Of a stretch of DNA of 64,000 nucleotides, positions 1 through 64,000 are shown piece after piece. The stretch comes from an uncultured Rickettsiales bacterium. GTDB taxonomy: Bacteria; Pseudomonadota; Alphaproteobacteria; Rickettsiales; JABDBP01. The notes beneath the pieces are model-generated. The model saw nothing but the letters and a program-made list of their open reading frames with translations, searched no databases and was not told the origin of the DNA. The stretch is taken from positions 904-64,903 of the forward strand of contig CAYVHI010000002.1 in assembly GCA_964450945.1 (NCBI GenBank), in the 5' to 3' direction. The position numbers and the translations under genes are program-made. How positions within the stretch are numbered: the first letter of the stretch is position 1; each line of letters opens with the position of its first letter.

Positions 1-148
1 GCTTTGTGCTCTGCGATGAAGTGCCGCTACCTAGATCTCCCTTATCAACAAGCAGAACCTTAAGGCCACGGCCAGCAGCATCCCTGGCGATTCCCGACCC
101 GTTAATGCCGCCGCCTATGATGGCTATATCAAAGATTTCATCCGACAA
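1..148 (-). CDS. glpD: FAD-dependent glycerol-3-phosphate dehydrogenase, N-terminal fragment (gene runs off window start)
   Basis: Own reverse-strand translation from TTG at 148: LSDEIFDIAIIGGGINGSGIARDAAGRGLKVLLVDKGDLGSGTSSQSTK. This is the GlpD-type GGGINGxGIAxDAAGRG FAD-binding N-terminus. AAGGA lies 9 nt upstream. Not in the ORF track because it is truncated. Confidence 0.75.
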   Translation of the reverse strand, partial: MSDEIFDIAIIGGGINGSGIARDAAGRGLKVLLVDKGDLGSGTSSQSTK

Positions 149-171
149 TATGCTATCCTTCTGATATTTTT

Positions 172-209
172 ATTTATAAATCAGAATAGCACTTTTGTCA
201 TTTATAAAT
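172..209. promoter_or_regulatory. Two exact copies of the 10-bp palindrome ATTTATAAAT upstream of glpD
   Basis: ATTTATAAAT occurs at 172-181 and 200-209, 28 bp apart, in the gap between the glpD start and the glbN end. The context is AT-rich, so chance is possible. Confidence 0.2.
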
Positions 210-229
210 ACTGGAATAAGAAAAATATT

Positions 230-595
230 TTACTTGTTAAGCACATCTTTTCTAACTGATTCGGCGATTGCTGCAACCTCACTTATTTCAGAGTCCTTAA
301 CGCCAAGTTCCTTTAATGTACTGCCAAGAAGTTCAACCACTGCATCGAAATGCTTATCGTTTAACCCTTTTTCAACCAGGCGCTTATGAGCATTCCGCAT
401 CCCAACGCCGGAATAATTATTGGGGCCACCAAATGCAACTGTGAGGAAATTTTTCTGATGCCGTGCCTGCTTTTGCATATCAACGCCCTCAAAAAAATGT
501 TTTATGCGTGGATCCGCTAAAACTTTCTTGTAAAAAATATCAACAGCTGCACTTACAGCTTTTTCACCGCCAAGACGTTCATATAAAGTTGCCAT
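230..595 (-). CDS. glbN: Group 1 truncated hemoglobin
   Basis: 121 aa. ERLGG...AVDIFYKKVLADPRIKHFF...FLTVAFGGPNNYSG..MRNAH is the typical trHbN pattern. Confidence 0.85.
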   Translation of the reverse strand: MATLYERLGGEKAVSAAVDIFYKKVLADPRIKHFFEGVDMQKQARHQKNFLTVAFGGPNNYSGVGMRNAHKRLVEKGLNDKHFDAVVELLGSTLKELGVKDSEISEVAAIAESVRKDVLNK

Positions 596-678
596 GATAG
601 TTTCTCCTGTTCATGTTGCCATATTATAAGTAGCAAATTATATATACAATGCAACCTATAATTGTAGTAAGGTTTGGG

Positions 679-1560
679 TTATTTTTTGTTTTTCTTTGCC
701 GGTTCGGCAATTGTTGGGCGGCGCCAGATTACTACAGCAACACCTGCAAGTGTAAGGATACCTCCTATAACAGTTGGCCAGGTTAATTTCTCACTCAGGA
801 AAATTATGGCTGAAATGATGCCCATCACCGGCACCATGAGAGTATAAGGGGCTATCTGGCTTATTTCATATTTACGCAGAATCATATACCAGAGTGATTG
901 CGACAGGATGGTTGATATTGAAACCAGATAGATCATGCCGATGAAGACATTAAATGGAATATCCGGCATATGATTAAGAGGCAGAGATTCAAATGTAAGG
1001 CTGATAATAAATAATATTGGTGTTGAAATTATTGATATCCAACCCATCAATGTGAAATATTCGATTGCAGGTATAAGTTTAACTAAGGTGTTGTAAACAG
1101 CCCAGCCAAGCGCCCCCCCCAGTGCCGCAAGGAATGCCCAGTAGTTGCCGAGCACATTCGGCGCACCAACGATAATCAGAGTGCCTATTATTGAAAGCGA
1201 TATACCTGTTATGCTTCGCCAGTGAATTATTTCCCTTAAGAATATAACGCTCAATATCAGCGCAAGTGGTACACGCATCTGTCCGGCAATTACCGATACG
1301 GAAGCATCAAGCCCCATGCGGAGAGAAAGGTAAATCAAACCTGCATGCAGGATAGAGAATGTAAGTGCTACGGCGATTAGTTTTTTAATCGGTATGGAAG
1401 GCTTTTTAAGGAATGGGATGAGCAATACACCAGCAATACCAAAGCGCAGGGTAAGGAGAAAGAATGGAGGAAAATGCGCAAGCACTATTTTTGCTACGAC
1501 AAAATCCAATCCCCATATCATCACAACCAAAAGAGCCTGCAGACGGTGATGAAGAGACAT
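679..1560 (-). CDS. EamA/DMT family transporter
   Basis: 293 aa polytopic membrane protein with about 10 hydrophobic segments and a duplicated EamA-like architecture. Confidence 0.8.
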   Translation of the reverse strand: MSLHHRLQALLVVMIWGLDFVVAKIVLAHFPPFFLLTLRFGIAGVLLIPFLKKPSIPIKKLIAVALTFSILHAGLIYLSLRMGLDASVSVIAGQMRVPLALILSVIFLREIIHWRSITGISLSIIGTLIIVGAPNVLGNYWAFLAALGGALGWAVYNTLVKLIPAIEYFTLMGWISIISTPILFIISLTFESLPLNHMPDIPFNVFIGMIYLVSISTILSQSLWYMILRKYEISQIAPYTLMVPVMGIISAIIFLSEKLTWPTVIGGILTLAGVAVVIWRRPTIAEPAKKNKK

Positions 1561-1565
1561 AAATT

Positions 1566-2657
1566 CTATGAATGTTCGGTTTTCTTAAATGTAGTTAAAT
1601 TTTCGGTAATTGTAGTACAGATGTTTTTAAAAGTCTTTGAAATTATGTGATCAGGTGCTGCAATGCTGATTGGTTTGCCGCTATCAGATGTTTCGGTAAC
1701 CCGGCTATCAAGCGGAATCTGGCCAAGTAGCGGGGCCCCAATGGCATCCGCAAGGTTTTTTGCGCCACCGCTACCGAATATATAATGTTTCTTGCCACTA
1801 TCCGGGTCTTCGAAGAAGCTCATGTTCTCAATAACTCCCAAAATAGGAATGTTAACTTTGCCAAGCATGTTTATAAATTTCTTTACGTCTAAGATGGCTA
1901 TATCCTGAGATGTTGTAACCGCCACGGCACCCCTTACATTGAAATTCTGGGCGATGCTTAAGTGGATATCCCCGGTTCCCGGCGGTAGATCTATTACCAG
2001 AAAATCCAACTCTCCCCAGGTTGCTCCACGCAGCAATTGATAAAGTGCCTTTGAAATCATTGGCCCACGCCATACTACGGGGGCATTCTCATCAAGCAGG
2101 AAGCCCATGGACATGCACTTCACGCCATGGTTCTCCGGTGGAACTATCTGGTTATTCTTTACTTGAGGATCATGTTTACTGATATTCATCATACGTGCAA
2201 CAGATGGGCCATAAATATCAGCATCAACCAACCCAGTCCGGTACCCAAGCAGAGCAAAGGTAGTGGCAAGGTTTGCTGCTATGGTTGATTTTCCAACTCC
2301 ACCCTTCCCTGAGCCTACGATAATAACATTCTTTATACCCGCAATAGGTGAGGGTGAGGGTGGCGATGGAACGTTTTTCTTGTCCACATCCGCAGATTTT
2401 TTTGTTTCGGCCGTTAAAACAACGGTTACCTTCTTCACACCATCTATCTTTGTTAATGCCTGTTCACATTGTTTGCGGATATTTTCGGCTTTTTCCTTTT
2501 CCATATCCCGCATTTCCAAAGCAAAACCAACGCTCCCATCCTTTATTATAATGGATGAGACCATGCCTGCATCTACAATACTCTGATTTTTTTCCGGCAA
2601 GTATATGGATGCAAGTACTTGAATAACAAATTCTTTTGTAATTTTTGACATATTCAA
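1566..2657 (-). CDS. apbC: Mrp/ApbC-type Fe-S cluster carrier ATPase
   Basis: 363 aa. N-terminal DUF59-like part, deviant Walker A GSGKGGVGKST, and the DADIYGPS motif. Confidence 0.9.
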   Translation of the reverse strand: MNMSKITKEFVIQVLASIYLPEKNQSIVDAGMVSSIIIKDGSVGFALEMRDMEKEKAENIRKQCEQALTKIDGVKKVTVVLTAETKKSADVDKKNVPSPPSPSPIAGIKNVIIVGSGKGGVGKSTIAANLATTFALLGYRTGLVDADIYGPSVARMMNISKHDPQVKNNQIVPPENHGVKCMSMGFLLDENAPVVWRGPMISKALYQLLRGATWGELDFLVIDLPPGTGDIHLSIAQNFNVRGAVAVTTSQDIAILDVKKFINMLGKVNIPILGVIENMSFFEDPDSGKKHYIFGSGGAKNLADAIGAPLLGQIPLDSRVTETSDSGKPISIAAPDHIISKTFKNICTTITENLTTFKKTEHS

Positions 2658-2732
2658 AAAAAGTCTATATAGCTTATAGTCCTTTTTTTATCGTACAAAA
2701 TGATTAACTGCAAGGAAATCTAAGGAATTAAA

Positions 2733-3860
2733 ATGGCTTGGGGTGATAAAAACAATCAAGGCCCATGGGGTAAATCTCCGCCTCCGGAAGATGGTGGCGG
2801 CAGAAGGCCTAGTAATGATGATAGGGCTGACCTTGAGGAACAGATAAAAAAACTAAAAGATGGGTTCTATAAGTATTTTCGTAGTGGCAGCGGCGGTCCA
2901 GTTAATAATTTCAAGGCACTGACCATAGCTGCCATAGTATTTTTTGTACTATGGCTGGCCAATGGTTTCTATAAAGTGGATCCGGATGAGCAAGCTGTTA
3001 TTCTGCGTTTCGGTAAATTTAATCGTATGGCTGATTCCGGCTTAAACTACCACCTGCCTTCCCCGATAGAATCAGTAATCATTGAAAAGGTTACACGCGT
3101 GAACCGGATTGAGGTTGGCTTCCGTTCAAATGTTTTCACCCGCGGAAGAAGTTCTGAATCAGGACAGAATATACTGGAAGAAAGCCTCATGCTTACCGGC
3201 GATGAAAATATAGTGGATATAAACTTTGAAGTGCAATGGCGTGTATCTGACATCAAGGATTATGTGTTTAATATCAGGGATCAGGAATTGACCATTAAAG
3301 CGGTTGCAGAAAGCTCAATGCGTGAAATCATTGGTAAAACCCCAATTGCTTCCGCACTGGCTGAAGGTCGCTTGCAGATTGAACTTGAAACGCAGAAGCT
3401 TCTACAAAACATTCTTGATTCATATAAATCTGGTGTCCAAATTGTAACGCTTAAGATGTTGAAAGTTGATCCGCCGGGGGCAGTTATTGATGCTTTCCGA
3501 GACGTACAGACTGCAAGGGCTGATAAGGAACGCCTGGAGAATGAGGCGGAATCATACCATAACGACATTGTTCCAAGAGCAAGAGGGGAAGCCGAAAGAA
3601 TAGTCCAGGAAGCTGAAGGTTATAAAAAGGAAGTTGTAGCAAGGGCGCAAGGTGAAGCAAGCCGGTTTATTGCTGTTTATGAAAAATATATAAATGCGCG
3701 TGATGTTACCAAAAGGCGTATGTACCTTGAAACAATGGAAGACATACTACGCGGTACAAATAAGATAATAATGGATAATGGCGGGACAAAGGGAAGCGGT
3801 GTTGTTCCATATCTTCCGCTTAACGAACTTAATAAAAAATCTCCAGTGGTGACACAATAA
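2733..3860 (+). CDS. hflK: FtsH protease modulator HflK
   Basis: 375 aa. Gly/Pro-rich N-terminus, single TM and SPFH/band-7 domain. Directly followed by hflC. Confidence 0.9.
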   Translation: MAWGDKNNQGPWGKSPPPEDGGGRRPSNDDRADLEEQIKKLKDGFYKYFRSGSGGPVNNFKALTIAAIVFFVLWLANGFYKVDPDEQAVILRFGKFNRMADSGLNYHLPSPIESVIIEKVTRVNRIEVGFRSNVFTRGRSSESGQNILEESLMLTGDENIVDINFEVQWRVSDIKDYVFNIRDQELTIKAVAESSMREIIGKTPIASALAEGRLQIELETQKLLQNILDSYKSGVQIVTLKMLKVDPPGAVIDAFRDVQTARADKERLENEAESYHNDIVPRARGEAERIVQEAEGYKKEVVARAQGEASRFIAVYEKYINARDVTKRRMYLETMEDILRGTNKIIMDNGGTKGSGVVPYLPLNELNKKSPVVTQ

Positions 3861-3861
3861 T

Positions 3862-4710
3862 ATGGAAAACAAACCTCAATATATAATATCCATCGTCATT
3901 CTGGTGCTTTTACTGCTAAACTCTTTCTTCGTTCTTGAACAAAGGCAGCAGGCGCTGGTAGTACAGTTTGGTGAAGTAAAAAAGGTTATCAAAACCCCGG
4001 GATTAAAATTCAAGATGCCGATAATTCAGGATGTAGTTATTTTTGATAACCGCATCCTTGACCTGAACGCTGACCCAAGGGAATTGATTGCAGCAGACCA
4101 GAAACGTTTGATAGTTGATGCTTTTGCAAAATATCAGATTGTTGATCCCTTAAAATTCTACCAGACGGTTAGGGATGAAATAGGTGTAAGGAACCGACTC
4201 AACTCAATCCTTGATTCATCGCTGCGCCAGGTTCTTGGCAGTGTTCCGCTCAACACCCTACTTACCAGTGAGCGCGTTAGGATAATGAGAAATATTACAA
4301 ACATTGTTGACATGCAAACATCATCTTTTGGCATAAAGGTCGTTGATGTAAGGATAATGCGTGCTGACTTGCCGAAGGAAAACAGTGAAGCTATTTACCG
4401 CCGTATGCAGACAGAGCGTGAAAAAGAAGCAAAGCAGTTGCGTGCACAGGGTGAAGAACGTGCACAGGGTATTCGCTCAAGAGCAGAAAAGGATAGAGTG
4501 ATTATTATAGCTGAAGCTCGCAAAAAATCTCAGATAATGCGAGGTGAAGGAGATGGAGAGGCAGCAAAAATATTCGCTGATGCTTTCAACCGAGACCCAG
4601 AATTCTCAAATTTCTACAGGTCAATGCAAGCTTACCGTGAAACCTTAAAAAAGGACGATACCACAATCCTCCTGTCTCCAGACAAAGGGTTCCTAAAATA
4701 CTTTGAATAG
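3862..4710 (+). CDS. hflC: FtsH protease modulator HflC
   Basis: 282 aa with N-terminal TM and SPFH domain. Conserved hflK-hflC-degP order. Confidence 0.9.
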   Translation: MENKPQYIISIVILVLLLLNSFFVLEQRQQALVVQFGEVKKVIKTPGLKFKMPIIQDVVIFDNRILDLNADPRELIAADQKRLIVDAFAKYQIVDPLKFYQTVRDEIGVRNRLNSILDSSLRQVLGSVPLNTLLTSERVRIMRNITNIVDMQTSSFGIKVVDVRIMRADLPKENSEAIYRRMQTEREKEAKQLRAQGEERAQGIRSRAEKDRVIIIAEARKKSQIMRGEGDGEAAKIFADAFNRDPEFSNFYRSMQAYRETLKKDDTTILLSPDKGFLKYFE

Positions 4711-4730
4711 GTATATGGAAAGATAGTTTT

Positions 4731-6185
4731 ATGAAAAAGATATTTTCTTTATTGATAATTTTAGTTTTGCAGATGAATCAGGCGAGAGCGCAAGCCCCGG
4801 AAGGTTTTGGTGAACTTGCAGAAAAGCTTACTCCTGCAGTCGTAAACATTTATACCAGCCAGGTGATAAAAGAGAAATCTATTGATATTCCAGGCGTTGC
4901 GCCATTTGATAGCCTCCCGCCAGGACACCCATTGGAAGAATTCAATGAGCTTTTTAATGAATTATATAAACGCCGCGGTGGTGAAAACGGTTACATGGAA
5001 CGCGATGTAGTCTCACTTGGTTCAGGTTTTGTAATATCAGAAGATGGCACTATAGTTACTAACTACCATGTAGTGGCGGATGCATCAGAAATCAATGTTG
5101 CATTCCCTGATGATACAAAATTCAAGGCTGAAGTTATAGGCAAAGACCAGAAAACTGATCTTGCAGTATTAAAGATAAAGACTGATAAGAAACTTAATTA
5201 TGTAACATTCGGTGATTCAGATAATGCAAAAGTAGGCGACTGGGTTATTGCGGTTGGCAATCCGTTTGGCCTTGGCGGCACAGTTACTGCTGGCATAATT
5301 TCTGCGCGCGCGCGCGATATAAACGCTGGTCCGTTCGATGATTTCATACAGACAGATGCAGCAATTAATCGCGGTAATTCCGGTGGCCCAATGTTTAATA
5401 TGAAAGGTGAAGTAATAGGGATAAACACGGCAATATTTTCGCCTTCTGGTGGCAGTGTAGGGATTGGATTTGCAGTACCTTCTAACCTTGCAGAGCCAAT
5501 AATTAATCAGTTAATTAAAGATGGAAAGATTGAACGTGGCTGGCTGGGTGTGAAGATACAGACAGTAAGTGATGAAATTGCTGAAAGCCTTGGCCTTGAT
5601 AAAGCTAAAGGTGCTTTAGTTGTAGAGGTTACAAAGGATAGCCCAGCCGATGAAGCTGGCATTTTACCAGGCGATATAATTATTGAATATGATGGTAAGG
5701 AAGTTAATACAATGAAGAAGCTTCCACGCTTTGTTGCAGAAACAAAGATAGGAAATAAAGTGAAAGTTGTAGTATGGAGAGACGGCAAGAGAGTTGAGGT
5801 TATTTCAAAGATAGAGGAATTAAAAGAAGAGAAAGTAAAAAAGACAGAAAGGAAACCTTTAGAAGAAAAAGAAGAAGCACCTGATTCAGAAGATATACTT
5901 GGCCTGAAGGTAACAGCGCTAACTTCATCACTGCGTGATCGTTATAAGGTTCCTTCTGATATAGATGGATTGCTTGTTGTTGAAGTAAGTAAATCAAGTG
6001 GAAAGGTAGCAAGGGTAATTCGTGCTGGTGATATAATATTGCAAGCCAACCAGAAGAAGGTGACAACACCGAGAGAGCTTGAAATGTCTGTAAAAGAAAT
6101 CAAGGCACAAAACAGGAAAGCTTTGCTTCTCCAGCTTTACCGCAATGGCGATAGTATTTTCTTTGCAATACCGGTAGAGGATTAG
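4731..6185 (+). CDS. degP: Periplasmic serine endoprotease DegP/HtrA family (two PDZ domains)
   Basis: 484 aa. Signal peptide, TNYHVV (His), DLAVLK (Asp), GNSGGP (Ser), and two PDZ-like C-terminal regions. Confidence 0.9.
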   Translation: MKKIFSLLIILVLQMNQARAQAPEGFGELAEKLTPAVVNIYTSQVIKEKSIDIPGVAPFDSLPPGHPLEEFNELFNELYKRRGGENGYMERDVVSLGSGFVISEDGTIVTNYHVVADASEINVAFPDDTKFKAEVIGKDQKTDLAVLKIKTDKKLNYVTFGDSDNAKVGDWVIAVGNPFGLGGTVTAGIISARARDINAGPFDDFIQTDAAINRGNSGGPMFNMKGEVIGINTAIFSPSGGSVGIGFAVPSNLAEPIINQLIKDGKIERGWLGVKIQTVSDEIAESLGLDKAKGALVVEVTKDSPADEAGILPGDIIIEYDGKEVNTMKKLPRFVAETKIGNKVKVVVWRDGKRVEVISKIEELKEEKVKKTERKPLEEKEEAPDSEDILGLKVTALTSSLRDRYKVPSDIDGLLVVEVSKSSGKVARVIRAGDIILQANQKKVTTPRELEMSVKEIKAQNRKALLLQLYRNGDSIFFAIPVED

Positions 6186-6212
6186 AGGCTTTCTAGTTTT
6201 GTATAGAAGATT

Positions 6213-6551
6213 TTAAATATCTGTTGCTAAATATTCGACATAAAAATCTTCCATCTCTAGCTTCAAATTCAAATACTGCTGCAATTGCAAGCAACTATCT
6301 GAACATTCATCAACACCTACTGGGCTTTCATCAGCTATACGCTGTTCATCACTCACCTCTTCCTTTACTTCTGCAATCAGGTGATCAATAACTTTATTGC
6401 AGTTTTTGGCATTAGATGACGGGTAAAGGAAAAGGCAACTTACCAATTCCCTAGCATTTTCCTCTAGCAATTGATTGTTTTTGATTAAATTATGATACTT
6501 CAGATTAATTTTATTAAGCATTGTTGTGCTTATAGATGTGTTACGAAACAT
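6213..6551 (-). CDS. Hypothetical small acidic protein
   Basis: 112-aa ORF 9 nt downstream of the GIY-YIG-like gene in a very AT-rich segment. I recognise no family motif. Confidence 0.45.
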   Translation of the reverse strand: MFRNTSISTTMLNKINLKYHNLIKNNQLLEENARELVSCLFLYPSSNAKNCNKVIDHLIAEVKEEVSDEQRIADESPVGVDECSDSCLQLQQYLNLKLEMEDFYVEYLATDI

Positions 6552-6560
6552 AAAAACTCC

Positions 6561-6944
6561 TTAAAATGAATCTTTCATGATGAAGCTTGGGCCAACTTTG
6601 AAAGCATATGAATATTGATAGTTTTGTTGATATTTATTGTTAGCAGAGGGGCGCTGCATGGTAACCAAATCTTCTACTTCCATTAATCTTTGCCCTCTAG
6701 AATGGTTTGCATGAACGTGAACGTGGGTTGTCGTATTTTTAGAATTTTTACCTATATCATGATTAAGCAATTCTTCACTTAGATCTTCTGTTTGACCAAT
6801 ATATAATGCAATCCAAAAGCCATTTTCTAATGTAGTTAGTATGTAATTTCCTGGCGCTTTTATTAATTTCCCCCCCATCTTATATGAAAAATATGAATAT
6901 TCTTTTCCAGATTGGCCAGGCCATTTAAAAATATTGTTTAACAT
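6561..6944 (-). CDS. Stand-alone GIY-YIG-like domain protein
   Basis: 127 aa. GNYIL-x13-YIGQTEDL..LLNH, then HVHVHANH..RLMEVEDLVTMQRPSAN, aligns by eye to the UvrC N-terminal GIY-YIG (GVYRM..YVGKAKDLKKRL...[21 protein letters not shown]). The conserved Arg position reads Glu. Confidence 0.55.
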   Translation of the reverse strand: MLNNIFKWPGQSGKEYSYFSYKMGGKLIKAPGNYILTTLENGFWIALYIGQTEDLSEELLNHDIGKNSKNTTTHVHVHANHSRGQRLMEVEDLVTMQRPSANNKYQQNYQYSYAFKVGPSFIMKDSF

Positions 6945-7235
6945 GACTTATTCTCCTTTACAATTTTGTTGAAAGGGAGCCATTACTATAAGAAGCAGAT
7001 GTGGATTAGGTGATCCGTATGACTTTCCTTTATTGATTGCGGATCAGATTTCAAAGAACTTAAGAATTATTATAATAGGCAGTTCTTTTACTTCATACAT
7101 TATGCTTCAACTATATACCTTTAAAACATTAATACTCTATAATTCGTAAAATTTAATACTTAGGAATTACAGAGCATTGTGTATTTGCAGAAGGAAACCT
7201 GTGTTAATTCAGCAACTGTTATGCTTAGTTGTATT

Positions 7236-8003
7236 CTAGATAAGCGAGATGACCGAAAGCTGGCAGCCATATTGTTTTATATTGCTAAGGCTGTTCCTGC
7301 GGTAGCTGAAGAAATTGTTTTTTTCTTTAAGGGTATCTCTTCTGGTAAGGCTGATTGCACCAATTCCTATTTTATTCAGCTTATGTTCTATGTAGCCTGG
7401 AAGATCAAAAAGATAATGACCTGCACGTTTTGATTTTTTAAAAAATTCCTTATTGTTAACTGATTCTTTTATAAAGTTATCATAAAATTCTGGGCCAACT
7501 TCATAAGAACTTTCCCCTATGCATGGGCCTACAGATGCAACTATGCTATCAAGTGAAGCGCCAAGCCTTTGCATTGCCGCAGTTGTTTTTTCCAGTATGC
7601 CATATCTTGCTCCTCTCCAGCCTGAATGACAGGCTCCAATGATTTTTTTGTTCTTATCGGCAAACAAAACCGGCGCACAGTCGGCAGTAAGAATTCCAAG
7701 GGTAATGTTTTCTCTGTCTGTAACCAACCCATCTGCTTCCGGCGATAATCCAGGTTCATATGGGTCAATAATTGAAAGAGCTATATCACTGTGGATTTGT
7801 TTTAGCGTGCATAAAGAATCTGGCTTTAGCCCAAGTTTTTTCATTGCAGCTTCGCGGTTTTTCTTTACTACCTCATCTTCATCACCGCCACGGAAATTGC
7901 AGTTAAGGGAAGCAAAAACATCCTTGCTTACACCACCATTTTTAGTAAAGAAGGCATGTTTTACGTGAGTTAATTTTTCCAGTGATGGATCGCTTATAAA
8001 CAT
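7236..8003 (-). CDS. pgeF: Peptidoglycan editing factor PgeF (YfiH/DUF152, laccase-domain protein)
   Basis: 255 aa. Contains TADCAPV and CHSGWRG motifs. Confidence 0.85.
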   Translation of the reverse strand: MFISDPSLEKLTHVKHAFFTKNGGVSKDVFASLNCNFRGGDEDEVVKKNREAAMKKLGLKPDSLCTLKQIHSDIALSIIDPYEPGLSPEADGLVTDRENITLGILTADCAPVLFADKNKKIIGACHSGWRGARYGILEKTTAAMQRLGASLDSIVASVGPCIGESSYEVGPEFYDNFIKESVNNKEFFKKSKRAGHYLFDLPGYIEHKLNKIGIGAISLTRRDTLKEKNNFFSYRRNSLSNIKQYGCQLSVISLI

Positions 8004-8422
8004 TACACTTCCTTCTTTCTTATATGTGTATTAATGGCAACTTCATCAAGAATTATCTGTTCTTGACGGTTTTCTTCTTTTTCCTGTTCTTTTTCTTTTA
8101 TATCACTGATTATTTCATAGCGTTTCACTTCACCGAACAGGTTAAAGATTTCATCTGAAATCGCTTCTATCTTTTGATCCTGTTGTTTTATTACTGAAAT
8201 AATCTTTTCTTCCTTTTTGGTCGCACGCTGGAAGTATGGAGCATATGAAAAAGATGCTTCAAAGGAACTGCCGGCAAGGTTCTTTTCTTCGTTCATCTCG
8301 GCGCGCTGTTTGAGAAGAATTTCTTCAACTTCATCGCGGAATTCTTGTTCTTTTACCAGCTCAATCCTTTTTTCATCCAATATGCGGCGATATAGTTTTA
8401 TAAGTGTTTTTATGGATTTCAC
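8003..8422 (-). CDS. fliJ: Flagellar export chaperone FliJ-like coiled-coil protein
   Basis: 139-aa charged coiled-coil protein immediately downstream of fliI, the canonical position. The sequence itself is low-complexity. Confidence 0.55.
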   Translation of the reverse strand: MKSIKTLIKLYRRILDEKRIELVKEQEFRDEVEEILLKQRAEMNEEKNLAGSSFEASFSYAPYFQRATKKEEKIISVIKQQDQKIEAISDEIFNLFGEVKRYEIISDIKEKEQEKEENRQEQIILDEVAINTHIRKKEV

Positions 8423-8425
8423 CCT

Positions 8426-9754
8426 TTAAAACTCCATACCTAAAATTTCAGCAAGTTTTTTATATCCGCTTTGTAAATCTGCAACTTCCTTTATATCCTG
8501 GCTCATAAAATTTTCTAAGGCCGGATAATATTTTATCGCTTCATCTACTTCCGGATCAGAGCCTTTCTTATATGCACCGAGCCTTATCAGCTCCGCCATG
8601 TTATCATATGTTGAAAGTAGACTCTTTGCCTTTGCCACAATTTTATTTTCTTCGGGCTTGTTACAGTTTGGCATTGTCCTTGAAATACTTTTTAGGATAT
8701 TCACTGCAGGGAAACGGCCGCGTTCTGCAATCACCCTATCCAGCACGATATGTCCATCAAGAATACCGCGTGTCGCATCTGCAATCGGTTCGTTATGATC
8801 ATCACCTTCGACGAGCACGCTGAATAAACCTGTTATAGATCCTTCGCCTGTTCCAGGGCCTGCGCGCTCCAATAATTTTGGCAACTCTGCAAAAACTGTC
8901 GGCGTATAACCTTTGCTTGCCGGAGGCTCGCCAATGGAAAGACCAATCTCACGCTGGGCCGTTGCAAAACGTGTGATACTATCTATCAGGCATAAAACAC
9001 TTTTTCCCTGATCACGAAAATATTCTGCCGTAGTAAGGGTAAGATATGCTGCCTGTTTACGCATCAATGCTGATTCATCTGAAGTGGCAACTATAACGAT
9101 TGATTGTTTTAAACCTTCTTCGCCCAGGTAATCACGGATGAATTCATTAACCTCTCTTCCGCGTTCCCCGATCAGGCCGATTATCTTTACATCCGCTTTT
9201 GAATATCTTGCCATCATGGAAATAAGAACTGATTTGCCAACACCGGAACCGGAAAAAATTCCCATACGCTGTCCATAACAGCAGGTGAGAAAAGTGTTGA
9301 TGGCGCGTACACCCAAATCCATTTTTCCCCCGACAGCCCTTCTTGAACTGGCAATAGGTGGTTTGTTTTTTAAGCTATATGGTTTATTGCCTTTCGGAAT
9401 TATACCCTTTTCATCTATTGGGTCGCCGAAAGCGTTAATGATTCTTCCTACCCATTCGTTATGTGGGTAAACAACCGGCTCAGTATTACCAACTAATACT
9501 TGGCAGCCGACACCAATACCCTCTAGTTCCTGGAATGGCATAAGCATGGTATGGTCTTCCCTGAACCCTACAACTTCACATGAAATTTCCTTCTGGTTTC
9601 TTGCTATTATTTTACAGCGCGAACCAACACTCACTACATGGTTAATCCCTGAACATTCTATAAGCAGTCCTTTGATGGAAGAGACCCTGCCGAATACCTT
9701 AACATCACTTATCCTATTGATTTCACTAATTAAACTGTCGACATGGCTGTTCAT
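8426..9754 (-). CDS. fliI: Flagellum-specific ATP synthase FliI
   Basis: 442 aa. Walker A GSGVGKS, a LIDSITRFA-type Walker B region, and an F1/T3SS ATPase fold. Confidence 0.92.
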   Translation of the reverse strand: MNSHVDSLISEINRISDVKVFGRVSSIKGLLIECSGINHVVSVGSRCKIIARNQKEISCEVVGFREDHTMLMPFQELEGIGVGCQVLVGNTEPVVYPHNEWVGRIINAFGDPIDEKGIIPKGNKPYSLKNKPPIASSRRAVGGKMDLGVRAINTFLTCCYGQRMGIFSGSGVGKSVLISMMARYSKADVKIIGLIGERGREVNEFIRDYLGEEGLKQSIVIVATSDESALMRKQAAYLTLTTAEYFRDQGKSVLCLIDSITRFATAQREIGLSIGEPPASKGYTPTVFAELPKLLERAGPGTGEGSITGLFSVLVEGDDHNEPIADATRGILDGHIVLDRVIAERGRFPAVNILKSISRTMPNCNKPEENKIVAKAKSLLSTYDNMAELIRLGAYKKGSDPEVDEAIKYYPALENFMSQDIKEVADLQSGYKKLAEILGMEF

Positions 9755-9852
9755 TAGATCTGGTTATCCATACAATTTTGTTAAAATGTCAGCTATTATA
9801 ATATGTTAGAATAGGAAATTTTAGTTGAAATTGGTACAAAATTATATATTAA

Positions 9853-9878
9853 TTAATAAATAGTTAAAAAAAAGTTAA
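9853..9878. promoter_or_regulatory. Candidate CtrA boxes: three TTAA half-sites phased at 11 bp (TTAA-N7-TTAA-N7-TTAA)
   Basis: TTAA at 9853-9856, 9864-9867 and 9875-9878 in the divergent fliI/ctrA intergenic region, 70-95 nt upstream of the ctrA ATG. Matches the Caulobacter TTAA-N7-TTAA consensus. Confidence 0.4.
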
Positions 9879-9947
9879 ATTTCTAGCCAATAAAATTAAT
9901 TAATTAACTTTTCAAATAAATCATTCTTTTAAGGGGGAGGATTTTTT

Positions 9948-10736
9948 ATGAGAGTACTACTGGTAGAGGATGATCCTTCCACGGCAAGATCAATTGAATT
10001 AGCCTTAGCTTCTTACGGTATCGTTTGTGACACCGCCTCTTTAGGTGAAGAAGGTTTAGAAATCGGAAAAATTTACGATTACGATATTATTATATTAGAC
10101 CTAATGCTTCCTGATCTCGATGGTTATGAAGTTCTCCGTCGCTTCCGTTCAGAAAAAATTAAAACTCCAATATTAATACTTTCCGGCCTTGCTGGTTCTG
10201 ACCAAAAAATCAGGGGACTTGGCATCGGGGCAGATGATTATGTAACAAAACCTTTCAACAGGGGTGAACTTGTAGCACGTATACAGGCAATAGTCAGACG
10301 TTCCAAAGGACATTCAGAATCAGTTATCAGGGTTGGTAAAGTATCGCTTAACCTTGATGAAAGAGTTGTTGAAGTTGAAAGCAAACCTATTCACCTTACC
10401 AGCAAGGAATATAGCATCCTTGAATTGCTGGCGCTCCGAAAAGGCACAACTATAACAAAAGAAATGTTCTTAAATCACCTTTATGGCGGTATTGATGAAC
10501 CTGAACTGAAAATTATTGATGTGTTCGTATGTAAGCTCCGTAAGAAACTTGCGGATGCAGCTGGTGGTGACAACTATATTGAAACATTATGGGGTAGGGG
10601 ATATATGCTGCGTGACCCAAGCGAGGCGAAAACTTCCGCTAACGCAGAAAAACCTGAGCAGCAAGATGAAGCAGAGGAACCTGTGGCTGCTGCCACAAAT
10701 TCCCGCCAGAAACTGCGCACGGCTGAACAAGCATAA
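9948..10736 (+). CDS. ctrA: Cell-cycle response regulator CtrA (OmpR family) with ~30-aa acidic C-terminal extension
   Basis: 262 aa, near-colinear with Caulobacter CtrA as I recall it (MRVLL.EDD...GEEG...GKIYDYD...[30 protein letters not shown]...WGRGY.LRDP). GGGGAGG SD upstream. Confidence 0.93.
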
Positions 10737-10757
10737 AAATTTATGTACATATTAATT

Positions 10758-10789
10758 AGGACGGAGTAAAAATCCGTCCTATATTTTTT
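10758..10789 (+). terminator. Rho-independent terminator after ctrA
   Basis: AGGACGGA-gtaaaaa-TCCGTCCT 8-bp stem followed by ATATTTTTT. Confidence 0.75.
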
Positions 10790-10805
10790 GTTAAAAAGAT
10801 TTTTT

Positions 10806-11324
10806 ATGAGAACAATATACATACTCCGTCACGCCAAAGCAGGCAAAGCCAATAAAAGCATCCTTGACGACCATGAACGACCACTTACCAAAAAGGGTGT
10901 TGATGCCTGTAAGCTGCTTGCAAAATATGTAAATGAAAACGAAATTTTTCCTGATATGGTTATTTGCTCAACCTCTAAACGTACCAAGAGAACTGCTGAA
11001 CTGGTCTTAAAATCGATTGCTGATAAAGTTCCTGTCCATATGACCTCAAAACTTTATCTGGCAAGTGTTACAGAAATCATTTCGCTTATAAGGAAGCAGG
11101 ATGACAGCATTAAGAAAATAATGATTGTAGGGCATAATCCAGGATTGCAGGAACTTTGCCTTCTGCTTGTTAAAGAGGGAGCAAGAGATAATATAAAAAA
11201 GATGAAAGAACATTTTCCCCCAGGCGCGATGGCTATCTTTGAAATTGATATTAAGAAATGGGATGAAGTTAAGCAGAGATCTTCAGCCCTTAAAGATTTA
11301 GTGCTGCCAAAAAATCTTGGCTAG
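10806..11324 (+). CDS. sixA: SixA-like histidine phosphatase family protein
   Basis: Start moved to MRTIYILRHAKA (RHA/G motif). About 172 aa, with GHNP near the C-terminal half. The track ORF begins at 10788, just after the last terminator base (10789). Confidence 0.65.
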   Translation: MRTIYILRHAKAGKANKSILDDHERPLTKKGVDACKLLAKYVNENEIFPDMVICSTSKRTKRTAELVLKSIADKVPVHMTSKLYLASVTEIISLIRKQDDSIKKIMIVGHNPGLQELCLLLVKEGARDNIKKMKEHFPPGAMAIFEIDIKKWDEVKQRSSALKDLVLPKNLG

Positions 11325-11956
11325 CCGACGATTCTTTTTACCAGTGGTATGGTAACATTTCTTTGTTCGCTAAGGGAAAGCTCATCAGTTTTATTAACAA
11401 ACTCCTTTATGGCAACAAATGAGCGCTCCAAGCGCTTTACCACATAAGCTATCACCTCGGCATCAACTGATAATTGTTTATCGCGGAACTGCTTTATGAG
11501 CAGGGCATTGATAAGCTCATCATCCGGTGGAGAAATTCTTACTGTGATAGCCGATTTCAGTCTTGATGCAAGATCGGGGATACTGAAGGTATTTTTTGAA
11601 ACATCATTCTCTCCGGTAAGAAGGATAAAATTTCCGGATTCCTTTGCGCTATTGAATAAATGCAGGATTGTCTCTTCCTTGAATACTTCATAGTCGTCGA
11701 TGATAAGATTTTTCTGCTGATAGGTTTTCCAGTCTTTTTCTGGCTCGGTGAAGATGGCTTTACTTTTTTCCTGCCATATTTTTGCTAGGTGGGTTTTGCC
11801 GCAAGCTGTTGGACCTGTTATTATTAAAATGTGTGAAGGCCAACCCGGCCATTTTTCTATAAGATGGAAAACTTCCTTATTTGCATCTGAAACAAAAAAA
11901 TCTTCCCGCGAGGATGCAGAGGAAGAAGTAAATCCTAGAGGAAACTGAGCTGCCAT
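11321..11956 (-). CDS. hdaA: DnaA regulatory inactivator HdaA
   Basis: 211 aa, DnaA-like AAA+ domain with GPTACGKTHL Walker A. Size and context are typical of alphaproteobacterial HdaA. Confidence 0.8.
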   Translation of the reverse strand: MAAQFPLGFTSSSASSREDFFVSDANKEVFHLIEKWPGWPSHILIITGPTACGKTHLAKIWQEKSKAIFTEPEKDWKTYQQKNLIIDDYEVFKEETILHLFNSAKESGNFILLTGENDVSKNTFSIPDLASRLKSAITVRISPPDDELINALLIKQFRDKQLSVDAEVIAYVVKRLERSFVAIKEFVNKTDELSLSEQRNVTIPLVKRIVG

Positions 11957-11980
11957 TGGTAGACACTATTGTTATATTAT

Positions 11981-13027
11981 TTAATTTTTATAATAAGCGC
12001 TGGTCTTATAGCGTGAAATAGAAAAACGTATAAGAACACCGATTATCGCTGTTACAGGGACGGCGATAAATACACCTACGACACCAAGAAGTGCAGCACC
12101 AGCAAGCATGCCGAAGATAAGCCATAACGGGTGCAAGCCAACCTTATCACCAACCAGTTTTGGCGTAATAAAATTACTTTCTATAACCTGGCCAAGCATC
12201 ATGACTGCGGCGACAAGACTTATATCAACCCAGTTACTATACTGGAAGGAAGCAACAGCGATAGCCGTTGCAAATCCGGCAAAGAAACCTGCATATGGAA
12301 TGAAAGTAAGGATACCGGTCATAAGCCCGATCACCAAACCAAACTTAAGGCCAACAGACATAAGTCCAATGGCATAAAATATACCCATGATTACGCACAC
12401 GTTGGTTTGCCCACGCACAAAACCTGCTATAGCCCTATCTATAAGTTTTATCTGCTCTCGTATTGTTTTTCTGGTTTTTCTTGGCAGCAAGCCATCAATT
12501 TTTGCAGTTATCCTGTCCCAGTCACGCAGAAGATAGAAAGTTACCACTGGTGTTATAAAGATAAGAGAAAGAATGTTCACAACAGCAACGCCAGATTGCC
12601 ATACATTTGCAACAATAGAAGAACCAAACTGCAATATATATGAAGATGTTTTTTCGACTAGGCCATTACCCTGTTTGATTTGTTCATCACCTATGAGATT
12701 TATTACATCATCAATATAAGGAGCAAACTTGGTTTTGAAGTAAGTATATATCTCAGGAACATGGCTTACAAAAGACATGACCTGCTCATACAGTAGCGGT
12801 GACATCAACACTATTGCTGTAGCCAACATAACAAAAAATATTACGGTTATTATAACTGTTGCCAGGGTTCTGGAAGCTCCCCATTTTTCAAGTTTATCAG
12901 CGGCAGGATCAAGAAAATAAGCCACCAGCATGCCGATTACAAAAGGAAGCAGGATAGAGCGTATCAGGTAAAGGAATACGCAAAATAATATAGCTATAAG
13001 TATCCAAAATAATATTTTCTGTTTCAT
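11981..13027 (-). CDS. AI-2E family transporter (PerM/YhhT-like)
   Basis: 348-aa polytopic membrane protein with an AI-2E-like TM pattern. Confidence 0.8.
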   Translation of the reverse strand: MKQKILFWILIAILFCVFLYLIRSILLPFVIGMLVAYFLDPAADKLEKWGASRTLATVIITVIFFVMLATAIVLMSPLLYEQVMSFVSHVPEIYTYFKTKFAPYIDDVINLIGDEQIKQGNGLVEKTSSYILQFGSSIVANVWQSGVAVVNILSLIFITPVVTFYLLRDWDRITAKIDGLLPRKTRKTIREQIKLIDRAIAGFVRGQTNVCVIMGIFYAIGLMSVGLKFGLVIGLMTGILTFIPYAGFFAGFATAIAVASFQYSNWVDISLVAAVMMLGQVIESNFITPKLVGDKVGLHPLWLIFGMLAGAALLGVVGVFIAVPVTAIIGVLIRFSISRYKTSAYYKN

Positions 13028-14130
13028 TGGTTAAGCTTCGTTATGATCCACATATTTGTATCCATTGAAAGATCAAGATTCTGTTCGGCGAATAATAAAG
13101 GCAAATCTTCTTCTTTTCCATTATATTCTATATAAACAACCACTCTCCTGTTATTAAACTCTTTTACCTCAAGATTTTTTATAAAGGGAGAATTTTTTAT
13201 TGCAGCCTTTATGCTAGCCCATTCGGAAGCATTGGTTATGGGAATAACAGCAGTAAAATTATTTAAATTTATATTTTCAATGCTTTGTACGGAATTATTA
13301 TTTTTCCAGTCATATTCAAGCTTGGAAATGGCAGTCCTTACAGCTTTTTCAAAGAAATCATATTCTGATTTTGTTTCATCACGAGTAACCGGGATAGATT
13401 GAGGGGAAATCGCCGGATTATTTATGGGGGTTAGAATGATTTCCAGATCTGGCATTGTGCCGGTATTATTAATAAGATATCTGGCTTCTGCAAGCAACAC
13501 ATGGTTGACGCCGTATTTATGGGCAAGCTCTATATAGGCTTCGCTGTCTTTCCTTACAATGTTTTCAGTAGAAACTATATTTATATCGTCTAAGTCCCCA
13601 ACCGGCAGTATAAAAGGAACGACCCTGCTTTGCATGCCGGTATTTTCCCAGGCCATTCGCCATAAGTTATCATCAGACCATAAAAGAACATGCTCATCTC
13701 TATAGAAAACGGGGATTATAAGTCTTGGCGGGGAAATATTTATTGCTTCCGTAAAGGCAATGTTTTCACGCATTAACAAGCTGCGCACCACTTCAGGGTT
13801 GAAGCTTACCTGCAATGTAGCACTATACGTTTTTTTCTTTATTATTTTCTCATCCTGAACTTCATAGCTTTTTACCGTTTTTATGACTTCCTCCTGGTTT
13901 ATATGTGATAAATCGGGAGGGGTAGTGGATAAACTTAATATCCCCGCAAGAATACTGAAAGCCTCTACCTGGCCTGATTCAATGGCTTTTTTCTTGGCTG
14001 TTGCAGCACTTTCGGCAGTTTCGGTTATTTTTATGTTATCTATGGTAAAAAGGTCTGGAGCGGCATAAGCGCTGGATATGCTAACAAAACATAGACAAAA
14101 CAGTGTTATTTGTATAAATCTTGAGGCCAT
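13024..14130 (-). CDS. Hypothetical exported protein (possibly DUF2066-like)
   Basis: 368 aa with signal peptide (..SISSAYA). 4-nt overlap with the downstream transporter gene. Family assignment is uncertain. Confidence 0.6.
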   Translation of the reverse strand: MASRFIQITLFCLCFVSISSAYAAPDLFTIDNIKITETAESAATAKKKAIESGQVEAFSILAGILSLSTTPPDLSHINQEEVIKTVKSYEVQDEKIIKKKTYSATLQVSFNPEVVRSLLMRENIAFTEAINISPPRLIIPVFYRDEHVLLWSDDNLWRMAWENTGMQSRVVPFILPVGDLDDINIVSTENIVRKDSEAYIELAHKYGVNHVLLAEARYLINNTGTMPDLEIILTPINNPAISPQSIPVTRDETKSEYDFFEKAVRTAISKLEYDWKNNNSVQSIENINLNNFTAVIPITNASEWASIKAAIKNSPFIKNLEVKEFNNRRVVVYIEYNGKEEDLPLLFAEQNLDLSMDTNMWIITKLNQ

Positions 14131-14151
14131 CGCAGGCGATTATATATTAGT

Positions 14152-15225
14152 TTGATGAATAACAAAGTAAAAAACAGTGTTACATATAAAGACTCTGGTG
14201 TTGATATTGATGCCGGAGATGAGCTTGTTGAAACTATAAAACCCCTTGCAAAATCCACCCGCCGCAAAGGTGCAGATGTTGACCTTGGAGGTTTTGGCGG
14301 CCTGTTCGATTTAAAACCCCTGAAATATAAAGATCCGGTTCTGGTATCCGGCACTGATGGGGTTGGCACAAAATTAAAAATAGCCCACGCAATAGACAAG
14401 CACGATACAATAGGCATAGACCTGGTTGCCATGTGCGTTAACGATATTGTTGTTCAGGGGGCTGAACCACTTTTCTTCCTAGATTATTATGCCACCTCAA
14501 AACTGGAAGTTAGTGTTGCAAAAGAAGTTATAAAAGGCATAGCGGATGGGTGCAAACAGGCTGGATGCGCGCTTATTGGTGGTGAAACCGCTGAAATGCC
14601 AGGGCTATACCAGAAGGGTGATTATGATCTTGCCGGGTTTGCCGTTGGCATAGTGGAAAGGAAAAACATATTGCCAAAGAAAAACCTGAAAGAGGGGGAT
14701 ATTATTATCGGCCTTGCTTCAAGTGGGGTACACTCTAACGGGTTTTCTCTTGTGCGATATCTAATAGAGAAAAATAATATTAGCTATAATGAAAAAGTTA
14801 AGCTTTCAGGAAACAAGACTGTTGGTGAGTTGCTGCTTGAGCCAACAAAAATATATGTAAGAACCTGTCTTGAAATAATAGAAAGAACCGGCGTGAAGGC
14901 ATTTGCCCATATTACCGGCGGAGGGCTTACTGAAAATATCCCAAGAGTCTTGCCAGAAGGTTTTGCTGCTGAGATAAATTGTAAAAGTTGGAAATTGCCA
15001 CCGCTCTTCTCTTGGCTTCTTAACCTTGGCGGAATGGGTGAGAGAGAACTGCTCCGCACTTTTAACTGTGGTATCGGAATGATTATGGTCATAGATAAGA
15101 AAGAACAGAAAAAAGTAGAAGAGATACTTAACCGTCGGAAAGAAAAATATTCAGTTATAGGAAAAATTATTAAGAATAAAACGGCTGAAGTTATTTATAA
15201 AAATGTGGGAAGCATAAGTGGCTGA
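14152..15225 (+). CDS. purM: Phosphoribosylformylglycinamidine cyclo-ligase
   Basis: 357 aa. YKDSGVDIDAG, DGVGTK, GGETAEMP motifs. Confidence 0.93.
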   Translation: MMNNKVKNSVTYKDSGVDIDAGDELVETIKPLAKSTRRKGADVDLGGFGGLFDLKPLKYKDPVLVSGTDGVGTKLKIAHAIDKHDTIGIDLVAMCVNDIVVQGAEPLFFLDYYATSKLEVSVAKEVIKGIADGCKQAGCALIGGETAEMPGLYQKGDYDLAGFAVGIVERKNILPKKNLKEGDIIIGLASSGVHSNGFSLVRYLIEKNNISYNEKVKLSGNKTVGELLLEPTKIYVRTCLEIIERTGVKAFAHITGGGLTENIPRVLPEGFAAEINCKSWKLPPLFSWLLNLGGMGERELLRTFNCGIGMIMVIDKKEQKKVEEILNRRKEKYSVIGKIIKNKTAEVIYKNVGSISG

Positions 15226-15868
15226 TAAGTTAAATATAGGTGTATTAATTTCCGGCAGGGGCTCAAACCTCAAAGCACTTATTAACGCCTGTAAAGAAAA
15301 AAACTTCCCGGCACAGATAGTCCTGATTATTTCCAATAAGAAAAATGCTCCTGGCCTTAAATTTGCTGAAGAAGAAAAAATTCCTTTCACAGTTATTGAA
15401 AATAAAAAATTTGCAGACAGGGAATCATTTGACCGGGCTATGACAGAAAGCCTTGTAAATAGCCGGGTTGAACTTGTTTGCCTTGCTGGCTTCATGCGCC
15501 TTCTGACAAAAGAATTCACAGAAAAATGGCACGATAAACTTATAAACATCCACCCATCACTACTTCCTTCATTCAAAGGAATGGATGTGCATAAGGATGT
15601 CCTAAAATCAGGGGTGAAACTGGCTGGGTGCACCGTACATTATGTTAGGCCGGAGATGGATTCAGGGCCAATCATAGCGCAGGCGGCAGTGCCGGTTTTC
15701 TCTGATGATACTGAAGAGCTGCTTTCTGCCCGCGTGCTTGCTGCCGAGCATAAAATATACCCGCTGGCAGTAAAACTGATTGCTGAAAGGAAAGTTAAGA
15801 TAGTTGGTGAAAGAGTTATTGTTGAAGAAAGGAATAAGGATAATCTTTCTTTGATTAATCCTTCCTAG
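15218..15868 (+). CDS. purN: Phosphoribosylglycinamide formyltransferase
   Basis: 216 aa. [21 protein letters not shown] motifs. Overlaps the purM end. Confidence 0.92.
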
Positions 15869-16287
15869 CCGACAATTTCATTATCGTTGAAGAAAAACTT
15901 AACTTCTATCTTTGCGTTTTCAGCGCTATCTGAACCGTGTACGCAGTTTTCGCCGATACTTTGAGCAAAATCACGCCTGATGGTTCCAGGGGCTGCTTCC
16001 TTTGGGTTAGTTGCACCCATTATCTCACGGTTCTTAGCAACGGCATTTTCACCCTCTAATACTTGAACAACAACCGGGCCAGACATCATGAACTCAACAA
16101 GCTCCCCATAAAATGGGCGGGCTTTATGAACGGCATAGAAATCTTCTGCCTGTTTTTTGGAAAGTTTTATTCTTTTCTGGGCAACGATGCGTAAACCCTT
16201 TTCCTCGAAATAGGAATTGATCTTGCCAGTGATATTACGTTTTGTAGCATCTGGTTTGATAATTGAAAGTGTACGTTCTTTAGCCAT
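15865..16287 (-). CDS. ndk: Nucleoside diphosphate kinase
   Basis: 140 aa. [11 protein letters not shown] ... NCVHGSDS (active-site His). Confidence 0.95.
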
Positions 16288-16409
16288 AAAATTCCTTTTT
16301 GCTTAAAAGTGAGGGGAATAAAGCATCTTGCTGGTAAGAAATCAAGAAAAAACAAGCGTGACCATCAGAAATATATTTTAATTCATATAGTTAATGATAT
16401 TTTAGGTGC

Positions 16410-17051
16410 ATGATTTTTGATGTTTTAACAGTATTTATAAAAGGTTTCATCATAGGAATATCTATTGCTGCACCAGTAGGGCCGATAGGGATATTATGTA
16501 TAAGGAAAACCCTAAGCCATGGCAAACTTTCAGGATTTGCGACAGGTGTGGGCGCAGCATTTGCTGATAGTTTTTATGCCATTATTGCTGCCTTCAGTGT
16601 TGCAATGGTTATGAATTTTTTGACTGTCCATACAATTACAATAAGGGTTGTTGCGGGAATATTGCTGGTTTTTATAGGTGTGAGGATTATCTATAATTCA
16701 AGAAAGTTCCATTCATCTCTTGGTGCGATAAAAGGAACAAGGAAAGATCTTCTTAAAGACTTCATATCGACTTTTTTTCTCACGCTCACCAACCCGGGAA
16801 CCATATTCTCATTCATAGCTATATTTGCCGGAATTGGTTTTATGGAATATAGCGGGATATTTTTACCGGTGATTATGGTCCTAGGGGTATTCCTCGGCTC
16901 CCTGGCATGGTGGGGATTTCTTTCCTACATTGTAAGCCTTACTAAACATAAGATAACACCCCGAACGCTGCGCAATATAAATTTATCTTCCGGAGCCCTT
17001 ATAATTGCTTTCGGTATTGCGGTATTTATTTCACTTATCTATTTGATTTAG
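16410..17051 (+). CDS. LysE/RhtB family amino-acid exporter
   Basis: 213 aa, six hydrophobic segments, PGP-containing N-terminal helix. Confidence 0.8.
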   Translation: MIFDVLTVFIKGFIIGISIAAPVGPIGILCIRKTLSHGKLSGFATGVGAAFADSFYAIIAAFSVAMVMNFLTVHTITIRVVAGILLVFIGVRIIYNSRKFHSSLGAIKGTRKDLLKDFISTFFLTLTNPGTIFSFIAIFAGIGFMEYSGIFLPVIMVLGVFLGSLAWWGFLSYIVSLTKHKITPRTLRNINLSSGALIIAFGIAVFISLIYLI

Positions 17052-17500
17052 GCGGCTTCCTGTTTTTCCCATTTTCCTTCGGCATCCTGCTTCAGGTATG
17101 AAAGGGAAAAACCTTTCGCCTTATAATCTTTCCATCGTTCTTTGGCATTCGCCAGTTCTTCAGGATTATTGCCATCAAAAATATCAAGAAGCCGGTTAAA
17201 ACTTTCGAGGCTAGGTGTAAGCCCGGAAATTGCTACGGCTATTTCAGATTTATTCGGATTTTCATTTTCTGAAGTTATAAAAACCGGCTGGTCTTCAACA
17301 AAACCATCCTGCTTGGTGCCATGAGGAAGAAAGCGGTTTGTGCTGTATGTCCACAGCAGTTTGTTTATCTCTTCCGCTCTGTTTTCACTATTCGTAAAAA
17401 CTACCGCACGCTTGCCTGACTGATAAACCTTCTCAAGAAGTTTTGGTAAAGCCCTTTCAAGGGTTGTTGTGGTGAGATGATAAAAATTAATTTCTTTCAT
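17048..17500 (-). CDS. holC: DNA polymerase III chi subunit
   Basis: 150 aa. INFYHLTTTTLERALPKLLEKV is a typical chi N-terminus. Confidence 0.8.
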   Translation of the reverse strand: MKEINFYHLTTTTLERALPKLLEKVYQSGKRAVVFTNSENRAEEINKLLWTYSTNRFLPHGTKQDGFVEDQPVFITSENENPNKSEIAVAISGLTPSLESFNRLLDIFDGNNPEELANAKERWKDYKAKGFSLSYLKQDAEGKWEKQEAA

Positions 17501-18402
17501 GATGCCTGCCTTAAATGAACATCCCGTTGTGGGAATGGAATCTCAATGCCGTTTTTAACAAATACATCCCATACCGCAAGCATAATCTCACTTTTTATCC
17601 TTAGCCTTTCTCTAACATCATCAATCCAGATTATTACCAGAAGATTTATTGAGCTATCGCCAAACTCTTTAAGATAGCATGAAGGGGCGCTCGGAGATTT
17701 TGAAACCTCAGGGTGTTTTTTTGCTACGCCAAGCACAAGTGATATTGCTTTCTTAAGGTCTGTTTTATATGAAACTCCAATCGTAAAATCAATCCGACCC
17801 TGGCTGTTGCTATATGTCCAGTTGGTAAGCTTGCCGGTTATAAGATCTTCATTCGGGATGAAAGTTTCCTTTAAATCAAAGCCTTCAACCAGCATATTCC
17901 TTATCCCTAAGGATTTTACGGTGCCAACTATTGATGTTCCTTCCAGCTCAACTATATCGCCAACGCGTACTGCCTTTCCCATAAGAATAACTATGCCACT
18001 AATAAAATTGGAAGTGATTTTCTGCAACCCGAAACCTATACCCACACCAAGCGCACCTCCAAGCACTGCAAATGCAGTAAGGTCAATGCCAATTATGTTA
18101 AGTATTATAAGGAATGCAGTGAAGTAGATGAATAATTCAAGACCTTTTATAAGCAGTTCACGGGTGTTGTAATCAAGCTTTGACCTTCTTATCTGCTTTT
18201 TTAAACTTCTTAATATTATTGATGATACCCAGCCAATGATAACAAGGGAGATAAGGAACTTCATTATTATCAGGGCAGATATGTGGAGTTCGCCAACATT
18301 AAAGGCAAGTGATTTTAGGAATTTAAGGCCGGATTCAATCAGGTCTAGAAAATCACCAAAAAAATGTTTTGCCTTAGATGCCTTTTCTATTTCGCTTTGC
18401 AT
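17497..18402 (-). CDS. Small-conductance mechanosensitive channel (MscS family)
   Basis: 301 aa with three TMs followed by an MscS beta domain (GDIVEL..GTVKSLGIR). Confidence 0.8.
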   Translation of the reverse strand: MQSEIEKASKAKHFFGDFLDLIESGLKFLKSLAFNVGELHISALIIMKFLISLVIIGWVSSIILRSLKKQIRRSKLDYNTRELLIKGLELFIYFTAFLIILNIIGIDLTAFAVLGGALGVGIGFGLQKITSNFISGIVILMGKAVRVGDIVELEGTSIVGTVKSLGIRNMLVEGFDLKETFIPNEDLITGKLTNWTYSNSQGRIDFTIGVSYKTDLKKAISLVLGVAKKHPEVSKSPSAPSCYLKEFGDSSINLLVIIWIDDVRERLRIKSEIMLAVWDVFVKNGIEIPFPQRDVHLRQAS

Positions 18403-18437
18403 GCCACCTGCTTAGCAAGCGTAGGAAAGAAATGCAA

Positions 18438-18471
18438 TAAAAAAGGCCTCAGGTTTCCCTAAGGCCTTTTC
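18438..18471 (-). terminator. Rho-independent terminator after phasin gene
   Basis: AAAAGGCCT...AGGCCTTTT stem, extended GGCCTCAGG/CCTAAGGCC. On the minus strand it is followed by TTTTTTATT. Confidence 0.7.
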
Positions 18472-18498
18472 TTCTTCTCTGTGGGCAACAAAGAATTC

Positions 18499-18951
18499 TT
18501 AGTTATTAGAAGCTTTCTTGCTAGATGCTTGTTGAGCAGTTTTGCTAACTTCATTCAGAGCATCTGTAAGACGCTTTGTGATTATTTCAGCAGCTTCCGC
18601 ATTTGATTTAGAAAGTACTTCGAAAACTTCACGGGCATTTGCCATTGCAGATTCGAATTGTGTTTTCACGAAATCAGCTTGCTTTTGAGCGCCAGCTTCC
18701 GGGCTTTGTGAAGAATAAACTTCACGGAAAAGCTGGATAGCTTCTTCACTGCTGTTTTTTGCAATTTCAGCGCCACGGCGAGCAACCGCTTGAACACCAC
18801 CAGCAAAAGCTTGGTTAGCAGCAGTTAATGCTTCGATGTTTCTGCGGCTGAGTGAAAATAATTGATTAAAATCATAATTAGGAGCCTTAAAGTCAGCGAA
18901 GACCTTAAATGCATCCGCTATACGTTGTGATTGAGCCATAAAATCCTCCAA
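18499..18951 (-). CDS. Phasin family protein
   Basis: 150-aa Ala/Gln-rich helical protein. NIEALTAANQAFAGGVQAVARR resembles alphaproteobacterial phasins. Confidence 0.7.
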   Translation of the reverse strand: MEDFMAQSQRIADAFKVFADFKAPNYDFNQLFSLSRRNIEALTAANQAFAGGVQAVARRGAEIAKNSSEEAIQLFREVYSSQSPEAGAQKQADFVKTQFESAMANAREVFEVLSKSNAEAAEIITKRLTDALNEVSKTAQQASSKKASNN

Positions 18952-19015
18952 AAAAAATAAATAAAATCTCTATCAACGCGGCTTATAATATAGATTTCTT
19001 AAGGAATGTCAAATA

Positions 19016-19037
19016 TTTTTGTGCGATGCAACAAAAA
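19016..19037. promoter_or_regulatory. Inverted repeat TTTTTGT-N8-ACAAAAA containing TGC-N3-GCA, upstream of phasin gene
   Basis: Seen 65-86 nt upstream of the phasin start. It could be a regulator (PhaR-type) operator or a weak proC terminator, and I cannot tell which. Confidence 0.2.
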
Positions 19038-19071
19038 GGGACGGTCTAAATATAATATACTTATAATACAG

Positions 19072-19911
19072 TTAGTTAGCTAACTCTTTAGATCTCTTTG
19101 CGGCCTGGGCGGTTGCTTCTTCTATGACTTCTTTTAGGCCTTTACCGCGTGCCATGAGGATTCTTAAAGCTGCCTCGGTAGTGCCGCCTGGGCTTGTAAC
19201 TTCCTGGCATATTTCCATAGGTGCTTTATCCGAAACGACTAAAAGTTCGGCACTGCCAAGCAGGGTCATCTTGGCCAGATCTTCCGCATCTTCATCACTA
19301 AGGCCAAGATTTGTACCAGCACTGATAAGCGCCTCCAGAAAAAGGCTTACATAAGCTGGGCCGCTTCCGGAAATTGCGGTGACTGCATCCATCAATGACT
19401 CATCTGATATGCCTATCACTTCACCAACAGCCTGCAGCAAAGTTTCTGTCATATCTGCCTGGGTTTCGGATACTTTTTTGTTAAATACGGCTGCTGATAT
19501 TCCCCTGCCAATAGTTGCAGGAAGATTTGGCATGACACGGGCAATGGCCGCATTGCTACCCAGATGTTTTTCCAGGAATGAAAGAGTTTTTCCCGCAGCG
19601 ATGGAAATAAACAACACCCTTCCTACATAACCGGAGTAATCAGGAAGGATCTCAGCCATGACCTGTGGCTTTATCGCAAACACAATAGCCTCCGGCTTGA
19701 AATGGCTGTCTATATTCTTGGCGCCGGCAAAGGCAACAATCTTATATTCTTTAGCAATCCTATCTCTTGATGCAGCATCTGGCTCCACAACACGGATATA
19801 TTCCGGCTTTATACCGGAATTAAGCCAGCCGGAAAGAAGTGCATAACCCATCTTGCCGCAGCCGACCAATAAGACTTTTATTGGTGCACTATTTTCTTGT
19901 TTTTCTGCCAT
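19072..19911 (-). CDS. proC: Pyrroline-5-carboxylate reductase
   Basis: 279 aa. LLVGCGKMG NADP-binding motif and C-terminal SPGGTT motif. Confidence 0.9.
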   Translation of the reverse strand: MAEKQENSAPIKVLLVGCGKMGYALLSGWLNSGIKPEYIRVVEPDAASRDRIAKEYKIVAFAGAKNIDSHFKPEAIVFAIKPQVMAEILPDYSGYVGRVLFISIAAGKTLSFLEKHLGSNAAIARVMPNLPATIGRGISAAVFNKKVSETQADMTETLLQAVGEVIGISDESLMDAVTAISGSGPAYVSLFLEALISAGTNLGLSDEDAEDLAKMTLLGSAELLVVSDKAPMEICQEVTSPGGTTEAALRILMARGKGLKEVIEEATAQAAKRSKELAN

Positions 19912-20185
19912 TCTTTTCCAATTTTGCTATACGTTTTGCAAGTTCTTCATTTTCCTTGCGCGCCTTCGCGGCCATTGCCTTTACCACTTCAAATTCCTCG
20001 CGCGTTACCAGATCCATGCGGGAGATAACAGTTTCGAATTGCTGTTTTAAGCGTTCCTCCCAATCTTTCTTAAGACCTATAAAAGAACCCGCGGCGTTTC
20101 CCGCCAGCTTGACAAAATCATCCAGTAATTTGTTATCAGCAAAGAAATCAGCTGGTTTCTTGCTTTTAAATTTATCAGATTGCAT
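19889..20185 (-). CDS. ubiK: UbiK/YqiC family accessory factor
   Basis: 98 aa. DLVTREEFEVVKAMAAKAR..ENEEL coiled coil is typical of the family. Confidence 0.7.
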   Translation of the reverse strand: MQSDKFKSKKPADFFADNKLLDDFVKLAGNAAGSFIGLKKDWEERLKQQFETVISRMDLVTREEFEVVKAMAAKARKENEELAKRIAKLEKNGRKTRK

Positions 20186-20247
20186 ATTTAAAACCTTTAC
20201 CTTATTTTATTGATACATATAGACATTATTTTTAAGGTCGTAAACAA

Positions 20248-21234
20248 ATGATTGTTGTAACTGGTGGGGCAGGATTCATAGGCTCCAATCTTATAGCGGC
20301 GCTTTTAGGGCGCAAATATCACGAGATCGTGGTTGTTGATGAATTCGGCAGCGAAAATAAATGGAAGAACCTTGCCAAACACGAAGTGGCTGAAGTGGTG
20401 GTGCCGGGAGATCTTTTTAACTGGCTTAACAAAAACAAATCATCTGTCGAGATCATATTTCATATAGGTGCCATTGCATCCACCACCGAAGTTGATGTTG
20501 ACCTTATAATACGCAATAACTTCGTTCTCTCCGCCAACCTGTGGGATTGGTGCAGTGAAAATCAGGTGCGGTTTGTCTATGCCTCATCATATGCCACCTT
20601 TGGTGATGGCGCTCAAGGATTTGAAGACGATAATACACTTGAATATCTTTCTAAGTTACGCCCCCTAAACCCTTATGGCTGGGGAAAAAACCTTTTCGAT
20701 ATGCGGGTTGCCCGTGCCGTTGCGCAGAAAAAGAAACTGCCGCCGCAATGGGCCGGCATGAAATATTTTAACGTATACGGACCAAATGAATATCATAAGG
20801 GAACTCAGAAAAGCGTACTATGCCAGATGTATCCACACGCGGCAAAGAGCCTTCCGGTGCGTTTATTCAAATCAGAAAACCCGAAATATAAAGATGGCGA
20901 GCAACTGCGCGATTTCGTTTATGTGAAAGATTGCAACAAGGTGGCCCTCTGGCTTTATGATAACCCAAAAATAAATGGACTGTTTAACGTAGGCAGCGGA
21001 AAAGCCAGAACCTATATTGATCTTGCGGACGCCATGTTCAAGGGCCTCGGCAAAAAAACAAGGCTTGAATACGTTGATATGCCTGCAGGCGTAAAAGATA
21101 AATTCCAGTATTTCACCGAAGCATCGCTTACAAAACTCAGGGCTGCAGGATATACTGAAGCATTTACATCACTTGAAGATGGTGTTGCGGATTACGTAAA
21201 GAATTATTTAAGCGCAGCAGACCAATTTATATAA
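20248..21234 (+). CDS. hldD: ADP-L-glycero-D-manno-heptose 6-epimerase
   Basis: 328 aa. MIVVTGGAGFIGSN, YFNVYGPNEYHKG, RDFVYVKD and a LRAAGY tail match E. coli HldD as I recall it. Confidence 0.88.
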   Translation: MIVVTGGAGFIGSNLIAALLGRKYHEIVVVDEFGSENKWKNLAKHEVAEVVVPGDLFNWLNKNKSSVEIIFHIGAIASTTEVDVDLIIRNNFVLSANLWDWCSENQVRFVYASSYATFGDGAQGFEDDNTLEYLSKLRPLNPYGWGKNLFDMRVARAVAQKKKLPPQWAGMKYFNVYGPNEYHKGTQKSVLCQMYPHAAKSLPVRLFKSENPKYKDGEQLRDFVYVKDCNKVALWLYDNPKINGLFNVGSGKARTYIDLADAMFKGLGKKTRLEYVDMPAGVKDKFQYFTEASLTKLRAAGYTEAFTSLEDGVADYVKNYLSAADQFI

Positions 21235-22038
21235 ATGTTTACACTTATATTTCCAAATATAGACCCAGTACTGGTAGAGTTTGGGCCATTGCCGATCAGG
21301 TGGTATTCCCTTGCCTACATTTTTGGAATACTGCTAGGCTGGTTATATCTTGCTAGGCTAAATAAAAAAGAAACCCCCCATCTATTAACTAAAAAAGCTA
21401 TGGATGACATAATCCTTTGGGCGGTGCTTGGGATTATACTGGGTGGCAGGCTTGGATATATATTGTTTTATAACACATTTTATTATCTGCAGAATCCTCT
21501 TGAGGTTGCCATGGTATGGCATGGCGGGATGTCATTCCACGGCGGCCTTGCCGGAATGATAATCTCAATGATTTTATTCTGCCGGAAATTCAAGATTAAA
21601 TTTTTTGCACTTTCTGACCTGGTTGCGTGCGTAACGCCCATAGGGTTGTTTTTGGGAAGGCTTGCCAATTTTATCAATGGTGAATTATTCGGCAGAGTAA
21701 CAAATGCATATATAGGAATGGTGTTTCCAGAAGGCGGTGATTCCCCGCGCCACCCGAGCCAGCTCTATGAAGCATTCCTGGAAGGTATAGTACTATTCTT
21801 TGTATTATTTTATCTTGTATATTTTACCAATGCCCGCCAGAAAACCGGAACCCTTTCCGGAGTTTTTCTTGTTTTATACGGAGTATTCAGGATTTTTGTT
21901 GAATTCTTCCGGGAGCCTGACCAGCAGCTTGGGTTCCTTGCCATAGGTGTTACCATGGGGCAGATACTTTCTATACCCATGATTATTTGTGGCGCATATT
22001 TCATCTACAGAGCAAGAAGAAAGGCGGATGCTTCTTGA
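21235..22038 (+). CDS. lgt: Prolipoprotein diacylglyceryl transferase
   Basis: 267 aa. WHGGMSFHGG, GRLANFINGEL, PSQLYE motifs. Confidence 0.92.
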   Translation: MFTLIFPNIDPVLVEFGPLPIRWYSLAYIFGILLGWLYLARLNKKETPHLLTKKAMDDIILWAVLGIILGGRLGYILFYNTFYYLQNPLEVAMVWHGGMSFHGGLAGMIISMILFCRKFKIKFFALSDLVACVTPIGLFLGRLANFINGELFGRVTNAYIGMVFPEGGDSPRHPSQLYEAFLEGIVLFFVLFYLVYFTNARQKTGTLSGVFLVLYGVFRIFVEFFREPDQQLGFLAIGVTMGQILSIPMIICGAYFIYRARRKADAS

Positions 22039-23086
22039 AACAATCATAAAGAAGAAAATAACCAGGGATGGTTACCTGACAGTTGCGGATTATATGGCGC
22101 TTGCCCTAGGCCATCCTGAGCATGGCTATTACATGAAAAAGGATCCTTTTGGCGTAAAGGGTGATTTCATAACCGCGCCGGAAATAAGCCAGATGTTTGG
22201 AGAAATGATCGGCGTATGGGCAGTTCAGGCATGGGAAAGAATAGGTTATCCAGCAAAGTTTGCTTTGGTTGAACTGGGGCCGGGAAGAGGAACCTTAATG
22301 TCTGACCTTCTTCGTGCCACTGCAAAAGTAAAATCTCCAAACGGTAAAAGTTTTCATGAATCAATAAATATACATCTTGTTGAGACAAGCCCTTCCCTGA
22401 AAGCCATTCAGAAAGAAAAATTATCATCCTATGAAATCACCTGGCATGATGATTTAAAAGATATTCCTGATATCCCGGCAATCTTTATGGCTAATGAATT
22501 CTTTGATGCATTGCCCATACACCAGTTTGTTAAAACACTGGAAGCCTGGCGGGAAAGAGTGGCAACAATTAAGGATGAAAAATTAATCTTCAAGGAATTA
22601 GAGGAAGAGGGTATGCATGATGATTTAGTGCCGCGCCACCTGAATGACAAAGTTGTTGGCAGCATATATGAATGCTCCCCCGCTTCAGTTATGGTGATGA
22701 CGGAAATAGCAAGGCGCATAGAAAAATATAATGGGGCCGCACTTGTAATTGATTATGGATACATCCACAGCGGTTTCAGAGATACCCTCCAGGCAGTAAA
22801 AAACCATAATTATTCTTCTGTACTTGAAGAGCCAGGAAACGCAGATATCACAGCACATGTTGACTTCAGTATGCTAGAGAAGACAGCTGAGAATATGGGT
22901 GTAAAGCAATGTGAAATAACTACGCAGAAAGAATTTCTTGAAATGATGGGAATAGGATTAAGAGCAAAATTATTAATTCAAAGCTCGCCCACAAAGAAAA
23001 ATGAAATCGAAAGTGCCCTAGAAAGATTGACAGGTCACAACCAGATGGGAACTTTATTCAAGGTCATGGCACTTTACAGTGCCTAG
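22028..23086 (+). CDS. SAM-dependent methyltransferase, NDUFAF7/MidA (DUF185) family
   Basis: Start placed at MLLETIIKK; the track ORF starts at 21989, inside lgt. DFITAPEISQMFGE and ELGPGRGTL motifs. Confidence 0.8.
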   Translation: MLLETIIKKKITRDGYLTVADYMALALGHPEHGYYMKKDPFGVKGDFITAPEISQMFGEMIGVWAVQAWERIGYPAKFALVELGPGRGTLMSDLLRATAKVKSPNGKSFHESINIHLVETSPSLKAIQKEKLSSYEITWHDDLKDIPDIPAIFMANEFFDALPIHQFVKTLEAWRERVATIKDEKLIFKELEEEGMHDDLVPRHLNDKVVGSIYECSPASVMVMTEIARRIEKYNGAALVIDYGYIHSGFRDTLQAVKNHNYSSVLEEPGNADITAHVDFSMLEKTAENMGVKQCEITTQKEFLEMMGIGLRAKLLIQSSPTKKNEIESALERLTGHNQMGTLFKVMALYSA

Positions 23087-23155
23087 GATTAACAAAGTTT
23101 ATCCTGTTGATAGAATAAAACCATGTGTTAATATTTATAGTCGAGAGGGTTTGTT

Positions 23156-23473
23156 ATGAAAAAACTTTTGTTGGTTCCAATGTTTCTAACTTTATTCAGT
23201 CTTGCAATCGTAGTTGCAGGTGAAATAAAAAAGGAGGAAGCGCCAGTTGATCCTCAGAACCAAGCACAGGATGCAGCAACCTCTGGGCAGCCAGCAGAAA
23301 AGGCGGGTGAAGAAAAACAAGATGATGATTTAAGCGGTGGAGTTGCCCTCCCTGATGGTATAAAAATTCCAGATGGCGTTTCTTTAACTGATGAAAGTGA
23401 AGAAGAATCGGGTAAAGAGGAGCAGAAAAATCAAGGCTCTGAATCAGTAGAAAAAACAAAGATAATAAATTAA
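23156..23473 (+). CDS. Hypothetical acidic secreted protein
   Basis: 105 aa with a signal peptide and then an E/D/Q-rich low-complexity region. No family recognised. Confidence 0.5.
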   Translation: MKKLLLVPMFLTLFSLAIVVAGEIKKEEAPVDPQNQAQDAATSGQPAEKAGEEKQDDDLSGGVALPDGIKIPDGVSLTDESEEESGKEEQKNQGSESVEKTKIIN

Positions 23474-23525
23474 TTATATAGGCTATTGACTTTAAACCAG
23501 CCCATGGTAGATTCTGATATCAATT

Positions 23526-23544
23526 AATAATGATTCTCATTTAC
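23526..23544. promoter_or_regulatory. Fur-box-like site upstream of cupredoxin/FTR1 operon
   Basis: AATAATGATTCTCATTTAC matches 14 of 19 positions of the consensus GATAATGATAATCATTATC. It lies 17 nt upstream of the ATG at 23561. Confidence 0.45.
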
Positions 23545-23560
23545 AACTAAAGGATATTTT

Positions 23561-23893
23561 ATGAAAAGATTGTTTTTATTTTCTGCAATAGCTGTTCTAG
23601 CTTCTGTAACCCCAGCAATGGCAGATGATGCCAAAGTTTTTGAAATAGTAATCAAAGACCATAAATTTGAGCCTGCAAGGATTGAAGTTCCAGCAGATGA
23701 AAAATTCAAATTACTGGTAAAAAATAAAGATACTACAGCTGAAGAATTTGAAAGCCATGACTTTAAAAGGGAAAAGGTTATATCCGGCGGGGAAGAAAGA
23801 ACAATCTCTGTTGGCCCACTGAAACCAGGCGAATATAAATTCTATGGTGAATTCAACCCGAAGACAGCGCAAGGTGTTCTGGTAGCAAAATAA
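23561..23893 (+). CDS. Periplasmic cupredoxin-like protein (FtrB/EfeO-N-like), no Cys in mature part
   Basis: 110 aa. Signal peptide (..TPAMA) and a beta-rich ~85-aa domain ending GEYKFYGEFNP. Immediately upstream of the FTR1 permease. Confidence 0.6.
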   Translation: MKRLFLFSAIAVLASVTPAMADDAKVFEIVIKDHKFEPARIEVPADEKFKLLVKNKDTTAEEFESHDFKREKVISGGEERTISVGPLKPGEYKFYGEFNPKTAQGVLVAK

Positions 23894-23894
23894 A

Positions 23895-24716
23895 ATGCTC
23901 TCTTCAGCTATTATTGTATTCCGCGAAGTATTGGAAATTGCACTCATATTGACTGTCATAATGGTTGCAACAAGGCAGTTACGTGAGCGCAATTTACTTG
24001 TCTTGCTTGGTCTTGCTGCTGGCACCATAGGTTCTATTATAATAGCTTTTTTTACTGATACGATTTCAGAATCCTTTGAAGGTTCCGGACAGGAGATATT
24101 CAATGCGGGCATACTTTTCTTTGCCGTACTGGTACTTGGCTGGACAGTTGTGTGGATGAAGAAGCACGGCAGGGAAATCATGCAGCATGCCAAGCATGTT
24201 GGTGAGAAGGTGATGCAGGGCATTATGCCACTTTACAGTGTTTCTGTTGTTATTGCTCTTTCAACACTTCGCGAAGGTGCAGAAATAGTTTTGTTCTCTT
24301 ATGGCCTGCTTGCATCTGGAAAAGAAACGCTTCTTTCAGTTACTATGGGTGGCTTGATAGGTTTTGCCGGTGGCACTGTTATAGGAACATTGTTCTATTT
24401 TGGCATGCTGAGGATTTCACCAAAACATTTATTCGGGGTTACCAGCTGGCTGCTTACCTTCCTTGCGGCAGGAATGGCGGCTCAGGGGGCTGGCTATCTA
24501 ATTGCAGCAGATGTTATCCCGGCGCTTATTGACCCTGTATGGGATACTTCCTGGATCCTGCCAGAAGAAAATATTGTTGGAAAGATTCTGCATTCTTTGA
24601 TTGGTTATACCGATAGGCCTTCTGGCTCACAGCTTATATTTTATGTGGTTACTTTCATTGTCATAGGAACTTTCCTGGTTTATCTTGAAAAAAAATCGGC
24701 CAGGAAGAAACGCTAA
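23895..24716 (+). CDS. FTR1-family high-affinity iron permease
   Basis: 273 aa, seven TMs, two REXXE motifs (REVLE, REGAE). Confidence 0.85.
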   Translation: MLSSAIIVFREVLEIALILTVIMVATRQLRERNLLVLLGLAAGTIGSIIIAFFTDTISESFEGSGQEIFNAGILFFAVLVLGWTVVWMKKHGREIMQHAKHVGEKVMQGIMPLYSVSVVIALSTLREGAEIVLFSYGLLASGKETLLSVTMGGLIGFAGGTVIGTLFYFGMLRISPKHLFGVTSWLLTFLAAGMAAQGAGYLIAADVIPALIDPVWDTSWILPEENIVGKILHSLIGYTDRPSGSQLIFYVVTFIVIGTFLVYLEKKSARKKR

Positions 24717-25885
24717 TACTTCATAATTTTTAGGATATTTAAACTGAAGGCTTTTATTGCCGGGATTAGTGCTGTCATAAGGCCAATCACAAAAGTTATT
24801 AAAACTATATAAAATTCAGCCCAAACAAAAACAAATCCTGAAAATGACAGGTTATAATTATATTCAGTCCATATTCCTATAATATGTACGGCGACATGCG
24901 CCAGTATAAGGCCGGCAGCACAGCCTAAAAAACAAATAATACCGGATTCAATAAAAGGCAACGCAGCAACTTTCAACCTTGAACTGCCAAGCGCGAGCAT
25001 AAGCGCCAGATCGTATCTGCGCTCCTTCAGTAAAAAGCAGAAGGATAAAAAAATGTTAGCAAAAGCAAGCCCAATAAAAAGAAAGGAAACTCCAATTATG
25101 GCATATTTCCACTTTCCAATAATATTCAACAGGTGTTTAGCCTCATTATCGGGATAGACAATTTGAAAATTTGGATTTTTATTAAACTGTGGCTCTATTA
25201 TTGATGATGCTTTGGGAACTAGATATATCAGCATTGCTGCCGTAATTTTCCCATACATTTCTTTATGGATGTTATGAACGGAATCAATGGTTACCAGAAT
25301 AACATCATCAATGGCTGTATTTTTCTTGTTCATTATGCCAATAACGCGGTATGGGAATTCTGCATGCTCTTCCTTGCTTTTACTTAACCCATGTGAACTT
25401 ATAAAACTATCGCCTACCTTGAGGCCAGTTCTCTTTGCCACATTAAATCCTATCAGTGCGGTGTTTAACTTATCAGGGAAATGAGCGGTCTCAACACTGT
25501 AAGACCCAAAACGTATCAGGTAATTTATATTTGTCCCTACTATCCTGAACCCTTCATAGTTATCGCCAAGGATAATAGGGATTACATCAGACAATAGCCC
25601 TTTTGAATTCTGATCAATAATGGCTGCCAGTTCATTTATATCAAAATTTCCTGACGGGATTACTGTATTCAGAACTGTTGATGAAAATATTTGAGCCGGA
25701 TCGCCTTTTGCACCAATTATCAAATCAACACCAGCAATACTCCTTTTCATTCTTTCTTCAAACTGGGAAGAAACAATAAGTATTGAAACGGCTGTAGCGA
25801 TACCAATAGCCATTAGTATAACGCTAATCGCCGTACGATAAGAAGTGTGTAATAAATATTTTGTGCTGAGTTTTAATATGTTCAT
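24713..25885 (-). CDS. ABC transporter permease, FtsX/MacB-like
   Basis: 390 aa. TM1, a large periplasmic domain, and three C-terminal TMs (FtsX fold). Confidence 0.8.
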   Translation of the reverse strand: MNILKLSTKYLLHTSYRTAISVILMAIGIATAVSILIVSSQFEERMKRSIAGVDLIIGAKGDPAQIFSSTVLNTVIPSGNFDINELAAIIDQNSKGLLSDVIPIILGDNYEGFRIVGTNINYLIRFGSYSVETAHFPDKLNTALIGFNVAKRTGLKVGDSFISSHGLSKSKEEHAEFPYRVIGIMNKKNTAIDDVILVTIDSVHNIHKEMYGKITAAMLIYLVPKASSIIEPQFNKNPNFQIVYPDNEAKHLLNIIGKWKYAIIGVSFLFIGLAFANIFLSFCFLLKERRYDLALMLALGSSRLKVAALPFIESGIICFLGCAAGLILAHVAVHIIGIWTEYNYNLSFSGFVFVWAEFYIVLITFVIGLMTALIPAIKAFSLNILKIMKY

Positions 25886-26520
25886 GTTTTCTTATTTAAA
25901 CTCAATGCATTATCGAAGAATTTTTTTATTTTTTTATCTTTGCTTGCGATAACCAGGGAAGCGCCATCCTCTTTCACCATCTCAATTAATAGTTCAAGAA
26001 TTTTTTTGCTGCTTTCTTCATCAAGGCCAAATGCCGGCTCATCTGCGAGCACAATTTTGGGATTATTTATCAGGGCGCGCGCAAGAGCAACGCTTTGTAC
26101 TTCTAAAAGGTTTAGTTTATTCGGCATAAAATCTTTTTTATGCTTCAATCCTATTCTTTCCAATTTTCTTAATGCTGCTACTCTGCTTACCGGTAACCCA
26201 GCCAGGTACTGAGCAAGAGTTATATTTTCAATTACTGAAAGTGAGGGTGCCAGATGGGTTCTCTGAAATATAATACCAATATTCCTGCTACGGAACTCAC
26301 TTTTCTCTTTTTCAGATAATGCGTGTAAATCCAGTTCGTCTATGACTATGCTTCCTTTTTCCGGTTTCAGCAAGCCGGAAATTAGGCTTAGCAGCGTTGT
26401 TTTGCCGCTATCCGCATTTCCGGTGATTATAAGATGCTTACCTTTTTTTAAATTAAGGATGGGAATATTTATTATATTTTTCCCGTCAATACTGTAGTTG
26501 AGTTCTTTTATCTTTAGCAT
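25882..26520 (-). CDS. ABC transporter ATP-binding protein with degenerate signature and H-loop motifs
   Basis: 212 aa. Walker A GNADSGKTT, Q-loop IFQ and Walker B IVLADEP are present. LSGGQ reads LNLLE and the H-loop TH(D) reads SK(D). Confidence 0.8.
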   Translation of the reverse strand: MLKIKELNYSIDGKNIINIPILNLKKGKHLIITGNADSGKTTLLSLISGLLKPEKGSIVIDELDLHALSEKEKSEFRSRNIGIIFQRTHLAPSLSVIENITLAQYLAGLPVSRVAALRKLERIGLKHKKDFMPNKLNLLEVQSVALARALINNPKIVLADEPAFGLDEESSKKILELLIEMVKEDGASLVIASKDKKIKKFFDNALSLNKKT

Positions 26521-26539
26521 TTTAAAGGCTTATACATTC

Positions 26540-26568
26540 TTGACAATACATCATCAACAAAATTTAAA
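26540..26568 (+). promoter_or_regulatory. Possible sigma70-type promoter for corA
   Basis: TTGACA (26540-26545), 17-nt spacer, TTTAAA (26563-26568). The -10 is weak. Confidence 0.25.
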
Positions 26569-26631
26569 GGTTGCCCAAAATAATTTTTTGGTGTTTTACT
26601 CTCTGCGTAATATGATTATAGTATCTAGTTT

Positions 26632-27621
26632 ATGATAGTAATTTACTCACTTGTTGATGGTCAGCTGGAAGTAACACGCAACTTCCAGGGGGAAGCCATA
26701 CCCCAGGATTGTGTATGGATAGATCTTGTTGACCCAAGCACCGAAGAAGAATTGTTTGTTGAAAAACAACTCAATGTAAATGCTCCTACCAGGCAGGAAA
26801 TGAAGAAAATCGAAGTTATGAGCAAATCATATCAGGAAGGCGATGCCACCTATATGACAGCGAGCATACTGAAATTTTTTGAAAAACAGCACGCGGAGAC
26901 CGATGCCATAACTTTCATACTAACCAAAGGGCATCTGGTAACGCTACGTTATTCTAACCCGAAATCTTTTGCGCTGTTTGCCGATTTTGCCAAAGCACAC
27001 CCATATGTTTGCATATCAAGCGATACGGTTTTTGAAGGCTTGCTTGAATCAGTCATTAATCGCCTTGCTGACATTCTTGAACATCTGGGCGAAGAAGTTA
27101 ACAAAATATCTGCCAATATATTCGGCTATAAAGAAAGCCCGGAAGAAGCGAAAATGGATTTCTCTTCAGGCGAACTGAATAAATTCCTGCAGGAAATTGG
27201 ACGGGCAGGTGACCTCGCTTCTAAAATACGTGAGAGCTTGTTGAGCGTTGACCGCGTGCTAATATTCCATAACCATATTTGTGAGGGCAGGGTGGCAAAG
27301 GAAAACGTGGTAAAAATTAAAACCATGCGTACGGATATCCATGCCCTTAGCGAGCAGGCATCTTTCCTTTCCAGTGAAGTTACTTTCCTGCTGGATGCAA
27401 CGCTTGGTATGATCAATATCCAGCAGAACAATATTATTAAAATATTCTCAATAGCGGCGGTGATGTTGATGCCTCCGACGTTGGTTGCAAGCATTTACGG
27501 CATGAACTTCCATAAAATGCCGGAGCTTGATTTTGCCTATGGCTACCCACTTGCTATATTATTGATGCTGATTTCTGCTTTTATTCCTTATCGCTTATTT
27601 AAAAAGAAAGGTTGGTTATAA
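26632..27621 (+). CDS. corA: Magnesium/cobalt transporter CorA
   Basis: 329 aa. YGMNF motif before the last TM. Confidence 0.9.
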   Translation: MIVIYSLVDGQLEVTRNFQGEAIPQDCVWIDLVDPSTEEELFVEKQLNVNAPTRQEMKKIEVMSKSYQEGDATYMTASILKFFEKQHAETDAITFILTKGHLVTLRYSNPKSFALFADFAKAHPYVCISSDTVFEGLLESVINRLADILEHLGEEVNKISANIFGYKESPEEAKMDFSSGELNKFLQEIGRAGDLASKIRESLLSVDRVLIFHNHICEGRVAKENVVKIKTMRTDIHALSEQASFLSSEVTFLLDATLGMINIQQNNIIKIFSIAAVMLMPPTLVASIYGMNFHKMPELDFAYGYPLAILLMLISAFIPYRLFKKKGWL

Positions 27622-27631
27622 CCTGCAAAAC

Positions 27632-27659
27632 TTGACAGGTAACCTAGTTTTCCTATAAA
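27632..27659 (+). promoter_or_regulatory. Sigma70-type promoter directly abutting trhO start
   Basis: TTGACA (27632-27637), 16-nt spacer, TATAAA (27654-27659). The ATG is at 27668, 8 nt after the -10, and no SD is visible. Confidence 0.4.
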
Positions 27660-27667
27660 AACCGCGC

Positions 27668-28498
27668 ATGGAAAGCAATATTGTAATAGCCACTTTCTAT
27701 CACTTTTTCCCATTCCCGGATTTCAAAGAGAAACAGCCGGAATGGCTTTCTTTCTGTAAGAAACATTCGCTTAAGGGAACAATCCTTATCGCCAGTGAGG
27801 GCATTAACTCCACTATTTCGGGAACCCGTGAGAATATTGATAAATTAATGGGTTACTTGAAAAGTGACCACCGGATTTCAGGGCTTGAATGGAAAGAATC
27901 TTATGCTCCGTATCAACCATTTGAACGTATGAAAGTTAGGCTTAAGGAAGAGATAGTACGTATGGGTGTCAAGGACCTGGAAAGGGAACATTATGTTGGA
28001 ACATACATAGAGCCTAAAGACTGGGATTCCTTTATTTCAAGGCCGGATGTGATAACCATAGATACCCGCAATGATTATGAAACCAAGATTGGTAAGTTCA
28101 AGGGCTCAATAGATCCAAATACCAAGACTTTCAGGCAATTTCCCCACTGGGTGAAAGGCAATATGATTGAAGTGGATAAAGCCACGCCAATAGCCATGTA
28201 TTGCACTGGCGGCATTAGATGTGAGAAATCAACGGCATATATGCGCCAATTAGGCTTCAAGAATGTTTATCACCTTAAAGGTGGTATCCTCAAATATTTT
28301 GAAGATACTGAAAATAAAGGGAAAATGTGGGATGGTGAGTGTTTTGTGTTTGATGACCGTGTAGCAGTAAATGACCGCCTGGAGCCTACACCACACACCA
28401 TTTTATGCGATTCCTGCGGCAAACCAATGTCTACAGACGATCTGCGTTTTGCACCAGAAGGTTCCATTACCTGCCCTTTGTGTGCAACAAAAGATTAA
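27668..28498 (+). CDS. trhO: Rhodanese-domain tRNA uridine(34) hydroxylase TrhO (UPF0176)
   Basis: 276 aa. CTGGIRCEKS rhodanese active site and a C-terminal Cys-rich ribbon. Confidence 0.85.
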   Translation: MESNIVIATFYHFFPFPDFKEKQPEWLSFCKKHSLKGTILIASEGINSTISGTRENIDKLMGYLKSDHRISGLEWKESYAPYQPFERMKVRLKEEIVRMGVKDLEREHYVGTYIEPKDWDSFISRPDVITIDTRNDYETKIGKFKGSIDPNTKTFRQFPHWVKGNMIEVDKATPIAMYCTGGIRCEKSTAYMRQLGFKNVYHLKGGILKYFEDTENKGKMWDGECFVFDDRVAVNDRLEPTPHTILCDSCGKPMSTDDLRFAPEGSITCPLCATKD

Positions 28499-28558
28499 TA
28501 TTATTTTTTGCATAACTGATATAAAATAAGACGTTATATTAGAAGAAGAGGGGTTTTA

Positions 28559-28909
28559 ATGCTTTTTTCGAACATATTCCGTTTCTTTAAAGAGGCAAGC
28601 AAACATGCGCCAAAAGTGCAGTCAAATTATAGGAAGATGCAGCCTTTTGATATCAGTAAAGATAAAGGTGAACATGGAATATGGTGTGGTGCTGTTTTTT
28701 CCCTAGATAAAGCTTTATTTGAAATTGAAGCCTGGTTTTCCGAAGCCAGCTCTTTCTTAAAAAAAATATTTAATTTTGAAGCAATAAAAGGTTCTGGAGT
28801 TGGCCCGCAGATATCTAACCCGGCACAGGGTGGCCCTAACCACTCTGAACTGGTAAGGCATACACTTGCATCACAAAGAGCTGCTGAACAGGCACAAAGA
28901 AACAGATAA
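28559..28909 (+). CDS. Hypothetical protein
   Basis: 116-aa ORF with no recognised motif. Its stop overlaps the next ORF's start (TAATG). Confidence 0.4.
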   Translation: MLFSNIFRFFKEASKHAPKVQSNYRKMQPFDISKDKGEHGIWCGAVFSLDKALFEIEAWFSEASSFLKKIFNFEAIKGSGVGPQISNPAQGGPNHSELVRHTLASQRAAEQAQRNR

Positions 28910-29211
28910 TGCTTTTCTCGCAATTAGAAAAACTTACAGCAAAAAAATTAGTATTCGTTAACCTTATCTATGCGCCAAACGATAAGGGAGAGGATGCCTA
29001 TTGCTTCTTTTCAGTTACCGGTGATGGTATGTTAAAACTTCACCAAGATCTTAGAAGGAAGCAATATATTGACCCGAAGGATTATGGCTACATCATAAAG
29101 GAAGGTCTTGGCTACCCGCCGCCTGAGGTGATAAAGGAAATGGAAGAAAAATATAATTACAAACACTCAGAGCATGCGCCGCTCAATACGGAAGAGGAGT
29201 CGGCTGCTTAG
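28909..29211 (+). CDS. Hypothetical protein
   Basis: 100-aa ORF translationally coupled to the upstream ORF. Both begin with MLFS. No recognised motif. Confidence 0.4.
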
Positions 29212-29666
29212 CCTCTACCTCTATAACCTTTCACATCAACTTTCGGAACCCACACATCTTTCGGTGGGTTTTTTGTTTGGTAGAATACATCAATTGGAAT
29301 TCCGCCGCGTGGATACCAGAACCCGGCAATGCGCAGCCACACCGGTTTAATTTCCTTCTCTATTCTCTTGGCTATGTAGATGGTGCAGTCTTCATGGAAT
29401 GCGCCGTGGTTCCTAAATGAATGCATGAAAAGTTTTAATGATTTGCTTTCGAGTAAAAAATCTTTTGGTATGTAATCAATCACCAGATGGGCAAAATCCG
29501 GCTGGCCGGTGAGTGGGCAGAGTGAAGTGAATTCCGGGCAGGTGAAACGTACGGCATAAGCTGTTCCCTTATGCGGATTAGGAACTTTTTCAATTTTTGC
29601 CTTTTCAGGCGTTGCCGGAATCGGGCTATTCTTACCGAGCTGTTTCAAATGTTCATATTTTGCCAT
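29208..29666 (-). CDS. queF: NADPH-dependent 7-cyano-7-deazaguanine reductase (type I)
   Basis: 152 aa. [15 protein letters not shown] motif. Confidence 0.9.
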
Positions 29667-29748
29667 AGGGCAGCATTTATAACAGGAAAAAGGCCGATAT
29701 AAAGTGTTTTATTGCACTTTTTGCCGCAAAACCTTATATTTTCACCCC

Positions 29749-31152
29749 ATGACAGTTATAACAAGATTCGCACCATCACCAACCGGTTTCCTGCATATAG
29801 GCGGCGCACGCACCGCTTTGTTCAACTGGCTATTTGCAAAGAACCAGGGCGGAAAATTCATGCTGCGCATCGAAGATACCGACCGTGAAAGATCAACTCA
29901 GGAAGCGGTAGATGCGATTATTGATGGTATGGAATGGCTGGGCCTTGAATGGGATGAAGCTCCTGTTTTCCAGTTTGACCGCAGCCCACGCCACGCCGAA
30001 GTTGCAATGCAAATGCTGAAAGAAGGAAAAGCATATAACTGCTATGCAACGCAAAGTGAGCTGGAAGAATTCAGAACAAAAAACCCTGGCGCAAAATTCA
30101 GGAGCCCATGGCGTGATGGCGGCACACCACCAGCGGGAATTCCTCCGGTTATAAGATTAAAAGCACCACGTGATGGTAAAACAACCGTGCATGATAAAGT
30201 GGAAGGTGAGGTGACGATAGAAAATACCGAGCTGGATGATATGGTGCTGCTGCGTTCTGATGGAACGCCAACATATATGCTTGCCGTTGTGGTGGATGAT
30301 CATGATATGAACATCACCCATGTTATACGCGGGCAAGACCACCTTACAAACACATTCCGCCAGCTACAGATTTATAATGCGCTTGGCTGGAAAGCGCCGG
30401 AGTTTGCACATATACCATTAATACATGGCGCAGATGGAGCGAAACTTTCCAAACGCCACGGGGCTTTAGGTGTGGATGCATACCGCGAGATGGGTTACCT
30501 GCCGGAAGCGCTAAGGAATTATTTACTCCGCCTCGGTTGGAGCCACGGTGATGATGAAATAATTTTCACCGAACAGGCAATAAAATGGTTCAACCTTGAA
30601 TCAATCGGCAAATCGCCTTCCAAATTTGATTTTACAAAACTTGAAAGCGTTAACGCGCATTATATTAAAGAGATGAATAATAAGGAATTAATAAAAACTT
30701 TAATACCATTTCTAAATAAAGAGTTTGGTAGAAAAATTAGTGATGACGAAAAAGTTAGAATAGAAAATCATGGATTGCTTGGAGCAAAAAATAGATCTAA
30801 AACATTGGTGGAATTAGCTAAGAGTATTAAAATTAACTTAGACGCTCCAAGTCCAACCTTTAAAAAGCTTGATCCTCAGGAAGTAATATCAGTCAGCGGG
30901 GCTGCCATAAGTGCAGTAAGAAGTTGGAGTCCTGAAGTATGGCATAGTCATACTACTTTGGACCAAAACTTTAAAAAATTTGTTGAAAGCAACAAATTTG
31001 AATTTAAAAAAGTGGGGCCTATTTTAAGAGAAGGATTAACGGGTTCTCAAAGTTCTTTACCCATTCCTGAGATAATGGGATTAAAGGGAAAGGAAACTGT
31101 AGAAAATAATCTAAATACCTTCATAAATCTAGCAAAAGACCATAAAAAATGA
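29749..31152 (+). CDS. gltX: Glutamyl-tRNA synthetase
   Basis: Start placed at MTVITRFAPSPTGFLHIGGART (HIGH). KLSKR motif present. The track ORF starts 45 nt earlier. Confidence 0.93.
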   Translation: MTVITRFAPSPTGFLHIGGARTALFNWLFAKNQGGKFMLRIEDTDRERSTQEAVDAIIDGMEWLGLEWDEAPVFQFDRSPRHAEVAMQMLKEGKAYNCYATQSELEEFRTKNPGAKFRSPWRDGGTPPAGIPPVIRLKAPRDGKTTVHDKVEGEVTIENTELDDMVLLRSDGTPTYMLAVVVDDHDMNITHVIRGQDHLTNTFRQLQIYNALGWKAPEFAHIPLIHGADGAKLSKRHGALGVDAYREMGYLPEALRNYLLRLGWSHGDDEIIFTEQAIKWFNLESIGKSPSKFDFTKLESVNAHYIKEMNNKELIKTLIPFLNKEFGRKISDDEKVRIENHGLLGAKNRSKTLVELAKSIKINLDAPSPTFKKLDPQEVISVSGAAISAVRSWSPEVWHSHTTLDQNFKKFVESNKFEFKKVGPILREGLTGSQSSLPIPEIMGLKGKETVENNLNTFINLAKDHKK

Positions 31153-31167
31153 TATTTTTATAAGCAT

Positions 31168-31710
31168 ATGGCCGTTTTACCGTTAGTTATATACCCAGAT
31201 CCAAGATTGAAAATAAAATCCAAACCTGTTGATAAGGTGGATGAACCATTACGCACGTTCATGGATAATATGCTTGAGACAATGTATGAGGAAGGCGGCA
31301 TCGGCCTTGCTGCAGTGCAGGTTGGTGTGCATAAGCGTATACTTGTCATGGATATAAAGCGTGGCTCCAAGCGTTATGAGAACGAAGATAAATCAAAATC
31401 CGAGCCATTGTTTCTTATAAACCCTGAAATCACCTGGAAGTCTGAAGAACTTAATTGTTATGATGAAGGTTGCCTATCTTTACCTGAACAATTTTCTGAA
31501 GTTTTTAGGCCAAAGCAGGTGAAGGTAAAGTATCTTGATTATTGGGGGCAGCCGCAGGAACTTCTGGCTGATGGCCTGCTAGCAACCTGTGTGCAGCATG
31601 AGATTGACCACCTGGACGGAATTGTGTTCATAGACCACATCTCGCCAGTGAAACGCGATATAATTGCAAGAAAACTAAAGAAAAAACAACGCCAAGAAGT
31701 TAAGGCCTAA
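31168..31710 (+). CDS. def: Peptide deformylase
   Basis: 180 aa. GIGLAAVQ, EGCLS, QHEIDH motifs. Confidence 0.93.
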   Translation: MAVLPLVIYPDPRLKIKSKPVDKVDEPLRTFMDNMLETMYEEGGIGLAAVQVGVHKRILVMDIKRGSKRYENEDKSKSEPLFLINPEITWKSEELNCYDEGCLSLPEQFSEVFRPKQVKVKYLDYWGQPQELLADGLLATCVQHEIDHLDGIVFIDHISPVKRDIIARKLKKKQRQEVKA

Positions 31711-32195
31711 AGCGCTGGTTTTGGTGGAGTACCATCTCCCTCTGAACGTTCAGTATGGGTTTCAGGTTGTTCTTGTTTTGCAAATTTTAATGCTGCTGGT
31801 GTTCTTGAAGCATCTTCGCCGCCTCTCTTTTTAAAGCCATTTTCTAAAGCAACTCCTAAAACAGCAAGTTTTACTGGTTTGCTGAAAATAAAATCAATCC
31901 CATATTCTGGTGGAGCTACAAAATCAGGCAAGAACCTTCCGCTTATAACTATAATGGGGCCCTTAAAACCTTTAGCTCTTGCATCTTTTGCAAAATTAAG
32001 ACCATCATCAGAATCATTGGTAACCATATTATTGTCTGATAAAATACCATCTGCCTTATCAATTTTATTGATAGCATCAGCAGGTGAATCTGACTGAATG
32101 GCATTATAACCCAAATGCTCAATAAGCATTACCATACTTTCTCTTACAGTCTTATCATCATCAACAACAAGTATCGTTTTTGTTTCTTCTGCCAT
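31707..32195 (-). CDS. Single-domain response regulator (REC) with Pro/Glu-rich tail
   Basis: 162 aa. VVDDD, acceptor Asp in ILSDNNM, ISG, and SKP (Lys) are all present. There is no output domain. Confidence 0.8.
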   Translation of the reverse strand: MAEETKTILVVDDDKTVRESMVMLIEHLGYNAIQSDSPADAINKIDKADGILSDNNMVTNDSDDGLNFAKDARAKGFKGPIIVISGRFLPDFVAPPEYGIDFIFSKPVKLAVLGVALENGFKKRGGEDASRTPAALKFAKQEQPETHTERSEGDGTPPKPAL

Positions 32196-32268
32196 ATTTA
32201 ACTCTATTTAATTGAGAATTATCAGATTGCCTATTATATACGATAATAATTAAAGAATTATTACAAAT

Positions 32269-33189
32269 ATGAAAATTATTTTTATGGGAACGCCTGACTT
32301 TGCCGTTCCTACATTAAAGCAACTTATAAATTCAAGCCATGAACTGGTGGCGGTATATTCACAGCCGCCACGGCCTGCCGGCAGGGGAAAGAAAGAACAG
32401 AAATCCCCCATACATGAACTGGCAGAACAATATAATATTCAAGTAAAAACACCTGCTTCACTAAAAAAGCCGGAAGCCCAGAAGGAATTTACAGACATGA
32501 AAGCCGATGTGGCGGTGGTTGCTGCATATGGCCTGTTGCTGCCAGAGGCGATTCTTAAGGGAACAAAATTTGGCTGCATAAATGTTCACCCATCGCTTCT
32601 GCCGCGCTGGCGGGGGGCAGCACCAATCCAGCGCGCCATAATGGCGGGAGATAAGGAAACCGGTGTTTGCATAATGCAGATGGATAAAGGCCTTGATACA
32701 GGTGATGTGATGGTGATGGAGCGTTATTCCATTCCTGCCAGAACCACGGCAGGCATGCTGCATGATATGCTAGCAAAAATAGGCGCAAAGCTTGTATTGC
32801 AGACACTTGATAAACTCAGCCGTGGCAAGCTTGAATCTGAAAAACAATCTACAGAAGGAATTACTTACGCAAACAAGATAACCAAGGAAGATGAAAAGAT
32901 AGACTGGCAGAAAACAGCGGCAGAAATAGCAAACCAGATACATGGTCTATCCCCTAGGCCGGGTGCATTTTTTGAATATAAAGGAGAAAAAATAAAAATA
33001 TTTTCTGCAGAAACCCAGGTTGTTGAACATAGTAAGCCGCCGGGAACAATACTTGATAATAACCTTGTTATTGCCTGCGGAAAAAATGTATTAAAACCAC
33101 TAAAATTACAGCGTCCGGGTAAAAACCCTCTTGATATAAAAGATTTTCTGCGTGGGTTTTCCATCCCGGCAGGAGAAGTTCTAAAATAA
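32269..33189 (+). CDS. fmt: Methionyl-tRNA formyltransferase
   Basis: 306 aa. MGTPDFAVP, NVHPSLLPRWRGAAPIQ motifs. Confidence 0.93.
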   Translation: MKIIFMGTPDFAVPTLKQLINSSHELVAVYSQPPRPAGRGKKEQKSPIHELAEQYNIQVKTPASLKKPEAQKEFTDMKADVAVVAAYGLLLPEAILKGTKFGCINVHPSLLPRWRGAAPIQRAIMAGDKETGVCIMQMDKGLDTGDVMVMERYSIPARTTAGMLHDMLAKIGAKLVLQTLDKLSRGKLESEKQSTEGITYANKITKEDEKIDWQKTAAEIANQIHGLSPRPGAFFEYKGEKIKIFSAETQVVEHSKPPGTILDNNLVIACGKNVLKPLKLQRPGKNPLDIKDFLRGFSIPAGEVLK

Positions 33190-33926
33190 TGCCGCGCTAT
33201 AAACTGACAGTTGAATATGATGGAACAGGGCTTGCTGGCTGGCAGCGCCAGAAGCATATGCCCTCAGTTCAGCAGCACCTGGAAGAAGCGATAAAGAAAT
33301 TCTCAGGCGAAAAAATCAATCTTTTCGTTGCCGGCAGGACAGATGCTGGGGTGCATGCGCTGGCGCAGGTTTGCCATTTCGATATGAAGAGGAAAATGAA
33401 GGGTGATGATGTAAGGAAAGCCATAAACCATTTCTTAAAAGGTTTGAAGATTGTGGTTATTAAGGCAGAGGAAGTTGATAAAAGTTTTAACGCAAGGATG
33501 GGTGCAAAAAAACGCCATTATCTATACAGGATATTAAACAGAAAATCCCCCGCCGCCGTTGATAGTGAAAGAGTTTGGCATATAAGGAAAAAACTCGATA
33601 TCAAAGCCATGAATAAGGCCGCCCAAGTACTGATTGGAAAACATGATTTTACCAGTTTCCGCGATGCCGAATGCCAGGCAAAGTCACCAATTAAAACTTT
33701 GGATAAGATTGTTGTAAAAAAGAAAGGGCAGGAGGTGCATATCACAGTTTCAGCACAATCTTTCCTGCACCATATGGTAAGGAACATTACAGGCACACTG
33801 GTGGATATAGGCAAAGGTAAAACAGAACCTGAGGATATGAAAAAGATCCTTAAGGCAAAAGACAGGAAAGCCGCGGGGCCCACAGCACCGGCTTATGGCC
33901 TATATTTCGTAAAAGTAGATTATTAG
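33189..33926 (+). CDS. truA: tRNA pseudouridine(38-40) synthase
   Basis: 245 aa. YDGTGLAGWQ, GRTDAGVHA motifs. Confidence 0.92.
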   Translation: MPRYKLTVEYDGTGLAGWQRQKHMPSVQQHLEEAIKKFSGEKINLFVAGRTDAGVHALAQVCHFDMKRKMKGDDVRKAINHFLKGLKIVVIKAEEVDKSFNARMGAKKRHYLYRILNRKSPAAVDSERVWHIRKKLDIKAMNKAAQVLIGKHDFTSFRDAECQAKSPIKTLDKIVVKKKGQEVHITVSAQSFLHHMVRNITGTLVDIGKGKTEPEDMKKILKAKDRKAAGPTAPAYGLYFVKVDY

Positions 33927-34177
33927 CGGGGATTTTTATATGAAGGCAGGGTTTTATGGGTGCCATCACAGAAAGGCTGGTTTTTGGTTGCTTTACAGCC
34001 GCACAGGGCATATTCCTTTTCCTGCTCAACCTTAAACCAAACTGGGGTTATACCAGTGCCGCCATGTGAGCCATCACAAAAAGGCTGATTATTGCTTTTC
34101 CCGCACGCGCACCAGGCATAATTCTTCTCAGGCTCCAGTTTTACCATGAAATAAGGCTTTTTTGGCGCTTCTGTCAT
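33923..34177 (-). CDS. CDGSH iron-sulfur domain protein (two CDGSH motifs)
   Basis: 84 aa. CACGKSNNQPFCDGSH and CGCKATKNQPFCDGTH. Confidence 0.85.
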   Translation of the reverse strand: MTEAPKKPYFMVKLEPEKNYAWCACGKSNNQPFCDGSHGGTGITPVWFKVEQEKEYALCGCKATKNQPFCDGTHKTLPSYKNPR

Positions 34178-34215
34178 TTGCTTATCTCCCGATTTTCCAT
34201 TATAAGGCTATTCTT

Positions 34216-34806
34216 ATGTTTACAGGTATTATCACAAGTATAGGTGAAGTAAAGGACATAAAGGTAAACAAGATAAGCCGTGACTTTACCATCACCACAA
34301 ATTTTGACATGAAAAAAGTGCCTATTGGCGCCTCTATTTCATGCTCCGGTGTTTGCCTTACGGTTGCTTCAAAAGGCAGGGACTGGTTCAAGGCCAATGC
34401 ATCAAAGGAAACGCTTGATAGAACCACCGCAGGTTTCTGGAAAAAAGGCAAAAAACTCAACCTAGAAGGTTCTCTTAAGATGGGCGATGAGCTGGGTGGC
34501 CATATAGTTTTCGGCCATGTGGACGGGATTGCCGAAGTGGTTTCCAAGCAGAAAGTGGGTGATTCTTATAAATTATCAGTATTTTTCCCGCCAAAATATA
34601 AGAAATTCATAGTTGAGAAGGGGTCTGTTTCGCTGGACGGCGTATCCTTGACGGTAAACGCCCTAAAGGGTAATGTGCTGGAAATAAATCTGGTGCCGCA
34701 TACCTGGCAGAACACAACGTTTTCATCTGTCAGGGTGGGAGATATGCTGAATCTGGAAATTGATATGCTGGCACGTTATGTTGCAAAAAATCTTGAAGCT
34801 ATTTGA
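34216..34806 (+). CDS. ribE: Riboflavin synthase
   Basis: Start placed at MFTGIITSIGEV. Internal duplicated barrel (GDSYKL...). The track ORF starts at 34162, overlapping the CDGSH gene. Confidence 0.9.
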   Translation: MFTGIITSIGEVKDIKVNKISRDFTITTNFDMKKVPIGASISCSGVCLTVASKGRDWFKANASKETLDRTTAGFWKKGKKLNLEGSLKMGDELGGHIVFGHVDGIAEVVSKQKVGDSYKLSVFFPPKYKKFIVEKGSVSLDGVSLTVNALKGNVLEINLVPHTWQNTTFSSVRVGDMLNLEIDMLARYVAKNLEAI

Positions 34807-34834
34807 ACATTCTACTATGCTGGCTGTAAATAGC

Positions 34835-34898
34835 AATTTACTGCGCTTCCGGGGTTCACGTACCTTGCATGTACGCTCCACTCCGGTTCTCGTAAATT
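34835..34898. repeat. Hairpin repeat family copy E (divergent)
   Basis: AATTTAC...GTAAATT 7-bp termini enclose TGCGCTTCCGGGGTTCACGTAC-cttgcat-GTACGCTCCACTCCGGTTCTC. Shares the CACGTAC/GTACGCT core with copies D and F. Confidence 0.55.
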
Positions 34899-34923
34899 TA
34901 CAATTTCCAGCTCAGCCTAGCGA

Positions 34924-36072
34924 ATGTTGAAACAACTTAAAAAAAATAATTTTATGGGTTACGCAGAATTCCTTTCGCCAATTGAAGATATCATTGCTGA
35001 TGCAAAAGCCGGCAAGATGTTCATTCTTGTCGATGATGAGGATCGGGAAAATGAAGGCGATATAATTATTCCTGCTGAGAAGATAAGTGTTGATGCCGTG
35101 AATTTCATGGTGAAGCATGCCAGAGGATTGGTGTGCCTTGCCATAACAAAACAAAGATCAAACGAGCTGGCCTTAAAGCTTATGCCTAGAAGCAATGTCT
35201 CACGCCATTCAACAGCATTCACTGTTTCCATTGAGGCAAAGGAAGGTGTTACAACCGGTATCTCTTCCGCTGACAGGACACAGACAATTAAAGTCGCGAT
35301 AGACCCTAAAAAAGGCGCAAGCGATATATGCACACCAGGCCACGTGTTTCCACTGGTTGCCCGTGATGGCGGTGTTCTGGTGCGTGCAGGCCATACAGAG
35401 GCAGCGGTTGATATAGCAAGACTTGCCGGCCTTAACCCATCTGGCGTTATATGTGAGATAATGAATGATGATGGCACAATGGCACGCATGCCTGAACTTA
35501 CCCAATTTGCTAAACAGCATGATTTAAAGATTGCAACCATTGCTGACCTTATCGCTTACCGCAGGAAGAACGATAAACTGGTGCGCCGTGAACTGGAGAC
35601 AAAATTCAAGACTGAATTCGGCGGTGAGTTCAATATGTATGTTTACCTGAACACAGTTGAATATGCGGAGCACATTGTGCTGGTGAAAGGCAAACTGAAT
35701 ACAAAAGAACCTGTTTGGGTGCGTATGCACTCACTTGATCTGCTTACCGACCTGCTTGGTGATACCACCACCGGAAAGGCAGGTGAACTGCATAAGGCCA
35801 TGAAGATGATAGATAAGAACGGCAGCGGTGTAATCGTCCTTATCAGGGAGCCAAGAAAATCTGCTCTTTCTGATGTTGTGAAGAAGCGTTACCTGGAGCA
35901 GGAAAAAGAGCAGAAAGGCCAGAAAAACCTGAGGGATTATGGTATAGGCGCACAAATTCTTCTCGACCTTGGCGTTAAAGAGATGATACTTCTTACTAAT
36001 TCATCTAAACATTCAATTATCGGCCTTGAAGGTTATGGACTGACAATTGTTGGCGAAAAAGCGATAAAGTAA
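34924..36072 (+). CDS. ribB: 3,4-dihydroxy-2-butanone-4-phosphate synthase fused to a degenerate GTP-cyclohydrolase-II-like domain (RibBX type)
   Basis: The N-terminal half has DRENEGD and a DHBP synthase pattern. The C-terminal half aligns to RibA, but VHSECLTGD...RCDCG reads MHSLDLLTD...TTTGKAG, so the Zn-binding Cys residues are absent. An alternative start exists at 34954. Confidence 0.88.
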   Translation: MLKQLKKNNFMGYAEFLSPIEDIIADAKAGKMFILVDDEDRENEGDIIIPAEKISVDAVNFMVKHARGLVCLAITKQRSNELALKLMPRSNVSRHSTAFTVSIEAKEGVTTGISSADRTQTIKVAIDPKKGASDICTPGHVFPLVARDGGVLVRAGHTEAAVDIARLAGLNPSGVICEIMNDDGTMARMPELTQFAKQHDLKIATIADLIAYRRKNDKLVRRELETKFKTEFGGEFNMYVYLNTVEYAEHIVLVKGKLNTKEPVWVRMHSLDLLTDLLGDTTTGKAGELHKAMKMIDKNGSGVIVLIREPRKSALSDVVKKRYLEQEKEQKGQKNLRDYGIGAQILLDLGVKEMILLTNSSKHSIIGLEGYGLTIVGEKAIK

Positions 36073-36075
36073 TTT

Positions 36076-36498
36076 ATGAAGATACTTATTATAGATGCGC
36101 GCTACTATGAAAAAATTGCGGAGGAAATGCTGCAAGGTGCAGTAGAAGTGTTAGAGAAAGCAAAAGTAAAATATGATGTTGTTACGGTGCCGGGAGCATT
36201 TGAAGTTCCAGCTGCCATATCTTTTGCGCTCAAAAAAAATAAGTATGATGGCTATATTGCACTCGGTTGTGTTATACGCGGTGAAACCTCGCACTATGAT
36301 TATGTTTGTCAGGAAAGCGCAAGAGGGATAAATGATCTTGCCATGAAAAAACATGCAGCGATTGGATATGGAATATTAACGGTTGAGAATGAAGCGCAAG
36401 CATGGGATAGAGCCAAGCGTAGAAAACAGAACAAGGGCGGATTTGCTGCAAAAGCCTGCCTTGATATGATAAACCTTAAAAAGAAACTAAAGGCATGA
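36076..36498 (+). CDS. ribH: 6,7-dimethyl-8-ribityllumazine synthase
   Basis: 140 aa. VPGAFEVP and GCVIRGETSHYDYV motifs. Confidence 0.92.
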   Translation: MKILIIDARYYEKIAEEMLQGAVEVLEKAKVKYDVVTVPGAFEVPAAISFALKKNKYDGYIALGCVIRGETSHYDYVCQESARGINDLAMKKHAAIGYGILTVENEAQAWDRAKRRKQNKGGFAAKACLDMINLKKKLKA

Positions 36499-36935
36499 AG
36501 AATAATACGCGCACAAACGCCAGAACTCTTGCCATCCAGGCTTTATATGACCAGGAAATAAATGGCTCTGCAACCACCCCTGAAGAGCTGGTTACTGATA
36601 TATTAAAATTTTCGGGTAACAACAATGCCGACAAAAAATTCTTAAAAACCCTGATAGAGGGCGCACTGGAAAACTCAAAAAGCTTTGATGAAATAATCAG
36701 CAAATATCTTTCAGGTGGGTGGAACATTGAGAAACTTAACCCACTAATGCGTGTTATACTGCGTGTTGCAACATATGAGCTACAGGCGCTTGCCAATGTT
36801 CCGCCAAAAGTTGTTATAAAGGAATATATGGAACTGACTAAAAAATTTGTTGGTGAAAAGGAAGTGAGATTCACCAACGGCGTTCTAGATAAAATTGCAA
36901 AAGAGCTCCGGCCGCAAGCATTTGCAAATGGATGA
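36495..36935 (+). CDS. nusB: Transcription antitermination factor NusB
   Basis: 146 aa. ARTLAIQALYD at the N-terminus, and the conserved ribH-nusB-thiL order. Confidence 0.9.
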   Translation: MKNNTRTNARTLAIQALYDQEINGSATTPEELVTDILKFSGNNNADKKFLKTLIEGALENSKSFDEIISKYLSGGWNIEKLNPLMRVILRVATYELQALANVPPKVVIKEYMELTKKFVGEKEVRFTNGVLDKIAKELRPQAFANG

Positions 36936-37914
36936 ATTCTCTTTCATAGAAAGACACTTGGCGCCGCTTGCTGCAAAGGAAAAAGGCGCACTTGACCTAA
37001 AAGATGATGCAGCAGTAATTGCCCCAAAAAAAGGAAATGAGTTTGTAATAACCAAAGATGCAATCACTGAAGGTGTTCATTTTTTTTCCGGCGATACACC
37101 AGAAAACATTGCAAGAAAACTATTGGGAGTCAATCTTTCTGACATGGCAGCAATGGGCGCAAAGCCACGTTGTTACCTGATTGCAGGCGTGCTTACAAAA
37201 GCAATAAAAGAACTATGGCTTAAGCGCTTCAACCAGACTTTGGCAGAAATACAGAAGCAATATGGCATCACCATGATTGGTGGTGACACCAGCGTTCAAG
37301 AAAAGATACTTACATTCTCACTGACTATGATCGGTGAAGTTAGAAAGGGAAAATTCTTAAGAAGGAAAGGTGCAAAACCAGGCGATATAATTTTCGTTTC
37401 CGGAACAATAGGTGATTCAGCTCTAGGGCTTCAGATACTAAAAAATAAAATAAATAAAGTTTCAGCAGAGAATAAAAAATTCCTTGTTTCAAGATATCAT
37501 GTTCCAAGCCCACGGGTAAAACTAGGGCAAGAATTGATTGGAGTTGCAAACGCTGCCATCGATATTTCTGATGGGCTGATTGCAGACCTTGGGCATATAT
37601 GTGAATGCTCAGGTGTTAGTGCTGATGTTTTTCTCTCCCAGATACCGCTTTCAAAAGCAGGAAAAGATCTGATAAAGAAAAACCCATCATTCTATAAATA
37701 TGTACTTTCAGGCGGAGATGATTATGAACTTTGTTTCACTGCGCCGGAGAGGTCAATTTCTAAAATTCTTCGTCTTGCAAAGAAGCTAAGAACCCCCATA
37801 ACTCCTATAGGTGTTGTAAAAAAAACAACCGCCGGTGATAGGGTAAGAATATTAGATAATTACCGCAAAGTTATACCGCAACAAGCTGCCGGATATAACC
37901 ACTTCCATAAATAA
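36928..37914 (+). CDS. thiL: Thiamine-monophosphate kinase
   Basis: Start placed at MDEFSFIERHLAPL, overlapping the nusB stop. AIR-synthase-like fold with DISDGL and GGDDYEL motifs. Confidence 0.88.
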   Translation: MDEFSFIERHLAPLAAKEKGALDLKDDAAVIAPKKGNEFVITKDAITEGVHFFSGDTPENIARKLLGVNLSDMAAMGAKPRCYLIAGVLTKAIKELWLKRFNQTLAEIQKQYGITMIGGDTSVQEKILTFSLTMIGEVRKGKFLRRKGAKPGDIIFVSGTIGDSALGLQILKNKINKVSAENKKFLVSRYHVPSPRVKLGQELIGVANAAIDISDGLIADLGHICECSGVSADVFLSQIPLSKAGKDLIKKNPSFYKYVLSGGDDYELCFTAPERSISKILRLAKKLRTPITPIGVVKKTTAGDRVRILDNYRKVIPQQAAGYNHFHK

Positions 37915-37945
37915 AATTAATATATAACAATATCTTAAGCTGGAA

Positions 37946-37984
37946 GTTTCCTAAATTGATAAAATTTTAGGAAAATTGTTTCCT
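37946..37984. promoter_or_regulatory. Inverted repeat TTTCCTAAA-N10-TTTAGGAAA plus a third GTTTCCT half-site upstream of lipoprotein array
   Basis: 37947-37955 and 37966-37974 are exact reverse complements. GTTTCCT is at 37946-37952 and again at 37978-37984. Confidence 0.35.
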
Positions 37985-38053
37985 GTTAATAAAATCTTAA
38001 TATTTGGGGGTTATATATATGATATAATTAAGTAAGTGGAATTAAGGAAAATT

Positions 38054-38395
38054 ATGGAAAAAAAGCTTATAAAAATATTGACTTTGGCGTTTGCCTTTAT
38101 GCTGGTTGGATGTAGCAATGACCCAAGATCTGCTTTTATTCCGTTTTCAGCTATTGGCCAGACATTTAGTCCAAAGCCGATGTACATGAGAGGGTTACCA
38201 GAAGGGGATGATAGTTACTCAGTAGGTTTCAGAGATGGGTGCGATACTTATCTTGGCATACAGGGGGTTGGTTTGATGCAGTTCAAAACATTTAAACAGG
38301 ATACATTGCGTACGATAAATGATCAGTATTATGCACAAGGTTATGAAGACGGAAGGAACCATTGCACATATATAATGCACCCTGCGGTAAACTAG
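38054..38395 (+). CDS. Small lipoprotein, paralog 1 of 5 (most divergent)
   Basis: Start at MEKKLIK with AAGGA SD. Lipobox LVGC. GFRDGCDT ... YYAQGYEDGRNHC. Confidence 0.7.
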   Translation: MEKKLIKILTLAFAFMLVGCSNDPRSAFIPFSAIGQTFSPKPMYMRGLPEGDDSYSVGFRDGCDTYLGIQGVGLMQFKTFKQDTLRTINDQYYAQGYEDGRNHCTYIMHPAVN

Positions 38396-38401
38396 GTATT
38401 T

Positions 38402-38743
38402 ATGGATAAAACTATGAAAAAAGTAATTACCATATTAAGTATAATTATCATGTCGCTCGGTTTTTCTGCGTGCAGCAGGGATAAGCTTGACCTCGCGCAC
38501 GGAGCCAATTTTAATGTTGATCCCCCACCTGGCCCGCCTGAGTATCAGAAAGGATGGAAAGATGGCTGTGAAACAGGCAGGGCAGCATATGCAAACCATT
38601 TTTATAAAATGTTCCTTGATTTCAGGCAGGATGAAGAATTAGCCCAGAACCCTATATATTATCAGGTATGGAAAGATGCTTACCTATATTGCTGGTTCCA
38701 AACGGAAACTGGATATAACCATGGTTGGGGCAACTTTAGGTAA
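38402..38743 (+). CDS. Small lipoprotein, paralog 2 of 5
   Basis: Lipobox FSAC. PPEYQKGWKDGCETG ... FRQDEELAQNPIYYQVWKDAYLYC. Confidence 0.72.
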   Translation: MDKTMKKVITILSIIIMSLGFSACSRDKLDLAHGANFNVDPPPGPPEYQKGWKDGCETGRAAYANHFYKMFLDFRQDEELAQNPIYYQVWKDAYLYCWFQTETGYNHGWGNFR

Positions 38744-38769
38744 ATTATGCTGAAAACTCTTTTTATTGG

Positions 38770-38862
38770 TAAATACTTTGTCGTTAACATTCTCGAATCC
38801 TCATGTACGTTATTGTACACTGCGGTTCTGCGAGTTTTAACTCCTAGTATTTTCCTAATAAG
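38770..38862. repeat. Hairpin repeat family copy F
   Basis: ..TTTGTCGTTAACATTCTCGAATCCTCATGTAC-gttatt-GTACACTGCGGTTCTGCGAG..ACTCCTAGTA. Lies between paralogs 2 and 3, inside the 5' extension of track ORF 38747. Confidence 0.6.
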
Positions 38863-38893
38863 AAGAGTTTTCAGCTATAATTTACTACTTACA

Positions 38894-39193
38894 ATGATTG
38901 CTGTTTTGCTCCTTTCCGCCTGCACCAGAGCGGGTGCGCCGTGGCAGGCATGGATGTATGAAGGGCCGCCAAAACAGGAAGGAGTTGAGTATCCGCCGCT
39001 TTATGTAGAGGGCTGGAAACATGGTTGTGAGACGGGTGTTGCCTCTACAACCAACCACTATTACAAATTTTTTTATGACTGGCGGCAAGATGCGCAGCTG
39101 GCACAAAATAAAGTTTACTACCAAGGTTGGCGGGATGCTTTCGACTATTGCAACCGCTATATGTTCCAATATTTGGCAAAACCTTTCTTTTAA
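38894..39193 (+). CDS. Small lipoprotein, paralog 3 of 5
   Basis: Start placed at MIAVLLLSAC (lipobox LSAC). YVEGWKHGCETG ... WRQDAQLAQNKVYYQGWRDAFDYC. The ORF stays open upstream to 38747 through the repeat, so the start is uncertain. Confidence 0.65.
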   Translation: MIAVLLLSACTRAGAPWQAWMYEGPPKQEGVEYPPLYVEGWKHGCETGVASTTNHYYKFFYDWRQDAQLAQNKVYYQGWRDAFDYCNRYMFQYLAKPFF

Positions 39194-39201
39194 GAGGATA
39201 T

Positions 39202-39678
39202 ATGAAAAACATAATTATAATATTTAGTTTGTTCATACTAGTAGCCTGTAACACTACAAAAGGTGGCACAGAAAGAACATTTGCCTTCCAGCCGATAACG
39301 TTGCCAAAATTACCGCAAGGCTCGCCTGAATATACACAAGGGTGGAGAGATGGTTGTGAAACCGGTATGTCCGTTTATGGTGACCCGACCTATAAAACAA
39401 TTTATAAATGGAAGCGTGACGAGGATCTTGCTGCATCAAACGTTACTTACTATAAAGCCTGGAAAGATTCATACAATGCTTGCCGCCACTACCTGCAAAG
39501 CTGGTCTTTAAATACCCAGCCAAGCAGCCCGTTCACGCCAATGGATAATCCATCTACTGATCCGCTTTTTGAATCAAAGGATATGAAAAGTGATTTCCTT
39601 GGAATACCAAACGGCGAGAATGCTTTTTCCGGCAGCGGTGACATTTTTTCACCAGAAGGAAACATAATGGGGTTCTAG
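39202..39678 (+). CDS. Small lipoprotein, paralog 4 of 5 (extended Ser/Pro-rich C-terminus)
   Basis: Start at MKNIIIIF with AAGAGGA SD. Lipobox LVAC. SPEYTQGWRDGCETG ... WKRDEDLAASNVTYYKAWKDSYNAC. Confidence 0.72.
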   Translation: MKNIIIIFSLFILVACNTTKGGTERTFAFQPITLPKLPQGSPEYTQGWRDGCETGMSVYGDPTYKTIYKWKRDEDLAASNVTYYKAWKDSYNACRHYLQSWSLNTQPSSPFTPMDNPSTDPLFESKDMKSDFLGIPNGENAFSGSGDIFSPEGNIMGF

Positions 39679-40092
39679 ATGAAAAGAATATTCATCAGTA
39701 TAGCAATTGTTCTTCTCCTTGCTTCATGCAAGCAATCAGGATTTCCGCCTATGTTCAGCCATGGACCGAAGGAAGGGGATGGCCCGCCGGAAATGGTACA
39801 GGGCTGGCAGGATGGCTGCCAGAGCGGTACACAGGCTTACGGCTGGGATATATATAAAACATTCTATCCTTTCAAGCAGGATGCAAGGCTTGTAAGCAAC
39901 AGGCTTTATATGACCTACTGGCGTGATGCTTATAATTATTGCCGCCATTACTTAAACGAATATGGCCGTTACGGTGTGCTTGGCCTTGAGCTTTTTGCGC
40001 AACCGACCGGTGATGGTAACATCCGTGATGAAAGAACTGCTACTGTGGGTAAGGGTGATAATGGTATTATGCCAGGCTTCATGGGTTGGTAG
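39679..40092 (+). CDS. Small lipoprotein, paralog 5 of 5
   Basis: Lipobox LASC. PPEMVQGWQDGCQSG ... FKQDARLVSNRLYMTYWRDAYNYC. The start abuts the stop of paralog 4. Confidence 0.72.
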   Translation: MKRIFISIAIVLLLASCKQSGFPPMFSHGPKEGDGPPEMVQGWQDGCQSGTQAYGWDIYKTFYPFKQDARLVSNRLYMTYWRDAYNYCRHYLNEYGRYGVLGLELFAQPTGDGNIRDERTATVGKGDNGIMPGFMGW

Positions 40093-40114
40093 TATAAACG
40101 ATTATAATTAATTA

Positions 40115-40204
40115 GTTATTACGTCGTCGTACTTCGAACTCAAACTCAGTCATATATGTTTTAGATATACTCCTTCGTTTTCGTCTTGTACTCCTAGTAA
40201 TAAT
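40115..40204. repeat. Hairpin repeat family copy A
   Basis: GTTATTACGTCGTCGTACTTCGAACTC...CATATATGT-tttag-ATATACTCC...TGTACTCCTAGTAATAA. The first 26 nt are near-identical to copy B. Confidence 0.7.
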
Positions 40205-40220
40205 TTAACTATAATCAGTT

Positions 40221-40982
40221 ATGTTAGAAATTATTGAATTTCTCTTGGCAATAGGAATCGGTTTGGGCAGTGGTAGTTACGCCACTATGCCTTATTACCG
40301 GCTTCCCAATAATGAGCCATGCGGTGGCAAATGGACAGGGAAACGTTCCCATTGCACATCCTGTGGGCATAAGCTGCGTACACGCGATCTTTTGCCTGTT
40401 TTTAACTGGCTGCTTACTCATGGGAAATGCCAATTCTGTGGTAAAAAAATAAGTCCGGTTTACTTTTTTATAGAACTTTCCTGCACCATATTATCAGTGC
40501 TGATTTACCTAAAATTTGGCTTCAGCGACAAGTATATGCTTTTTATGATACTGGCGGTTTGTCTGGTTATTCTTTCAGCCACTGACTATAGCTATAAAAC
40601 CCTACCAGATGCTGTATTCATAGTTATTGTTATGGTGGGCATGACTTACCGCGCCATAGAGGATTCTGAATTGTTCGGGATGACTTATGGCTTTACCCTG
40701 GCACTCCTTACCTGCCTTTTCTACCGGCAGATTTATGAAAAAATAACCGGCAAAAAGATAAAGAATTATGGCTACCTTAAACTTATCACGGTTTCAGGAA
40801 TATGGCTTACCCCTGGAAATTTTGTGGCATTTATAATTGTTGCTGCTTTATTCATGGGGATGCTAAGGCTTGTTTATGGTAAGAAAAGAGCCCGTTTTGC
40901 AATGCCAATAGCTGCTTCCCTGCTGCTATTTATATTTTATCCAAATCTGCATCTTGCCGTTATTTCAGCAATACCCTCATAA
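40221..40982 (+). CDS. A24-family prepilin peptidase-like membrane protein, second catalytic Asp motif degenerate
   Basis: 253 aa. N-terminal CxxC...CxxC (CTSCGHKL...CQFCGKKISPVY). The first Asp motif ATDYSYKTLPD is present. The expected G-x-G-D-(F/V)-K-L reads NYGYLKL. Confidence 0.7.
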   Translation: MLEIIEFLLAIGIGLGSGSYATMPYYRLPNNEPCGGKWTGKRSHCTSCGHKLRTRDLLPVFNWLLTHGKCQFCGKKISPVYFFIELSCTILSVLIYLKFGFSDKYMLFMILAVCLVILSATDYSYKTLPDAVFIVIVMVGMTYRAIEDSELFGMTYGFTLALLTCLFYRQIYEKITGKKIKNYGYLKLITVSGIWLTPGNFVAFIIVAALFMGMLRLVYGKKRARFAMPIAASLLLFIFYPNLHLAVISAIPS

Positions 40983-41055
40983 ATATAAAGAAAACCTCTT
41001 GCCTATAGCCTTATTTTAGGCAATAAAGTAGACCCTTACCTTTAAGGATTCTTAT

Positions 41056-41131
41056 GGGGAGTTAGCTCAGCGGTTAGAGCAGGGCGCTCATAACGCCTTG
41101 GCCGGGGGTTCAAATCCCTCACTCCCCACCA
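41056..41131 (+). tRNA. tRNA with CAT anticodon (elongator Met or lysidine-modified Ile2; not initiator)
   Basis: GGGGAGT acceptor pairs with ACTCCCC. D arm AGCTCAGCGGTTAGAGC, anticodon loop CTCATAA, T arm GGGGGTTCAAATCCCTC, encoded CCA. The G1-C72 pair argues against fMet. Confidence 0.9.
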
Positions 41132-41181
41132 CTTTCAGCATCACTTTAATATTGAATATAAGCCATTTTTCTGACAAAAAT

Positions 41182-41202
41182 TAACGATTTTCTAACGATT
41201 TT
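41182..41202. repeat. Tandem direct repeat TAACGATTTT x2
   Basis: 41182-41191 and 41193-41202, about 50 nt downstream of the tRNA. Confidence 0.5.
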
Positions 41203-41251
41203 ATGTCAAAATTATGAAGATATAAAATATTAAAAAAGTGACTTTATAAAA

Positions 41252-42229
41252 ATGCCCAATCTTTCCGATAGAAATCTTGAAATAGCTTCTGAAAGTTCTG
41301 TTTTTTCGAGCGGGCAGAATGATGATCCTAAGGATTCTGGTAGCCAAAAATATTATGCTGCTGCTGAAGTTAAAGGAAACGTAGTGCCGTTAGTGGATGT
41401 AGATACTAGGGAAGTTGTCTATGTAAAAAGAGTAGATAGTAAAGAATTTGCGGCAACAAGTAAGGCTGCAAATTTACCTAAGGGAGATTATAAGCACGTT
41501 GTTTTACCTGAGATAAACGGAACACTTGAAGATTTGAAGCCTGATTTAAAAGACAGAGTAGAAAGCAAGCTAAAGCCTCATGAAGCAGGAGATCAGGGGG
41601 CAACAATTGTGGTTCCATCAGTTCCACAGAAAGGTGTTTATCTTGGTTTTAGTACAACTACGGGGATGTTCATGGAAGCGCTTGATGGGAAAAAAATTAG
41701 TGAGCAGGAACTAAGAGGAGTTGCTGATGATTTATATAGAATGAATGAGGCTGGGGTTTCTCATCGTGATTTGGTTAATAACTCTAGTTTTTCCAGGGAT
41801 GATAGCGGGCAATTGCGCATGCATGTTATAGATTTCGAGCCAGACACTTACGCGGCTGGAATGGAACAACATATAACTGATAAAGCCCACCCAGATGTGG
41901 AGGAGTTTAGTTCTGTAGTTGGTGGTCTGGTAGATGCAGGGGTAACCGATCTAAAACCGGAAGTAGCAGAATCTATGACAAAATTCTCAGTTCCAGATAT
42001 GATTTCGCCTGAACTAAAAGCGGAAATAACAAAAAAAGCTGAAGAAAGGTCAGAAACACCAGCTACTCCGGCCGATAATATGTCTCCTGAGGCATTGAAA
42101 GATTTAAGGGAAGCTGCGGCAGGTATGGCTTCAGCACAAGTAACAAGAGTTGATGAAGGTCAGCCGCCAGGCGGAAATAAAAACACCCCTCAGGTGGAAA
42201 AGGGGAATAAAGAACGTGGCCATGATTAA
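41252..42229 (+). CDS. Protein-kinase-like (minimal HRD/DFx core) protein with disordered termini; candidate secreted effector
   Basis: 325 aa. EVVYVKRV (beta3 Lys-like), GVSHRDLVNN (catalytic-loop-like), HVIDFE (DFG-like). The N- and C-terminal ~40-100 aa are polar, Pro/Glu/Lys-rich and low-complexity. Confidence 0.45.
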   Translation: MPNLSDRNLEIASESSVFSSGQNDDPKDSGSQKYYAAAEVKGNVVPLVDVDTREVVYVKRVDSKEFAATSKAANLPKGDYKHVVLPEINGTLEDLKPDLKDRVESKLKPHEAGDQGATIVVPSVPQKGVYLGFSTTTGMFMEALDGKKISEQELRGVADDLYRMNEAGVSHRDLVNNSSFSRDDSGQLRMHVIDFEPDTYAAGMEQHITDKAHPDVEEFSSVVGGLVDAGVTDLKPEVAESMTKFSVPDMISPELKAEITKKAEERSETPATPADNMSPEALKDLREAAAGMASAQVTRVDEGQPPGGNKNTPQVEKGNKERGHD

Positions 42230-42267
42230 ATATCTTTAAAGTTAGAAGTTTATGATAATATATAAAG

Positions 42268-43884
42268 ATGACCACCCTATTACCAACCCCTAAAATTATA
42301 TCAGAAATATTCCATAAGCTTGGCGGTGATGTTGCTGTGCTATCTGGCGGCGGGCAGCTTGGGGTACACTCTCCAATCAACGGAAAACTTATTGCATCTT
42401 TAAGGTTTGATACACAGATAACATTTCAGCAGAAGATAAATGAGGCAATAAGAGCCCAGAAAGAATGGAGCAAACTATCATTATCAGAACGCCAGGATTT
42501 TCTTATTCACCTGGCGAAAACTACAGAAGATTATAAGAAAGATCTGGCTCCATTTATAACTTATGAGGCGGGAAAAGTTTTAAAGGAATCAGAAGGTGAA
42601 GTGAGTAATATAAAAGGAACGATCGATACCACCATAAAAAATGTTACGGCAAGGAATAAGGAGGATAGCACAAGGGAGAAATGGAAACCCTTAGGAGTTA
42701 TTGGACTAATAACCTCATATAATTTTCCTCTCGCTGTTGCCGGCTGGACTATTGCACCAGCACTGCTTTCCGGTAACACGGTTTTATGGAAACCTTCAGA
42801 AAAAACACCCATTACTGCACTTGCATTTGAACTGATATTCAGGAAGGCAGTTAATAGTTATACCAAAGCAAAAGTACCTGAAGCACTTCTTACAGTGGTT
42901 CTCGGAAAAAGTGATATAGGGGAGCAAATGGTGGCAAACGAACACGTAAGCATGATAAGTGCTACCGGCAGTGTAGGGATGGGCAAAGGCATAAAGGCAG
43001 TTACTGCAAAAAAGAGTAAGGCATCTTATAAGCCGATCCTTGAACTTGGTGGGAATAATGCAGTCATCATCTCAAAAAACAATGATGATGCAGGCCTTGA
43101 ATTTGCTGCCTCTTCAATCCTTAAATCTGTATTTGCCACCGGTGGACAACGCTGCACAAATACCCGTAGAGTTATTGTACACCACGATGTATTTGGAAAA
43201 TTTTCTGCCATTATGAAAGATAAATTTCATTCGTTCATACAATCTGCAGCAATATGCAACCCGGTAGAGAGTAAAGATGATGTATATATGTATGCGCCAC
43301 TTATTGATAAACGCGCATATGAGGAATTTGTTTTTGCAAAAGTAGAAGCTGAAAAGGAAGGAGGAACAATCCATTTCGGCAAACGTATGCTGGAAAAAGA
43401 ATTTCCTGATGCATATTATGTGGCACCCGCACTTGCCCTGATGGCAAAACACTCTGATATTATGAAAAAAGAAACTTTTGCACCCATTCTTTTTGTCGCA
43501 CCATATGATGGCAATATTGAAGAAGCTGTAAAATTAGTAAACTTGCCTGAAAATGGTGGGCTGGTGAACGGAATTTATACAAAAGATGAAAGTGAGATAG
43601 CTGCATTTGTAGAAAATAATCTTGCAGGCCACACGGTAATAAATTCGCCGAAAGGCACGGGAACACCGGCGCACGGGCAGGGATTCGGCGGCAATCGTGA
43701 TTCAGGAGAGGGGGTGATTCTATCACCGGACCCACTGCTTTATTTTACTGAAGAAGGGCAGAAGAAAATAAATATATTAAAAACAGGAACAGAGCCGGCA
43801 GCCCAGCCAGATGGTGTTACTGCTTACAGAATGTGTCATAAAGATGGTTCTGTAAGCCGTATTATAATCCACCCTAAATCTTAA
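42268..43884 (+). CDS. NAD(P)-dependent aldehyde dehydrogenase (ALDH7-like) with C-terminal extension
   Basis: 538 aa. YNFPLAVAGW..LSGNTVLWKPSEKTP, ELGGNN (Glu), GGQRCTNTRR (Cys). Confidence 0.88.
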   Translation: MTTLLPTPKIISEIFHKLGGDVAVLSGGGQLGVHSPINGKLIASLRFDTQITFQQKINEAIRAQKEWSKLSLSERQDFLIHLAKTTEDYKKDLAPFITYEAGKVLKESEGEVSNIKGTIDTTIKNVTARNKEDSTREKWKPLGVIGLITSYNFPLAVAGWTIAPALLSGNTVLWKPSEKTPITALAFELIFRKAVNSYTKAKVPEALLTVVLGKSDIGEQMVANEHVSMISATGSVGMGKGIKAVTAKKSKASYKPILELGGNNAVIISKNNDDAGLEFAASSILKSVFATGGQRCTNTRRVIVHHDVFGKFSAIMKDKFHSFIQSAAICNPVESKDDVYMYAPLIDKRAYEEFVFAKVEAEKEGGTIHFGKRMLEKEFPDAYYVAPALALMAKHSDIMKKETFAPILFVAPYDGNIEEAVKLVNLPENGGLVNGIYTKDESEIAAFVENNLAGHTVINSPKGTGTPAHGQGFGGNRDSGEGVILSPDPLLYFTEEGQKKINILKTGTEPAAQPDGVTAYRMCHKDGSVSRIIIHPKS

Positions 43885-45175
43885 TTTTCAGGTTATCTTT
43901 CCTGCACGGAAAGCAGAATTTATTATTTAATTCCTTATAGTGCACTGGTAAAAGAACCACGGATTTATCGCGATAAAGTTCTGCCGGTTTTGCAAAAAAT
44001 ATTCCGGTAAAATTGCTTTTTGCCAGAAGCTTTGTTCCTGAAGGAATGCCGATTGCAATCTCTTGCCCTTCAGATATTTCTTCGATTTCTTCAAATTGGT
44101 ATACGGCGTACAAAGGATTTTCGCCTTTTAATTCTGATTTTTGTTTTACCTGATACCTGTCATCTTTTTCTATAACAACTTTATCTGCCGGGGTTTTATT
44201 TATTATTGGTTTTATTGTATAAAATAAATCTTCCTCTGGAGAGGATTTTCCAAGTCTGATTTCAAGATCAGAAAATTTTAATTTATCCTTAACATGATAA
44301 AGATCAAATACCCCTGTTTCATTTTGTTCGGGTTTTATGGAGGAAATCCCGAGGTTGAAGAAAAGAGATAAAGTGAAGGAAGAAGCCACCTTGAATGAGT
44401 TTATATCTTCGTGCCTTCCGGCTTCAATACCAGTGTTGCTCTCAATGTTTTTCTGGCTGCTGAAAAGCAGTTTCAGAGGTTTTGTTGAAGTGTGGCTGGC
44501 AATACTATCAAGCAGACCTTTAAGTACGGTACGGATTGGTGAGTATAATAAATCTCTTTCGTTGCTGTATGTTGTTATGCAGGTGAGGTTCCCCCTGGCG
44601 GAGTGAATATCAAGAATTCCTGAAATATTTTTTGATAAATAATATAAATCCTGAGCTCTTTTTGTATGATGGTCGCTGGCTGGATCAAGCTCAAGGAAGT
44701 TTGCCGGCACACGATTAAGATCTTTCTGCATGTTTCCTTTTTCATCAACCCCGGTGCGGAAATCATCCCGCACTTCCTGCTGTGCAGAAGGATTCTTCTC
44801 CCAGGCTGAGAAATATTGGCCAGCGGCAAAAGGATTTCCTATGGCAAGATATACAGAACGTTTCAGAAAACCCGCTTCGCCAAGCGCAAGAGTAAATAGA
44901 ACTGCGGCAAGCCCTGCTGGCTCATTTCCATGCACTTGTGTAAGCAGCAGGAAAGGCAGTTTATCTGAAGATTTTACTTCGGACAAATAGGCTGCAGGAA
45001 TTGTTTTTCCTTCAACTTTTATAGTTTGCCGGGTTAGCCAGTCATGCGTGATTTTAAGTTCTTTTAGGGACAACCTGCGGCTGAAAAATACATCGATAAA
45101 TGTATGAGCGTCTGTTATGGAGGAAAAATCCACATTCCATATTTTTTTAAGCAGGTTTCTTGCTCCTTCACTCAT
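43874..45175 (-). CDS. Succinylglutamate desuccinylase/aspartoacylase family Zn hydrolase (long form)
   Basis: 433 aa. VHGNEPAG, ILDIHSARG and GIEAGRHE motifs of the AstE/AspA family. About 100 aa longer than typical AstE. Confidence 0.72.
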   Translation of the reverse strand: MSEGARNLLKKIWNVDFSSITDAHTFIDVFFSRRLSLKELKITHDWLTRQTIKVEGKTIPAAYLSEVKSSDKLPFLLLTQVHGNEPAGLAAVLFTLALGEAGFLKRSVYLAIGNPFAAGQYFSAWEKNPSAQQEVRDDFRTGVDEKGNMQKDLNRVPANFLELDPASDHHTKRAQDLYYLSKNISGILDIHSARGNLTCITTYSNERDLLYSPIRTVLKGLLDSIASHTSTKPLKLLFSSQKNIESNTGIEAGRHEDINSFKVASSFTLSLFFNLGISSIKPEQNETGVFDLYHVKDKLKFSDLEIRLGKSSPEEDLFYTIKPIINKTPADKVVIEKDDRYQVKQKSELKGENPLYAVYQFEEIEEISEGQEIAIGIPSGTKLLAKSNFTGIFFAKPAELYRDKSVVLLPVHYKELNNKFCFPCRKDNLKIKI

Positions 45176-46059
45176 TCTTCCACTCTCCCAACGCTTAAAT
45201 GCCGCATTTCCGGTGTAAGTAAGGGAGCCTCAGTTTTTGAAAGAGGCGTGGTTATAGTGCGAACATCAAAATGCCCATCAAGCGAAAATGCAGAAAGCAG
45301 AACCATTTCCTGATTATCTTTTTTTATTATAACTCCTCTCAGCGCCCCTTGGGATTTTGCCTTTTCCGTAACACGCAGATTGTTTGCTATTTTAAGGGTT
45401 TTTTCATCTTCAAGACTATATACATTCTTATCAATCAATTTGAACGGTGTTTTAGCTAGCAGCTCCTTTGTTTCCTTGTTATGAGGAATCAGCATAGTGC
45501 TCATTTTATGGAACTGCTTCATCCCCGCTTCCATAGCGGCCTTATGGAAATTTCCTATATTTTTTGATACCGCTTCACTAACAAGAAGATCAATATTTCT
45601 CTCTTTTGCCAGTTTGAAACTTTCTCGGTACATATATGGCAGGAAACTTTCTCCTGTCCTATCTTTTCCCCGGATATCCTTATGAAAACATAAAGAGCCG
45701 AATTCGGCGCATTTCATTTTCTTAATAGGAAGGTGTGAGAGCATTACATGAAGAGGAATGGGGATTGTATCCTCAGTCTTCAAATGTTTTAGTTTGTTTT
45801 TAGAGCTAGGGTCCTGCACCAGCATGCGCCGCCCGCCGAGCAGTATATTGTTAGGGCCATAAATAAGGATATATTCTGTTTGCGGGTGAAGATCATATTT
45901 CTCAGGCTCATACCCGGAATAGAAATTTTTACCCTCTCCGGTAAAGATATCATACCGGATTTTCCAAAATAATTGCAGTTGTATATTATTAGGGTCACTT
46001 TTTAGATGAACTAATCTCAGTTCATCATTATGATATTTTCTTTGAGAGGGGTATTTCAT
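45172..46059 (-). CDS. GNAT-related N-acyltransferase of FeeM/OlsB/autoinducer-synthase-like type (not AstA-like)
   Basis: 295 aa. LFWKIRYDIFTGE...EPEKYDLHPQTEYILIY..ILLGGRRML...CAEFGSLCFHKDIRGK fits the N-acyl amino acid synthase pattern. The AstA IDIFDGGPT motif is absent. Confidence 0.45.
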   Translation of the reverse strand: MKYPSQRKYHNDELRLVHLKSDPNNIQLQLFWKIRYDIFTGEGKNFYSGYEPEKYDLHPQTEYILIYGPNNILLGGRRMLVQDPSSKNKLKHLKTEDTIPIPLHVMLSHLPIKKMKCAEFGSLCFHKDIRGKDRTGESFLPYMYRESFKLAKERNIDLLVSEAVSKNIGNFHKAAMEAGMKQFHKMSTMLIPHNKETKELLAKTPFKLIDKNVYSLEDEKTLKIANNLRVTEKAKSQGALRGVIIKKDNQEMVLLSAFSLDGHFDVRTITTPLSKTEAPLLTPEMRHLSVGRVEE

Positions 46060-46083
46060 GAAATATTATTATGAAATGAAAGC

Positions 46084-47433
46084 ATGCAGAAATCAAATTA
46101 TAAAGAGATAGTATTTATAGGCCTGCCCGGGCCATCGCATAATTATGGCGGTCTTGCGCCAGGTGACCTTGCTTCCGAAAAGCATGCCGGAAATATTTCG
46201 CAACCCACCGAAGCAGCCCTTCAGGTAATTAAACTGGCGGAAGTACTCCATGAAAAGGGGGTGACAGTTGCGATACTTCCACCCCACCCGAGGCCATACC
46301 TCCAGGTTGCTGAGAAAATTGGCTATCAGGGAAGCCATAAAGATATTATAAAACTTCTTGCTGCTGAAAATCCAAAACTGCTTAGCATGCTTTATTCCAG
46401 CGCCAGCATGTGGGCTGCCAATTCTGCCACTGTAACACCTGCAGCCGACGCAAAAGATAAAAAACTCCACATAATGCCGGCAAACCTTATATCAAACCTG
46501 CACCGCTCAATAGAAGCGGAACATAGCTATAAAATTTTTTCTCAGATACTTGCTGATAAAAATACTGTCGTACATGAGCCGCTTCCAAATCATGTGGTGT
46601 TTGGTGATGAAGGAGCGGCCAACCATATGCGTATGGCTGCCGCGCACGGGGAAAAGGGCCTTAATATATTTGTATTTGGAAAGGAGGCGACAGTTCCTGG
46701 TTCACCAGCGCCAAAACTATACCCAGCGCGGCAAACAAAGGAAGCAAGTGAAGCTATAGCCAGACTGCACAATATACCAGAAAGCCAGACAGTTTTTATA
46801 AAACAGAACCCGGAAGTAATTGACCAGGGAGTGTTCCATAATGATGTAATTGCTCTCAGCCACCTTAATCTTTTGCTTTATCATGAACATGCATTCTCTG
46901 ATAAAGACAGTGTTATTTATGAAATCACATCGAAGTTTAAAAGCACAACAGGCAATATTCCGGTGTTTATAGAAGTGATGGAAGGAGAGCTTTCTGTAGG
47001 TGATGCTGTACATAGCTATTTCTTCAACAGCCAGATTATTTCAGATAAAGACGGCAATATGATTTTTATCGCGCCTCAGGAAGTAAAGGAAAATAATAAG
47101 GCAAAGAAACTTATAGATAAAATTATTGCCGATAAAACAAACCCTATATCTTCAGCAATCTATGTGGATTTAAAGCAGAGTATGCAAAATGGCGGTGGAC
47201 CTGCCTGCCTGCGCTTACGGGCGGTGCTTTCTGATGAACAGATAAAACATATGGAAGAGAAAACGAACATCATTTTTAATTATGTTCTCGCTGAAAAATT
47301 AAGGAAGTCGATAAAAAAATATTACCCTGAAATGCTGGAGCCAAAACAGCTTGCCAGCCCGGATCTTTACAGAGATGCCATGAAGGCATTAGAAGATATA
47401 GAAAAAATCCTTAACTTGCAGGTTTCAAAGTAG
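46084..47433 (+). CDS. astB: N-succinylarginine dihydrolase
   Basis: 449 aa. GLPGPSHNYGGLAPGDLAS at the N-terminus, and C-terminal NGGGPACLRLR (catalytic Cys) as in AstB. Confidence 0.85.
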   Translation: MQKSNYKEIVFIGLPGPSHNYGGLAPGDLASEKHAGNISQPTEAALQVIKLAEVLHEKGVTVAILPPHPRPYLQVAEKIGYQGSHKDIIKLLAAENPKLLSMLYSSASMWAANSATVTPAADAKDKKLHIMPANLISNLHRSIEAEHSYKIFSQILADKNTVVHEPLPNHVVFGDEGAANHMRMAAAHGEKGLNIFVFGKEATVPGSPAPKLYPARQTKEASEAIARLHNIPESQTVFIKQNPEVIDQGVFHNDVIALSHLNLLLYHEHAFSDKDSVIYEITSKFKSTTGNIPVFIEVMEGELSVGDAVHSYFFNSQIISDKDGNMIFIAPQEVKENNKAKKLIDKIIADKTNPISSAIYVDLKQSMQNGGGPACLRLRAVLSDEQIKHMEEKTNIIFNYVLAEKLRKSIKKYYPEMLEPKQLASPDLYRDAMKALEDIEKILNLQVSK

Positions 47434-48658
47434 CAAAAACCTGATTAAGTATTTTTATTCCCTTGTTGATAAGTGGCTTTGTTGTATTGAGTGGTGGAAG
47501 AATACGTATAACATTGCCACCAGCCCTTTGAGTTGAAAGGCCATTCTCCTTAAGCAGGTTGGAAATTTCTTCAGGATTGAAATTACTTTTAAGTTTGAGA
47601 CCAAGGAAAAACCCTCTGCCACGAACTTCTTCTACTATATGTTTGTTTTTCTTCGCAACTTTTTCCAACTTCTCAAAAAGGATCTTTTCATTTTCCATTG
47701 AAGATCTCTGAAACTCAGAATCCTGGATTATTTTAAGCGTCTCAATAACCGCGACCATGGCAGGCGGCATGCCGGAGAATGTAGCTCCATCATTATATAG
47801 CTGGGCCTCATTTGCTGTAGTTACTGAGCGGATCTTTTCACTGAATAAGGTTGCGCCAACCGGTTCAACCCCGCCGCCAAGTGCCTTAGCGAGCGATAAC
47901 ATATCCGGCTTTATGCCATATAACTGGTGTGCAAAAAGCCTGCCTCCGCCAGCGCGCATCATGCCGGACTGCACCTCATCACAGCCAAGGACTATACCGT
48001 GCTTATCAGCAATCTTCCTAAGTGCTGGCAGGAATTCAGGAGATGGTACAGAAATACCGCTTTCACCCTGTATAGGTTCAACTATAATTCCGGCTACACT
48101 GCTGTTTGCAGCATTCTCCACAGCTTCAATATTATTAAAAGGAAGGCGGATGAACAGTGGCTCCAGCACAGATTTCCATGCCTGTATGCTTTCATATTTT
48201 CCGGTTGCCGCACACTCCATGACCGACCTGCCGTGGAACGCGCCTTCAAATACTATAATCTTGCTGCGCTGCTGACCCAGCATTTCATGATATGCTGTAA
48301 AACCTTTGAGCATTATTTCGTTAGCCTTCATACCATCAAGAGAAAAAATCACGCCGCCTTTGGGATCGAATGTATCAAGGAGCAGGCGCCCTGCTTGAAG
48401 ATGTTCAGCGGTTTCATAAGTAAGAGAAGAGTGGGATTTTCTTTTCTTTTCGCTTATAACAGGTTTCACGATTGCAGGGAAGCAGCTGCCGAACGGTTCA
48501 CAAGCAATGCCGGTGGACCAGTTTAGAATCTTTAACTCTTTCCCCTGTTTATTTTTGGCATATAGGTAGAACCCCTTACCGCTAATTAATTCAAATTGTG
48601 GGTTTGCCAAAGGCATTAATGGACGGTCTTTCGCATTTTTATTGGGTGTAGCAGCCAT
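47411..48658 (-). CDS. Class III aminotransferase (succinylornithine/acetylornithine aminotransferase-like, divergent)
   Basis: 415 aa. FHGRS, DEVQSGMMRAG, SLAKALGGG (PLP Lys). Its 3' end overlaps the astB 3' end by 23 nt (convergent). Confidence 0.85.
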   Translation of the reverse strand: MAATPNKNAKDRPLMPLANPQFELISGKGFYLYAKNKQGKELKILNWSTGIACEPFGSCFPAIVKPVISEKKRKSHSSLTYETAEHLQAGRLLLDTFDPKGGVIFSLDGMKANEIMLKGFTAYHEMLGQQRSKIIVFEGAFHGRSVMECAATGKYESIQAWKSVLEPLFIRLPFNNIEAVENAANSSVAGIIVEPIQGESGISVPSPEFLPALRKIADKHGIVLGCDEVQSGMMRAGGGRLFAHQLYGIKPDMLSLAKALGGGVEPVGATLFSEKIRSVTTANEAQLYNDGATFSGMPPAMVAVIETLKIIQDSEFQRSSMENEKILFEKLEKVAKKNKHIVEEVRGRGFFLGLKLKSNFNPEEISNLLKENGLSTQRAGGNVIRILPPLNTTKPLINKGIKILNQVFATLKPAS

Positions 48659-48774
48659 GAGGTTCCTTATATTGTTAGGTATTAAGACACGACATTATAC
48701 TAATAAATTATAAATCTTGCATAAATTTTTCAATCAGCATAACCTCTAACTCCTAACATATAAGGAGATATATT

Positions 48775-49143
48775 ATGAAAATTTTAAATACCATGGCTTT
48801 TGCTTTGGCTGCAGCACTTTTATTTGTTCCAATTTCTGCAGAAGCAAAAGGAGATAAGGAAGAATTTACAAAGGAAATGAAGGAAGAAAGAGAGAAAGCC
48901 TTTGATCTTAGAATAGAACATCACAAGGCAATGGCTTCCCAATTGCAGAAAACAAAGAAAGTATGTATGGGTGATGATAAGGAAGCATGTAAGAAAGCAC
49001 ATGAAGAAGGAAAAGCCATAAGAGATGATTTCAGGAAAAAGATGAAAGAGTTAAAAGCAAAAAGAAAAGGTATGAGAGAAGAAATGCGTGAAGAGATGAA
49101 AGAAAGGAAAAAAGAGAGAAATAAAGAATCTGATGAAGATTAG
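48775..49143 (+). CDS. Hypothetical secreted Lys/Glu-rich helical protein
   Basis: 122 aa. Signal peptide (..ISAEA) followed by a K/E/M/R-rich repetitive sequence. GGAG SD. Confidence 0.6.
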   Translation: MKILNTMAFALAAALLFVPISAEAKGDKEEFTKEMKEEREKAFDLRIEHHKAMASQLQKTKKVCMGDDKEACKKAHEEGKAIRDDFRKKMKELKAKRKGMREEMREEMKERKKERNKESDED

Positions 49144-49164
49144 GCTTTATTAATTCTCATGCAT

Positions 49165-49196
49165 AAAAAACCCCAGTTTTTACTGGGGTTTTTTAT
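49165..49196. terminator. Bidirectional rho-independent terminator
   Basis: AAAAAACCCCAG-ttttta-CTGGGGTTTTTT between convergent genes. Confidence 0.85.
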
Positions 49197-49200
49197 TGCC

Positions 49201-49692
49201 TTAGATTTCAAATAATGCTTCCACTTCTACGGCGACACCTCGCGGCAACTGAGCTACCCCAACAGCAGCACGGGCATGCTTGCCTTTATCGCCAAAAATT
49301 TGAACGATCAAATCGGAGGCGCCATTTGCAACGAGAGGAGCATCGGTAAATTCTGGTGTTGCATTAACAAATACGCCAAGACGAACACAGCGTTTTATTT
49401 TATCTAAGTTACCACCGCAGGCAACCCTTGCATGAGCCAACACATTAAGTGCGCAAACCTTTGCTGCTTCCTGACCTTGTTTTACATCAAAATCTTTACC
49501 CAATTTTCCTATAAATTTAACCTCCCCATTCCAAGCGGTTATTTGCCCAGAAACTACAAGCTGATTACCTGTTATTACATAAGGAACATAATTGGCGGCA
49601 GGTGTTGCTGCTTCCGGCAGCGTTATATTTAACTCTTTCAAACGGGCATCTATTGAGGATGCCTGGTCGTTTGCAAATGACTTTTTCAGCAT
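49201..49692 (-). CDS. RidA/YjgF family protein
   Basis: 163 aa. LVVSGQ near the N-terminus and C-terminal VAVEVEALFEI are typical of YjgF-like proteins. Confidence 0.8.
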   Translation of the reverse strand: MLKKSFANDQASSIDARLKELNITLPEAATPAANYVPYVITGNQLVVSGQITAWNGEVKFIGKLGKDFDVKQGQEAAKVCALNVLAHARVACGGNLDKIKRCVRLGVFVNATPEFTDAPLVANGASDLIVQIFGDKGKHARAAVGVAQLPRGVAVEVEALFEI

Positions 49693-49809
49693 AAAATTAC
49701 CCTTTTATTTGTTATTACTCTTAAAGAGATTATTACTAACCGCATATGGGCATAATGGGAAGTAAAAAATATATCCACCTAATATACTGATATATAAGTG
49801 TATTTTATG

Positions 49810-49861
49810 TTCACAAAAAGTTCACTGTAATGTAACAAAACTGTAACTTTAGTGTGTTACA
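49810..49861. promoter_or_regulatory. Cluster of short repeats in the virB2 upstream region
   Basis: TTCAC-N6-TTCAC (49810-49825). TGTAAC at 49831 and 49842, inverted GTTACA at 49856, and another TGTAAC at 49983. CATATGGG occurs twice (~49745 and ~49866). Confidence 0.3.
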
Positions 49862-50015
49862 AATGCCATATGGGTTAAAAGAATTTATATTTTATTGTTT
49901 GAAGAATGACATTAAATCTTGTTGTAAATCAAATAATAAAGTATAGATGTTGTGTGTGGAGCACAAAAAATAACCAATATATTGTAACTTGTTTTAATAT
50001 TTAGGAGTAAATGTT

Positions 50016-50345
50016 ATGTTAAGCAATAAACTAGAAACTAATCTTTCCTTACTTTGGAAAGGTACGACAATAGCGCTCATAGCTGCTGTTTTTGTATTAA
50101 TACCAGAAATGGCTTACGCAATAGCTGATTTTGATACTAAACTTTGCGACGTACAAAACGCAATTCTTGGTACACCAGCTAAAGTTATAGCTACCCTTGC
50201 CATCATATTCTTAGGCATCGGTGCATTCTTTGGTAAATTAAACTGGGGTACTGCATTACTTTTTGCAGCAGGTATTATAGCCGTATTTGCTTCTGTAAAA
50301 GTAGTAGAATTCCTTGATAGCAGCGGTGTTGCTAGTACATGTTAG
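50016..50345 (+). CDS. virB2: VirB2/TrbC-type T4SS pilin
   Basis: 109 aa. Long leader ending AYA, then LCDVQNAILGTPAKVIATLAIIFLGIGAFFGK..WGTALLFAAGIIAVFAS. This two-helix pilin layout parallels Agrobacterium VirB2. AGGAG SD. Confidence 0.7.
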   Translation: MLSNKLETNLSLLWKGTTIALIAAVFVLIPEMAYAIADFDTKLCDVQNAILGTPAKVIATLAIIFLGIGAFFGKLNWGTALLFAAGIIAVFASVKVVEFLDSSGVASTC

Positions 50346-50395
50346 AGTAAAACTATTTAACATGATGAAAAAAGGAATGCTATTAAAAAATAGTA

Positions 50396-52804
50396 ATGAT
50401 GACAAAAACTAATGATGCGAAAAGGGATGGAGTCAGGGTTGATATAAATATTTCTGATTTCATCCCTTTTGCATGTCATTATAACCCTCACACAATACTC
50501 ACAAAGAACGGCGAATTACTACAGACTATAAAAATAGTTGGATTCGCTGCCGAAAATATAAGCAATAAAAAAGAAGATAATAAAAAACGGACCTTAAGAG
50601 GCTCGGTAAGGAAAGCTATTCAGACAGGCATTGATAATGATGAATATGCTATATGGTTTCATACCGTAAGAAGGAAAAAGAAACTTTCTGCCGAAGGCGA
50701 ATACAGCGACCAGTTCTCAAAATATACCAATAGTGCCTGGCGCAAAAGGCATGACTGGGATCATAAATATGTTAACGAGCTTTATATAACTATAATAAGG
50801 GAAGGAGAGTCATTTTCTTTCGAAAGTTATGCCGACTATATAAAAACTTCATCTTATAAGGTGCAAAAAAAGGCAAAGAACCTCTTTCTTGAAAAGATAT
50901 ACGATGAACTTGATGAGGTTGTAAAAAAAGTAGTTCAGTCACTTTCAGATTTTGGTGCAAAACGTCTTTCCATGTTTGAATATAAAGGAGTTTTTTATTC
51001 AGAAAACTTAAGGTTTCTAAGTAAAATCATCAACTTTGCTGAATATAATTTTCCGGTTAAGGAGCAGGATTTATCTCACTATCTTCCTATAAACAAAGTT
51101 TCTTTTGGTTTTAATGCCCTGGAAGTAAAAGGTGCCAATGAAAAACATTTTGCTGGTATATTATCAGTAAAGGAATACCACGAAGTATCGGCAAATGCCA
51201 TAGACACATTCTTGCAGTTGCCGTTTGAATTTATCCTGACAGAAACAGTGGATTTCATTAACAGGGAAAAGGCCTTAAAAGGATTTGAGTATCAAAAGTA
51301 TATTTTAAATCTAAGCCAGGATAAGCATTTTTCTGAAATATCTGGGATAACTGAAATAATAAATAGCGATAAAGGAAGAGTTACGGATTTTGGTGAGCAC
51401 CAGATAAGTATAATGGTTATTGAAGACCATTTGAAATTACTGGAATCAGAAATCAATAAAATGCAGGAAGTTTTAGCCACGTTAGGTATACTTTCGGTAA
51501 GGGAAGATATTATGATGGAAGATTGTTTCTGGGCACAGCTTCCGGGCAACTTCTCATTCATAAGGAGGCTGACACCTATAAATACCAACAGGATGGGTGG
51601 CTTTGCCTCACTTTATAATTTTCCTGCCGGTAAACTTACCAACAACCACTGGGGTCCGGCAGTCACAATTTTTTATACCGCAGCCGGAACGCCTTATTTC
51701 TTCAATTTCCATGTAGATGATAATGGGCATACGGCGATAATCGGACCATTCGGCGCCGGAAAAACGGTGCTAATGAATTTCATGCTCTCAGAAGCAAGAA
51801 AATATAATAGCAAGCTTTTCTTTTTTGACCAGATGCGTGCTTCGGAAATTTTTATCCGCGCTATTGGCGGCAAATATGTTTCTTTTGAAGAAACTAAAAA
51901 TAAGTATTTGCCAATTCCAAAAATGAATCCTCTGTTGCTTGCTGAGAATGAGGAAAATATAAAATTCCTGAAAGCCTGGCTGCAATATCTTGTTTCCAGC
52001 TCTGATAACGGGAATGAAGATGAAACAATAAAAGAAAGGCTGGTGGAAATTGTTAAAATAATATTTGCTCTACCCGCACAGGAGAGGAAACTTTCACAAG
52101 TCAGGGACCTTTTTGAAAAGATGGATATGGCAAAACAGGCGGCGGCTCTTGAGGTCTGGTATGGTTCCGGCAGATATTCATACCTGTTTGATAATGATGA
52201 TGACGACTTGAATATTGCCCATATCCAGGGTTTTGATATGACGTTTTTGGTAAAGGAAGGAAAGCCTCTTGGCCCTGTGCTATCTTATTTATTCCATAGA
52301 ATAAGGGAAAAGCTGGATGGTGAACCAACAATAATAGTACTGGATGAAGCATGGTCACTTATTGATAATGCAATCTTTGCCCCGCACATTTCCGAGTGGC
52401 TTGATTTTTTCCGGGAAAGAAATGCTATGGTTATTTTTGCAACAGAAAGCGTTGAAGATGCAAGTAAAAGCAAAATCACAACTTCAATAACCAGCAAGCT
52501 GGCAACAAGGATATTCCTACCCAATCAGTATGCCACTGGCGCTTATAAAAAGGTTTTCGGCCTTAACCATGTAGAATTTGATCTCCTTAACATGATGAGT
52601 AAGAAGCGCCGCAGCTTCCTCTTAAAGCATGGTGAGGATGCCGTGGTTGCCGAACTTGATCTTAGCGGACTTGATGAAATAATATCTATATTGTCTGGTA
52701 CGCCGGAAAACATTAAGATAATGGAAGGGATTATGAATGAAGTTGGTGAAACCGTTGATAAATGGTTACCTGCCTTTATATTCAAGAAAAAAGCAAAAAA
52801 ATGA
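50396..52804 (+). CDS. virB4: T4SS ATPase VirB4
   Basis: 802 aa. N-terminal SDFIPFACHYNPHTILTKNGELLQT, Walker A GPFGAGKT, Walker B IIVLDEAW. Confidence 0.93.
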   Translation: MMTKTNDAKRDGVRVDINISDFIPFACHYNPHTILTKNGELLQTIKIVGFAAENISNKKEDNKKRTLRGSVRKAIQTGIDNDEYAIWFHTVRRKKKLSAEGEYSDQFSKYTNSAWRKRHDWDHKYVNELYITIIREGESFSFESYADYIKTSSYKVQKKAKNLFLEKIYDELDEVVKKVVQSLSDFGAKRLSMFEYKGVFYSENLRFLSKIINFAEYNFPVKEQDLSHYLPINKVSFGFNALEVKGANEKHFAGILSVKEYHEVSANAIDTFLQLPFEFILTETVDFINREKALKGFEYQKYILNLSQDKHFSEISGITEIINSDKGRVTDFGEHQISIMVIEDHLKLLESEINKMQEVLATLGILSVREDIMMEDCFWAQLPGNFSFIRRLTPINTNRMGGFASLYNFPAGKLTNNHWGPAVTIFYTAAGTPYFFNFHVDDNGHTAIIGPFGAGKTVLMNFMLSEARKYNSKLFFFDQMRASEIFIRAIGGKYVSFEETKNKYLPIPKMNPLLLAENEENIKFLKAWLQYLVSSSDNGNEDETIKERLVEIVKIIFALPAQERKLSQVRDLFEKMDMAKQAAALEVWYGSGRYSYLFDNDDDDLNIAHIQGFDMTFLVKEGKPLGPVLSYLFHRIREKLDGEPTIIVLDEAWSLIDNAIFAPHISEWLDFFRERNAMVIFATESVEDASKSKITTSITSKLATRIFLPNQYATGAYKKVFGLNHVEFDLLNMMSKKRRSFLLKHGEDAVVAELDLSGLDEIISILSGTPENIKIMEGIMNEVGETVDKWLPAFIFKKKAKK

Positions 52805-54324
52805 AAAACCGCAGCGTAAAATTACTTATTCTTTTTCTGGCACTTGCCTGCCCTGCGATAGTTTATGCTGCCTGCACGTTCCCTATTTCACTTAATGACT
52901 GTGCTTTTAGTTTTGTTGACCCGGCAACAGGGGAAACAAAATACCAGATCTTGTTTTCAATACTCTGCCGTGTTCAGTATGCCCTTGGTGGCGCTGTTTT
53001 CCAGATGTATCAGGCGATAGAAACCAGGGTTGCCACGCCGGTCAAGGTTTTCGGTACGCTATATATCATATTTTTTTCCGGTGCTTATTTAATGGGACTT
53101 ATTAAGCAGGAAGCAAAGCTGAGCCAATTCGTAATACACATTGTGAAGCTGACCCTGGTTATGATGTTTGCCACCAACCACTGCTTCTTCTTTGATTATA
53201 TTTACACATTGTTCATGGGCGGCATGAATGCTATAGCCCTTATGGCCTTCAGCGGGCTTCCAGGTACACCGCCTGTACTGGGTGCCGGTTCAAGCCCTGC
53301 GGAAATAATCGCCAGGAGCCAGATAATAGGAAATATTGACGTTGCCTTTAATAGCATTATCAGCATACAGAGCATATTCGCCATTATCGTGCTGATTATT
53401 TTCTTCCTTTTAAGCCCCGGCGGCATAATAATTTCTGTCCTACTTTCAGCCGGCACCATTTATATATTCTATGCCTTTGTGAAGCTGTTCATAACTTTTG
53501 CCATCGCCATCATCAGCCTTACATTTGCGATGATTTTCACCCCGGTTTTCATGATATTTGTTCTATTCGAGCAGACGAGGGATCTTTTCTACAACTGGCT
53601 TTCCCTGCTTTTCACTTATGCCATGCAGCCGATAATCATCCTTTTCTACCTTGTTCTCATGGGCCAGATAATGGATATAAGTTTCATACTTAAGGGGCTT
53701 ACCTGCCCAAGCGCCGCAGACGCTGCTGCTACGGATGCCTGCCTGGCAGCCTTCAGGGCGGATGCCTGTGTTGGCACGCCGGTAGTTCCTGACCCTAACG
53801 CCATAATAGTGCCTTACTGCTGGAAAGTGCTTCCGACATTCATTACATTCTTCCAATGGTCATTCTTTCAAATCAAGCCGGGGATGACCTTTGATACACC
53901 GGTTACTTTCGTTATACCAGGCAACCCGCCACAGAATGTGAACATGCCGGCTTTCGCCGCTATTACCGCGCTTTGTTTCTGCTGGCTGGTGGCCGCATTC
54001 ACCGCCATAGAATTCTGCAAGATAGTGCCTGAACTGGCGCAGCGCCTTGGTACTACGCAGGCCCTTCTGAAACCACCAGGTATTGGCAATATCAGTCCAG
54101 GTGTTAATCCAAAAACTGGTGAGTTTGATAGACTTTCTATCGAAGGTGGTAACGTTATTGTTCCGGGATTTACTGCTGGGTATGCCTCAACAACAAGCGT
54201 CAATCAGTGGCGGGATGCACTTTTAAGTAAATTGGGTGGCGCGTGGCCAAAAATTATAAAAGCAACGGATAGTGGTGCGGCCCGCAAAGGAGTAAGCGAC
54301 ATGATGGACAAGCTGAAGAAATAA
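52801..54324 (+). CDS. virB6: T4SS inner-membrane protein VirB6/TrbL family
   Basis: Start at MKNRSVK (ATGA overlap with the virB4 stop). Signal-like N-terminus and multiple TMs with a central Trp-containing region. The position after virB4 matches Rickettsiales rvh loci. Confidence 0.8.
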   Translation: MKNRSVKLLILFLALACPAIVYAACTFPISLNDCAFSFVDPATGETKYQILFSILCRVQYALGGAVFQMYQAIETRVATPVKVFGTLYIIFFSGAYLMGLIKQEAKLSQFVIHIVKLTLVMMFATNHCFFFDYIYTLFMGGMNAIALMAFSGLPGTPPVLGAGSSPAEIIARSQIIGNIDVAFNSIISIQSIFAIIVLIIFFLLSPGGIIISVLLSAGTIYIFYAFVKLFITFAIAIISLTFAMIFTPVFMIFVLFEQTRDLFYNWLSLLFTYAMQPIIILFYLVLMGQIMDISFILKGLTCPSAADAAATDACLAAFRADACVGTPVVPDPNAIIVPYCWKVLPTFITFFQWSFFQIKPGMTFDTPVTFVIPGNPPQNVNMPAFAAITALCFCWLVAAFTAIEFCKIVPELAQRLGTTQALLKPPGIGNISPGVNPKTGEFDRLSIEGGNVIVPGFTAGYASTTSVNQWRDALLSKLGGAWPKIIKATDSGAARKGVSDMMDKLKK

Positions 54325-54434
54325 AAACCCTTCCCACCTGTTTTAATCATTATATTTCAATATATTACCCGTATATAATTCATTCCTGAAAAATGCTATA
54401 ATTGATATGGTTTTCCATGGTTTGTGTATTTAAT

Positions 54435-54451
54435 AAGGCGTAAGCCTTTTT
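54435..54451 (+). terminator. Weak hairpin plus T-run after virB6
   Basis: AAGGC-gtaa-GCCTT followed by TTT. The stem is only 5 bp. Confidence 0.3.
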
Positions 54452-54472
54452 GAAATATAGTTCCTGGTAAGC

Positions 54473-54512
54473 GTGGCCTATTTTAAAGTGCAGACGTTCT
54501 GCACTTGGCCAC
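54473..54512. other. Two-tier hairpin at the low-GC/high-GC transition
   Basis: Outer GTGGCC/GGCCAC (6 bp) and inner AGTGCAGA-cgt-TCTGCACT (8 bp perfect). Confidence 0.5.
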
Positions 54513-54649
54513 TTAAATCTCCATCCGCTTTCGCCCTTCCTAAGGTTACTACGCGTAACATACCTTGGGAAAAAAAGCAGATGGTATAAATGTGCGGCCT
54601 GGAGCGGTTCCAGGCTATCCGCGTCCCGATTCCTCGAGAGGACTTAAAG

Positions 54650-55207
54650 ATGTCTCTCTTTGGTGACGATGAGGCACGAGAAAGAGATCAGCAAAAAGCT
54701 GATGCTGAACGAGAGCGGCAAAGGAAGAAAGGTGAAGATGAGGAAGCTGCTTGGAACGACCGCGAGAAGCGGGCATCGTCAGGCGGTGGCAGTAGCGACG
54801 GTGGTGAGAGGCCAACGCGAGGTGATGGTAACGGCGGTGGTTGCGTTACTACTGTTCTTGCAATCATTCTGGCGCTGTTCCTCATCGGTCTGGTGACTCA
54901 GAGGATGCAGCAGCCGCCCGACAACCCCAACGCCGTGTACAAAACGGCGGAGGAGGTGAAGGCAGGGTACCTGCTCTTCACCGGCGGGACGGTTATCCCG
55001 CTGAAGGACACGAAAAAACTCCGCGAAGATGGTCTGAACATCATCTTTGAGGTGACCACGGAACACGGAAAGTTCCGGGTAGTGTTCGAGAACAAGTACC
55101 GGAATGGCTTCCGGGTGGACAGGATGAGATTTGAACCACCTGACGGTACCTACGACAACACCAACACTTGGTGGGTCGAGAACGACCCGAGGATCCCGAG
55201 GAAGTGA
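54650..55207 (+). CDS. Compositionally foreign bitopic membrane protein (charged Gly-rich N-terminus, one TM, ~100-aa C-terminal domain)
   Basis: Start at MSLFGDDE with GAGAGGA SD; the track ORF starts at 54590. TM is VTTVLAIILALFLIGLVT. Codons in the second half are mostly G/C-ending (CTG, AAC, GAC, ACC, TTC, AAG), unlike all neighbours. Confidence 0.6.
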   Translation: MSLFGDDEARERDQQKADAERERQRKKGEDEEAAWNDREKRASSGGGSSDGGERPTRGDGNGGGCVTTVLAIILALFLIGLVTQRMQQPPDNPNAVYKTAEEVKAGYLLFTGGTVIPLKDTKKLREDGLNIIFEVTTEHGKFRVVFENKYRNGFRVDRMRFEPPDGTYDNTNTWWVENDPRIPRK

Positions 55208-55233
55208 AACTCCTCTGGGGCACATGACAAAAA

Positions 55234-55285
55234 ACAACACCCTCTTTTCGCGTAAGAGAGGGTGTTGTGCTTTCTAGCTTTTTTT
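55234..55285 (+). terminator. Rho-independent terminator after the high-GC gene
   Basis: ACAACACCCTCT-tttcgcgtaag-AGAGGGTGTTGT 12-bp perfect stem, then GCTTTCTAGCTTTTTTT. Confidence 0.75.
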
Positions 55286-55395
55286 AATCTGCTTCCTACT
55301 TCGTCGTACTTTAGGTTTCGGTGTGCTCATGTATCTTTAATACACTCCGCGCACCTTGCCTAGTACTCCTCGTATTAAGCAGATTAAAAAAAGCT
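55276..55395. repeat. Hairpin repeat family copy C with 19-bp perfect terminal inverted repeats
   Basis: AGCTTTTTTTAATCTGCTT (55276-55294) is the exact reverse complement of AAGCAGATTAAAAAAAGCT (55377-55395). The core TACTTCGTCGTACTTT..GTGTGCTCATGTAT-ctttaa-TACACTCCGCGC..CCTAGTACTCC matches copies A and B. Confidence 0.75.
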
Positions 55396-55411
55396 ATATC
55401 CTGCTTTTATA

Positions 55412-55505
55412 TCCGGGTCGCTCTGCGCTAAAGCGCAACCGCTCCCACGTAATAGTTTATTATTTTCCGGGTCGCTCTGAACTTCGTTCAACCGCTCCCG
55501 CGTAA
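55412..55505. repeat. Two tandem ~40-nt hairpin units with conserved flanks and covarying central stems
   Basis: Unit 1 (55412-55452): TCCGGGTCGCTC-TGCGCTaaAGCGCA-ACCGCTCCCACGTAA. Unit 2 (55466-55505): TCCGGGTCGCTC-TGAACttcGTTCA-ACCGCTCCCGCGTAA. Confidence 0.7.
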
Positions 55506-55506
55506 C

Positions 55507-56793
55507 TCACTCCACTGAAAAATAGGCGAGATCCAAAAACGTGAAACGGTTACGCAGGAAAAGCGAATGCATTATCGCCTGGTGATACCACTCTGGCTCC
55601 CAGCCTATATGGGCAGCATCAGTCGAGCAGCCTGCCGCCTCAAGATAGCTTTTAAGTTTTTGTTTAGGAATGCCGACAGCAGAAATTTTCCCAACAATAT
55701 CTTTCCAGTCCTTCGCCAGCATATCATTAAGTTCATCAATCTTTTGCGGCGATGGCCATTTTTTCTTTGCCTCCGCTATTGAACCCTTGCCCACCTGCTC
55801 ACCGAAATATTGCAGCAGCTTTTCTTCATCAAGCGGTATATGGGTTAGTTTCAGCGAAGGGGCTGAAAGCATATCCTCCTGCACGGCGGCCATCGCAAGT
55901 GTGGTTATGCCTATCTGCTCGCCGTGGAATGAAGTGCTGGGAAAAAGCATCTCCATGAAATGGGCAATCAGGTGTTCGCCCTGGCTTGCCGGATAACTGC
56001 CACCGGAAATGAACATGCCAATTCCCGAAAGCACAAGACAGAGGCAGAGAAGTTGCATCACCTCCGCATCACCACCCATTAAACCTTTTGCATTTTCCAT
56101 TAGTGGATTTTCATATTTCTCAAGAAGGACAAACGGCGCAGTCTTATATGGCGTGCCAAGAAGCAGATGGGAAAGCAGCCAGTCACTCTGCGCAGTCGGG
56201 CGGCAGAGCATATCACCAAGCCCGCTTCTTATAAGGCGTGCCGGTGCCTTCATCATGACATCGATATCCATGAAGACCGCGAGAGGCGGATTTGCAGTAA
56301 GCGAAGATTTAAAATTATCAACAATGATTGAAGCGCTAGCCGAACAATATCCATTCATGGAAGGCGCGGTGGCAAAAACCACATAAGGCTTTCTTGCCTT
56401 ATAAGACGCATATTTGCATAGATCATTGATTGTGCCGCTGCCGACCGCAACTATGCCATCATAATCCTTCGACTTCTGCTCTATGGCGCCGGCAGTTGCC
56501 TCATCACAAACAGGATTTCCATCCGACATGAAAGCGGTTACCTGGTATTTTCTTTCCAATACCTTGAAAAGCTTTTCACCCGCCGCCGCAAAAGTATTTT
56601 TATCGCAGACAATGAGCAGGCTCTTGCCAATCGCCAGTTTGGCAAGATACTCATCTGCGTTTTCTATTACGCCCCTGTCAATGACAATGGAACGTATCGG
56701 CAACCTGACGGGAGAACCCGTATCAGGATCATTCCAGGTGTCAGAAAGCAACTGTCCTAAAATAGAAGAATTCTTCATCACTACTTTCGCCAA
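55507..56793 (-). CDS. Iron-containing alcohol dehydrogenase superfamily, glycerol-1-phosphate dehydrogenase-like
   Basis: 428 aa. GSGTINDLCKY nucleotide-binding motif, TAPSMNGY, and the conserved His region GEHLIAHFME. Confidence 0.65.
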   Translation of the reverse strand: MAKVVMKNSSILGQLLSDTWNDPDTGSPVRLPIRSIVIDRGVIENADEYLAKLAIGKSLLIVCDKNTFAAAGEKLFKVLERKYQVTAFMSDGNPVCDEATAGAIEQKSKDYDGIVAVGSGTINDLCKYASYKARKPYVVFATAPSMNGYCSASASIIVDNFKSSLTANPPLAVFMDIDVMMKAPARLIRSGLGDMLCRPTAQSDWLLSHLLLGTPYKTAPFVLLEKYENPLMENAKGLMGGDAEVMQLLCLCLVLSGIGMFISGGSYPASQGEHLIAHFMEMLFPSTSFHGEQIGITTLAMAAVQEDMLSAPSLKLTHIPLDEEKLLQYFGEQVGKGSIAEAKKKWPSPQKIDELNDMLAKDWKDIVGKISAVGIPKQKLKSYLEAAGCSTDAAHIGWEPEWYHQAIMHSLFLRNRFTFLDLAYFSVE

Positions 56794-56796
56794 CTT

Positions 56797-57840
56797 ATGA
56801 TTGACTATAAAATGCTAATATCTTTTAATAAAAACATGCATACACCAGTTCTAAGATTTGTCATAGCAGCTTTATTGTTAAGTTTAATTTTTCTTGCCGG
56901 CGGAACTTCAGCCACAGAAACAAAAAGTTTTGACAAATGGCTTGAGCAGTTTCGCGCTGATGCCGAAAAAGAAGGGATATCAAAACAAACCCTGGATGCC
57001 GCCTTGAAAGGCCTTAAACCATTGCCTGCAGTTGTAAAACTGGATAGGAAACAGCCGGAAACCATAAAAACATTTGTGCAGTACCATAAAGGCGTGGTTA
57101 CTGATGAAAAAGTCCAGAAGGGCAGGGCGAACATTAAAAGAAATGCTGAAATCCTTGCAGAGATTACAGAGAAATATAATGTGCCGGTACGTTTTATCGT
57201 GGCTCTGTGGGGTGTTGAAACACATTATGGAAAAATAACAGGGAGTTTTTCTGTTGTTAATGCTCTGGCAACCCTTGCTTATGATGGAAGGCGCAGTGAT
57301 TTTTTCCGCAAGGAACTGATAAATGCACTTAAGATCATTGATAAAAAACATGTGACTGTACAACAGATGAAAGGATCATGGGCTGGTGCTATGGGGCAAA
57401 CCCAATTCATGCCTTCAAGTTACCTTACTTACGCGGTTGATTATAACAATGATGGCAAAACAGATATTTGGAATTCACCGCCGGATATTTTTGCATCAAT
57501 AGCCAATTACCTTAATAAATCAGGCTGGAAGGTTGATGAAGGCTGGGGTATGAAGGTGAAAATCCCTGAATATCTTGACCAGAGCTTGGTTGATATAAAA
57601 ATTCAGAAAAGCTTAAAGGAATGGCGGCAAATCGGCGTAAAATATGCGGATGGCAAGGAGCTGCCAGGTAATAATATAAAGTTTTCACTTATCAATTTGG
57701 AAGCTGATAAAAAAATTAAAGGCGGAAATCAATATTATTTGATTTCAGATAATTTCAGAACCTTGCTAAAATGGAACCGTTCATTATACTTTGCAACAGT
57801 TGTTGGGTTGTTATCTGATAAATTAATGAATGTACCATGA
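56797..57840 (+). CDS. Lytic murein transglycosylase (MltB/family 3-like)
   Basis: 347 aa. Signal peptide, LWGVETHYG catalytic Glu motif, QFMPSSY. An alternative start at 56836 (MHTPVLRF) is plausible because the divergent gene starts 3 nt away. Confidence 0.8.
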   Translation: MIDYKMLISFNKNMHTPVLRFVIAALLLSLIFLAGGTSATETKSFDKWLEQFRADAEKEGISKQTLDAALKGLKPLPAVVKLDRKQPETIKTFVQYHKGVVTDEKVQKGRANIKRNAEILAEITEKYNVPVRFIVALWGVETHYGKITGSFSVVNALATLAYDGRRSDFFRKELINALKIIDKKHVTVQQMKGSWAGAMGQTQFMPSSYLTYAVDYNNDGKTDIWNSPPDIFASIANYLNKSGWKVDEGWGMKVKIPEYLDQSLVDIKIQKSLKEWRQIGVKYADGKELPGNNIKFSLINLEADKKIKGGNQYYLISDNFRTLLKWNRSLYFATVVGLLSDKLMNVP

Positions 57841-58691
57841 ATCATATTTCAACAGGGCCTAGATTATTTTTACTATGCGTTGTTTCTCTCATGCTTTCGG
57901 GATGCGGCTATTTTGTGAGCTTTTCTCCCGGCAGGATGATTGGGCCTGAAGATAATGAAAAATACTATAAAGTTGGAAAGTCATATAAAATAGAAGATAA
58001 GTGGTATCATCCAAAAGAAGATTTCCATTATAATGAAGTAGGAATTGCTTCGTGGTATGGCCCGGATTTTCACGGCGGCGATACCGCAAACGGCGAAGTA
58101 TTTAATAAATATGCACTGACTGCTGCGCACAAAACACTTCCCATGCCAAGCATGGTAAAGGTTACTAATCTTGAGAATGGCAACTGGGTTAAAGTTAGAG
58201 TTAATGATCGCGGCCCATTTGTCGGTAACAGGATAATAGATGTTTCTAAAGCGGCAGCAGAAAAACTAGGTTTTGTTGATAAGGGAACTGCAAAAGTAAG
58301 GGTGCAGCTACTGAAGGAAGAAACCGAAAAACTTTTTCCTGCCACTAGCTCTATAAGAACAAAGATAGCAACATCCCAGCCATTACCAAAGCAAACAACG
58401 TCGCCGCAAAAAAAATATCTGAAGACAGGCAAAACTATAGAGGCACACCGGCCTCATGAAGGAGAAAAAATATATATACAGGTTGGTGCCTATACTGCTC
58501 ACAGTAAGGCGCAAAACTATGCAAGGAAACTTGGCGAGCTTGGTAAAACAGATGTGGCGCAGGCTTATATTAACGGAGCAAATTATTATAGGGTAAGGCT
58601 TGGCCCAATACAAAGCAGTAAAACAGCAGATAAACTTTTATACAAGGTGGCAAATCATGGTTTTCCGGAAGCATATATCGTTCTTGATTAG
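57837..58691 (+). CDS. rlpA: Septal ring lytic transglycosylase RlpA (DPBB + SPOR domains)
   Basis: 284 aa. Lipobox LSGC, GIASWYGPDFHGGDTANGE, NDRGPF, and a C-terminal SPOR-like YIQVGAY...YRVRLGP. Confidence 0.88.
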   Translation: MNHISTGPRLFLLCVVSLMLSGCGYFVSFSPGRMIGPEDNEKYYKVGKSYKIEDKWYHPKEDFHYNEVGIASWYGPDFHGGDTANGEVFNKYALTAAHKTLPMPSMVKVTNLENGNWVKVRVNDRGPFVGNRIIDVSKAAAEKLGFVDKGTAKVRVQLLKEETEKLFPATSSIRTKIATSQPLPKQTTSPQKKYLKTGKTIEAHRPHEGEKIYIQVGAYTAHSKAQNYARKLGELGKTDVAQAYINGANYYRVRLGPIQSSKTADKLLYKVANHGFPEAYIVLD

Positions 58692-58713
58692 AAAAAATCA
58701 CTCTCATTGGCTA

Positions 58714-58795
58714 TTGATGCGTCGCACCCGTCCTCAAGTCCTCACGTACATTTTAAAGTACGCTGCGGCTTTGCGGTCGGTTGCTCCTATCACTA
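58714..58795. repeat. Hairpin repeat family copy D (divergent), inside the 5' end of the carboxypeptidase ORF
   Basis: TGATGCGTCGCACCCGTCCTCAAGTCCTCACGTAC-attttaaa-GTACGCTGCGGCTTTGCGGTCGGTTGCTCCTATCA. Shares the CGTCG, CTCACGTAC/GTACGCTGCGG and CTCCTA blocks. Confidence 0.55.
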
Positions 58796-59901
58796 GCCTA
58801 ATGATAATGATTTTTGTTTTTCCAAATATTGTTTTTGCCCAGACCTTTGAAACCAAGGCTGGCTACGCCATACTTATCGATGATAAAACTGGAGCGGTAC
58901 TTTTTGAAAAAGACGCTGATGTAAGCATGGCGCCTTCTTCGATGAGCAAACTGATGACCATATATATACTTTTTGACCGGCTGAAATCAGGGGAAGTAAA
59001 GCTTACAGATAAATTCAATGTAAGTGAAAAGGCCTGGCGTACCGGTGGTTCAAAAATGTTTGTAAAGGTAGATTCGGAGATATTAGTTGAAGATTTAATA
59101 CGGGGAATAATAATTCAATCTGGTAATGACGCATGTGTTGTTGTGGCAGAAGGTTTGGCTGGAGCTGAAGAAGTTTTTGCCCAAAAGATGAATATGATGG
59201 CAGAAAAGCTTGGGCTAAAAAACAGCCATTTCAAAAATTCTACTGGCCTTCCGGAAGATGGACATGAAATGTCGGTGCGAGACTTGGCGATACTGGCAAA
59301 GCACCTTATCGATGACTTCCCTGAATATTATCATTATTTTGCAGAAAAAGAATTTGTATATAACAAGATAAACCAGCCTAACAGGAATCTTCTCCTTTAC
59401 AGGAATATTAATGCAGATGGCCTGAAGACGGGGCATGCGGAAAAGGCTGGTTACGGGATTGTTGCTTCCGCCGCGCGCGATGGTAGAAGGCTTATTGCGG
59501 TAGTTAACGGCCTTAAAGGTGAAAAAGAACGTGCCGATGAAGCTCAGAAACTTCTTGAATACGGTTTTGGTGCATTTGAAGTGGTAACGCTTTTTAAGGC
59601 GGGTGAAGCTGTAGAAGAAGCAGAAGTATGGTTCGGAAAAAAGAATGCAGTGCCGCTTGTAACGAAAGAGGATATAACATTTACCCTTCCGCGCTATAGT
59701 AAGGGCGACCTTGGTGTTTCAGTTTTATATAATAGCCCAATAGCGGCACCAATTGGAACAGAGACATCAATAGCTGAACTCTTAATAAAGAGAAAAGATG
59801 CTGAAGATGTTAAAATACCATTATTCGCCGGTGAGAAGATTGAAAAGATATCATTCTTCAAACACCTGATAAGATCACTAAAATACCATATAAAAAACTA
59901 A
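58717..59901 (+). CDS. D-alanyl-D-alanine carboxypeptidase (PBP5/6 class)
   Basis: SMSK (SxxK), SGN and KTG motifs. Start chosen at MRRTRPQ (58717), giving a signal peptide ending VFAQ. Alternative starts at 58801 and 58807. The track start at 58600 overlaps rlpA. Confidence 0.85.
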   Translation: MRRTRPQVLTYILKYAAALRSVAPITSLMIMIFVFPNIVFAQTFETKAGYAILIDDKTGAVLFEKDADVSMAPSSMSKLMTIYILFDRLKSGEVKLTDKFNVSEKAWRTGGSKMFVKVDSEILVEDLIRGIIIQSGNDACVVVAEGLAGAEEVFAQKMNMMAEKLGLKNSHFKNSTGLPEDGHEMSVRDLAILAKHLIDDFPEYYHYFAEKEFVYNKINQPNRNLLLYRNINADGLKTGHAEKAGYGIVASAARDGRRLIAVVNGLKGEKERADEAQKLLEYGFGAFEVVTLFKAGEAVEEAEVWFGKKNAVPLVTKEDITFTLPRYSKGDLGVSVLYNSPIAAPIGTETSIAELLIKRKDAEDVKIPLFAGEKIEKISFFKHLIRSLKYHIKN

Positions 59902-60548
59902 TGGCTGGAAAATTCATATCACTTGAAGGTGGGGAGGGAACTGGTAAATCAACCCAGCTGAAACTTCTTGCAAAAAGCATTGAAAGGGTTGGTATGAGGG
60001 TTATAGAAACGCGTGAGCCTGGAGGAACGGAACAGGCAGAAAGAATACGCTCCATATTAGTTACAGGAAATTCAAGTAAGCTTAATCCCTTTACCGAACT
60101 TCTTCTCCATAATGCTGCCCGCAAAGAACATGTTGAAAATGTAATCAAGCCCGGGCTTGCTGAAGGAAAGATAGTTATTTCTGATCGCTTTGCCGATTCT
60201 ACCGTTGCATACCAGGCATACGGCCATGAGCTTGGCACTGCCATTGTGAAATCCATAACCCAGCTTACCATAGGAAATTTTACTCCAGACCTCACAATAA
60301 TACTGGATATTAAGCCGGAAGAGGGTTTGAAGAGGGCCGGCAGCCGGGCTGGCAGCGAAACCCGGTATGAACAGATGGAAAAAGCATTCCATGAACGGGT
60401 CAGAGAGGGATTTTTAGCTATTGCAAAGCAAGAGCCAGAGCGGTGTGTGGTTATATCATCCGATAAGTCTGTTGAAGCGGTGCATAAAAGCATTATTTCT
60501 GTTGTAAATTCTCATCTTTCCCTTAATTTAAAGATTAGCGATTTCTGA
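59901..60548 (+). CDS. tmk: Thymidylate kinase
   Basis: 215 aa. EGGEGTGKST P-loop and DRF motif. Confidence 0.93.
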   Translation: MAGKFISLEGGEGTGKSTQLKLLAKSIERVGMRVIETREPGGTEQAERIRSILVTGNSSKLNPFTELLLHNAARKEHVENVIKPGLAEGKIVISDRFADSTVAYQAYGHELGTAIVKSITQLTIGNFTPDLTIILDIKPEEGLKRAGSRAGSETRYEQMEKAFHERVREGFLAIAKQEPERCVVISSDKSVEAVHKSIISVVNSHLSLNLKISDF

Positions 60549-60551
60549 TTT

Positions 60552-60642
60552 GGTTATTACGTCGTCGTATTTCGGACTCGCTGTGCTCATGTATGTCAGG
60601 ATACACTGCGCCCAGCTCACCTCATACTCCCTAGTACTAACC
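60552..60642. repeat. Hairpin repeat family copy B
   Basis: GGTTATTACGTCGTCGTATTTCGGACTCGCTGTGCTCATGTAT-gtcagg-ATACACTGCGCCCAGCTC..ACTCCCTAGTACTAACC. Lies between tmk and holB. Confidence 0.7.
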
Positions 60643-60676
60643 CAAACATAAATCGCAGTATAACATTGGGTATAAA

Positions 60677-61750
60677 ATGTCCGAATCTGAAATCATAACG
60701 CCGCGCTCAAGCCAGTTTTTTATTGGTAACACTGGGGCGGAAGAAACAATAACTGAAGCCTTAACTTCAGGAAAGCTGCATCATGCCTGGCTGATAAACG
60801 GGCCAAAAGGAGTTGGCAAGGCAACACTTGCTTACCGAATAGCGCGCTTCATACTTTCTGGAGGTGTAGAAAAAGATGCAGGAGGTGGCACAAACCTTTT
60901 TGGTGAACCAGAACCCGTAAGCCTTTCCATTGATGAGAATTCAGAAACGTTCCAGCAGATAGTTCAGGGTAGCCATCCAGACCTGCTTGTGCTTGAGACA
61001 AACGAAGAAGAAACGGAGATTAAAGTTGATGATGTAAGGAAGATAAATTCATTCATGCGTATGACTTCCGCAAACTCTGGCTGGAAAGTGGTTATCGTTG
61101 ATGAGGTGGATGATATGAACAGGAATGACGCTAACGCCATACTCAAGATTCTTGAAGAGCCGCCGGCAAAATCAATCCTGCTTATGATCTCTCATTCGCC
61201 AGGAAAATTGCTGCCAACCATACGCTCCCGCTGCACCCACCTGAAGCTAAAACCACTTAGTGACGAAGATGTCATGAAGGTGCTTGAAAAAACATTTAAG
61301 AATATAGATAGAGAAGAAGCGGAATTTGCTGTGAAAGTTGCGGATGGTTCGCCAGGAACCGCAGCCGATTTATATATTAACCAGAGCATGGAAGTTTATA
61401 AGGATCTGGTGAATATCCTGAAATCTCTGCCAGCTATTAATTCGGCCGCAGCCCTGAAGTTCAGTGAATGGGTGGCAGCAAAAAATGCCGAAGCAGAATG
61501 GCGCACAGGCAATTATCTCCTGCAGCTTTTACTTTCAAGGGTAATAAAATCCCTTTCCTCAAATGAAAATCTTGAAGAGTTAGTTGAGGAAGAAAATAAT
61601 GTGCTGAAGAGTTTAATGAACAGCAGCCCTATCTCACTGATTGGATTATATAATAATATCTGCGCCCTTGCCGGAGATGCAGAAAATTTAAACTTAGACC
61701 GTAAGATGGCAATGCTTAATATCATTAACGAAATAAGGGCCGCGGCATGA
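60677..61750 (+). CDS. holB: DNA polymerase III delta-prime subunit
   Basis: 357 aa. HHAWLINGPKGVGKATLA, VVIVDEVD, SRC motif (TIRSRC). Confidence 0.88.
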   Translation: MSESEIITPRSSQFFIGNTGAEETITEALTSGKLHHAWLINGPKGVGKATLAYRIARFILSGGVEKDAGGGTNLFGEPEPVSLSIDENSETFQQIVQGSHPDLLVLETNEEETEIKVDDVRKINSFMRMTSANSGWKVVIVDEVDDMNRNDANAILKILEEPPAKSILLMISHSPGKLLPTIRSRCTHLKLKPLSDEDVMKVLEKTFKNIDREEAEFAVKVADGSPGTAADLYINQSMEVYKDLVNILKSLPAINSAAALKFSEWVAAKNAEAEWRTGNYLLQLLLSRVIKSLSSNENLEELVEEENNVLKSLMNSSPISLIGLYNNICALAGDAENLNLDRKMAMLNIINEIRAAA

Positions 61751-63291
61751 AGAAATTCTATATCACAACCCCTATTTATTATGTGAATGATTCGCCGCAT
61801 ATAGGGCATGCCTACACATCACTAGCCTGCGATGTTATGGCGCGTTTCATGCGGCTTGATGGCTATGATGTGAAGTTTTTAACCGGTACAGATGAACACG
61901 GGCAGAAAGTTGCAAAAGCTGCAGAGCAGGCTGGTATTGACCCAAAAAAATTCGTGGATGATGTTTCCGGCAGGTTCAAGGAACTTTGCAAAACCATGAA
62001 TTACAGCAATGATGATTTCATTCGTACTACAGAGGAGCGCCACAAAAAATCAGCCCAGGAATTATGGATGCGGATTTACCACAAAGGTTTTATTGGCATA
62101 AGCAAATATGCTGGGTGGTATTCAGTGCGCGATGAGGCCTATTATACCGAAGATGAGTTAGTCTTGGTGGACGGTAAGAAAAAAGCGCCAACAGGAGCGG
62201 AAGTAGAGTGGATGGAGGAAGAAAGCTATTTTTTCGAGCTATCAAAGTTTCAGGATAAACTGCTTAAGTATTATGAAGAGAATCCTGATTTTATCGCGCC
62301 GGATACGCGCAGGAATGAAGTGATAAGTTTTGTGAAACAGGGTTTACAGGATTTATCAATCTCCCGCACCCGCTTCAACTGGGGTATCCCAGTCCCTAAT
62401 GATGATAAGCATGTCATGTATGTGTGGATAGATGCGCTAGCCAATTACCTGAGCGCCATAGGTTTTCCTGATGAAAATAATCCACAATGGAAATTATGGC
62501 CGGCGGATTTGCATATGGTGGGAAAAGATATCCTGCGCTTTCACGCGGTATATTGGCCGGCGATGCTGATGGCGGCAGAACTGCCGCTGCCGAAAAAGAT
62601 TTTTGCCCATGGCTGGTGGACAGTGGAAGGCCAGAAGATGAGCAAATCCCTAGGCAATGTTATCGCCCCTGCTGATCTGGTGAAAGAATATGGCCTTGAT
62701 CAATCCCGCTATTTCCTGCTCCGCGAATTTCCCTTCGGGCAGGATGGAAATTTCGCAAGAGAAAGAATAATAACCGTAATTAATTCTGAGCTTGCAAATA
62801 ATATAGGGAATCTTTGCCAGCGCACGCTTTCTATGATTCATAAAAATTGTGATGGGGTTGTTCCTGAATATAATAAAGAATTTTCTGACAAAGATTCAGT
62901 TTATATTACTGGAATTAATTTTGAGAAAATTAGAGATGAAATAAAAAACCAAAATTTTCAGCAATTAATATTAGATATTGTAAAGTATTCAACACAAGCT
63001 AATGAATATATTGATAAGAGAGCGCCTTGGAAGTTAAGTAAGGAAGGCAAGAAAGAGGAATTAGGAACAGTATTATACGAGATTGCAGATTCAATAAGAA
63101 AAATAGCAATTCTTTTGCAGCCGTTTATGCCTGCATCTGCTGAAAAAATTCTAAATCAGCTTAGTGTGCCAAAGAATGAAAGAGAATTTAAATGTCTAAC
63201 AAAGGAATTTTCCTTAAAGCCGGGAACAAAATTAGGGGCGCTGGCTCCTGTGTTCCCGCGGTTTGTGGATGAAAAGAAGGCGGCGTCATGA
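61747..63291 (+). CDS. metG: Methionyl-tRNA synthetase (short form)
   Basis: 514 aa. PHIGHAYT (HIGH) and KMSKS motifs. Confidence 0.93.
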   Translation: MKKFYITTPIYYVNDSPHIGHAYTSLACDVMARFMRLDGYDVKFLTGTDEHGQKVAKAAEQAGIDPKKFVDDVSGRFKELCKTMNYSNDDFIRTTEERHKKSAQELWMRIYHKGFIGISKYAGWYSVRDEAYYTEDELVLVDGKKKAPTGAEVEWMEEESYFFELSKFQDKLLKYYEENPDFIAPDTRRNEVISFVKQGLQDLSISRTRFNWGIPVPNDDKHVMYVWIDALANYLSAIGFPDENNPQWKLWPADLHMVGKDILRFHAVYWPAMLMAAELPLPKKIFAHGWWTVEGQKMSKSLGNVIAPADLVKEYGLDQSRYFLLREFPFGQDGNFARERIITVINSELANNIGNLCQRTLSMIHKNCDGVVPEYNKEFSDKDSVYITGINFEKIRDEIKNQNFQQLILDIVKYSTQANEYIDKRAPWKLSKEGKKEELGTVLYEIADSIRKIAILLQPFMPASAEKILNQLSVPKNEREFKCLTKEFSLKPGTKLGALAPVFPRFVDEKKAAS

Positions 63292-64000
63292 AATACATAA
63301 GCACACGCGGGCGCGCGGAAAAAATGAATTTTGAAGAAGTGTTGCTGCAGGGGCTAGCAAGCGACGGCGGGCTTTATGTACCGGAAACTATTCCGCAATT
63401 TACCCCGGCTGAGATTGCCAGCATGAAGGGCCTTACATACCCGGAACTCGCTAAAATAATCATGCAGCCGTATCTGGGTGAAACATTCCCTGATAAGGTT
63501 TGGAGTAAGATTGTGGATGATGCTTATTCAACATTCACCCACAAAGCCACTGCGCCACTGAAACAGATAGGTGATAATGAATGGATTTTAGAATTATTCC
63601 ACGGGCCAACCCTGGCATTCAAGGATTTTGCCCTCCAGCTTCTGGGACGTATGCTTGATGAAATATTAAAGAAGCGCAAAGAAAAAGTTGTTATACTGGG
63701 GGCGACCTCCGGTGATACCGGCTCTGCCGCAATCGAAGGCTGCAAGCACACCAAAAACGCGGATATCTTCATCCTTCATCCGGACGGCAGGACTTCCGAT
63801 ATACAAAGAATGCAGATGACAACAGTTGATGCGAAGAACGTGCATAACGTTGCCATCAAGGGAACTTTTGATGATTGCCAGAATATTGTGAAAGAAATTT
63901 TTTCCAACCGGAAATTCCTTAACCGCCAGCTGGTTGCCGTTAATTCCATAAACTGGGCGCGTATTATGGCGCAGATTGTTTATTATTTCTATGCCGCGCT
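63288..64000 (+). CDS. thrC: Threonine synthase, N-terminal part (runs off window end)
   Basis: Own translation from ATG 63288 (ATGA overlap with the metG stop): MKYISTRGRAEKMNFEEVLLQGLASDGGLYVPE...HGPTLAFKDFALQ (PLP Lys). Not in the ORF track because it is truncated. Confidence 0.9.
   Translation, partial: MKYISTRGRAEKMNFEEVLLQGLASDGGLYVPETIPQFTPAEIASMKGLTYPELAKIIMQPYLGETFPDKVWSKIVDDAYSTFTHKATAPLKQIGDNEWILELFHGPTLAFKDFALQLLGRMLDEILKKRKEKVVILGATSGDTGSAAIEGCKHTKNADIFILHPDGRTSDIQRMQMTTVDAKNVHNVAIKGTFDDCQNIVKEIFSNRKFLNRQLVAVNSINWARIMAQIVYYFYAA

Follow-up and report, generated by a model that had tools for sequence, protein, structure and literature searches.

Six dispersed hairpin repeats, here called copies A–F, lie in the window, by which we mean the whole 64-kb stretch of DNA analysed. 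Each is an imperfect palindrome of 117–148 bp that fills an intergenic gap. In order of position they are as follows, the genes beside copy E having been named via Pfam:

Copy E, about 34806–34934, + strand: between ribE (riboflavin synthase) and ribBA; shortened and degenerate
Copy F, 38739–38886, + strand: full-length 148-nt RPE-1-type element within an array of small paralogous ORFs
Copy A, 40100–40216, + strand: AT-rich, of the TTATTACGTCGTCGTA...ACTCCTAGTA subfamily; upstream of a prepilin peptidase gene
Copy C, 55275–55396, + strand: complete element between convergent genes, just past a classic terminator
Copy D, about 58691–58822, + strand: RPE-1-type element filling the rlpA–dacC junction
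Copy B, 60538–60656, + strand: fills the tmk–holB junction

The original prediction had placed repeats of ~65–120 bp at these six sites, all at gene boundaries; the sites and the intergenic placement (six out of six) stand, but the lengths were underestimated. Several copies reach into the signals of neighbouring genes: the first bases of copy F contain the stop codon of the upstream ORF (38741–38743), the 5' arm of copy B contains that of tmk (60546–60548) and the 3' arm of copy D contains a candidate dacC start codon. The intrinsic terminator beside copy C (55229–55266) is distinct from the element. Logan contig L001 begins just past copy C, at window position 55420.

Family membership was assessed with a covariance model made of 39 copies from other genomes and zero window sequences. 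With filters off, the best six matches of this model in the 64 kb were exactly the six claimed sites, all full-length and on the + strand (E-values: F 6.6e-28, D 1.1e-24, C 2e-11, B 4.1e-10, A 5.6e-5 and E 0.016, the last spanning 34810–34926), and the next-best match had an E-value of 0.32. A profile of the six copies scanned across the 64 kb recovered those six alone. Leave-one-out nhmmer searches regained B (3.5e-11), C, F, D and A (6e-4), and missed copy E, which belongs to the family as had been claimed, but as a shortened and weak member. No further copies were found in the 1–34 kb part of the window or in the 9.3 kb beyond it, so that the predicted 'at least six' becomes exactly six detectable copies. 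The similarity noted between the 5' ends of A and B extends to 27 of 30 identical positions. The mutual identity of the six copies is only ~59% in aligned columns, so nothing in this genome points to recent activity. It is extremely improbable that the six-copy similarity is a chance likeness among AT-rich intergenic hairpins: A and E are indeed weak members, and the failure to regain E by leave-one-out fits such a reading, but the independent model gives E-values as low as 1e-28, the motif pattern of four copies has an expectation of 0 chance matches in shuffled sequence and over 119 foreign loci have the identical layout. Chance likeness is already ruled out for F, D, C and B. The six sites form a genuine repeat family, and the similarity exceeds the AT-rich background, as first proposed.

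The copies share a common layout. The outermost part is a lineage-specific stem, which forms the terminal inverted repeat. It is followed inwards by an internal loop that is asymmetric, carrying CGTCG in its 5' strand and CTCCT in its 3' strand, then by a middle stem whose pairs covary freely and, at the apex, by a hairpin with a bulged C that hardly varies, CTCAYGTAY-loop-RTACR(C)TSCGG. The window hairpins have 37–62 pairs over 117–148 nt (37 in A, 39 in B and 62 in F, the last with a dG of -61); copy C folds with a dG of -50.5 and a z-score of -11.2. The copy E region also folds into one long hairpin, with the apical hairpin TCACGTAC..GTACGCTC and outer arms TTCTACTATGCTGG / CAGCCTAGCGAAT akin to the RPE-1 arms CTCTACTTCTGCTGG / CAGCATAAGCGAGT. 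The terminal inverted repeat is perfect over 20 consecutive pairs in copy C (TAGCTTTTTTTAATCTGCTT; 19 bp in the original prediction), spans ~30 bp in F and is imperfect over ~17–20 bp in B and A. A, B, C and D have CGTCG in the 5' part of the internal loop, with TGTCG at this place in F and the tag lost in E; most foreign copies, in every phylum group, also carry a tag of this type. In B, C, D and F, the apical stem is preceded by CCTC or GCTC.

The covariation and the conserved bulged C reported for the central stem are borne out by pairing statistics. The apical stem swaps CATGTAT/ATACA-C-TG for CACGTAC/GTACG-C-TG with the bulged C constant, and copy A carries a compensatory mutation to CATATAT..ATATAC. 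Among the six copies, whose alignment had been fitted to the model, 75.5% of model pairs are formed, while shuffles give 58.9% and sliding the partners gives no more than 42%; 26 of 41 pairs show changes on both sides. For the 39 diverse copies, 77.6% of cells are paired (61% in shuffles, 32–46% with slid partners), with 285 both-side changes versus 117 in shuffles. The complement strand is the better folder in 101 of 115 copies; within the window, the transcribed strand folds less well in five of six. This asymmetry is not explained by a mobile-element model.

Rfam contains no family matching any copy, either at the gathering score or at E-values up to 10, and the foreign copies are likewise unmatched. 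In this sense the sequence is unrecognized, as had been stated, but it is homologous to the published RPE-1. In Rickettsia and Tisiphia, the pattern-matching copies are in-frame insertions in housekeeping genes: glyS, priA, an Hsp70 gene (in two cases) and genes for a PD-(D/E)XK nuclease and an LD-carboxypeptidase. Their peptides match TIGR01045 ('RPE1 domain') at 56–83 bits (cutoff 30; E-values from 1e-15 to 1e-23), which identifies the family as RPE-1. The database proteins matching the RPE1 peptide come from R. conorii, R. rickettsii and Tisiphia and bear the name RPE1-domain protein. An RPE of R. conorii has been described as 146 nt long with T..A termini (PMC2229807), and an element length of 146 nt with T..A termini agrees with this description. 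The resemblance to Rickettsia palindromic elements that had been proposed is upheld most clearly by D and F, matched by the foreign model, which contains RPE-1, at E-values of 1e-24 to 1e-28. Their nucleotide homology to that model extends in nhmmer over model positions 10–135 of 146 (7.9e-17 for D and 1.4e-15 for F); F is identical to the Rickettsia RPE-1 consensus at 97 of 146 positions, and D matches a copy of a Rickettsia endosymbiont with 76% identity over 83 nt. The other four, C, B, A and E, resemble the model through core and layout only, and their membership is therefore at the subfamily or superfamily level. The window holds at least two subfamilies: D and F, near classical RPE-1, and A, B and C, whose arms (TTATTACGTCGTCGTA..ACTCCTAGTA) differ from those of RPE-1; E is a shortened relic. 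The subfamily of copy B also occurs in unrelated metagenome contigs.

Like RPE-1 (Ogata et al. 2000; TIGR01045; ~146 nt versus 117–148 nt in the window), the window copies fold as one long, imperfectly paired hairpin that bears terminal inverted repeats and T..A ends, have the conserved core and enter tight junctions, leaving genes undisrupted. They differ in their host, which is not Rickettsia, has a G+C content of about 40% and encodes a MetG at most 68% identical to anything else. Unlike in-frame RPE-1, all six have stops in their conceptual translations, that is, in the RPE1 reading frame; against TIGR01045, F reaches 13.6 bits (E 0.049) when translated conceptually, and D gives no match. 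Given that stops are typical of decayed intergenic RPEs, they weaken the notion of a coding-competent RPE-1, not homology. At the sequence level, the data support the six window copies as probable diverged relatives of RPE-1.

More than 119 loci have this core, spread over Rickettsia, Tisiphia, Holosporales, Legionella, Mycoavidus, Bacillota, Acidobacteriota and further groups. These loci were collected with the core pattern, so the conservation of the core is partly built in; features that were not selected (the upstream CGTC/GTCG and the long hairpin), as well as copies missing the pattern, still fit the family. At 32–43 bits, conceptual translations exceed the curated RPE1 cutoff for copies from Legionella feeleii and from one MAG each of Legionella, Bdellovibrionaceae and Holosporales, and these copies are identical to the Rickettsia consensus at 106–112 of 146 positions; the copy of an L. 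gratiana isolate is identical at 113 of 146 and, at 27.8 bits, lies below the cutoff. The view of RPE-1 as Rickettsia-specific is contradicted by the window host and by the Legionella, Bdellovibrionaceae and Holosporales copies, and the restriction to Rickettsia seems to be a historical sampling limit. One Holosporales MAG has near-identical copies at many sites, with 7 matches in 8 kb. Foreign copies also occur in a 16S–23S spacer and within an enlarged T-box leader.

The junctions occupied by the copies were compared with those of relatives whose MetG is 65–68% identical to that of the window. In the relatives, rlpA and dacC (the copy D site) overlap or lie 7 nt apart, and tmk and holB (the copy B site) overlap or lie 4 nt apart, and no family copies were found in 35 kb of their sequence. 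Since the relatives' genes overlap or abut at both sites, B and D are both insertions, and the comparison shows that the copies came by insertion into tight gene junctions. Target-site duplications were found neither at 63 full-length foreign copies nor at the window copies, and the only constant feature was a T...A, its neighbouring base covarying. The MITE-like character first proposed thus holds for the terminal inverted repeats and the small, non-coding size, but not for a target-site duplication. In 8-kb genome pieces, 119 loci had no recurrent neighbouring protein, and we detected no autonomous partner and no split element flanking an ORF. IS256-type and IS200 genes near a few foreign copies have their own ends, and the window contains neither a Y1 (by tblastn) nor an IS256 transposase. 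Given the lack of a target duplication, a partner, a recurrent neighbour and a transposase in the window, transposition is something we can only infer.

We consider it likely that the six copies are old, diverged, non-autonomous palindromic mobile elements of the RPE-1 type. A single strand of each copy folds into one long hairpin, and the family would have spread via a trans-acting factor recognizing the folded strand by its shape and a few constant nucleotides rather than by the ends alone. Recognition of this kind would explain why the stems covary around a core that is fixed over about ten phyla. Insertion would leave no target duplication. Inserted copies sometimes supply the last codons and the stop codon of the upstream gene. 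We read the copies as now inherited passively and carried in operon mRNAs.

All six window copies have the same orientation (two-sided p of about 0.03 against neutral random insertion), which is not predicted by a purely neutral, randomly inserting element. This orientation, sense to the surrounding genes in six of six, would suit RNA structures that are selected to act in cis within operon transcripts, for example as sites of RNase III or RNase E processing, as mRNA stabilizers or as translational occluders, with mobile origin being secondary. The occupation of the intra-operon junctions ribE–ribBA, rlpA–dacC and tmk–holB, the candidate start codon of dacC within copy D and the compensatory changes that keep the hairpin point the same way. 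However, orientations in intergenic regions between co-directional genes number 23 versus 25 across the family, so there is no preference and no strand-specific RNA role family-wide. The relatives have identical operons with overlapping genes and lacking the element, the less well folding strand is mostly the transcribed one in the window, and elsewhere the element sits in frame in proteins, in the rRNA spacer and in the T-box leader. Together with the absence of Rfam matches, this makes such an RNA role unlikely.

The original prediction had also regarded several copies as placed where a terminator would be expected. These hairpins do follow stop codons, and C and A come after the last gene of a block, but the copies have no T tract behind them and overlap no match of the terminator scan. 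The genome has textbook terminators elsewhere (49163–49196 and 55229–55266), and B, D and E stand within operon junctions upstream of essential genes (holB–metG, dacC–tmk and ribBA, respectively), in operons that are contiguous in relatives. That the copies are Rho-independent terminators or attenuators at gene ends is thus highly improbable, and this evidence shows that they are not terminators.

The copies could instead be substrates of a known hairpin-reading system, namely RAYT-moved REP/REPIN, IS200/IS605 ends or integron attC sites. Such systems would account for a hairpin preceded 5' by a conserved tetranucleotide (CGTC / CCTC in these copies), an extrahelical base that is conserved, the lack of target duplication and the strand asymmetry, and Di Nocera et al. 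assign RPEs to the CGTC-tagged REP superfamily (PMC3733652). Against this, the GTAG head of REP/REPIN is absent from the six copies, REP units measure 20–40 nt and have a different layout from the 117–148-nt elements, Y1 transposases had no tblastn match in the window, and the IS200 adjoining one foreign copy (L114) possesses ends of its own, and the element does not flank it. On reading, the six copies showed no R''/R' boxes (AAC..GTT) of the attC type, and no integron context was indicated. We regard this alternative as very unlikely.

Among known repeats, the CGTC-tagged REPs, a superfamily including RPE-4/RPE-6 and Neisseria dRS3 (Di Nocera, De Gregorio & Rocco 2013, PMC3733652), resemble the window copies in an unpaired CGTC(G) 5' of the hairpin and CCTC before the apical stem. 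They are also like the RPE-1-type elements in stems that open with A-T / T-A pairs, in being Alphaproteobacteria-centred with outliers in other phyla, and in both intragenic and intergenic placement; according to the same literature, CGTC repeats have no dedicated transposase (PMC3733652). However, they are 20–40 nt long, with 8–9 bp stems, 4–5 nt loops and a CCA tail, and often form head-to-head dimers, whereas the elements here have a 6-bp bulged apical stem, a 4–9 nt loop, a GCG/CCG tail and the CTCCT partner motif. Correia/NEMIS, ERIC and RUP likewise occur between genes as multiple small non-coding copies with terminal inverted repeats, and transcripts of these bacterial MITEs fold into long stem-loops, with occasional ORF fusion (PMC2229807). 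They have TA or other target duplications and, for RUP, a plausible parent IS; for the RPE-1-type copies, neither a duplication nor a parent IS was found, and conservation peaks at the centre instead of the ends. CIR (Caulobacter, CcrM-associated; Chen & Shapiro 2003) is also alphaproteobacterial, intergenic and about 110 nt long, and the RPE-1-type core has a GANTC site, which reads CGAATCC in F and GACTC in B. By description, CIR RNAs are set apart by two stem-loops and a linker instead of one end-to-end hairpin, and conservation of GANTC does not extend to A, C, D and E.

The cross-phylum spread of RPE-1, a family of selfish DNA, is a by-product of interest. More tentatively, and with somewhat more doubt than confidence, RPE-1 may be one branch of a pan-bacterial superfamily of 115–150 nt hairpins, ranging over Alpha-, Beta- and Gammaproteobacteria, Bdellovibrionota, Myxococcota, Desulfobacterota, Nitrospirota, Nitrospinota, Acidobacteriota, Bacillota, Thermotogota and Planctomycetota. 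The near-invariant core (CGTCG ... CTCAYGTAY-loop-RTACR(C)TSCGG ... CTCCT), combined with covarying stems, would then imply a single, widely conserved protein that reads one folded strand. If this is true, the implied protein would move or maintain these elements, and the cultivable carriers, which include Bacillus sp. SCS-153A, Listeria cornellensis, Legionella feeleii, L. gratiana, Paenibacillus and Alloiococcus, would open the 25-year-old question of RPE movement to experiment.

Six stretches of the window carry the same ordered sequence blocks, as the original prediction described, and folding returned each of them as one long imperfect hairpin. A profile built from the six copies matched those six places in the 64 kb and no others. 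In leave-one-out searches, copies B, C, F, D and A were recovered (E-values from 3.5e-11 to 6e-4) and copy E was missed, and a strict motif pattern matched four copies and nothing in shuffled sequence. The strongest test that the similarity is not due to chance is a covariance model built from 39 copies in other genomes, which holds no window sequence. Scanned over the window with filters off, its top six matches were exactly the six claimed sites, all full-length and on the + strand (E-values of 6.6e-28 for F, 1.1e-24 for D, 2e-11 for C, 4.1e-10 for B, 5.6e-5 for A and 0.016 for E), while the seventh-best match had an E-value of 0.32. Chance thus does not explain the similarity. The six locations stood, but the lengths first reported did not, the hairpins being longer:

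about 34806-34934, + strand, copy E, hairpin at the ribE/ribBA junction
38739-38886, + strand, copy F, hairpin within an array of small paralogous ORFs
40100-40216, + strand, copy A, hairpin after that array
55275-55396, + strand, copy C, hairpin between convergent genes, directly after a classic terminator
about 58691-58822, + strand, copy D, hairpin at the rlpA/dacC junction
60538-60656, + strand, copy B, hairpin at the tmk/holB junction

Copy E is a weak, shortened member, with outer arms that are still family-like. Column identity among the window copies is only about 59%, and given this divergence they look like old, passive residents.

All copies share one layout, comprising an outer stem, an internal loop, a middle stem and an apical hairpin. 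The outer stem is subfamily-specific and serves as the terminal inverted repeat; the internal loop is asymmetric, carrying CGTCG 5' and CTCCT 3'; the middle stem (about 16 nt) is free to vary in sequence while keeping its complementarity; and the apical hairpin consists of CTCAYGTAY, a loop of 4-9 nt and RTACR-C-TSCGG, in which the bulged C is constant. D and F form one subfamily, and A, B and C, carrying TTATTACGTCGTCGTA...ACTCCTAGTA, form a second, which also occurs on two unrelated metagenome contigs. The commonest class among copies outside the window is 146 nt long, running from TAGACC to GGTCTA.

The covariation proposed from the sequence is borne out. The six window copies formed 75.5% of model pairs, where shuffles gave 58.9% and slid partners no more than 42%, in an alignment that was fitted to the model and is hence biased towards it; 26 of the 41 model pairs had changed on both sides. 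In 39 diverse copies, 77.6% of cells were paired, where shuffles reached 61.3% and slid partners 32-46%, and both-side changes numbered 285, versus 117 in shuffles. RNAalifold, applied to a MAFFT alignment of 128 copies, recovered the apical hairpin alone because the arms were misaligned; the structure consensus was instead drawn from column pairs in 63 gap-free copies and then tested explicitly.

The identity of the family emerged from copies lying within long ORFs; of 29 such cases, 24 have the ORF on the complement strand. These ORFs are real housekeeping genes, encoding glycyl-tRNA synthetase beta, PriA, Hsp70 (two copies), a PD-(D/E)XK nuclease, LD-carboxypeptidase and enolase. The inserted peptides match the NCBIfam model TIGR01045, 'palindromic element RPE1 domain' (cutoff 30 bits): four of the five Rickettsia and Tisiphia peptides tested scored 56-83 bits, and the remaining peptide, from one of the two Hsp70 insertions, scored 22.3. 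All database proteins matching the peptides are named as RPE1-domain proteins (R. conorii, R. rickettsii, R. honei, Tisiphia and others). Rickettsia palindromic elements (RPEs) measure 105-146 bp, and a 146-bp example has TA at both ends, its target duplication being unknown (PMC2229807). From the model matches, the protein names and this agreement in size and ends, the family is RPE-1, an identity based on TIGR01045 and NCBI names rather than on a published consensus; at the nucleotide level, copies D and F of the window are directly homologous to RPE-1. The original prediction had likened the repeats to RPEs in general, a reading that the nucleotide model and TIGR01045 support and sharpen to RPE-1 homology.

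When conceptually translated, copies from Legionella feeleii and from three MAGs (a Legionella, a Bdellovibrionaceae and a Holosporales MAG) passed the RPE1 cutoff as well, and these four copies are identical to the Rickettsia consensus at 106-112 of 146 positions. The copy in L. gratiana, a second isolate, is identical at 113 of 146 and scored 27.8 bits, under the cutoff. RPE-1 proper thus ranges beyond Rickettsiaceae. Rfam scans of the window and 18 foreign loci, at gathering and permissive thresholds, returned nothing at the elements, and the element strings were absent from the literature searched (Ogata 2002 and Chen & Shapiro 2003 lay outside this search). Di Nocera et al. (PMC3733652) earlier described CGTC at the ends of RPEs, united short REPs with this tag across five phyla and knew of no dedicated transposase for them. 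The present elements have this tag in common with those REPs but differ in size and layout.

Scanning one genome per species with the core pattern gave at least 119 loci, with taxa taken from record titles. They include Rickettsia, Tisiphia, Sarmatiella, Jidaibacter and other Rickettsiales; Holosporales and further Alphaproteobacteria; Legionella, Mycoavidus, Gallionella and Burkholderiales; Bdellovibrionaceae and Polyangiaceae; Desulfohalobiaceae, Nitrospirota, Nitrospinota and Acidobacteriota; Listeria cornellensis, Bacillus, Paenibacillus and Alloiococcus; and Thermotogae and Planctomycetota. Features outside the search pattern (the upstream CGTC/GTCG and the long hairpin) were present in most matches of every group, and copies missing the pattern had an unchanged layout. 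Two Holosporales MAG contigs come from genomes that seem overrun by near-identical copies: in L055 (1620-3905), one 761-aa ORF without a Pfam match reads through three copies, and L039 holds seven element matches in 8 kb. Such near-identical copies demonstrate recent multiplication in some genomes, examples of these bursts being Holosporales Cd354_bin5 and Tisiphia. Insertion is tolerated in proteins, in an rRNA spacer and in an enlarged T-box leader. The spacer copy lies between 16S and 23S genes in Alloiococcus sp. CFN-8 (L053, 4718-4833); the leader, in Listeria cornellensis (L017, 7610-7990), contains a family-like hairpin on the opposite strand and measures 381 nt versus 219 in the model.

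The window comes from an uncultured alphaproteobacterial host of about 40% G+C, whose MetG shares no more than 68% identity with any other database protein. The order slt-rlpA-dacC-tmk-holB-metG is kept in three relatives, in which rlpA/dacC and tmk/holB overlap or lie 4-7 nt apart, the exception being one relative in which a further ORF separates tmk from holB. The 35 kb of sequence from these relatives contained no copy of the family. It follows that B and D were inserted into operon junctions that are otherwise tight, and insertion at junctions is established, as are RPE-1 homology and the compensated, conserved hairpin. The 5' arm of B includes the tmk stop codon, the first bases of F include that of the preceding ORF, and a candidate dacC start lies inside the 3' arm of D.

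The array around copy F (38036-40092) comprises four or five small paralogous ORFs with a 36-nt motif in common (GGCTGGAAACATGGTTGTGAGAC-like) and no Pfam matches. Between 50396 and 55207, a pair of large TrbL/VirB6-like ORFs precedes a 205-aa ORF without a Pfam match, and G+C is raised around them (48.7% at 54-56 kb). VirB6 paralogues in tandem characterise Rickettsiales-type type IV secretion systems. The same strain was also assembled independently in Logan (L001), and that assembly starts at window position 55420, directly past copy C, a repeat that appears to break short-read assemblies.

Several copies had been thought to sit where a terminator would be expected. This reading is rejected, as none of the six has a T tract or a terminator-scan match. 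Textbook terminators do exist in the window: a perfect bidirectional one at 49163-49196 (AAAAAACCCCAGT...ACTGGGGTTTTTT), between convergent ORFs, which accounts for weak Rfam matches there (BSnc120, rimP leader, PsrR1), and a second at 55229-55266, directly upstream of copy C. An RNA function implied by orientation is likewise rejected family-wide, since copies between co-directional genes are oriented 23 versus 25, with no preference. The complement of the CGTCG-bearing strand, which is the strand translated in in-frame insertions, folds better in 101 of 115 copies (116 tested), by a mean of 6.2 kcal/mol, and in five of the six window copies (E, A, C, D and B) it is the sense strand of the operon that folds less well. 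This asymmetry and the single orientation of all six window copies fall outside the model proposed below.

Target-site duplications, which the original prediction had proposed looking for, were searched for and not found. When the 1687 ORFs of the loci, covered as 8-kb pieces of genome, were clustered all-versus-all, the RPE peptide was the sole recurrent cluster and no neighbour gene recurred. No ORF flanked by element halves, and hence no autonomous partner, was found in a half-element search, and the window contains no Y1 or IS256 transposase homologues. IS256-type and IS200 genes near some copies were considered as mobilisers and judged incidental. Near-identical IS200-type elements (Y1_Tnp, 152 aa) with hairpin ends of their own occur in Rickettsia endosymbiont genomes (L114, 5941-6487; L060, 1694-2239; L080, 4690-5235), one of them about 100 bp from an RPE-1 copy, yet unflanked by RPE-1. 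In Bacillus sp. SCS-153A (L083, 2405-2642), two copies stand in direct tandem with a 122-bp period, 1.7 kb from an IS256-type transposase gene. Plasmids gave no blastn match to the element and viral contigs only five pattern matches, so no vector is evident. A comparison of the foreign loci for filled/empty sites turned up syntenic pairs that belonged to a different family of RPEs or stopped at the ends of genes. One locus from a Rickettsia endosymbiont (L049, 3366-3503) carries a 138-nt insertion relative to a syntenic locus in another (L082, 7143-7155); the insertion consists of short CGTC-type REPs (ATTCCCGCGAAAGCGGGAATCCA), which makes this a filled/empty pair of a different RPE family.

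The proposed mechanism is a trans-acting factor that would read the folded single strand, recognizing its shape and a few constant nucleotides; no other ready explanation accounts for a fixed centre with freely covarying stems across about ten phyla. Within the window, the finding is modest: it accounts for six unusual spacers between genes, revises gene ends (the stop codon of tmk and possibly the start of dacC) and flags assembly break points. To our knowledge, RPEs have been viewed as a peculiarity of Rickettsia, and their mode of spread has never been found, as their hosts are obligate intracellular bacteria without obvious transposases. This kind of element is already known; of greater weight is the presence of RPE-1 and its core-sharing relatives far outside Rickettsia, cultivable bacteria included. 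RPE-1 is recognized by nucleotide and curated RPE1 protein models in Legionella, Holosporales and a Bdellovibrionaceae MAG, and relatives sharing its core extend to Bacillota that can be cultured and to many phyla from the environment. Annotators can therefore expect 'RPE1 domain' peptides and inflated spacers between genes far outside Rickettsiaceae, and this range opens experimental routes to the mechanism as well as a comparative one, the search for a gene family that tracks recent bursts.

Follow-up and report, generated by a model that had tools for sequence, protein, structure and literature searches.

Five paralogous small lipoproteins form a conserved gene cassette in uncultured Rickettsiales-like Alphaproteobacteria and may be subunits of one envelope complex

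The described systems that come closest to the locus analyzed here each resemble it in a different respect. The T2SS pseudopilins GspG-K are five small paralogs in a fixed gene order, and our family shares with them a fixed number of small, nonredundant paralogs that keep one order and are inherited as a unit; in contrast to the pseudopilins, it has a lipobox rather than a prepilin site, another fold, and no linked secretion or pilus genes. In the mitochondrial intermembrane space, the CHCH (twin-Cx9C) domain forms a helical hairpin that has two Cx9C motifs, one per helix, and two disulfides. With this domain, and with other Cys-stabilized alpha-hairpins, the likeness is one of design only and not of family: a short antiparallel helix pair, a presumed disulfide staple, and an oxidizing compartment, in hosts that are alphaproteobacteria of the Rickettsiales type. 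Our proteins are not CHCH members, as they are lipid anchored, have one conserved Cys per helix (i.e., one possible disulfide), and gave no match to a solved structure in PDB sequence or Foldseek searches. Like Lpp, Pal, and the SlyB/17-kDa-antigen lipoproteins, they are small, lipid-anchored, presumably abundant envelope proteins that face the periplasm, but their aromatic-rich hairpin core is unlike that of these lipoproteins. Finally, the nearest resemblance is to YfiL, the DUF2799 protein of Escherichia coli, also a small (~100-aa mature) Sec/SPII lipoprotein in which a motif occurs twice, with a conserved Cys behind the second occurrence; in Enterobacterales, yfiL stands as a single gene, whereas our family is a five-gene cassette. 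A search for a YfiL structure or paper found none, and both families are functionally uncharacterized and have no solved structure.

The cassette lies in a window of 64,000 nucleotides (the whole stretch of DNA that was analyzed) from an uncultured Rickettsiales bacterium. All five open reading frames of the preliminary description are present, all on the plus strand and at the coordinates first given, with gaps of 6, 150, 8, and 0 nt between them, so that the start of gene 5 abuts the stop of gene 4. The features are as follows.

38054-38395, plus strand: gene 1 (orthogroup 1), an open reading frame for a 113-aa lipoprotein
38402-38743, plus strand: gene 2 (orthogroup 2), a 113-aa lipoprotein with lipobox FSAC
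38740-38893, no strand: palindromic insertion of ~145 nt, between the gene 2 stop and the gene 3 lipobox region
38747-39193, plus strand: longer open frame of gene 3, 148 aa from the ATG at 38747
38894-39193, plus strand: gene 3 (orthogroup 3), 99 aa from the ATG at 38894 (MIAVLLLSAC)
39202-39678, plus strand: gene 4 (orthogroup 4), a 158-aa lipoprotein with lipobox LVAC
39679-40092, plus strand: gene 5 (orthogroup 5), a 137-aa lipoprotein with lipobox LASC

These five genes are coding, and their products are lipoproteins by sequence. The lipoboxes LVGC, FSAC, LSAC, LVAC, and LASC are present as first described, and in all five window proteins the signal peptide ends in the lipobox of Sec/SPII lipoproteins, L-[ASTVI]-[GAS]-C. 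Across the family, 259 of 285 cassette proteins have a lipobox with L, V, or I at position -3, S, T, or A at -2, and S, A, or G at -1; Pfam LPAM_1 matches 8 of 38 family members, weakly. Indirect evidence on sorting to the outer or inner membrane is twofold: the window proteins lack an Asp at +2, although the +2 sorting rule is an E. coli rule that may not hold in this clade, and the window also encodes, at 24713-25885, a permease of the LolC/E type.

Do the five proteins share one core? The preliminary description aligned a common core across all of them, and this is borne out as a pattern but not letter for letter, for paralog 1 has GFRDGC in place of GWxDGC and departs from the consensus again in the second motif. 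In the five-way alignment, three Cys residues (the lipid-modified Cys and two more) are invariant, together with G, G, G, K, D, Y, and D. The two additional Cys residues, already singled out as invariant in the window, prove to be conserved family-wide, where three alignment columns are >80% Cys in 229 mature sequences. The family profile matches homologues at E-values of 1e-20 to 1e-36; because of these values and the recurrence of the array in ~66 genomes, the shared core and the array are, as judged from sequence, far beyond chance.

Each orthogroup is set apart by particular conserved residues and by its additions at the N and C termini. Gene 1, with the signal peptide MEKKLIKILTLAFAFMLVG followed by the lipid Cys and a core of GDDSYSVGFRDGC and then, as its second motif, YYAQGYEDGRNHC, is the most divergent subunit of the five; it has neither Trp nor a C-terminal tail and scores 99 bits against the family HMM. 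Position-1 genes are mutual best matches in 57 of 57 loci, and the exact gene 1 sequence is present in public data (P0003). The core of gene 2 reads PPPGPPEYQKGWKDGCETG and then YYQVWKDAYLYC. Gene 3, the most conserved subunit, has an extra N-terminal motif, APWQAWMYEGPP, ends in AKPFF, and consists of 24% aromatic residues in a family that ranges from 14 to 24%. In gene 4, the core is followed by a ~60-aa Pro/Ser/Gly-rich tail that ends in GNIMGF and, in gene 5, by a Gly-rich tail that ends in PGFMGW. Pro/Ser/Gly extensions are thus a feature of paralogs 4 and 5 in the window, as first described, but family-wide only position 5 is always long tailed: its median mature length is 158 aa versus ~90 to 100 aa at the other positions, and proteins of orthogroup 5, nearly all long tailed, have a terminal Trp in 21 of 49 cases. 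The C-terminal tails vary in sequence and length, and the C termini are hydrophobic or aromatic, not Lys. Without the Lpp-type C-terminal Lys, and with no LPP, OmpA-like, or Rick_17kDa_Anti match in Pfam or NCBIfam, the family does not belong to the Lpp, Pal, or 17-kDa-antigen lipoproteins.

Gene 3 of the window differs from its relatives at the 5' end. The 150-nt gap that precedes it was thought to hold a repeat element; it does hold a palindrome of ~145 nt, but not one that recurs, as no second copy was found in the window or in the related and fetched loci (118; blastn scope, the window plus L001-L082). A metagenome scan returned 36 single-site matches, apparently by chance. The palindrome is self-complementary at 75% over 146 nt, and its RNA folds at -61 kcal/mol (z = -10.5); it was missed by an inverted-repeat finder and also by an ungapped palindrome scan, the latter because its arms contain indels. 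It is inserted just 3' of the ancestral gene 3 ATG (38747) and leaves the frame open, which gives the 148-aa reading frame; the start codon is ambiguous between ATG 38747 and ATG 38894. In a 90%-identical relative (L082), which lacks the palindrome, only 2 nt separate genes 2 and 3, and the gene 3 product has an intact signal peptide, MKNIAYIVVLVIALSGC. The signal-peptide region of the window gene 3 is disrupted, and the window cassette may therefore be impaired. Scans for promoters and terminators found nothing above shuffled expectation, and the region 3' of gene 5 shows no significant folding (z = -1.1).

To what extent is this arrangement peculiar to one genome? Among 185,579 species genomes that were scanned, the family occurs at 74 loci in 66 genomes, all of them from uncultured Rickettsiales or Alphaproteobacteria, in agreement with the expectation of Rickettsiales-like hosts. 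Where the flanks allow a count, nearly every locus has exactly five family genes, arranged in tandem and on the same strand. In the 57 complete cassettes, the best match outside the gene's own locus is a gene at the same array position for 283 of 285 genes. Thus, as read from these matches, the five genes are ancient orthogroups in fixed order. Five genomes each have one type-I and one type-II cassette, and the unit has therefore been duplicated whole; G1 to G5 of type-II cassettes map in order onto the type-I profiles. Type-III cassettes have five genes with no one-to-one mapping onto the five orthogroups, and in type IV cassettes the mapping is ambiguous for positions 3 and 4. The other exceptions are two loci with genes 1 to 3 only (L033 and L047), one that is rearranged (L054), and two in which gene 1 is split off and lies ~4 kb away (L061 and L068).

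These data bear directly on the preliminary description of the array as a diversifying envelope or surface paralog family, and with it on the view of an accessory, surface-antigen-like set of paralogs born of recent tandem duplication. The tandem, same-strand layout, the variable sequence and length of the C-terminal tails, and the mobile-looking palindrome within the array are what such a history might leave behind. Antigenic arrays of this kind vary in copy number, bear signs of gene conversion or recent duplication, and evolve under relaxed or positive selection; here, in contrast, copy number and order are fixed across the ~66 genomes, and core identity is 23 to 41% between the paralogs of one cassette versus 41 to 54% between orthologues across genomes. 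Because paralogs are less alike than orthologues, there has been no concerted evolution or recent duplication. All five groups are under purifying selection, with dN/dS values of 0.17 to 0.22, which are rough ratios given that dS is near saturation (1.3 to 1.8). The GC content of the array is not anomalous, and the flanks are housekeeping genes. We therefore regard a diversifying array as contradicted and very improbable.

The "accessory-looking" genomic context fares no better, for the housekeeping genes on either side change with the lineage. Recurrent flanking clusters include nuoL-like, thiL, nusB, MurJ, TauE, YgfZ-like, and Usp genes; none is a conserved partner, and the commonest flanking cluster is found at 11 of 76 loci. 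Such recurrent flanks, all housekeeping and none at more than 11 of 76 loci, also speak against a toxin-immunity (T6SS or polymorphic toxin) lipoprotein array. Directly downstream of the array in the window is a genuine A24 prepilin peptidase (A24_N_bact, E = 1e-21). Its suggested co-occurrence with the array did not hold up: the peptidase is adjacent at only 3 of 76 loci and thus is not a partner. Could the five proteins still be a pseudopilin-like or pilus-associated set, analogous to GspG-K or to minor pilins? Five small tandem proteins with hydrophobic N termini next to such a peptidase, in a number and a fixed order that recall the T2SS pseudopilins, would invite that analogy. But the N termini are lipoboxes that end in Cys and not prepilin sites (G followed by F/M-x-x-x-E), no pilin Pfam model matches, and the core is modeled as a helical hairpin without a pilin-like beta-sheet. 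The lipobox and the lack of peptidase co-occurrence contradict a type IV pilin or T2SS pseudopilin set, and we consider this analogy to have next to no chance of being correct.

AlphaFold2 models of genes 2 and 3 are both confident and have the same helical core with two long helices. The gene 2 model (pLDDT 83.4) has helices at 46-63, 66-69, and 84-106, with core blocks at pLDDT 88-98; the gene 3 model (pLDDT 81.5) has helices at 16-23, 35-46, 55-58, 67-70, and 73-94. The core contains an internal repeat, Y-x-x-G-W-x-D-[GA], once per helix (hhalign probability of 94.5% between the halves), in which a small-xxx-small-xxx-small pattern is embedded (G-W-x-D-G-C-x-x-G and G-W-K-D-A-x-x-Y-C). This aromatic-rich two-helix domain of ~60 residues is preceded by a Pro-rich tether of ~26 to 35 residues. 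The two helices are most likely stapled together by a disulfide between the invariant Cys pair. A Foldseek search of both models against the PDB found nothing below E = 6.8.

The initial statement that the proteins fit no named family is upheld by Pfam, NCBIfam, PDB sequences, and Foldseek against the PDB, all of which were negative beyond the lipid-attachment site. When the five proteins and 38 family members were run against Pfam and NCBIfam, the only matches were noise from the lipobox or the signal peptide. Searched against PDB sequences, the family profile picked up TrwH/VirB7 alone, by way of the signal peptide and at E = 0.66, and a literature search found no description of the cassette. 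The family is thus undescribed and is limited to uncultured Rickettsiales-like Alphaproteobacteria. Might it instead be a highly divergent form of DUF2799 (PF10973; E. coli YfiL), i.e., a clade-specific expansion of a catalogued but uncharacterized domain? In YfiL, the motif Y-x-x-G-aromatic-x-[DE]-[GA] occurs twice, the second time with a conserved Cys behind it, and a core-only profile-profile alignment is colinear through both motifs over 63 columns, with a score of 16.8 versus a maximum of 15.6 in 30 column-shuffled controls. The hhalign probability of that alignment is only 3.9%, however, and the YfiL profile is of low diversity (Enterobacterales only). When signal peptides are included, the alignment covers the signal peptide only, and PF10973 is unmatched at E <= 10 by the five window proteins and the 38 family members. 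In addition, the first family Cys, that of GWxDGC, is not conserved in YfiL, which also lacks the GxxxGxxxG pattern of the family and has an additional C-terminal, Cys-containing segment. We consider a DUF2799 origin improbable; it would in any case be compatible with a five-subunit complex, since it bears on ancestry rather than mechanism.

What, then, might five such lipoproteins do? Because they are kept as a set, in one order, are duplicated as a set, and do not substitute for one another, we propose that the cassette is a self-contained operon whose five ancient paralogous products are distinct subunits of one hetero-oligomeric envelope complex, an assembly that we judge to have slightly better than an even chance of being real. 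In this model, each product is predicted to be exported and lipid modified at the lipobox Cys, from which it would hang on the Pro-rich tether that carries the compact helical domain, and the five would work jointly, presumably on the periplasmic face of the outer membrane. The length of the tether would allow reach toward peptidoglycan, as in small structural outer membrane lipoproteins. A flexible Gly/Ser/Trp-rich tail with an aromatic end is added by subunit 5 and, depending on the lineage, also by subunit 4; this tail could extend to a partner, for example, peptidoglycan or an outer membrane protein.

Alternatively, the five could be cotranscribed paralogs that do not assemble at all, each with its own partner or ligand; they might, for instance, be a set of five inhibitors or receptors, each directed against another enzyme of a host or competitor, or might recognize five different glycans. 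Conserved residues and terminal additions that are specific to each orthogroup would suit this alternative, and if each product acts on its own, lineages could afford to have genes 1 to 3 only or an unlinked gene 1. Against it are the strict retention of all five genes, in order, in the 57 complete cassettes, the duplication of the cassette as a whole unit, and the absence of any conserved partner, toxin, or enzyme gene nearby. The intergene spacing is also very tight and suggestive of coupling; at two other loci (L005 and L006), most junctions measure 3 to 35 nt or overlap. We regard independent lipoproteins as unlikely.

To return to the proposed complex, a more specific version is that these environmental Rickettsiales-like bacteria have a new hetero-pentameric (or otherwise five-subunit) envelope lipoprotein machine, built of disulfide-stapled hairpins, that stands in the structural role of Lpp/Pal-type proteins (e.g., in the spacing of outer membrane and peptidoglycan or in docking to an outer membrane protein). 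We put this forward as a tentative and somewhat doubtful possibility.

If the assembly is real, it would be an envelope complex of a new type, with five ancient paralogous lipoproteins of an unclassified disulfide-hairpin fold as its parts. An assembly of paralogs at fixed stoichiometry, with a colinear cassette to encode it, would also be rare among bacteria. The hosts form a clade of host-associated alphaproteobacteria that is related to the Rickettsiales and poorly known; for this clade, the cassette, found in 66 of 185,579 species genomes, is a compact marker. Even without an assembly, the initial reading of the locus is corrected: the array is not a variable surface family but is conserved, core-like, and maintained by purifying selection.

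The five same-strand open reading frames (ORFs) of the array, with their coordinates, gaps, and lipoboxes, are all present in the window as first described. They are listed here with the other window features that the argument draws on.

Features of the window
Gene 1: 38054-38395, + strand, lipobox LVGC at the end of a hydrophobic signal sequence
Gene 2: 38402-38743, + strand, lipobox FSAC at the end of a hydrophobic signal sequence
Gene 3: 38894-39193 (alternative start 38747), + strand, lipobox LSAC at the end of a hydrophobic signal sequence
Gene 4: 39202-39678, + strand, lipobox LVAC at the end of a hydrophobic signal sequence
Gene 5: 39679-40092, + strand, lipobox LASC at the end of a hydrophobic signal sequence
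Palindrome of ~145 nt: 38740-38893, directly after the ancestral ATG (38747) of gene 3
LolC/E-type lipoprotein-release permease: 24713-25885
VirB4 and VirB6/TrbL homologues (type IV secretion): 50396-54324

The intergenic gaps are, in order, 6, 150, 8, and 0 nt. Three Cys residues (the lipid Cys and two others) are invariant in the five-way alignment, as are positions with Gly, Asp, Lys, and Tyr. Gene 1 stands apart from the rest, with GFRDGC and YYAQGYEDGRNHC versus GWxDGC and YYxxWKDAxxYC in genes 2 to 5. Pfam and NCBIfam returned only lipid-attachment-site and signal-peptide noise, both for the five proteins (E <= 10) and for 38 family members. The sole match of a family profile among all PDB sequences was TrwH/VirB7, on its signal peptide (E = 0.66), and Foldseek searches of the PDB with models of genes 2 and 3 gave no match better than E = 6.8. 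When 5.8 billion proteins were searched by word index, 40 homologues were recovered, none of them named or carrying a Pfam domain; among 1.84 billion cluster representatives, searched exhaustively with an HMM, 851 proteins matched at E <= 1e-3 and 313 passed E <= 1e-10. The suggestion of lipoproteins with a conserved Cys pair and no assignable family is borne out: this is a new protein family organized as a conserved five-gene cassette. The family is small and clade restricted, with 74 loci (a count that takes in the window and one metagenome contig) in 66 genomes in a scan of one genome per species across 185,579 species. The carriers are MAGs or SAGs throughout, labeled Rickettsiales, Rickettsiaceae, Alphaproteobacteria, or Proteobacteria, the exceptions being one Hyphomicrobiales label and several lake MAGs labeled “Rickettsia typhi.”

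Is the array a diversifying surface family, as the preliminary description had it? When the family HMM was applied to six-frame ORFs at all loci, almost every locus with sufficient flank had exactly five same-strand tandem family genes. Where five genes are contiguous (57 loci), the best match outside the gene’s own locus occupies the same array position for 283/285 genes, and the family members grouped by position form orthogroups 1 to 5 (G1 to G5). Core identity is 41-54% among orthologues of the main cassette type versus 23-41% among paralogs of a single cassette; thus, the genes were duplicated before these genomes diverged, and concerted evolution has not occurred. The genes are coding sequences under selection, with dN/dS of 0.17-0.22 in every orthogroup (dS is near saturation). 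A diversifying surface family is contradicted by this fixed number and order, position-specific orthology, dN/dS, and age of the duplications, and by a housekeeping context that varies with lineage.

Clustering of concatenated cassettes yields type I (34 loci, the window among them), type II (8 loci), type III (3 loci), and type IV (12 loci). In five genomes, a type I and a type II cassette occur together (locus pairs L017+L032, L038+L042, L040+L044, L037+L050, and L039+L056), on separate contigs or far apart on one contig, with both copies complete and colinear, which shows that duplication involved the entire unit. Classified with type I orthogroup profiles, type II is colinear from G1 to G5 in 38/40 genes, type IV has G1 first, G2 second, and G5 fifth, with positions 3 and 4 ambiguous, and type III has five genes with no one-to-one mapping onto the type I orthogroups. 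Rare departures, seen in some lineages, show that truncation or splitting of the cassette is possible: loci L033 and L047 have genes 1 to 3 only, L054 is rearranged with family genes on both strands, and in L061 and L068 gene 1 is inverted and lies ~4 kb from the rest.

Flanking ORFs were clustered across 76 loci, and no conserved partner gene was found among them. The commonest flanking family is a solitary nuoL-like gene (11/76 loci), followed by thiL (10/76), and the recurrent neighbors are housekeeping genes (nuoL-like, thiL, nusB, MurJ, TauE, YgfZ-like, Alph_Pro_TM, and Usp). Only closer relatives share the rib-nusB-thiL surroundings of the window cassette; at locus L005 the cassette follows tolB, and at L006 it has an epimerase gene on one side and purD on the other. 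Given the lack of a conserved partner and the lineage-varying flanks, the cassette is a self-contained unit that is inherited vertically. The housekeeping flanks, which also contradict a toxin-immunity array, and a GC content of 0.42, the same as in the remaining window, speak against the “accessory-looking” context proposed earlier. What survives of that reading is the unassigned lipoprotein family with its Cys pair; neither label, diversifying or accessory, fits the array. The gene downstream of the window cassette is a genuine prepilin peptidase but has no linkage to the family, with an A24 peptidase at only 3/76 loci. Could the five proteins nonetheless be a pseudopilin-like set? Their lipoboxes, their fold, and this lack of linkage to the peptidase contradict it.

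Several observations concern neighboring sequences. At ~9 type IV loci (L066, L070, L075, L078, L079, L081, L061, L067, and L077), the nuoL-like gene (~650 aa, Proton_antipo_N/M/C) lies on the same strand directly downstream of gene 5, with no nuoM or nuoN after it; it was not seen beside type I cassettes such as that of the window. This adjacency in type IV may represent clade synteny or a functional link. In the window, a 30-nt intergenic stretch after gene 5 (40112-40141) is 90% identical to 60550-60579, ~20 kb downstream, and the two sites may be copies of a short dispersed repeat; no significant fold was obtained for the 128-nt region after gene 5 (z = -1.1). A 325-aa ORF after tRNA-Met (41252-42229, + strand) has an HRDLxN-like motif and a weak Kdo/WaaP kinase-family match (E = 0.006, under the Pfam cutoff) and may be a divergent protein kinase-like gene.

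The 150-nt gap, said to hold a repeat element, does contain the ~145-nt palindrome (RNA fold of -61 kcal/mol, z = -10.5); searches of the window, of other loci, and of metagenomes turned up no further copy. In a relative with a 90% identical gene 3, genes 2 and 3 are just 2 nt apart and the signal peptide, MKNIAYIVVLVIALSGC, is intact. In the window, the palindrome replaces most of the signal-peptide coding region of gene 3 and keeps the frame open from 38747, which accounts for the 148-aa product called by NCBI. The alternative start at 38894 gives MIAVLLLSAC, with neither a charged n-region nor a Shine-Dalgarno sequence. Rickettsia palindromic elements insert in frame into genes, and the window palindrome is like them in this respect.

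A hydrophobic stretch and then a Cys precede the core in 259/285 proteins, the residues before the Cys being L (-3), S/T/A (-2), and S/A/G (-1), and a Pro-rich linker (median length, 26-35 residues) tethers the lipid Cys to the core. In confident AlphaFold2 models (pLDDT of 83.4 for gene 2 and 81.5 for gene 3), the core consists of two long helices joined by a short helical loop. Compared with each other, its N-terminal and C-terminal halves match on the motif Y-x-x-G-W-x-D-G (hhalign probability, 94.5%), indicating that the domain is an internal duplication. Both helices read as small-xxx-small-xxx-small (G-W-x-D-G-C-x-x-G and G-W-K-D-A-x-x-Y-C), a pattern typical of tightly packed helix pairs, and because the two invariant Cys residues fall in the two helices, a disulfide stapling them is plausible. 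Aromatic content is very high (14-24%). Gene 3 adds a conserved N-terminal GPPWQxWMYEGPP, predicted to be a short helix, and a C-terminal RRxx[LFI]. A long tail rich in Gly, Ser, and Trp is a constant feature of gene 5 (mature proteins have a median of 158 aa), often ending in Trp: ...GDxRIGxGxW is conserved in type IV, and the window protein ends in ...PGFMGW. In gene 4, a tail is confined to some lineages, and the window protein ends in ...NIMGF; the terminal aromatic residue of genes 4 and 5 could be a docking signal. An orthogroup 4 subclade (L034, L035, L037, L038, L040, L045, L048, and L049) carries an additional C-terminal C-V-L-C-P motif (...LCVLCPNE...), absent from the window gene 4, whose two extra Cys residues suggest a second disulfide or a metal site.

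The core motif is reminiscent of DUF2799, an uncharacterized family for which no solved structure and no literature were found and to which the E. coli lipoprotein YfiL is annotated. YfiL has WYDVGMEDAISG and YLKGYAEGQKKTC, that is, Y-x-x-G-aromatic-x-[DE]-[GA] twice, as in the cassette family. With signal peptides included, the alignment is confined to them; with mature cores (58 YfiL homologues), hhalign is colinear over 63 columns and both motifs, with a score of 16.8, a probability of only 3.9%, and none of 30 column-shuffled controls reaching that score (maximum, 15.6). Judged from sequence, the two families may be very remotely related or may have converged on a helix-packing motif.

What might such a cassette do? 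The window also encodes VirB4, VirB6, a FliI-type ATPase, HtrA, and the LolC/E-type permease, which fits a moderately reduced Rickettsiales-like organism with a lipoprotein-sorting pathway; the permease gene fits a host that would be able to sort lipoproteins to the outer membrane. Five independent lipoproteins, each with a separate partner, are possible, and the three-gene and split variants somewhat favor them. Fixed number and order, position-specific orthology, whole-unit duplication, and tight spacing lead us to expect nonredundant subunits of one assembly. We posit that the five products would assemble at the periplasmic face of the outer membrane into a hetero-oligomer of five subunits, each a lipid-anchored helical hairpin stapled by a disulfide, in which the tails of subunits 4 and 5, together with aromatic surfaces, would be free to engage a partner (for example, peptidoglycan, LPS, or an outer-membrane protein). 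Most likely, then, the cassette encodes a new multisubunit envelope lipoprotein complex.

Follow-up and report, generated by a model that had tools for sequence, protein, structure and literature searches.

A conserved five-gene AST-like module from an uncultured Rickettsiales bacterium with a FeeM-like GNAT proposed in the place of AstA

A five-gene cluster resembling the arginine succinyltransferase (AST) pathway lies in the 64-kb window, by which we mean the whole stretch of DNA analyzed here (Table 1). The ALDH and AstE-like genes converge with a 3' overlap of 11 nt (43874-43884), and the AstB and aminotransferase genes converge with one of 23 nt (47411-47433). These overlaps and the open reading frames lie where the initial annotation had placed them, and all the motifs it quoted (GGGPACLRLR, DEVQSG, LAKALGGG, HGNEPAG, DIHS, RYDIF, GGRRML, and EFGSL) were found in the translations. 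The GNAT stop codon overlaps the AstE-like start by 4 nt (45172-45175), which suggests translational coupling of the two genes. The short region between the divergent GNAT and AstB genes contains a direct repeat, ATGAAAT-N6-ATGAAAT, and is probably the site of overlapping divergent control signals. Promoter-like hexamers of each gene fall within the 5' end of the other, at a count for the region that is not above chance.

Table 1. Positions of the module genes and the divergent intergenic region in the window
Feature	Positions	Strand	Description
Aldehyde dehydrogenase (ALDH)	42268-43884	+	538 aa ORF
AstE-like hydrolase	43874-45175	-	433 aa ORF
GNAT acyltransferase	45172-46059	-	295 aa ORF
Divergent GNAT/AstB intergenic region	46060-46083	no strand	24 bp between start codons
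AstB	46084-47433	+	449 aa ORF
Class-III aminotransferase (AT)	47411-48658	-	415 aa ORF

By homology, the 449-aa protein is a genuine member of the AstB family, a predicted N-acyl(succinyl)arginine dihydrolase. It matches PF04996 (E=1.9e-155), scores 513 bits on NF009789 (above the 452 cutoff) and 459 bits on TIGR03241 (under the 538 cutoff), and shares 39.6% identity with E. coli AstB, keeping the positions aligned to the catalytic Glu174, His248, and Cys365. The aminotransferase (Aminotran_3, E=1.4e-73) is assigned by its profile matches to the class III acetylornithine/succinylornithine (ArgD/AstC-like) family. Its NCBIfam scores, all below cutoff, are 283 bits for the acetylornithine transaminase model PRK01278, 261 for argD, and 200 for astC, and its identity to E. 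coli AstC is 31%. In P0139 and P0140, homologous aminotransferases are joined to the GNAT. Its predicted role is that of an N-acyl-ornithine 5-aminotransferase, at the step equivalent to AstC.

The dehydrogenase carries a Pfam Aldedh domain over residues 30-495 of 538 (E=4.6e-91), with its catalytic motifs (Cys, Glu) present as ELGGNN and GGQRCT. Its best NCBIfam model is pip_6_carb_DH, an ALDH7-like P6C dehydrogenase, at 328 bits versus 183-205 bits for the AstD models, all of these scores being below cutoffs; identity to E. coli AstD is 26.5%. The protein is thus nearer by profile score to ALDH7/P6C dehydrogenase than to AstD, as had been proposed, and the C-terminal tail of about 40 residues noted earlier measures 43 aa and is not conserved. 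We propose that it acts as an N-acyl-glutamate-semialdehyde dehydrogenase, at the AstD-equivalent step.

The 433-aa protein is recognizable chiefly through its structure. AstE_AspA_cat was its sole HMM match, at a non-significant E value of 0.031, and a PDB sequence search returned no match. Its family comprises 184 homologues of about 405-445 aa, none of them annotated, in which H82, E85, H191, E251, H255, and E256 are invariant. An AF2 model (pLDDT 94.8) placed AstE structures (2bco, 1yw6, 2g9d, and 1yw4), EutE/DoeB, and CphZ at the top of a Foldseek search, with E values from 4e-10 to 1e-7. The HGNE, GNP, and DxNR motifs align with E. coli AstE, and the HxxE...H metal motif is present together with the AstE/ASPA fold. 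On this modeled evidence, the protein is a divergent zinc hydrolase of the AstE/aspartoacylase superfamily, and its predicted role is that of an N-acyl-glutamate deacylase, equivalent to AstE. It exceeds E. coli AstE (322 aa) by 111 aa, in line with the excess of about 100 aa first noted. Four of the five chemistries of AST are therefore represented by homologues, as claimed, namely AstB, an ArgD/AstC-family aminotransferase, an ALDH, and an AstE-fold hydrolase. A very distant relative of the hydrolase adjoins ArgJ, an enzyme of acetyl-ornithine/glutamate chemistry.

The acyltransferase itself is rare. The 295-aa protein gave no meaningful Pfam or NCBIfam match even at E<=10 and no PDB sequence match, and a word-indexed search of 5.8 billion proteins retrieved only the protein itself. 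An exhaustive HMMER search yielded 20 distant homologues; among the 21 family members, 10 match PF21926 (FeeM), 7 match PF13444 (Acetyltransf_5), and 12 match PF00583. LuxI-type synthases and GNATs were the top matches of the family profile in the PDB. An AF2 model with a core pLDDT of about 85-95 retrieved GNATs for all of its top 50 Foldseek matches, with FeeM (2g0b) and RpaI (6wn0) as the best fits. The proposal that this is a FeeM/OlsB/LuxI-like GNAT is hence supported at the level of family and structure, through transitive matches of family members and modeled fold, while the window protein's own sequence falls under every Pfam threshold. It is the most divergent member of its family, with Gln82 in place of a nearly invariant His, 5 additional residues in the RGxG loop, and an insertion of about 70 aa. 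The family has conserved motifs of its own (GGRRxxxHxP, MLPHL, AELG, the RGxG loop, and a DGDxDFR...LPLLS tail). From sequence and model, we propose an arginine (or ornithine) N2-acyltransferase in the place of AstA.

The initial annotation had judged this protein unlike AstA, and the comparisons agree: PF04958 does not match it, and a profile comparison with E. coli AstA gave a probability of 4.8%. Searches with tblastn and phmmer --max found no AstA homologue within the 64-kb window, nor was AstA found within 10 kb of any of the more than 50 related loci.

The five genes are one conserved unit. A search for the same neighborhood in other genomes, as suggested at the outset, recovered it in L070/L071, where gene order (AT> <AstB GNAT> AstE-like> <ALDH), orientation, and the style of overlapping ends are those of the window. 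Identities to the window proteins are 54% for the aminotransferase (whose 54% identical orthologue in L070 occupies the same position), 43% for AstB, 34% for the GNAT, 43% for the AstE-like protein, and 52% for the ALDH. The label "mosaic" thus does not hold for an arrangement that recurs in the lineage at 34-54% identity and is accompanied by gene fusions. In L012 and L068 the GNAT is fused to the AstE-like protein (602 and 623 aa); an AT~GNAT fusion is followed by an AstE-like~ALDH fusion in L013 and L072; and L067 holds an AT>GNAT>AstE-like operon. In total, four independent fusion proteins link module members, and AST-type partners accompany the GNAT in seven of nine distinct contexts, the homologues in L010 and L069 standing alone. 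Conserved synteny and fusions together bear out the view that the GNAT belongs with the AST-like genes.

The wider neighborhood is variable. Of 41 alphaproteobacterial MAG loci, about 38 have AstB beside the AstE-like gene in divergent orientation, an adjacency that links the hydrolase family with the chemistry of AstB. ALDH orthologues (43-52% identity) converge on the AstE-like gene in L071 and in about 21 relatives. Among relatives of the AstE-like family, the majority possess AstB and the ALDH and have neither GNAT nor aminotransferase within 10 kb; some 40 Rickettsiales-type MAG loci combine AstB, the AstE-like gene, and often the ALDH, with the GNAT absent. Another acyltransferase, possibly AstA, must therefore act in such loci, and by the same token a canonical astA may sit elsewhere in the genome studied here, as our search covered the 64-kb window.

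We assign a probability of roughly 60% to the reading that the module encodes an AST-type route from arginine to glutamate with acylation by a FeeM-like GNAT, a route whose substrates, step order, acyl-CoA donor, and acyl group we infer. The GNAT would acylate the alpha-amino group of arginine, and possibly also of ornithine, from an acyl-CoA donor suggested by the RGxG loop and the Acetyltransf_1 matches in its family. AstB would then hydrolyze the guanidino group of N2-acyl-arginine, yielding N2-acyl-ornithine, CO2, and 2 NH3; the class-III aminotransferase would convert N2-acyl-ornithine to N-acyl-glutamate semialdehyde; the ALDH would oxidize the latter to N-acyl-glutamate; and the AstE-like zinc hydrolase would release glutamate and the free acid. 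Since these steps place the GNAT at the first acylation, it would be a non-orthologous replacement of AstA. Succinyl is taken as the default acyl group because AstB is well conserved. The divergence of the window GNAT, the stand-alone homologues in L010 and L069, and the many relatives lacking a nearby GNAT weigh against this reading. So do the ALDH7-like dehydrogenase and the acetylornithine-leaning aminotransferase scores, by which the module may depart from the classical pathway in its acyl group or even in its substrate.

A less likely variant keeps the architecture and supposes a non-succinyl group (e.g., acetyl, malonyl, or glutaryl) with co-evolved enzymes, which would make it a third acyl-protected arginine route. 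It is favored by the preference of the aminotransferase for the acetylornithine transaminase model over astC (283 versus 200 bits), although these scores do not discriminate because ArgD and AstC enzymes are interchangeable. The hydrolase is too far from AstE for HMM recognition, counts the N-acetyl-DABA deacetylase EutE/DoeB among its structural neighbors, and has the ArgJ-adjoining distant relative; the ALDH is not AstD-like; and AstB misses the TIGR03241 equivalog cutoff (459 versus 538 bits). Against this, AstB is strongly conserved with its E. coli counterpart from end to end and scores above the cutoff of PRK13281. We regard it as improbable that the GNAT is an accessory, acetylating or detoxifying an intermediate, modifying an enzyme, or acting on ornithine only, with arginine acylated by a canonical AstA encoded elsewhere. 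Such a role would suit the roughly 40 related loci lacking an adjacent GNAT, an AstA search confined to 64 kb of the genome, the loss of the near-invariant His82, and five loci (L012, L013, L067, L068, and L072) that pair the GNAT with aminotransferase, AstE-like, or ALDH genes without AstB nearby, so that its core partnership does not require arginine. However, independent lineages carry fusions of the GNAT to the aminotransferase and to the hydrolase, its gene is probably coupled translationally to that of the hydrolase in the window, the aminotransferase, ALDH, and deacylase would lack an acylated substrate unless an acyltransferase were present, and AstA is missing within 10 kb of the related loci.

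Very little weight falls on the idea that the GNAT is a genuine FeeM- or OlsB-like synthase of N-acyl amino acids (lipoamino acids), making long-chain N-acyl-arginine or -ornithine that the neighboring enzymes would remodel or degrade. Although FeeM, Acetyltransf_5 (OlsB-type), and LuxI-type synthases are the nearest recognizable families, the partners are soluble amino-acid catabolic enzymes set out as in AST, two traits typical of CoA-dependent GNATs, the RGxG loop and similarity to Acetyltransf_1, are retained in the family, and neither an acyl carrier protein nor lipid-handling genes adjoin it in the loci with gene tables inspected. Chance juxtaposition of unrelated genes without a common function, to which alternating orientations and the failure of three of the five proteins to reach curated family cutoffs might point, is scarcely credible given identical five-gene synteny at 34-54% identity, the fusion proteins, and the AstB/AstE-like adjacency.

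The proposed AST-type route with a FeeM-like GNAT can be set beside known systems. AST operons include astCADBE in E. coli and aruCFGDBE in Pseudomonas aeruginosa. N2-acylation, guanidino dihydrolysis, omega-transamination, aldehyde oxidation, and deacylation would be common to both, here as predicted from genes. The window's AstB is a clear homologue with its catalytic positions kept, its aminotransferase falls in the ArgD/AstC family, and its deacylase in the AstE/ASPA fold superfamily. In contrast, AstA (PF04958) gives way to a FeeM-like single-domain GNAT, AstE HMMs miss the longer deacylase, the ALDH resembles ALDH7 and not AstD, and the genes form four units that alternate in orientation and overlap where they converge, instead of a single co-directional operon. 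Ectoine degradation employs these same three enzyme families on an N-acylated diamino acid: DoeB/EutE, an AstE-family N-acetyl-DABA deacetylase and, as EutE, a structural neighbor of the 433-aa protein; DoeD, a class-III aminotransferase; and DoeC, an ALDH. The window cluster lacks ectoine hydrolase, however, and has an acyltransferase within the module and AstB, pointing to arginine. CphZ, a cyanophycin-dipeptide (beta-Asp-Arg) hydrolase of the AstE superfamily that acts on an N2-acylated arginine-type compound, is also a structural neighbor, although identity in the structural alignment is about 10-13% and the context here holds a GNAT, an aminotransferase, and an ALDH, with no cyanophycin genes seen.

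FeeM, OlsB-type, and LuxI-type enzymes acylate the alpha-amino group of amino acids, and the GNAT family shares their N-terminal LRxxVF...D...GGxR motif region. The window protein's fold resembles 2g0b with a target-normalized TM of 0.60-0.62 and an rmsd of 3.7-4.2 Å, and LuxI-type RpaI is among its best fits, although it lies below the threshold of the FeeM, PF13444, and LuxI models. Relatives of the FeeM and LuxI type generally draw on acyl-ACP and on long-chain acyl groups, which would be ill-suited to a catabolic protecting group, and this habit counts against the proposed catabolic role. The window GNAT differs in its catabolic, rather than lipid or signal, partners and in a donor that is probably acyl-CoA instead of acyl-ACP.

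Taken as proposed, the locus represents a conserved five-gene AST-like module in which a rare acyltransferase from another family, one that lacks annotation, would stand in for AstA. A testable function is thereby given to two families at present labeled only "hypothetical protein".

On the best-supported reading, the cluster is predicted to turn arginine into glutamate by an AST-type route with acyl-protected intermediates. In this route, the GNAT would acylate the alpha-amino group and AstB would remove the guanidino group. The delta-amine would then be converted to a carboxylate by the aminotransferase followed by the aldehyde dehydrogenase (ALDH), and the AstE-like hydrolase would take the acyl group off. 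The five open reading frames lie where the initial annotation had placed them, all motifs quoted there are found in the translations, and the convergent 3' overlaps amount to the reported 11 and 23 nt. The GNAT and hydrolase genes overlap by 4 nt. The start codons of GNAT and AstB are divergent and separated by 24 bp (46060-46083), a stretch with a direct repeat (ATGAAAT-N6-ATGAAAT). Each of the two genes has promoter-like hexamers within the 5' end of the other, and promoter and terminator scans gave counts no higher than shuffled expectation. A compositionally foreign insertion was considered as the source of the GNAT gene and ruled out, as its GC of 0.40 equals that of its surroundings.

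Features of the cluster and its neighbours in the window
Feature	Position	Strand	Product
Tandem ORFs (four to five)	38036-40092		113-183 aa each
Tandem ORF overlapping the next one	38747-39193		
tRNA-Met	41056-41131		
Protein directly upstream of ALDH	41252-42229		325 aa
ALDH	42268-43884	+	538 aa
AstE-like hydrolase	43874-45175	-	433 aa
GNAT	45172-46059	-	295 aa
AstB	46084-47433	+	449 aa
Class-III aminotransferase	47411-48658	-	415 aa
RidA/YjgF-family gene	49201-49692		
Type IV secretion genes	50016-54324		

AstB matches PF04996 with 518 bits (curated cutoff 27, E=1.9e-155) and NF009789 with 513 bits (cutoff 452). The TIGR03241 equivalog model scores 459 bits, under its cutoff of 538, so equivalog status is not reached. 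Identity to E. coli AstB is 39.6%. Positions aligned to Glu174, His248 and Cys365 of that enzyme, its reported Cys-His-Glu catalytic triad (numbering of Tocilj et al. 2005), are kept in the window protein, at the related database locus L070, and in three homologues from metagenome-assembled genomes (MAGs). Judged by these features, the protein is a genuine AstB family member. The aminotransferase clearly matches Aminotran_3, and its NCBIfam scores stand at 283 bits for PRK01278 (cutoff 372), 261 for argD (cutoff 410), and 200 for astC (cutoff 610). It probably belongs to the acetylornithine/succinylornithine family, although every curated model stays below cutoff, with acetylornithine models outscoring AstC.

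The ALDH scores 183 bits with TIGR03240 (AstD) against an equivalog cutoff of 579. The highest score, 328 bits (cutoff 730), comes from the P6C dehydrogenase model, compared with 183-205 bits for the AstD models. All these scores are below cutoff, and their ranking agrees with the earlier description of the enzyme as ALDH7-like rather than AstD-like. The protein is a general ALDH and retains the catalytic motifs ELGGN and GGQRCT. The tail, previously put at about 40 aa, extends 43 aa past the Pfam domain and is not kept in the closest orthologue.

The claim that the 295-aa acyltransferase is not AstA holds across its family. PF04958 (AstA) matches neither the window protein, even at E<=10, nor any of 21 family members. 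Comparison of the family profile with E. coli AstA by hhalign gave a probability of 4.8%, a low-power figure given the single-sequence target, and no AstA homologue was found in the 64-kb window by tblastn or phmmer --max. The protein has no significant match among Pfam, NCBIfam, or PDB sequences. A word-indexed search of 5.8 billion proteins retrieved only the query itself, and the family profile gave three matches in the same search. Exhaustive HMMER searching of 1.84 billion representatives recovered 20 distant relatives (E 1e-21 to 2e-5; 24-44% identity), with alignment confined to residues ~14-200. A metagenome scan with the GNAT alignments turned up no relative.

Across the 21 members, Acetyltransf_1 is matched by 12, the FeeM model PF21926 by 10 (best E=1.8e-7), and Acetyltransf_5 (PF13444) by seven (best E=1.1e-7); the latter two models match homologues and not the window protein itself. 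The NCBIfam exosortase acyltransferase model weakly matches four members (best E=0.018). Against the PDB, the family profile retrieves the LuxI-type synthases BjaI, MesI, and RpaI first, followed by ElaA and other GNATs, and the best eight matches all belong to the GNAT superfamily. The AlphaFold2 (AF2) model of the window protein has a core pLDDT of about 85-95, and every one of its top 50 Foldseek matches in the PDB is a GNAT protein (E 8e-5 to 2e-3). The FeeM chains of 2g0b align with a target-normalised TM of 0.59-0.62 and an rmsd of 3.7-4.2 Å, a structural likeness that no other protein in the top 50 exceeds by query-normalised TM or rmsd, with RpaI tying on the former. With the GNAT fold defined by a mixed beta-sheet with a beta-bulge and an alpha3-alpha4 CoA site, the AF2 model, Foldseek, and the family profile all assign the protein to it. 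Three independent tests place the family within the GNAT superfamily, closest to the FeeM/OlsB/LuxI branch. The initial annotation had named this type of GNAT, and family Pfam matches, the family profile, and the predicted structure bear it out.

Within its own family, the window GNAT is, by alignment, the most aberrant member. At the motif A loop (R/Q-x-x-G-x-G/A), where the family consensus is xRGxGxxxxxY, it reads IRGKDRTGESFLPYMY and carries a 5-aa insertion, with residues 134-136 modelled at low confidence. Gln82 occupies the position of a near-invariant His, and an insertion of ~70 aa precedes the last strands. Separately, the family alignments A2 and A4 display a conserved C-terminal tail motif, DGDxDFR..SFK..LPLLS.E.K.KGIGK. 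This motif forms the linker in fusions of GNAT to the AstE-like hydrolase, and the corresponding residues of the window protein (259-295) are predicted to be disordered. The tail may be a docking peptide.

The 433-aa hydrolase likewise gave nothing significant against Pfam and NCBIfam HMMs or PDB sequences. AstE_AspA_cat reaches only 14.2 bits (cutoff 25, E=0.031), and an E. coli AstE query reaches E=3.7 in phmmer. At least 184 homologue clusters of similar length exist; those listed are about 40-46% identical. No Pfam domain is recorded for any homologue, all source names read "hypothetical protein", and the named homologues come from Alphaproteobacteria or Rickettsiales MAGs. In a 44-sequence alignment, H82, E85, H191, E251, H255, and E256 are invariant, and the AlphaFold model built on this alignment has a pLDDT of 94.8. 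Foldseek matches the model to succinylglutamate desuccinylases, AstE/aspartoacylase-family proteins, EutE/DoeB, and CphZ (probability 1.00, E 4e-10 to 1e-7). The HGNE, GNP, and DMNR motifs align with E. coli AstE in a low-power, single-sequence hhalign comparison. The predicted structure presents the AstE/ASPA fold with an HxxE...H zinc site and a downstream catalytic Glu. Because of the invariant residues, the confident model, and the Foldseek matches, the protein is assigned as a deeply divergent zinc hydrolase of the AstE superfamily. Its extra ~100 aa were considered as a second catalytic domain; in the model they instead form a helical bundle at the N-terminus together with insertions. 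A very distant member (520 aa, 28-30% identity) lies directly after ArgJ and a NUDIX gene at L053 (8308-11536) and also at L052. ArgJ is of the ornithine acetyltransferase family, and its presence in L053 hints at a link of the AstE-like family to N-acetyl-glutamate or N-acetyl-ornithine chemistry.

Whether the GNAT belongs to the pathway can be addressed by comparative genomics, and the answer is yes on the strength of gene neighbourhoods and fusions. The five-gene synteny, proposed earlier as a check, recurs at L070/L071 as AT> <AstB GNAT> AstE-like> <ALDH (AT, aminotransferase), with the order, orientation, and overlapping convergent ends of the window. Identities to the window proteins are 54% for the aminotransferase, 43% for AstB, 34% for the GNAT, 43% for the AstE-like hydrolase, and 52% for the ALDH. 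Co-located genes for the five AST steps are therefore kept as a unit in both the window and L070/L071. The L067 operon reads Rrf2< AT> GNAT> AstE-like>, with coding ends abutting or overlapping. At L012 and L068, GNAT and AstE-like hydrolase are fused into one protein (602 and 623 aa, respectively), with an aminotransferase gene immediately upstream in L012. At L013 and L072, an aminotransferase-GNAT fusion (857 and 772 aa) is followed by an AstE-like-ALDH fusion of about 1025 aa. Fusions hence join four of the five pathway components. Standalone GNAT homologues occur in two contexts only (L010/L011 and L069), so that of nine distinct contexts seven tie the GNAT to AST-type partners, four through gene fusion.

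The main caveat to a GNAT-first pathway is the existence of GNAT-less loci, where another enzyme would have to perform the acylation. A search with the AstE-like family collected 41 alphaproteobacterial or Rickettsiales MAG loci. In ~38 of these, the gene directly next to the AstE-like one is a divergent AstB, and in ~21 an ALDH also lies convergent downstream. In the GNAT-less loci, the AstB and AstE-like starts are 8-40 bp apart. GNAT, aminotransferase, and E. coli-like AstA are absent within 10 kb in all 41, and a second metagenome scan with AstE-like sequences added just two loci, both GNAT-less. In a crude NJ tree, the GNAT-associated hydrolases, including that of the window, fall outside one large GNAT-less clade. 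This topology suggests that the GNAT-linked arrangement is older or deeper than the GNAT-less one. In L013 and L072, with GNAT, aminotransferase, hydrolase, and ALDH and no nearby AstB, the route would start at ornithine or a different diamino acid, and AstB would then be an entry module for arginine.

Acyl-CoA is inferred as the GNAT donor from the RGxG loop of the family and its similarity to Acetyltransf_1, and no ACP or lipid genes adjoin the GNAT in the gene tables examined (window and L070/L071). Conservation of AstB favours succinyl. A different acyl group would be compatible with the aminotransferase scoring closer to acetylornithine models, with an ALDH unlike AstD, and with a deacylase that has diverged so far. 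A more far-reaching and unlikely interpretation regards the module as an acyl-protected route for arginine/ornithine catabolism that has so far gone unrecognised. Two uncharacterised families would be its hallmark, the FeeM-like GNAT and the AstE-superfamily hydrolase of ~440 aa that is widespread among Rickettsiales-like bacteria. The acyl group would be non-succinyl, or it would cycle between deacylase and acyltransferase, two enzymes that some lineages fuse. The substrate of the AstB/hydrolase/ALDH core in the many GNAT-less relatives would be an N-acylated arginine compound acquired from a host or the environment.

Several further features accompany these loci. In a subclade of the GNAT-less loci (L005, L014, L019, L022, L030, L040, and L042), the gene convergent to that of the AstE-like hydrolase encodes, in place of the ALDH, a multi-pass membrane protein of 495 aa and is sometimes duplicated. 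At L005 (9217-10704), a degenerate ALDH was considered for this gene and rejected given its multi-pass membrane nature; its 11-nt convergent overlap with the AstE-like gene equals that of the ALDH in the window. L006, L007, and L008 have a short-chain dehydrogenase (adh_short) gene facing AstB in convergent orientation, and genes resembling LOG/lysine decarboxylase close by; in L005, an adh_short gene lies about 3 kb off on the same strand. TrbC adjoins AstB in L005, a Rickettsiales MAG locus, and the window carries TrbC/VirB2-like, VirB4/TrbE-like, and TrbL/VirB6-like type IV secretion genes, which together suggests shared neighbourhood ancestry.

On the aminotransferase side of the window, the RidA/YjgF-family gene lies two genes away and is absent from the L070 cluster; its product might remove reactive enamines or imines formed as by-products. 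The 325-aa protein upstream of the ALDH, preceded by the tRNA-Met, has a weak Kdo/WaaP-kinase-like match (E=0.006). A GW(K/R/Q)DGC(E/Q)(T/S)G ... YY..W(K/R)DAY..C motif is common to the tandem ORFs, several of which begin with a lipoprotein-like N-terminus. The four that were scanned, all except 38747-39193, have no Pfam match.

The window system would work like astCADBE/aruCFGDBE and shares AstB with it, but differs in AstA, AstD and, by sequence, AstE. Its logic also resembles ectoine degradation by DoeB/DoeD/DoeC. Literature searches returned no description of an AST variant with a GNAT for AstA. The cluster would represent a clear case of non-orthologous displacement, backed by the fusion proteins, at the step that commits arginine to a textbook pathway, its first. 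Pathway-reconstruction tools would currently call the route incomplete, since they would count AstA and AstE as "missing". Neither the GNAT family nor the 440-aa hydrolase family is modelled in Pfam or NCBIfam, and named members of both are all labelled "hypothetical protein". Testable functions are thereby offered for unannotated families of at least 184 clusters (AstE-like) and about 20 representatives (GNAT), and the GNAT becomes a candidate new amino-acid N-acyltransferase for biocatalysis. The Rickettsiales-type bacteria concerned are alphaproteobacteria, mostly uncultured and probably host-associated. The cluster alters the predicted arginine metabolism of such bacteria and suggests that arginine may supply them with nitrogen, carbon, or energy.
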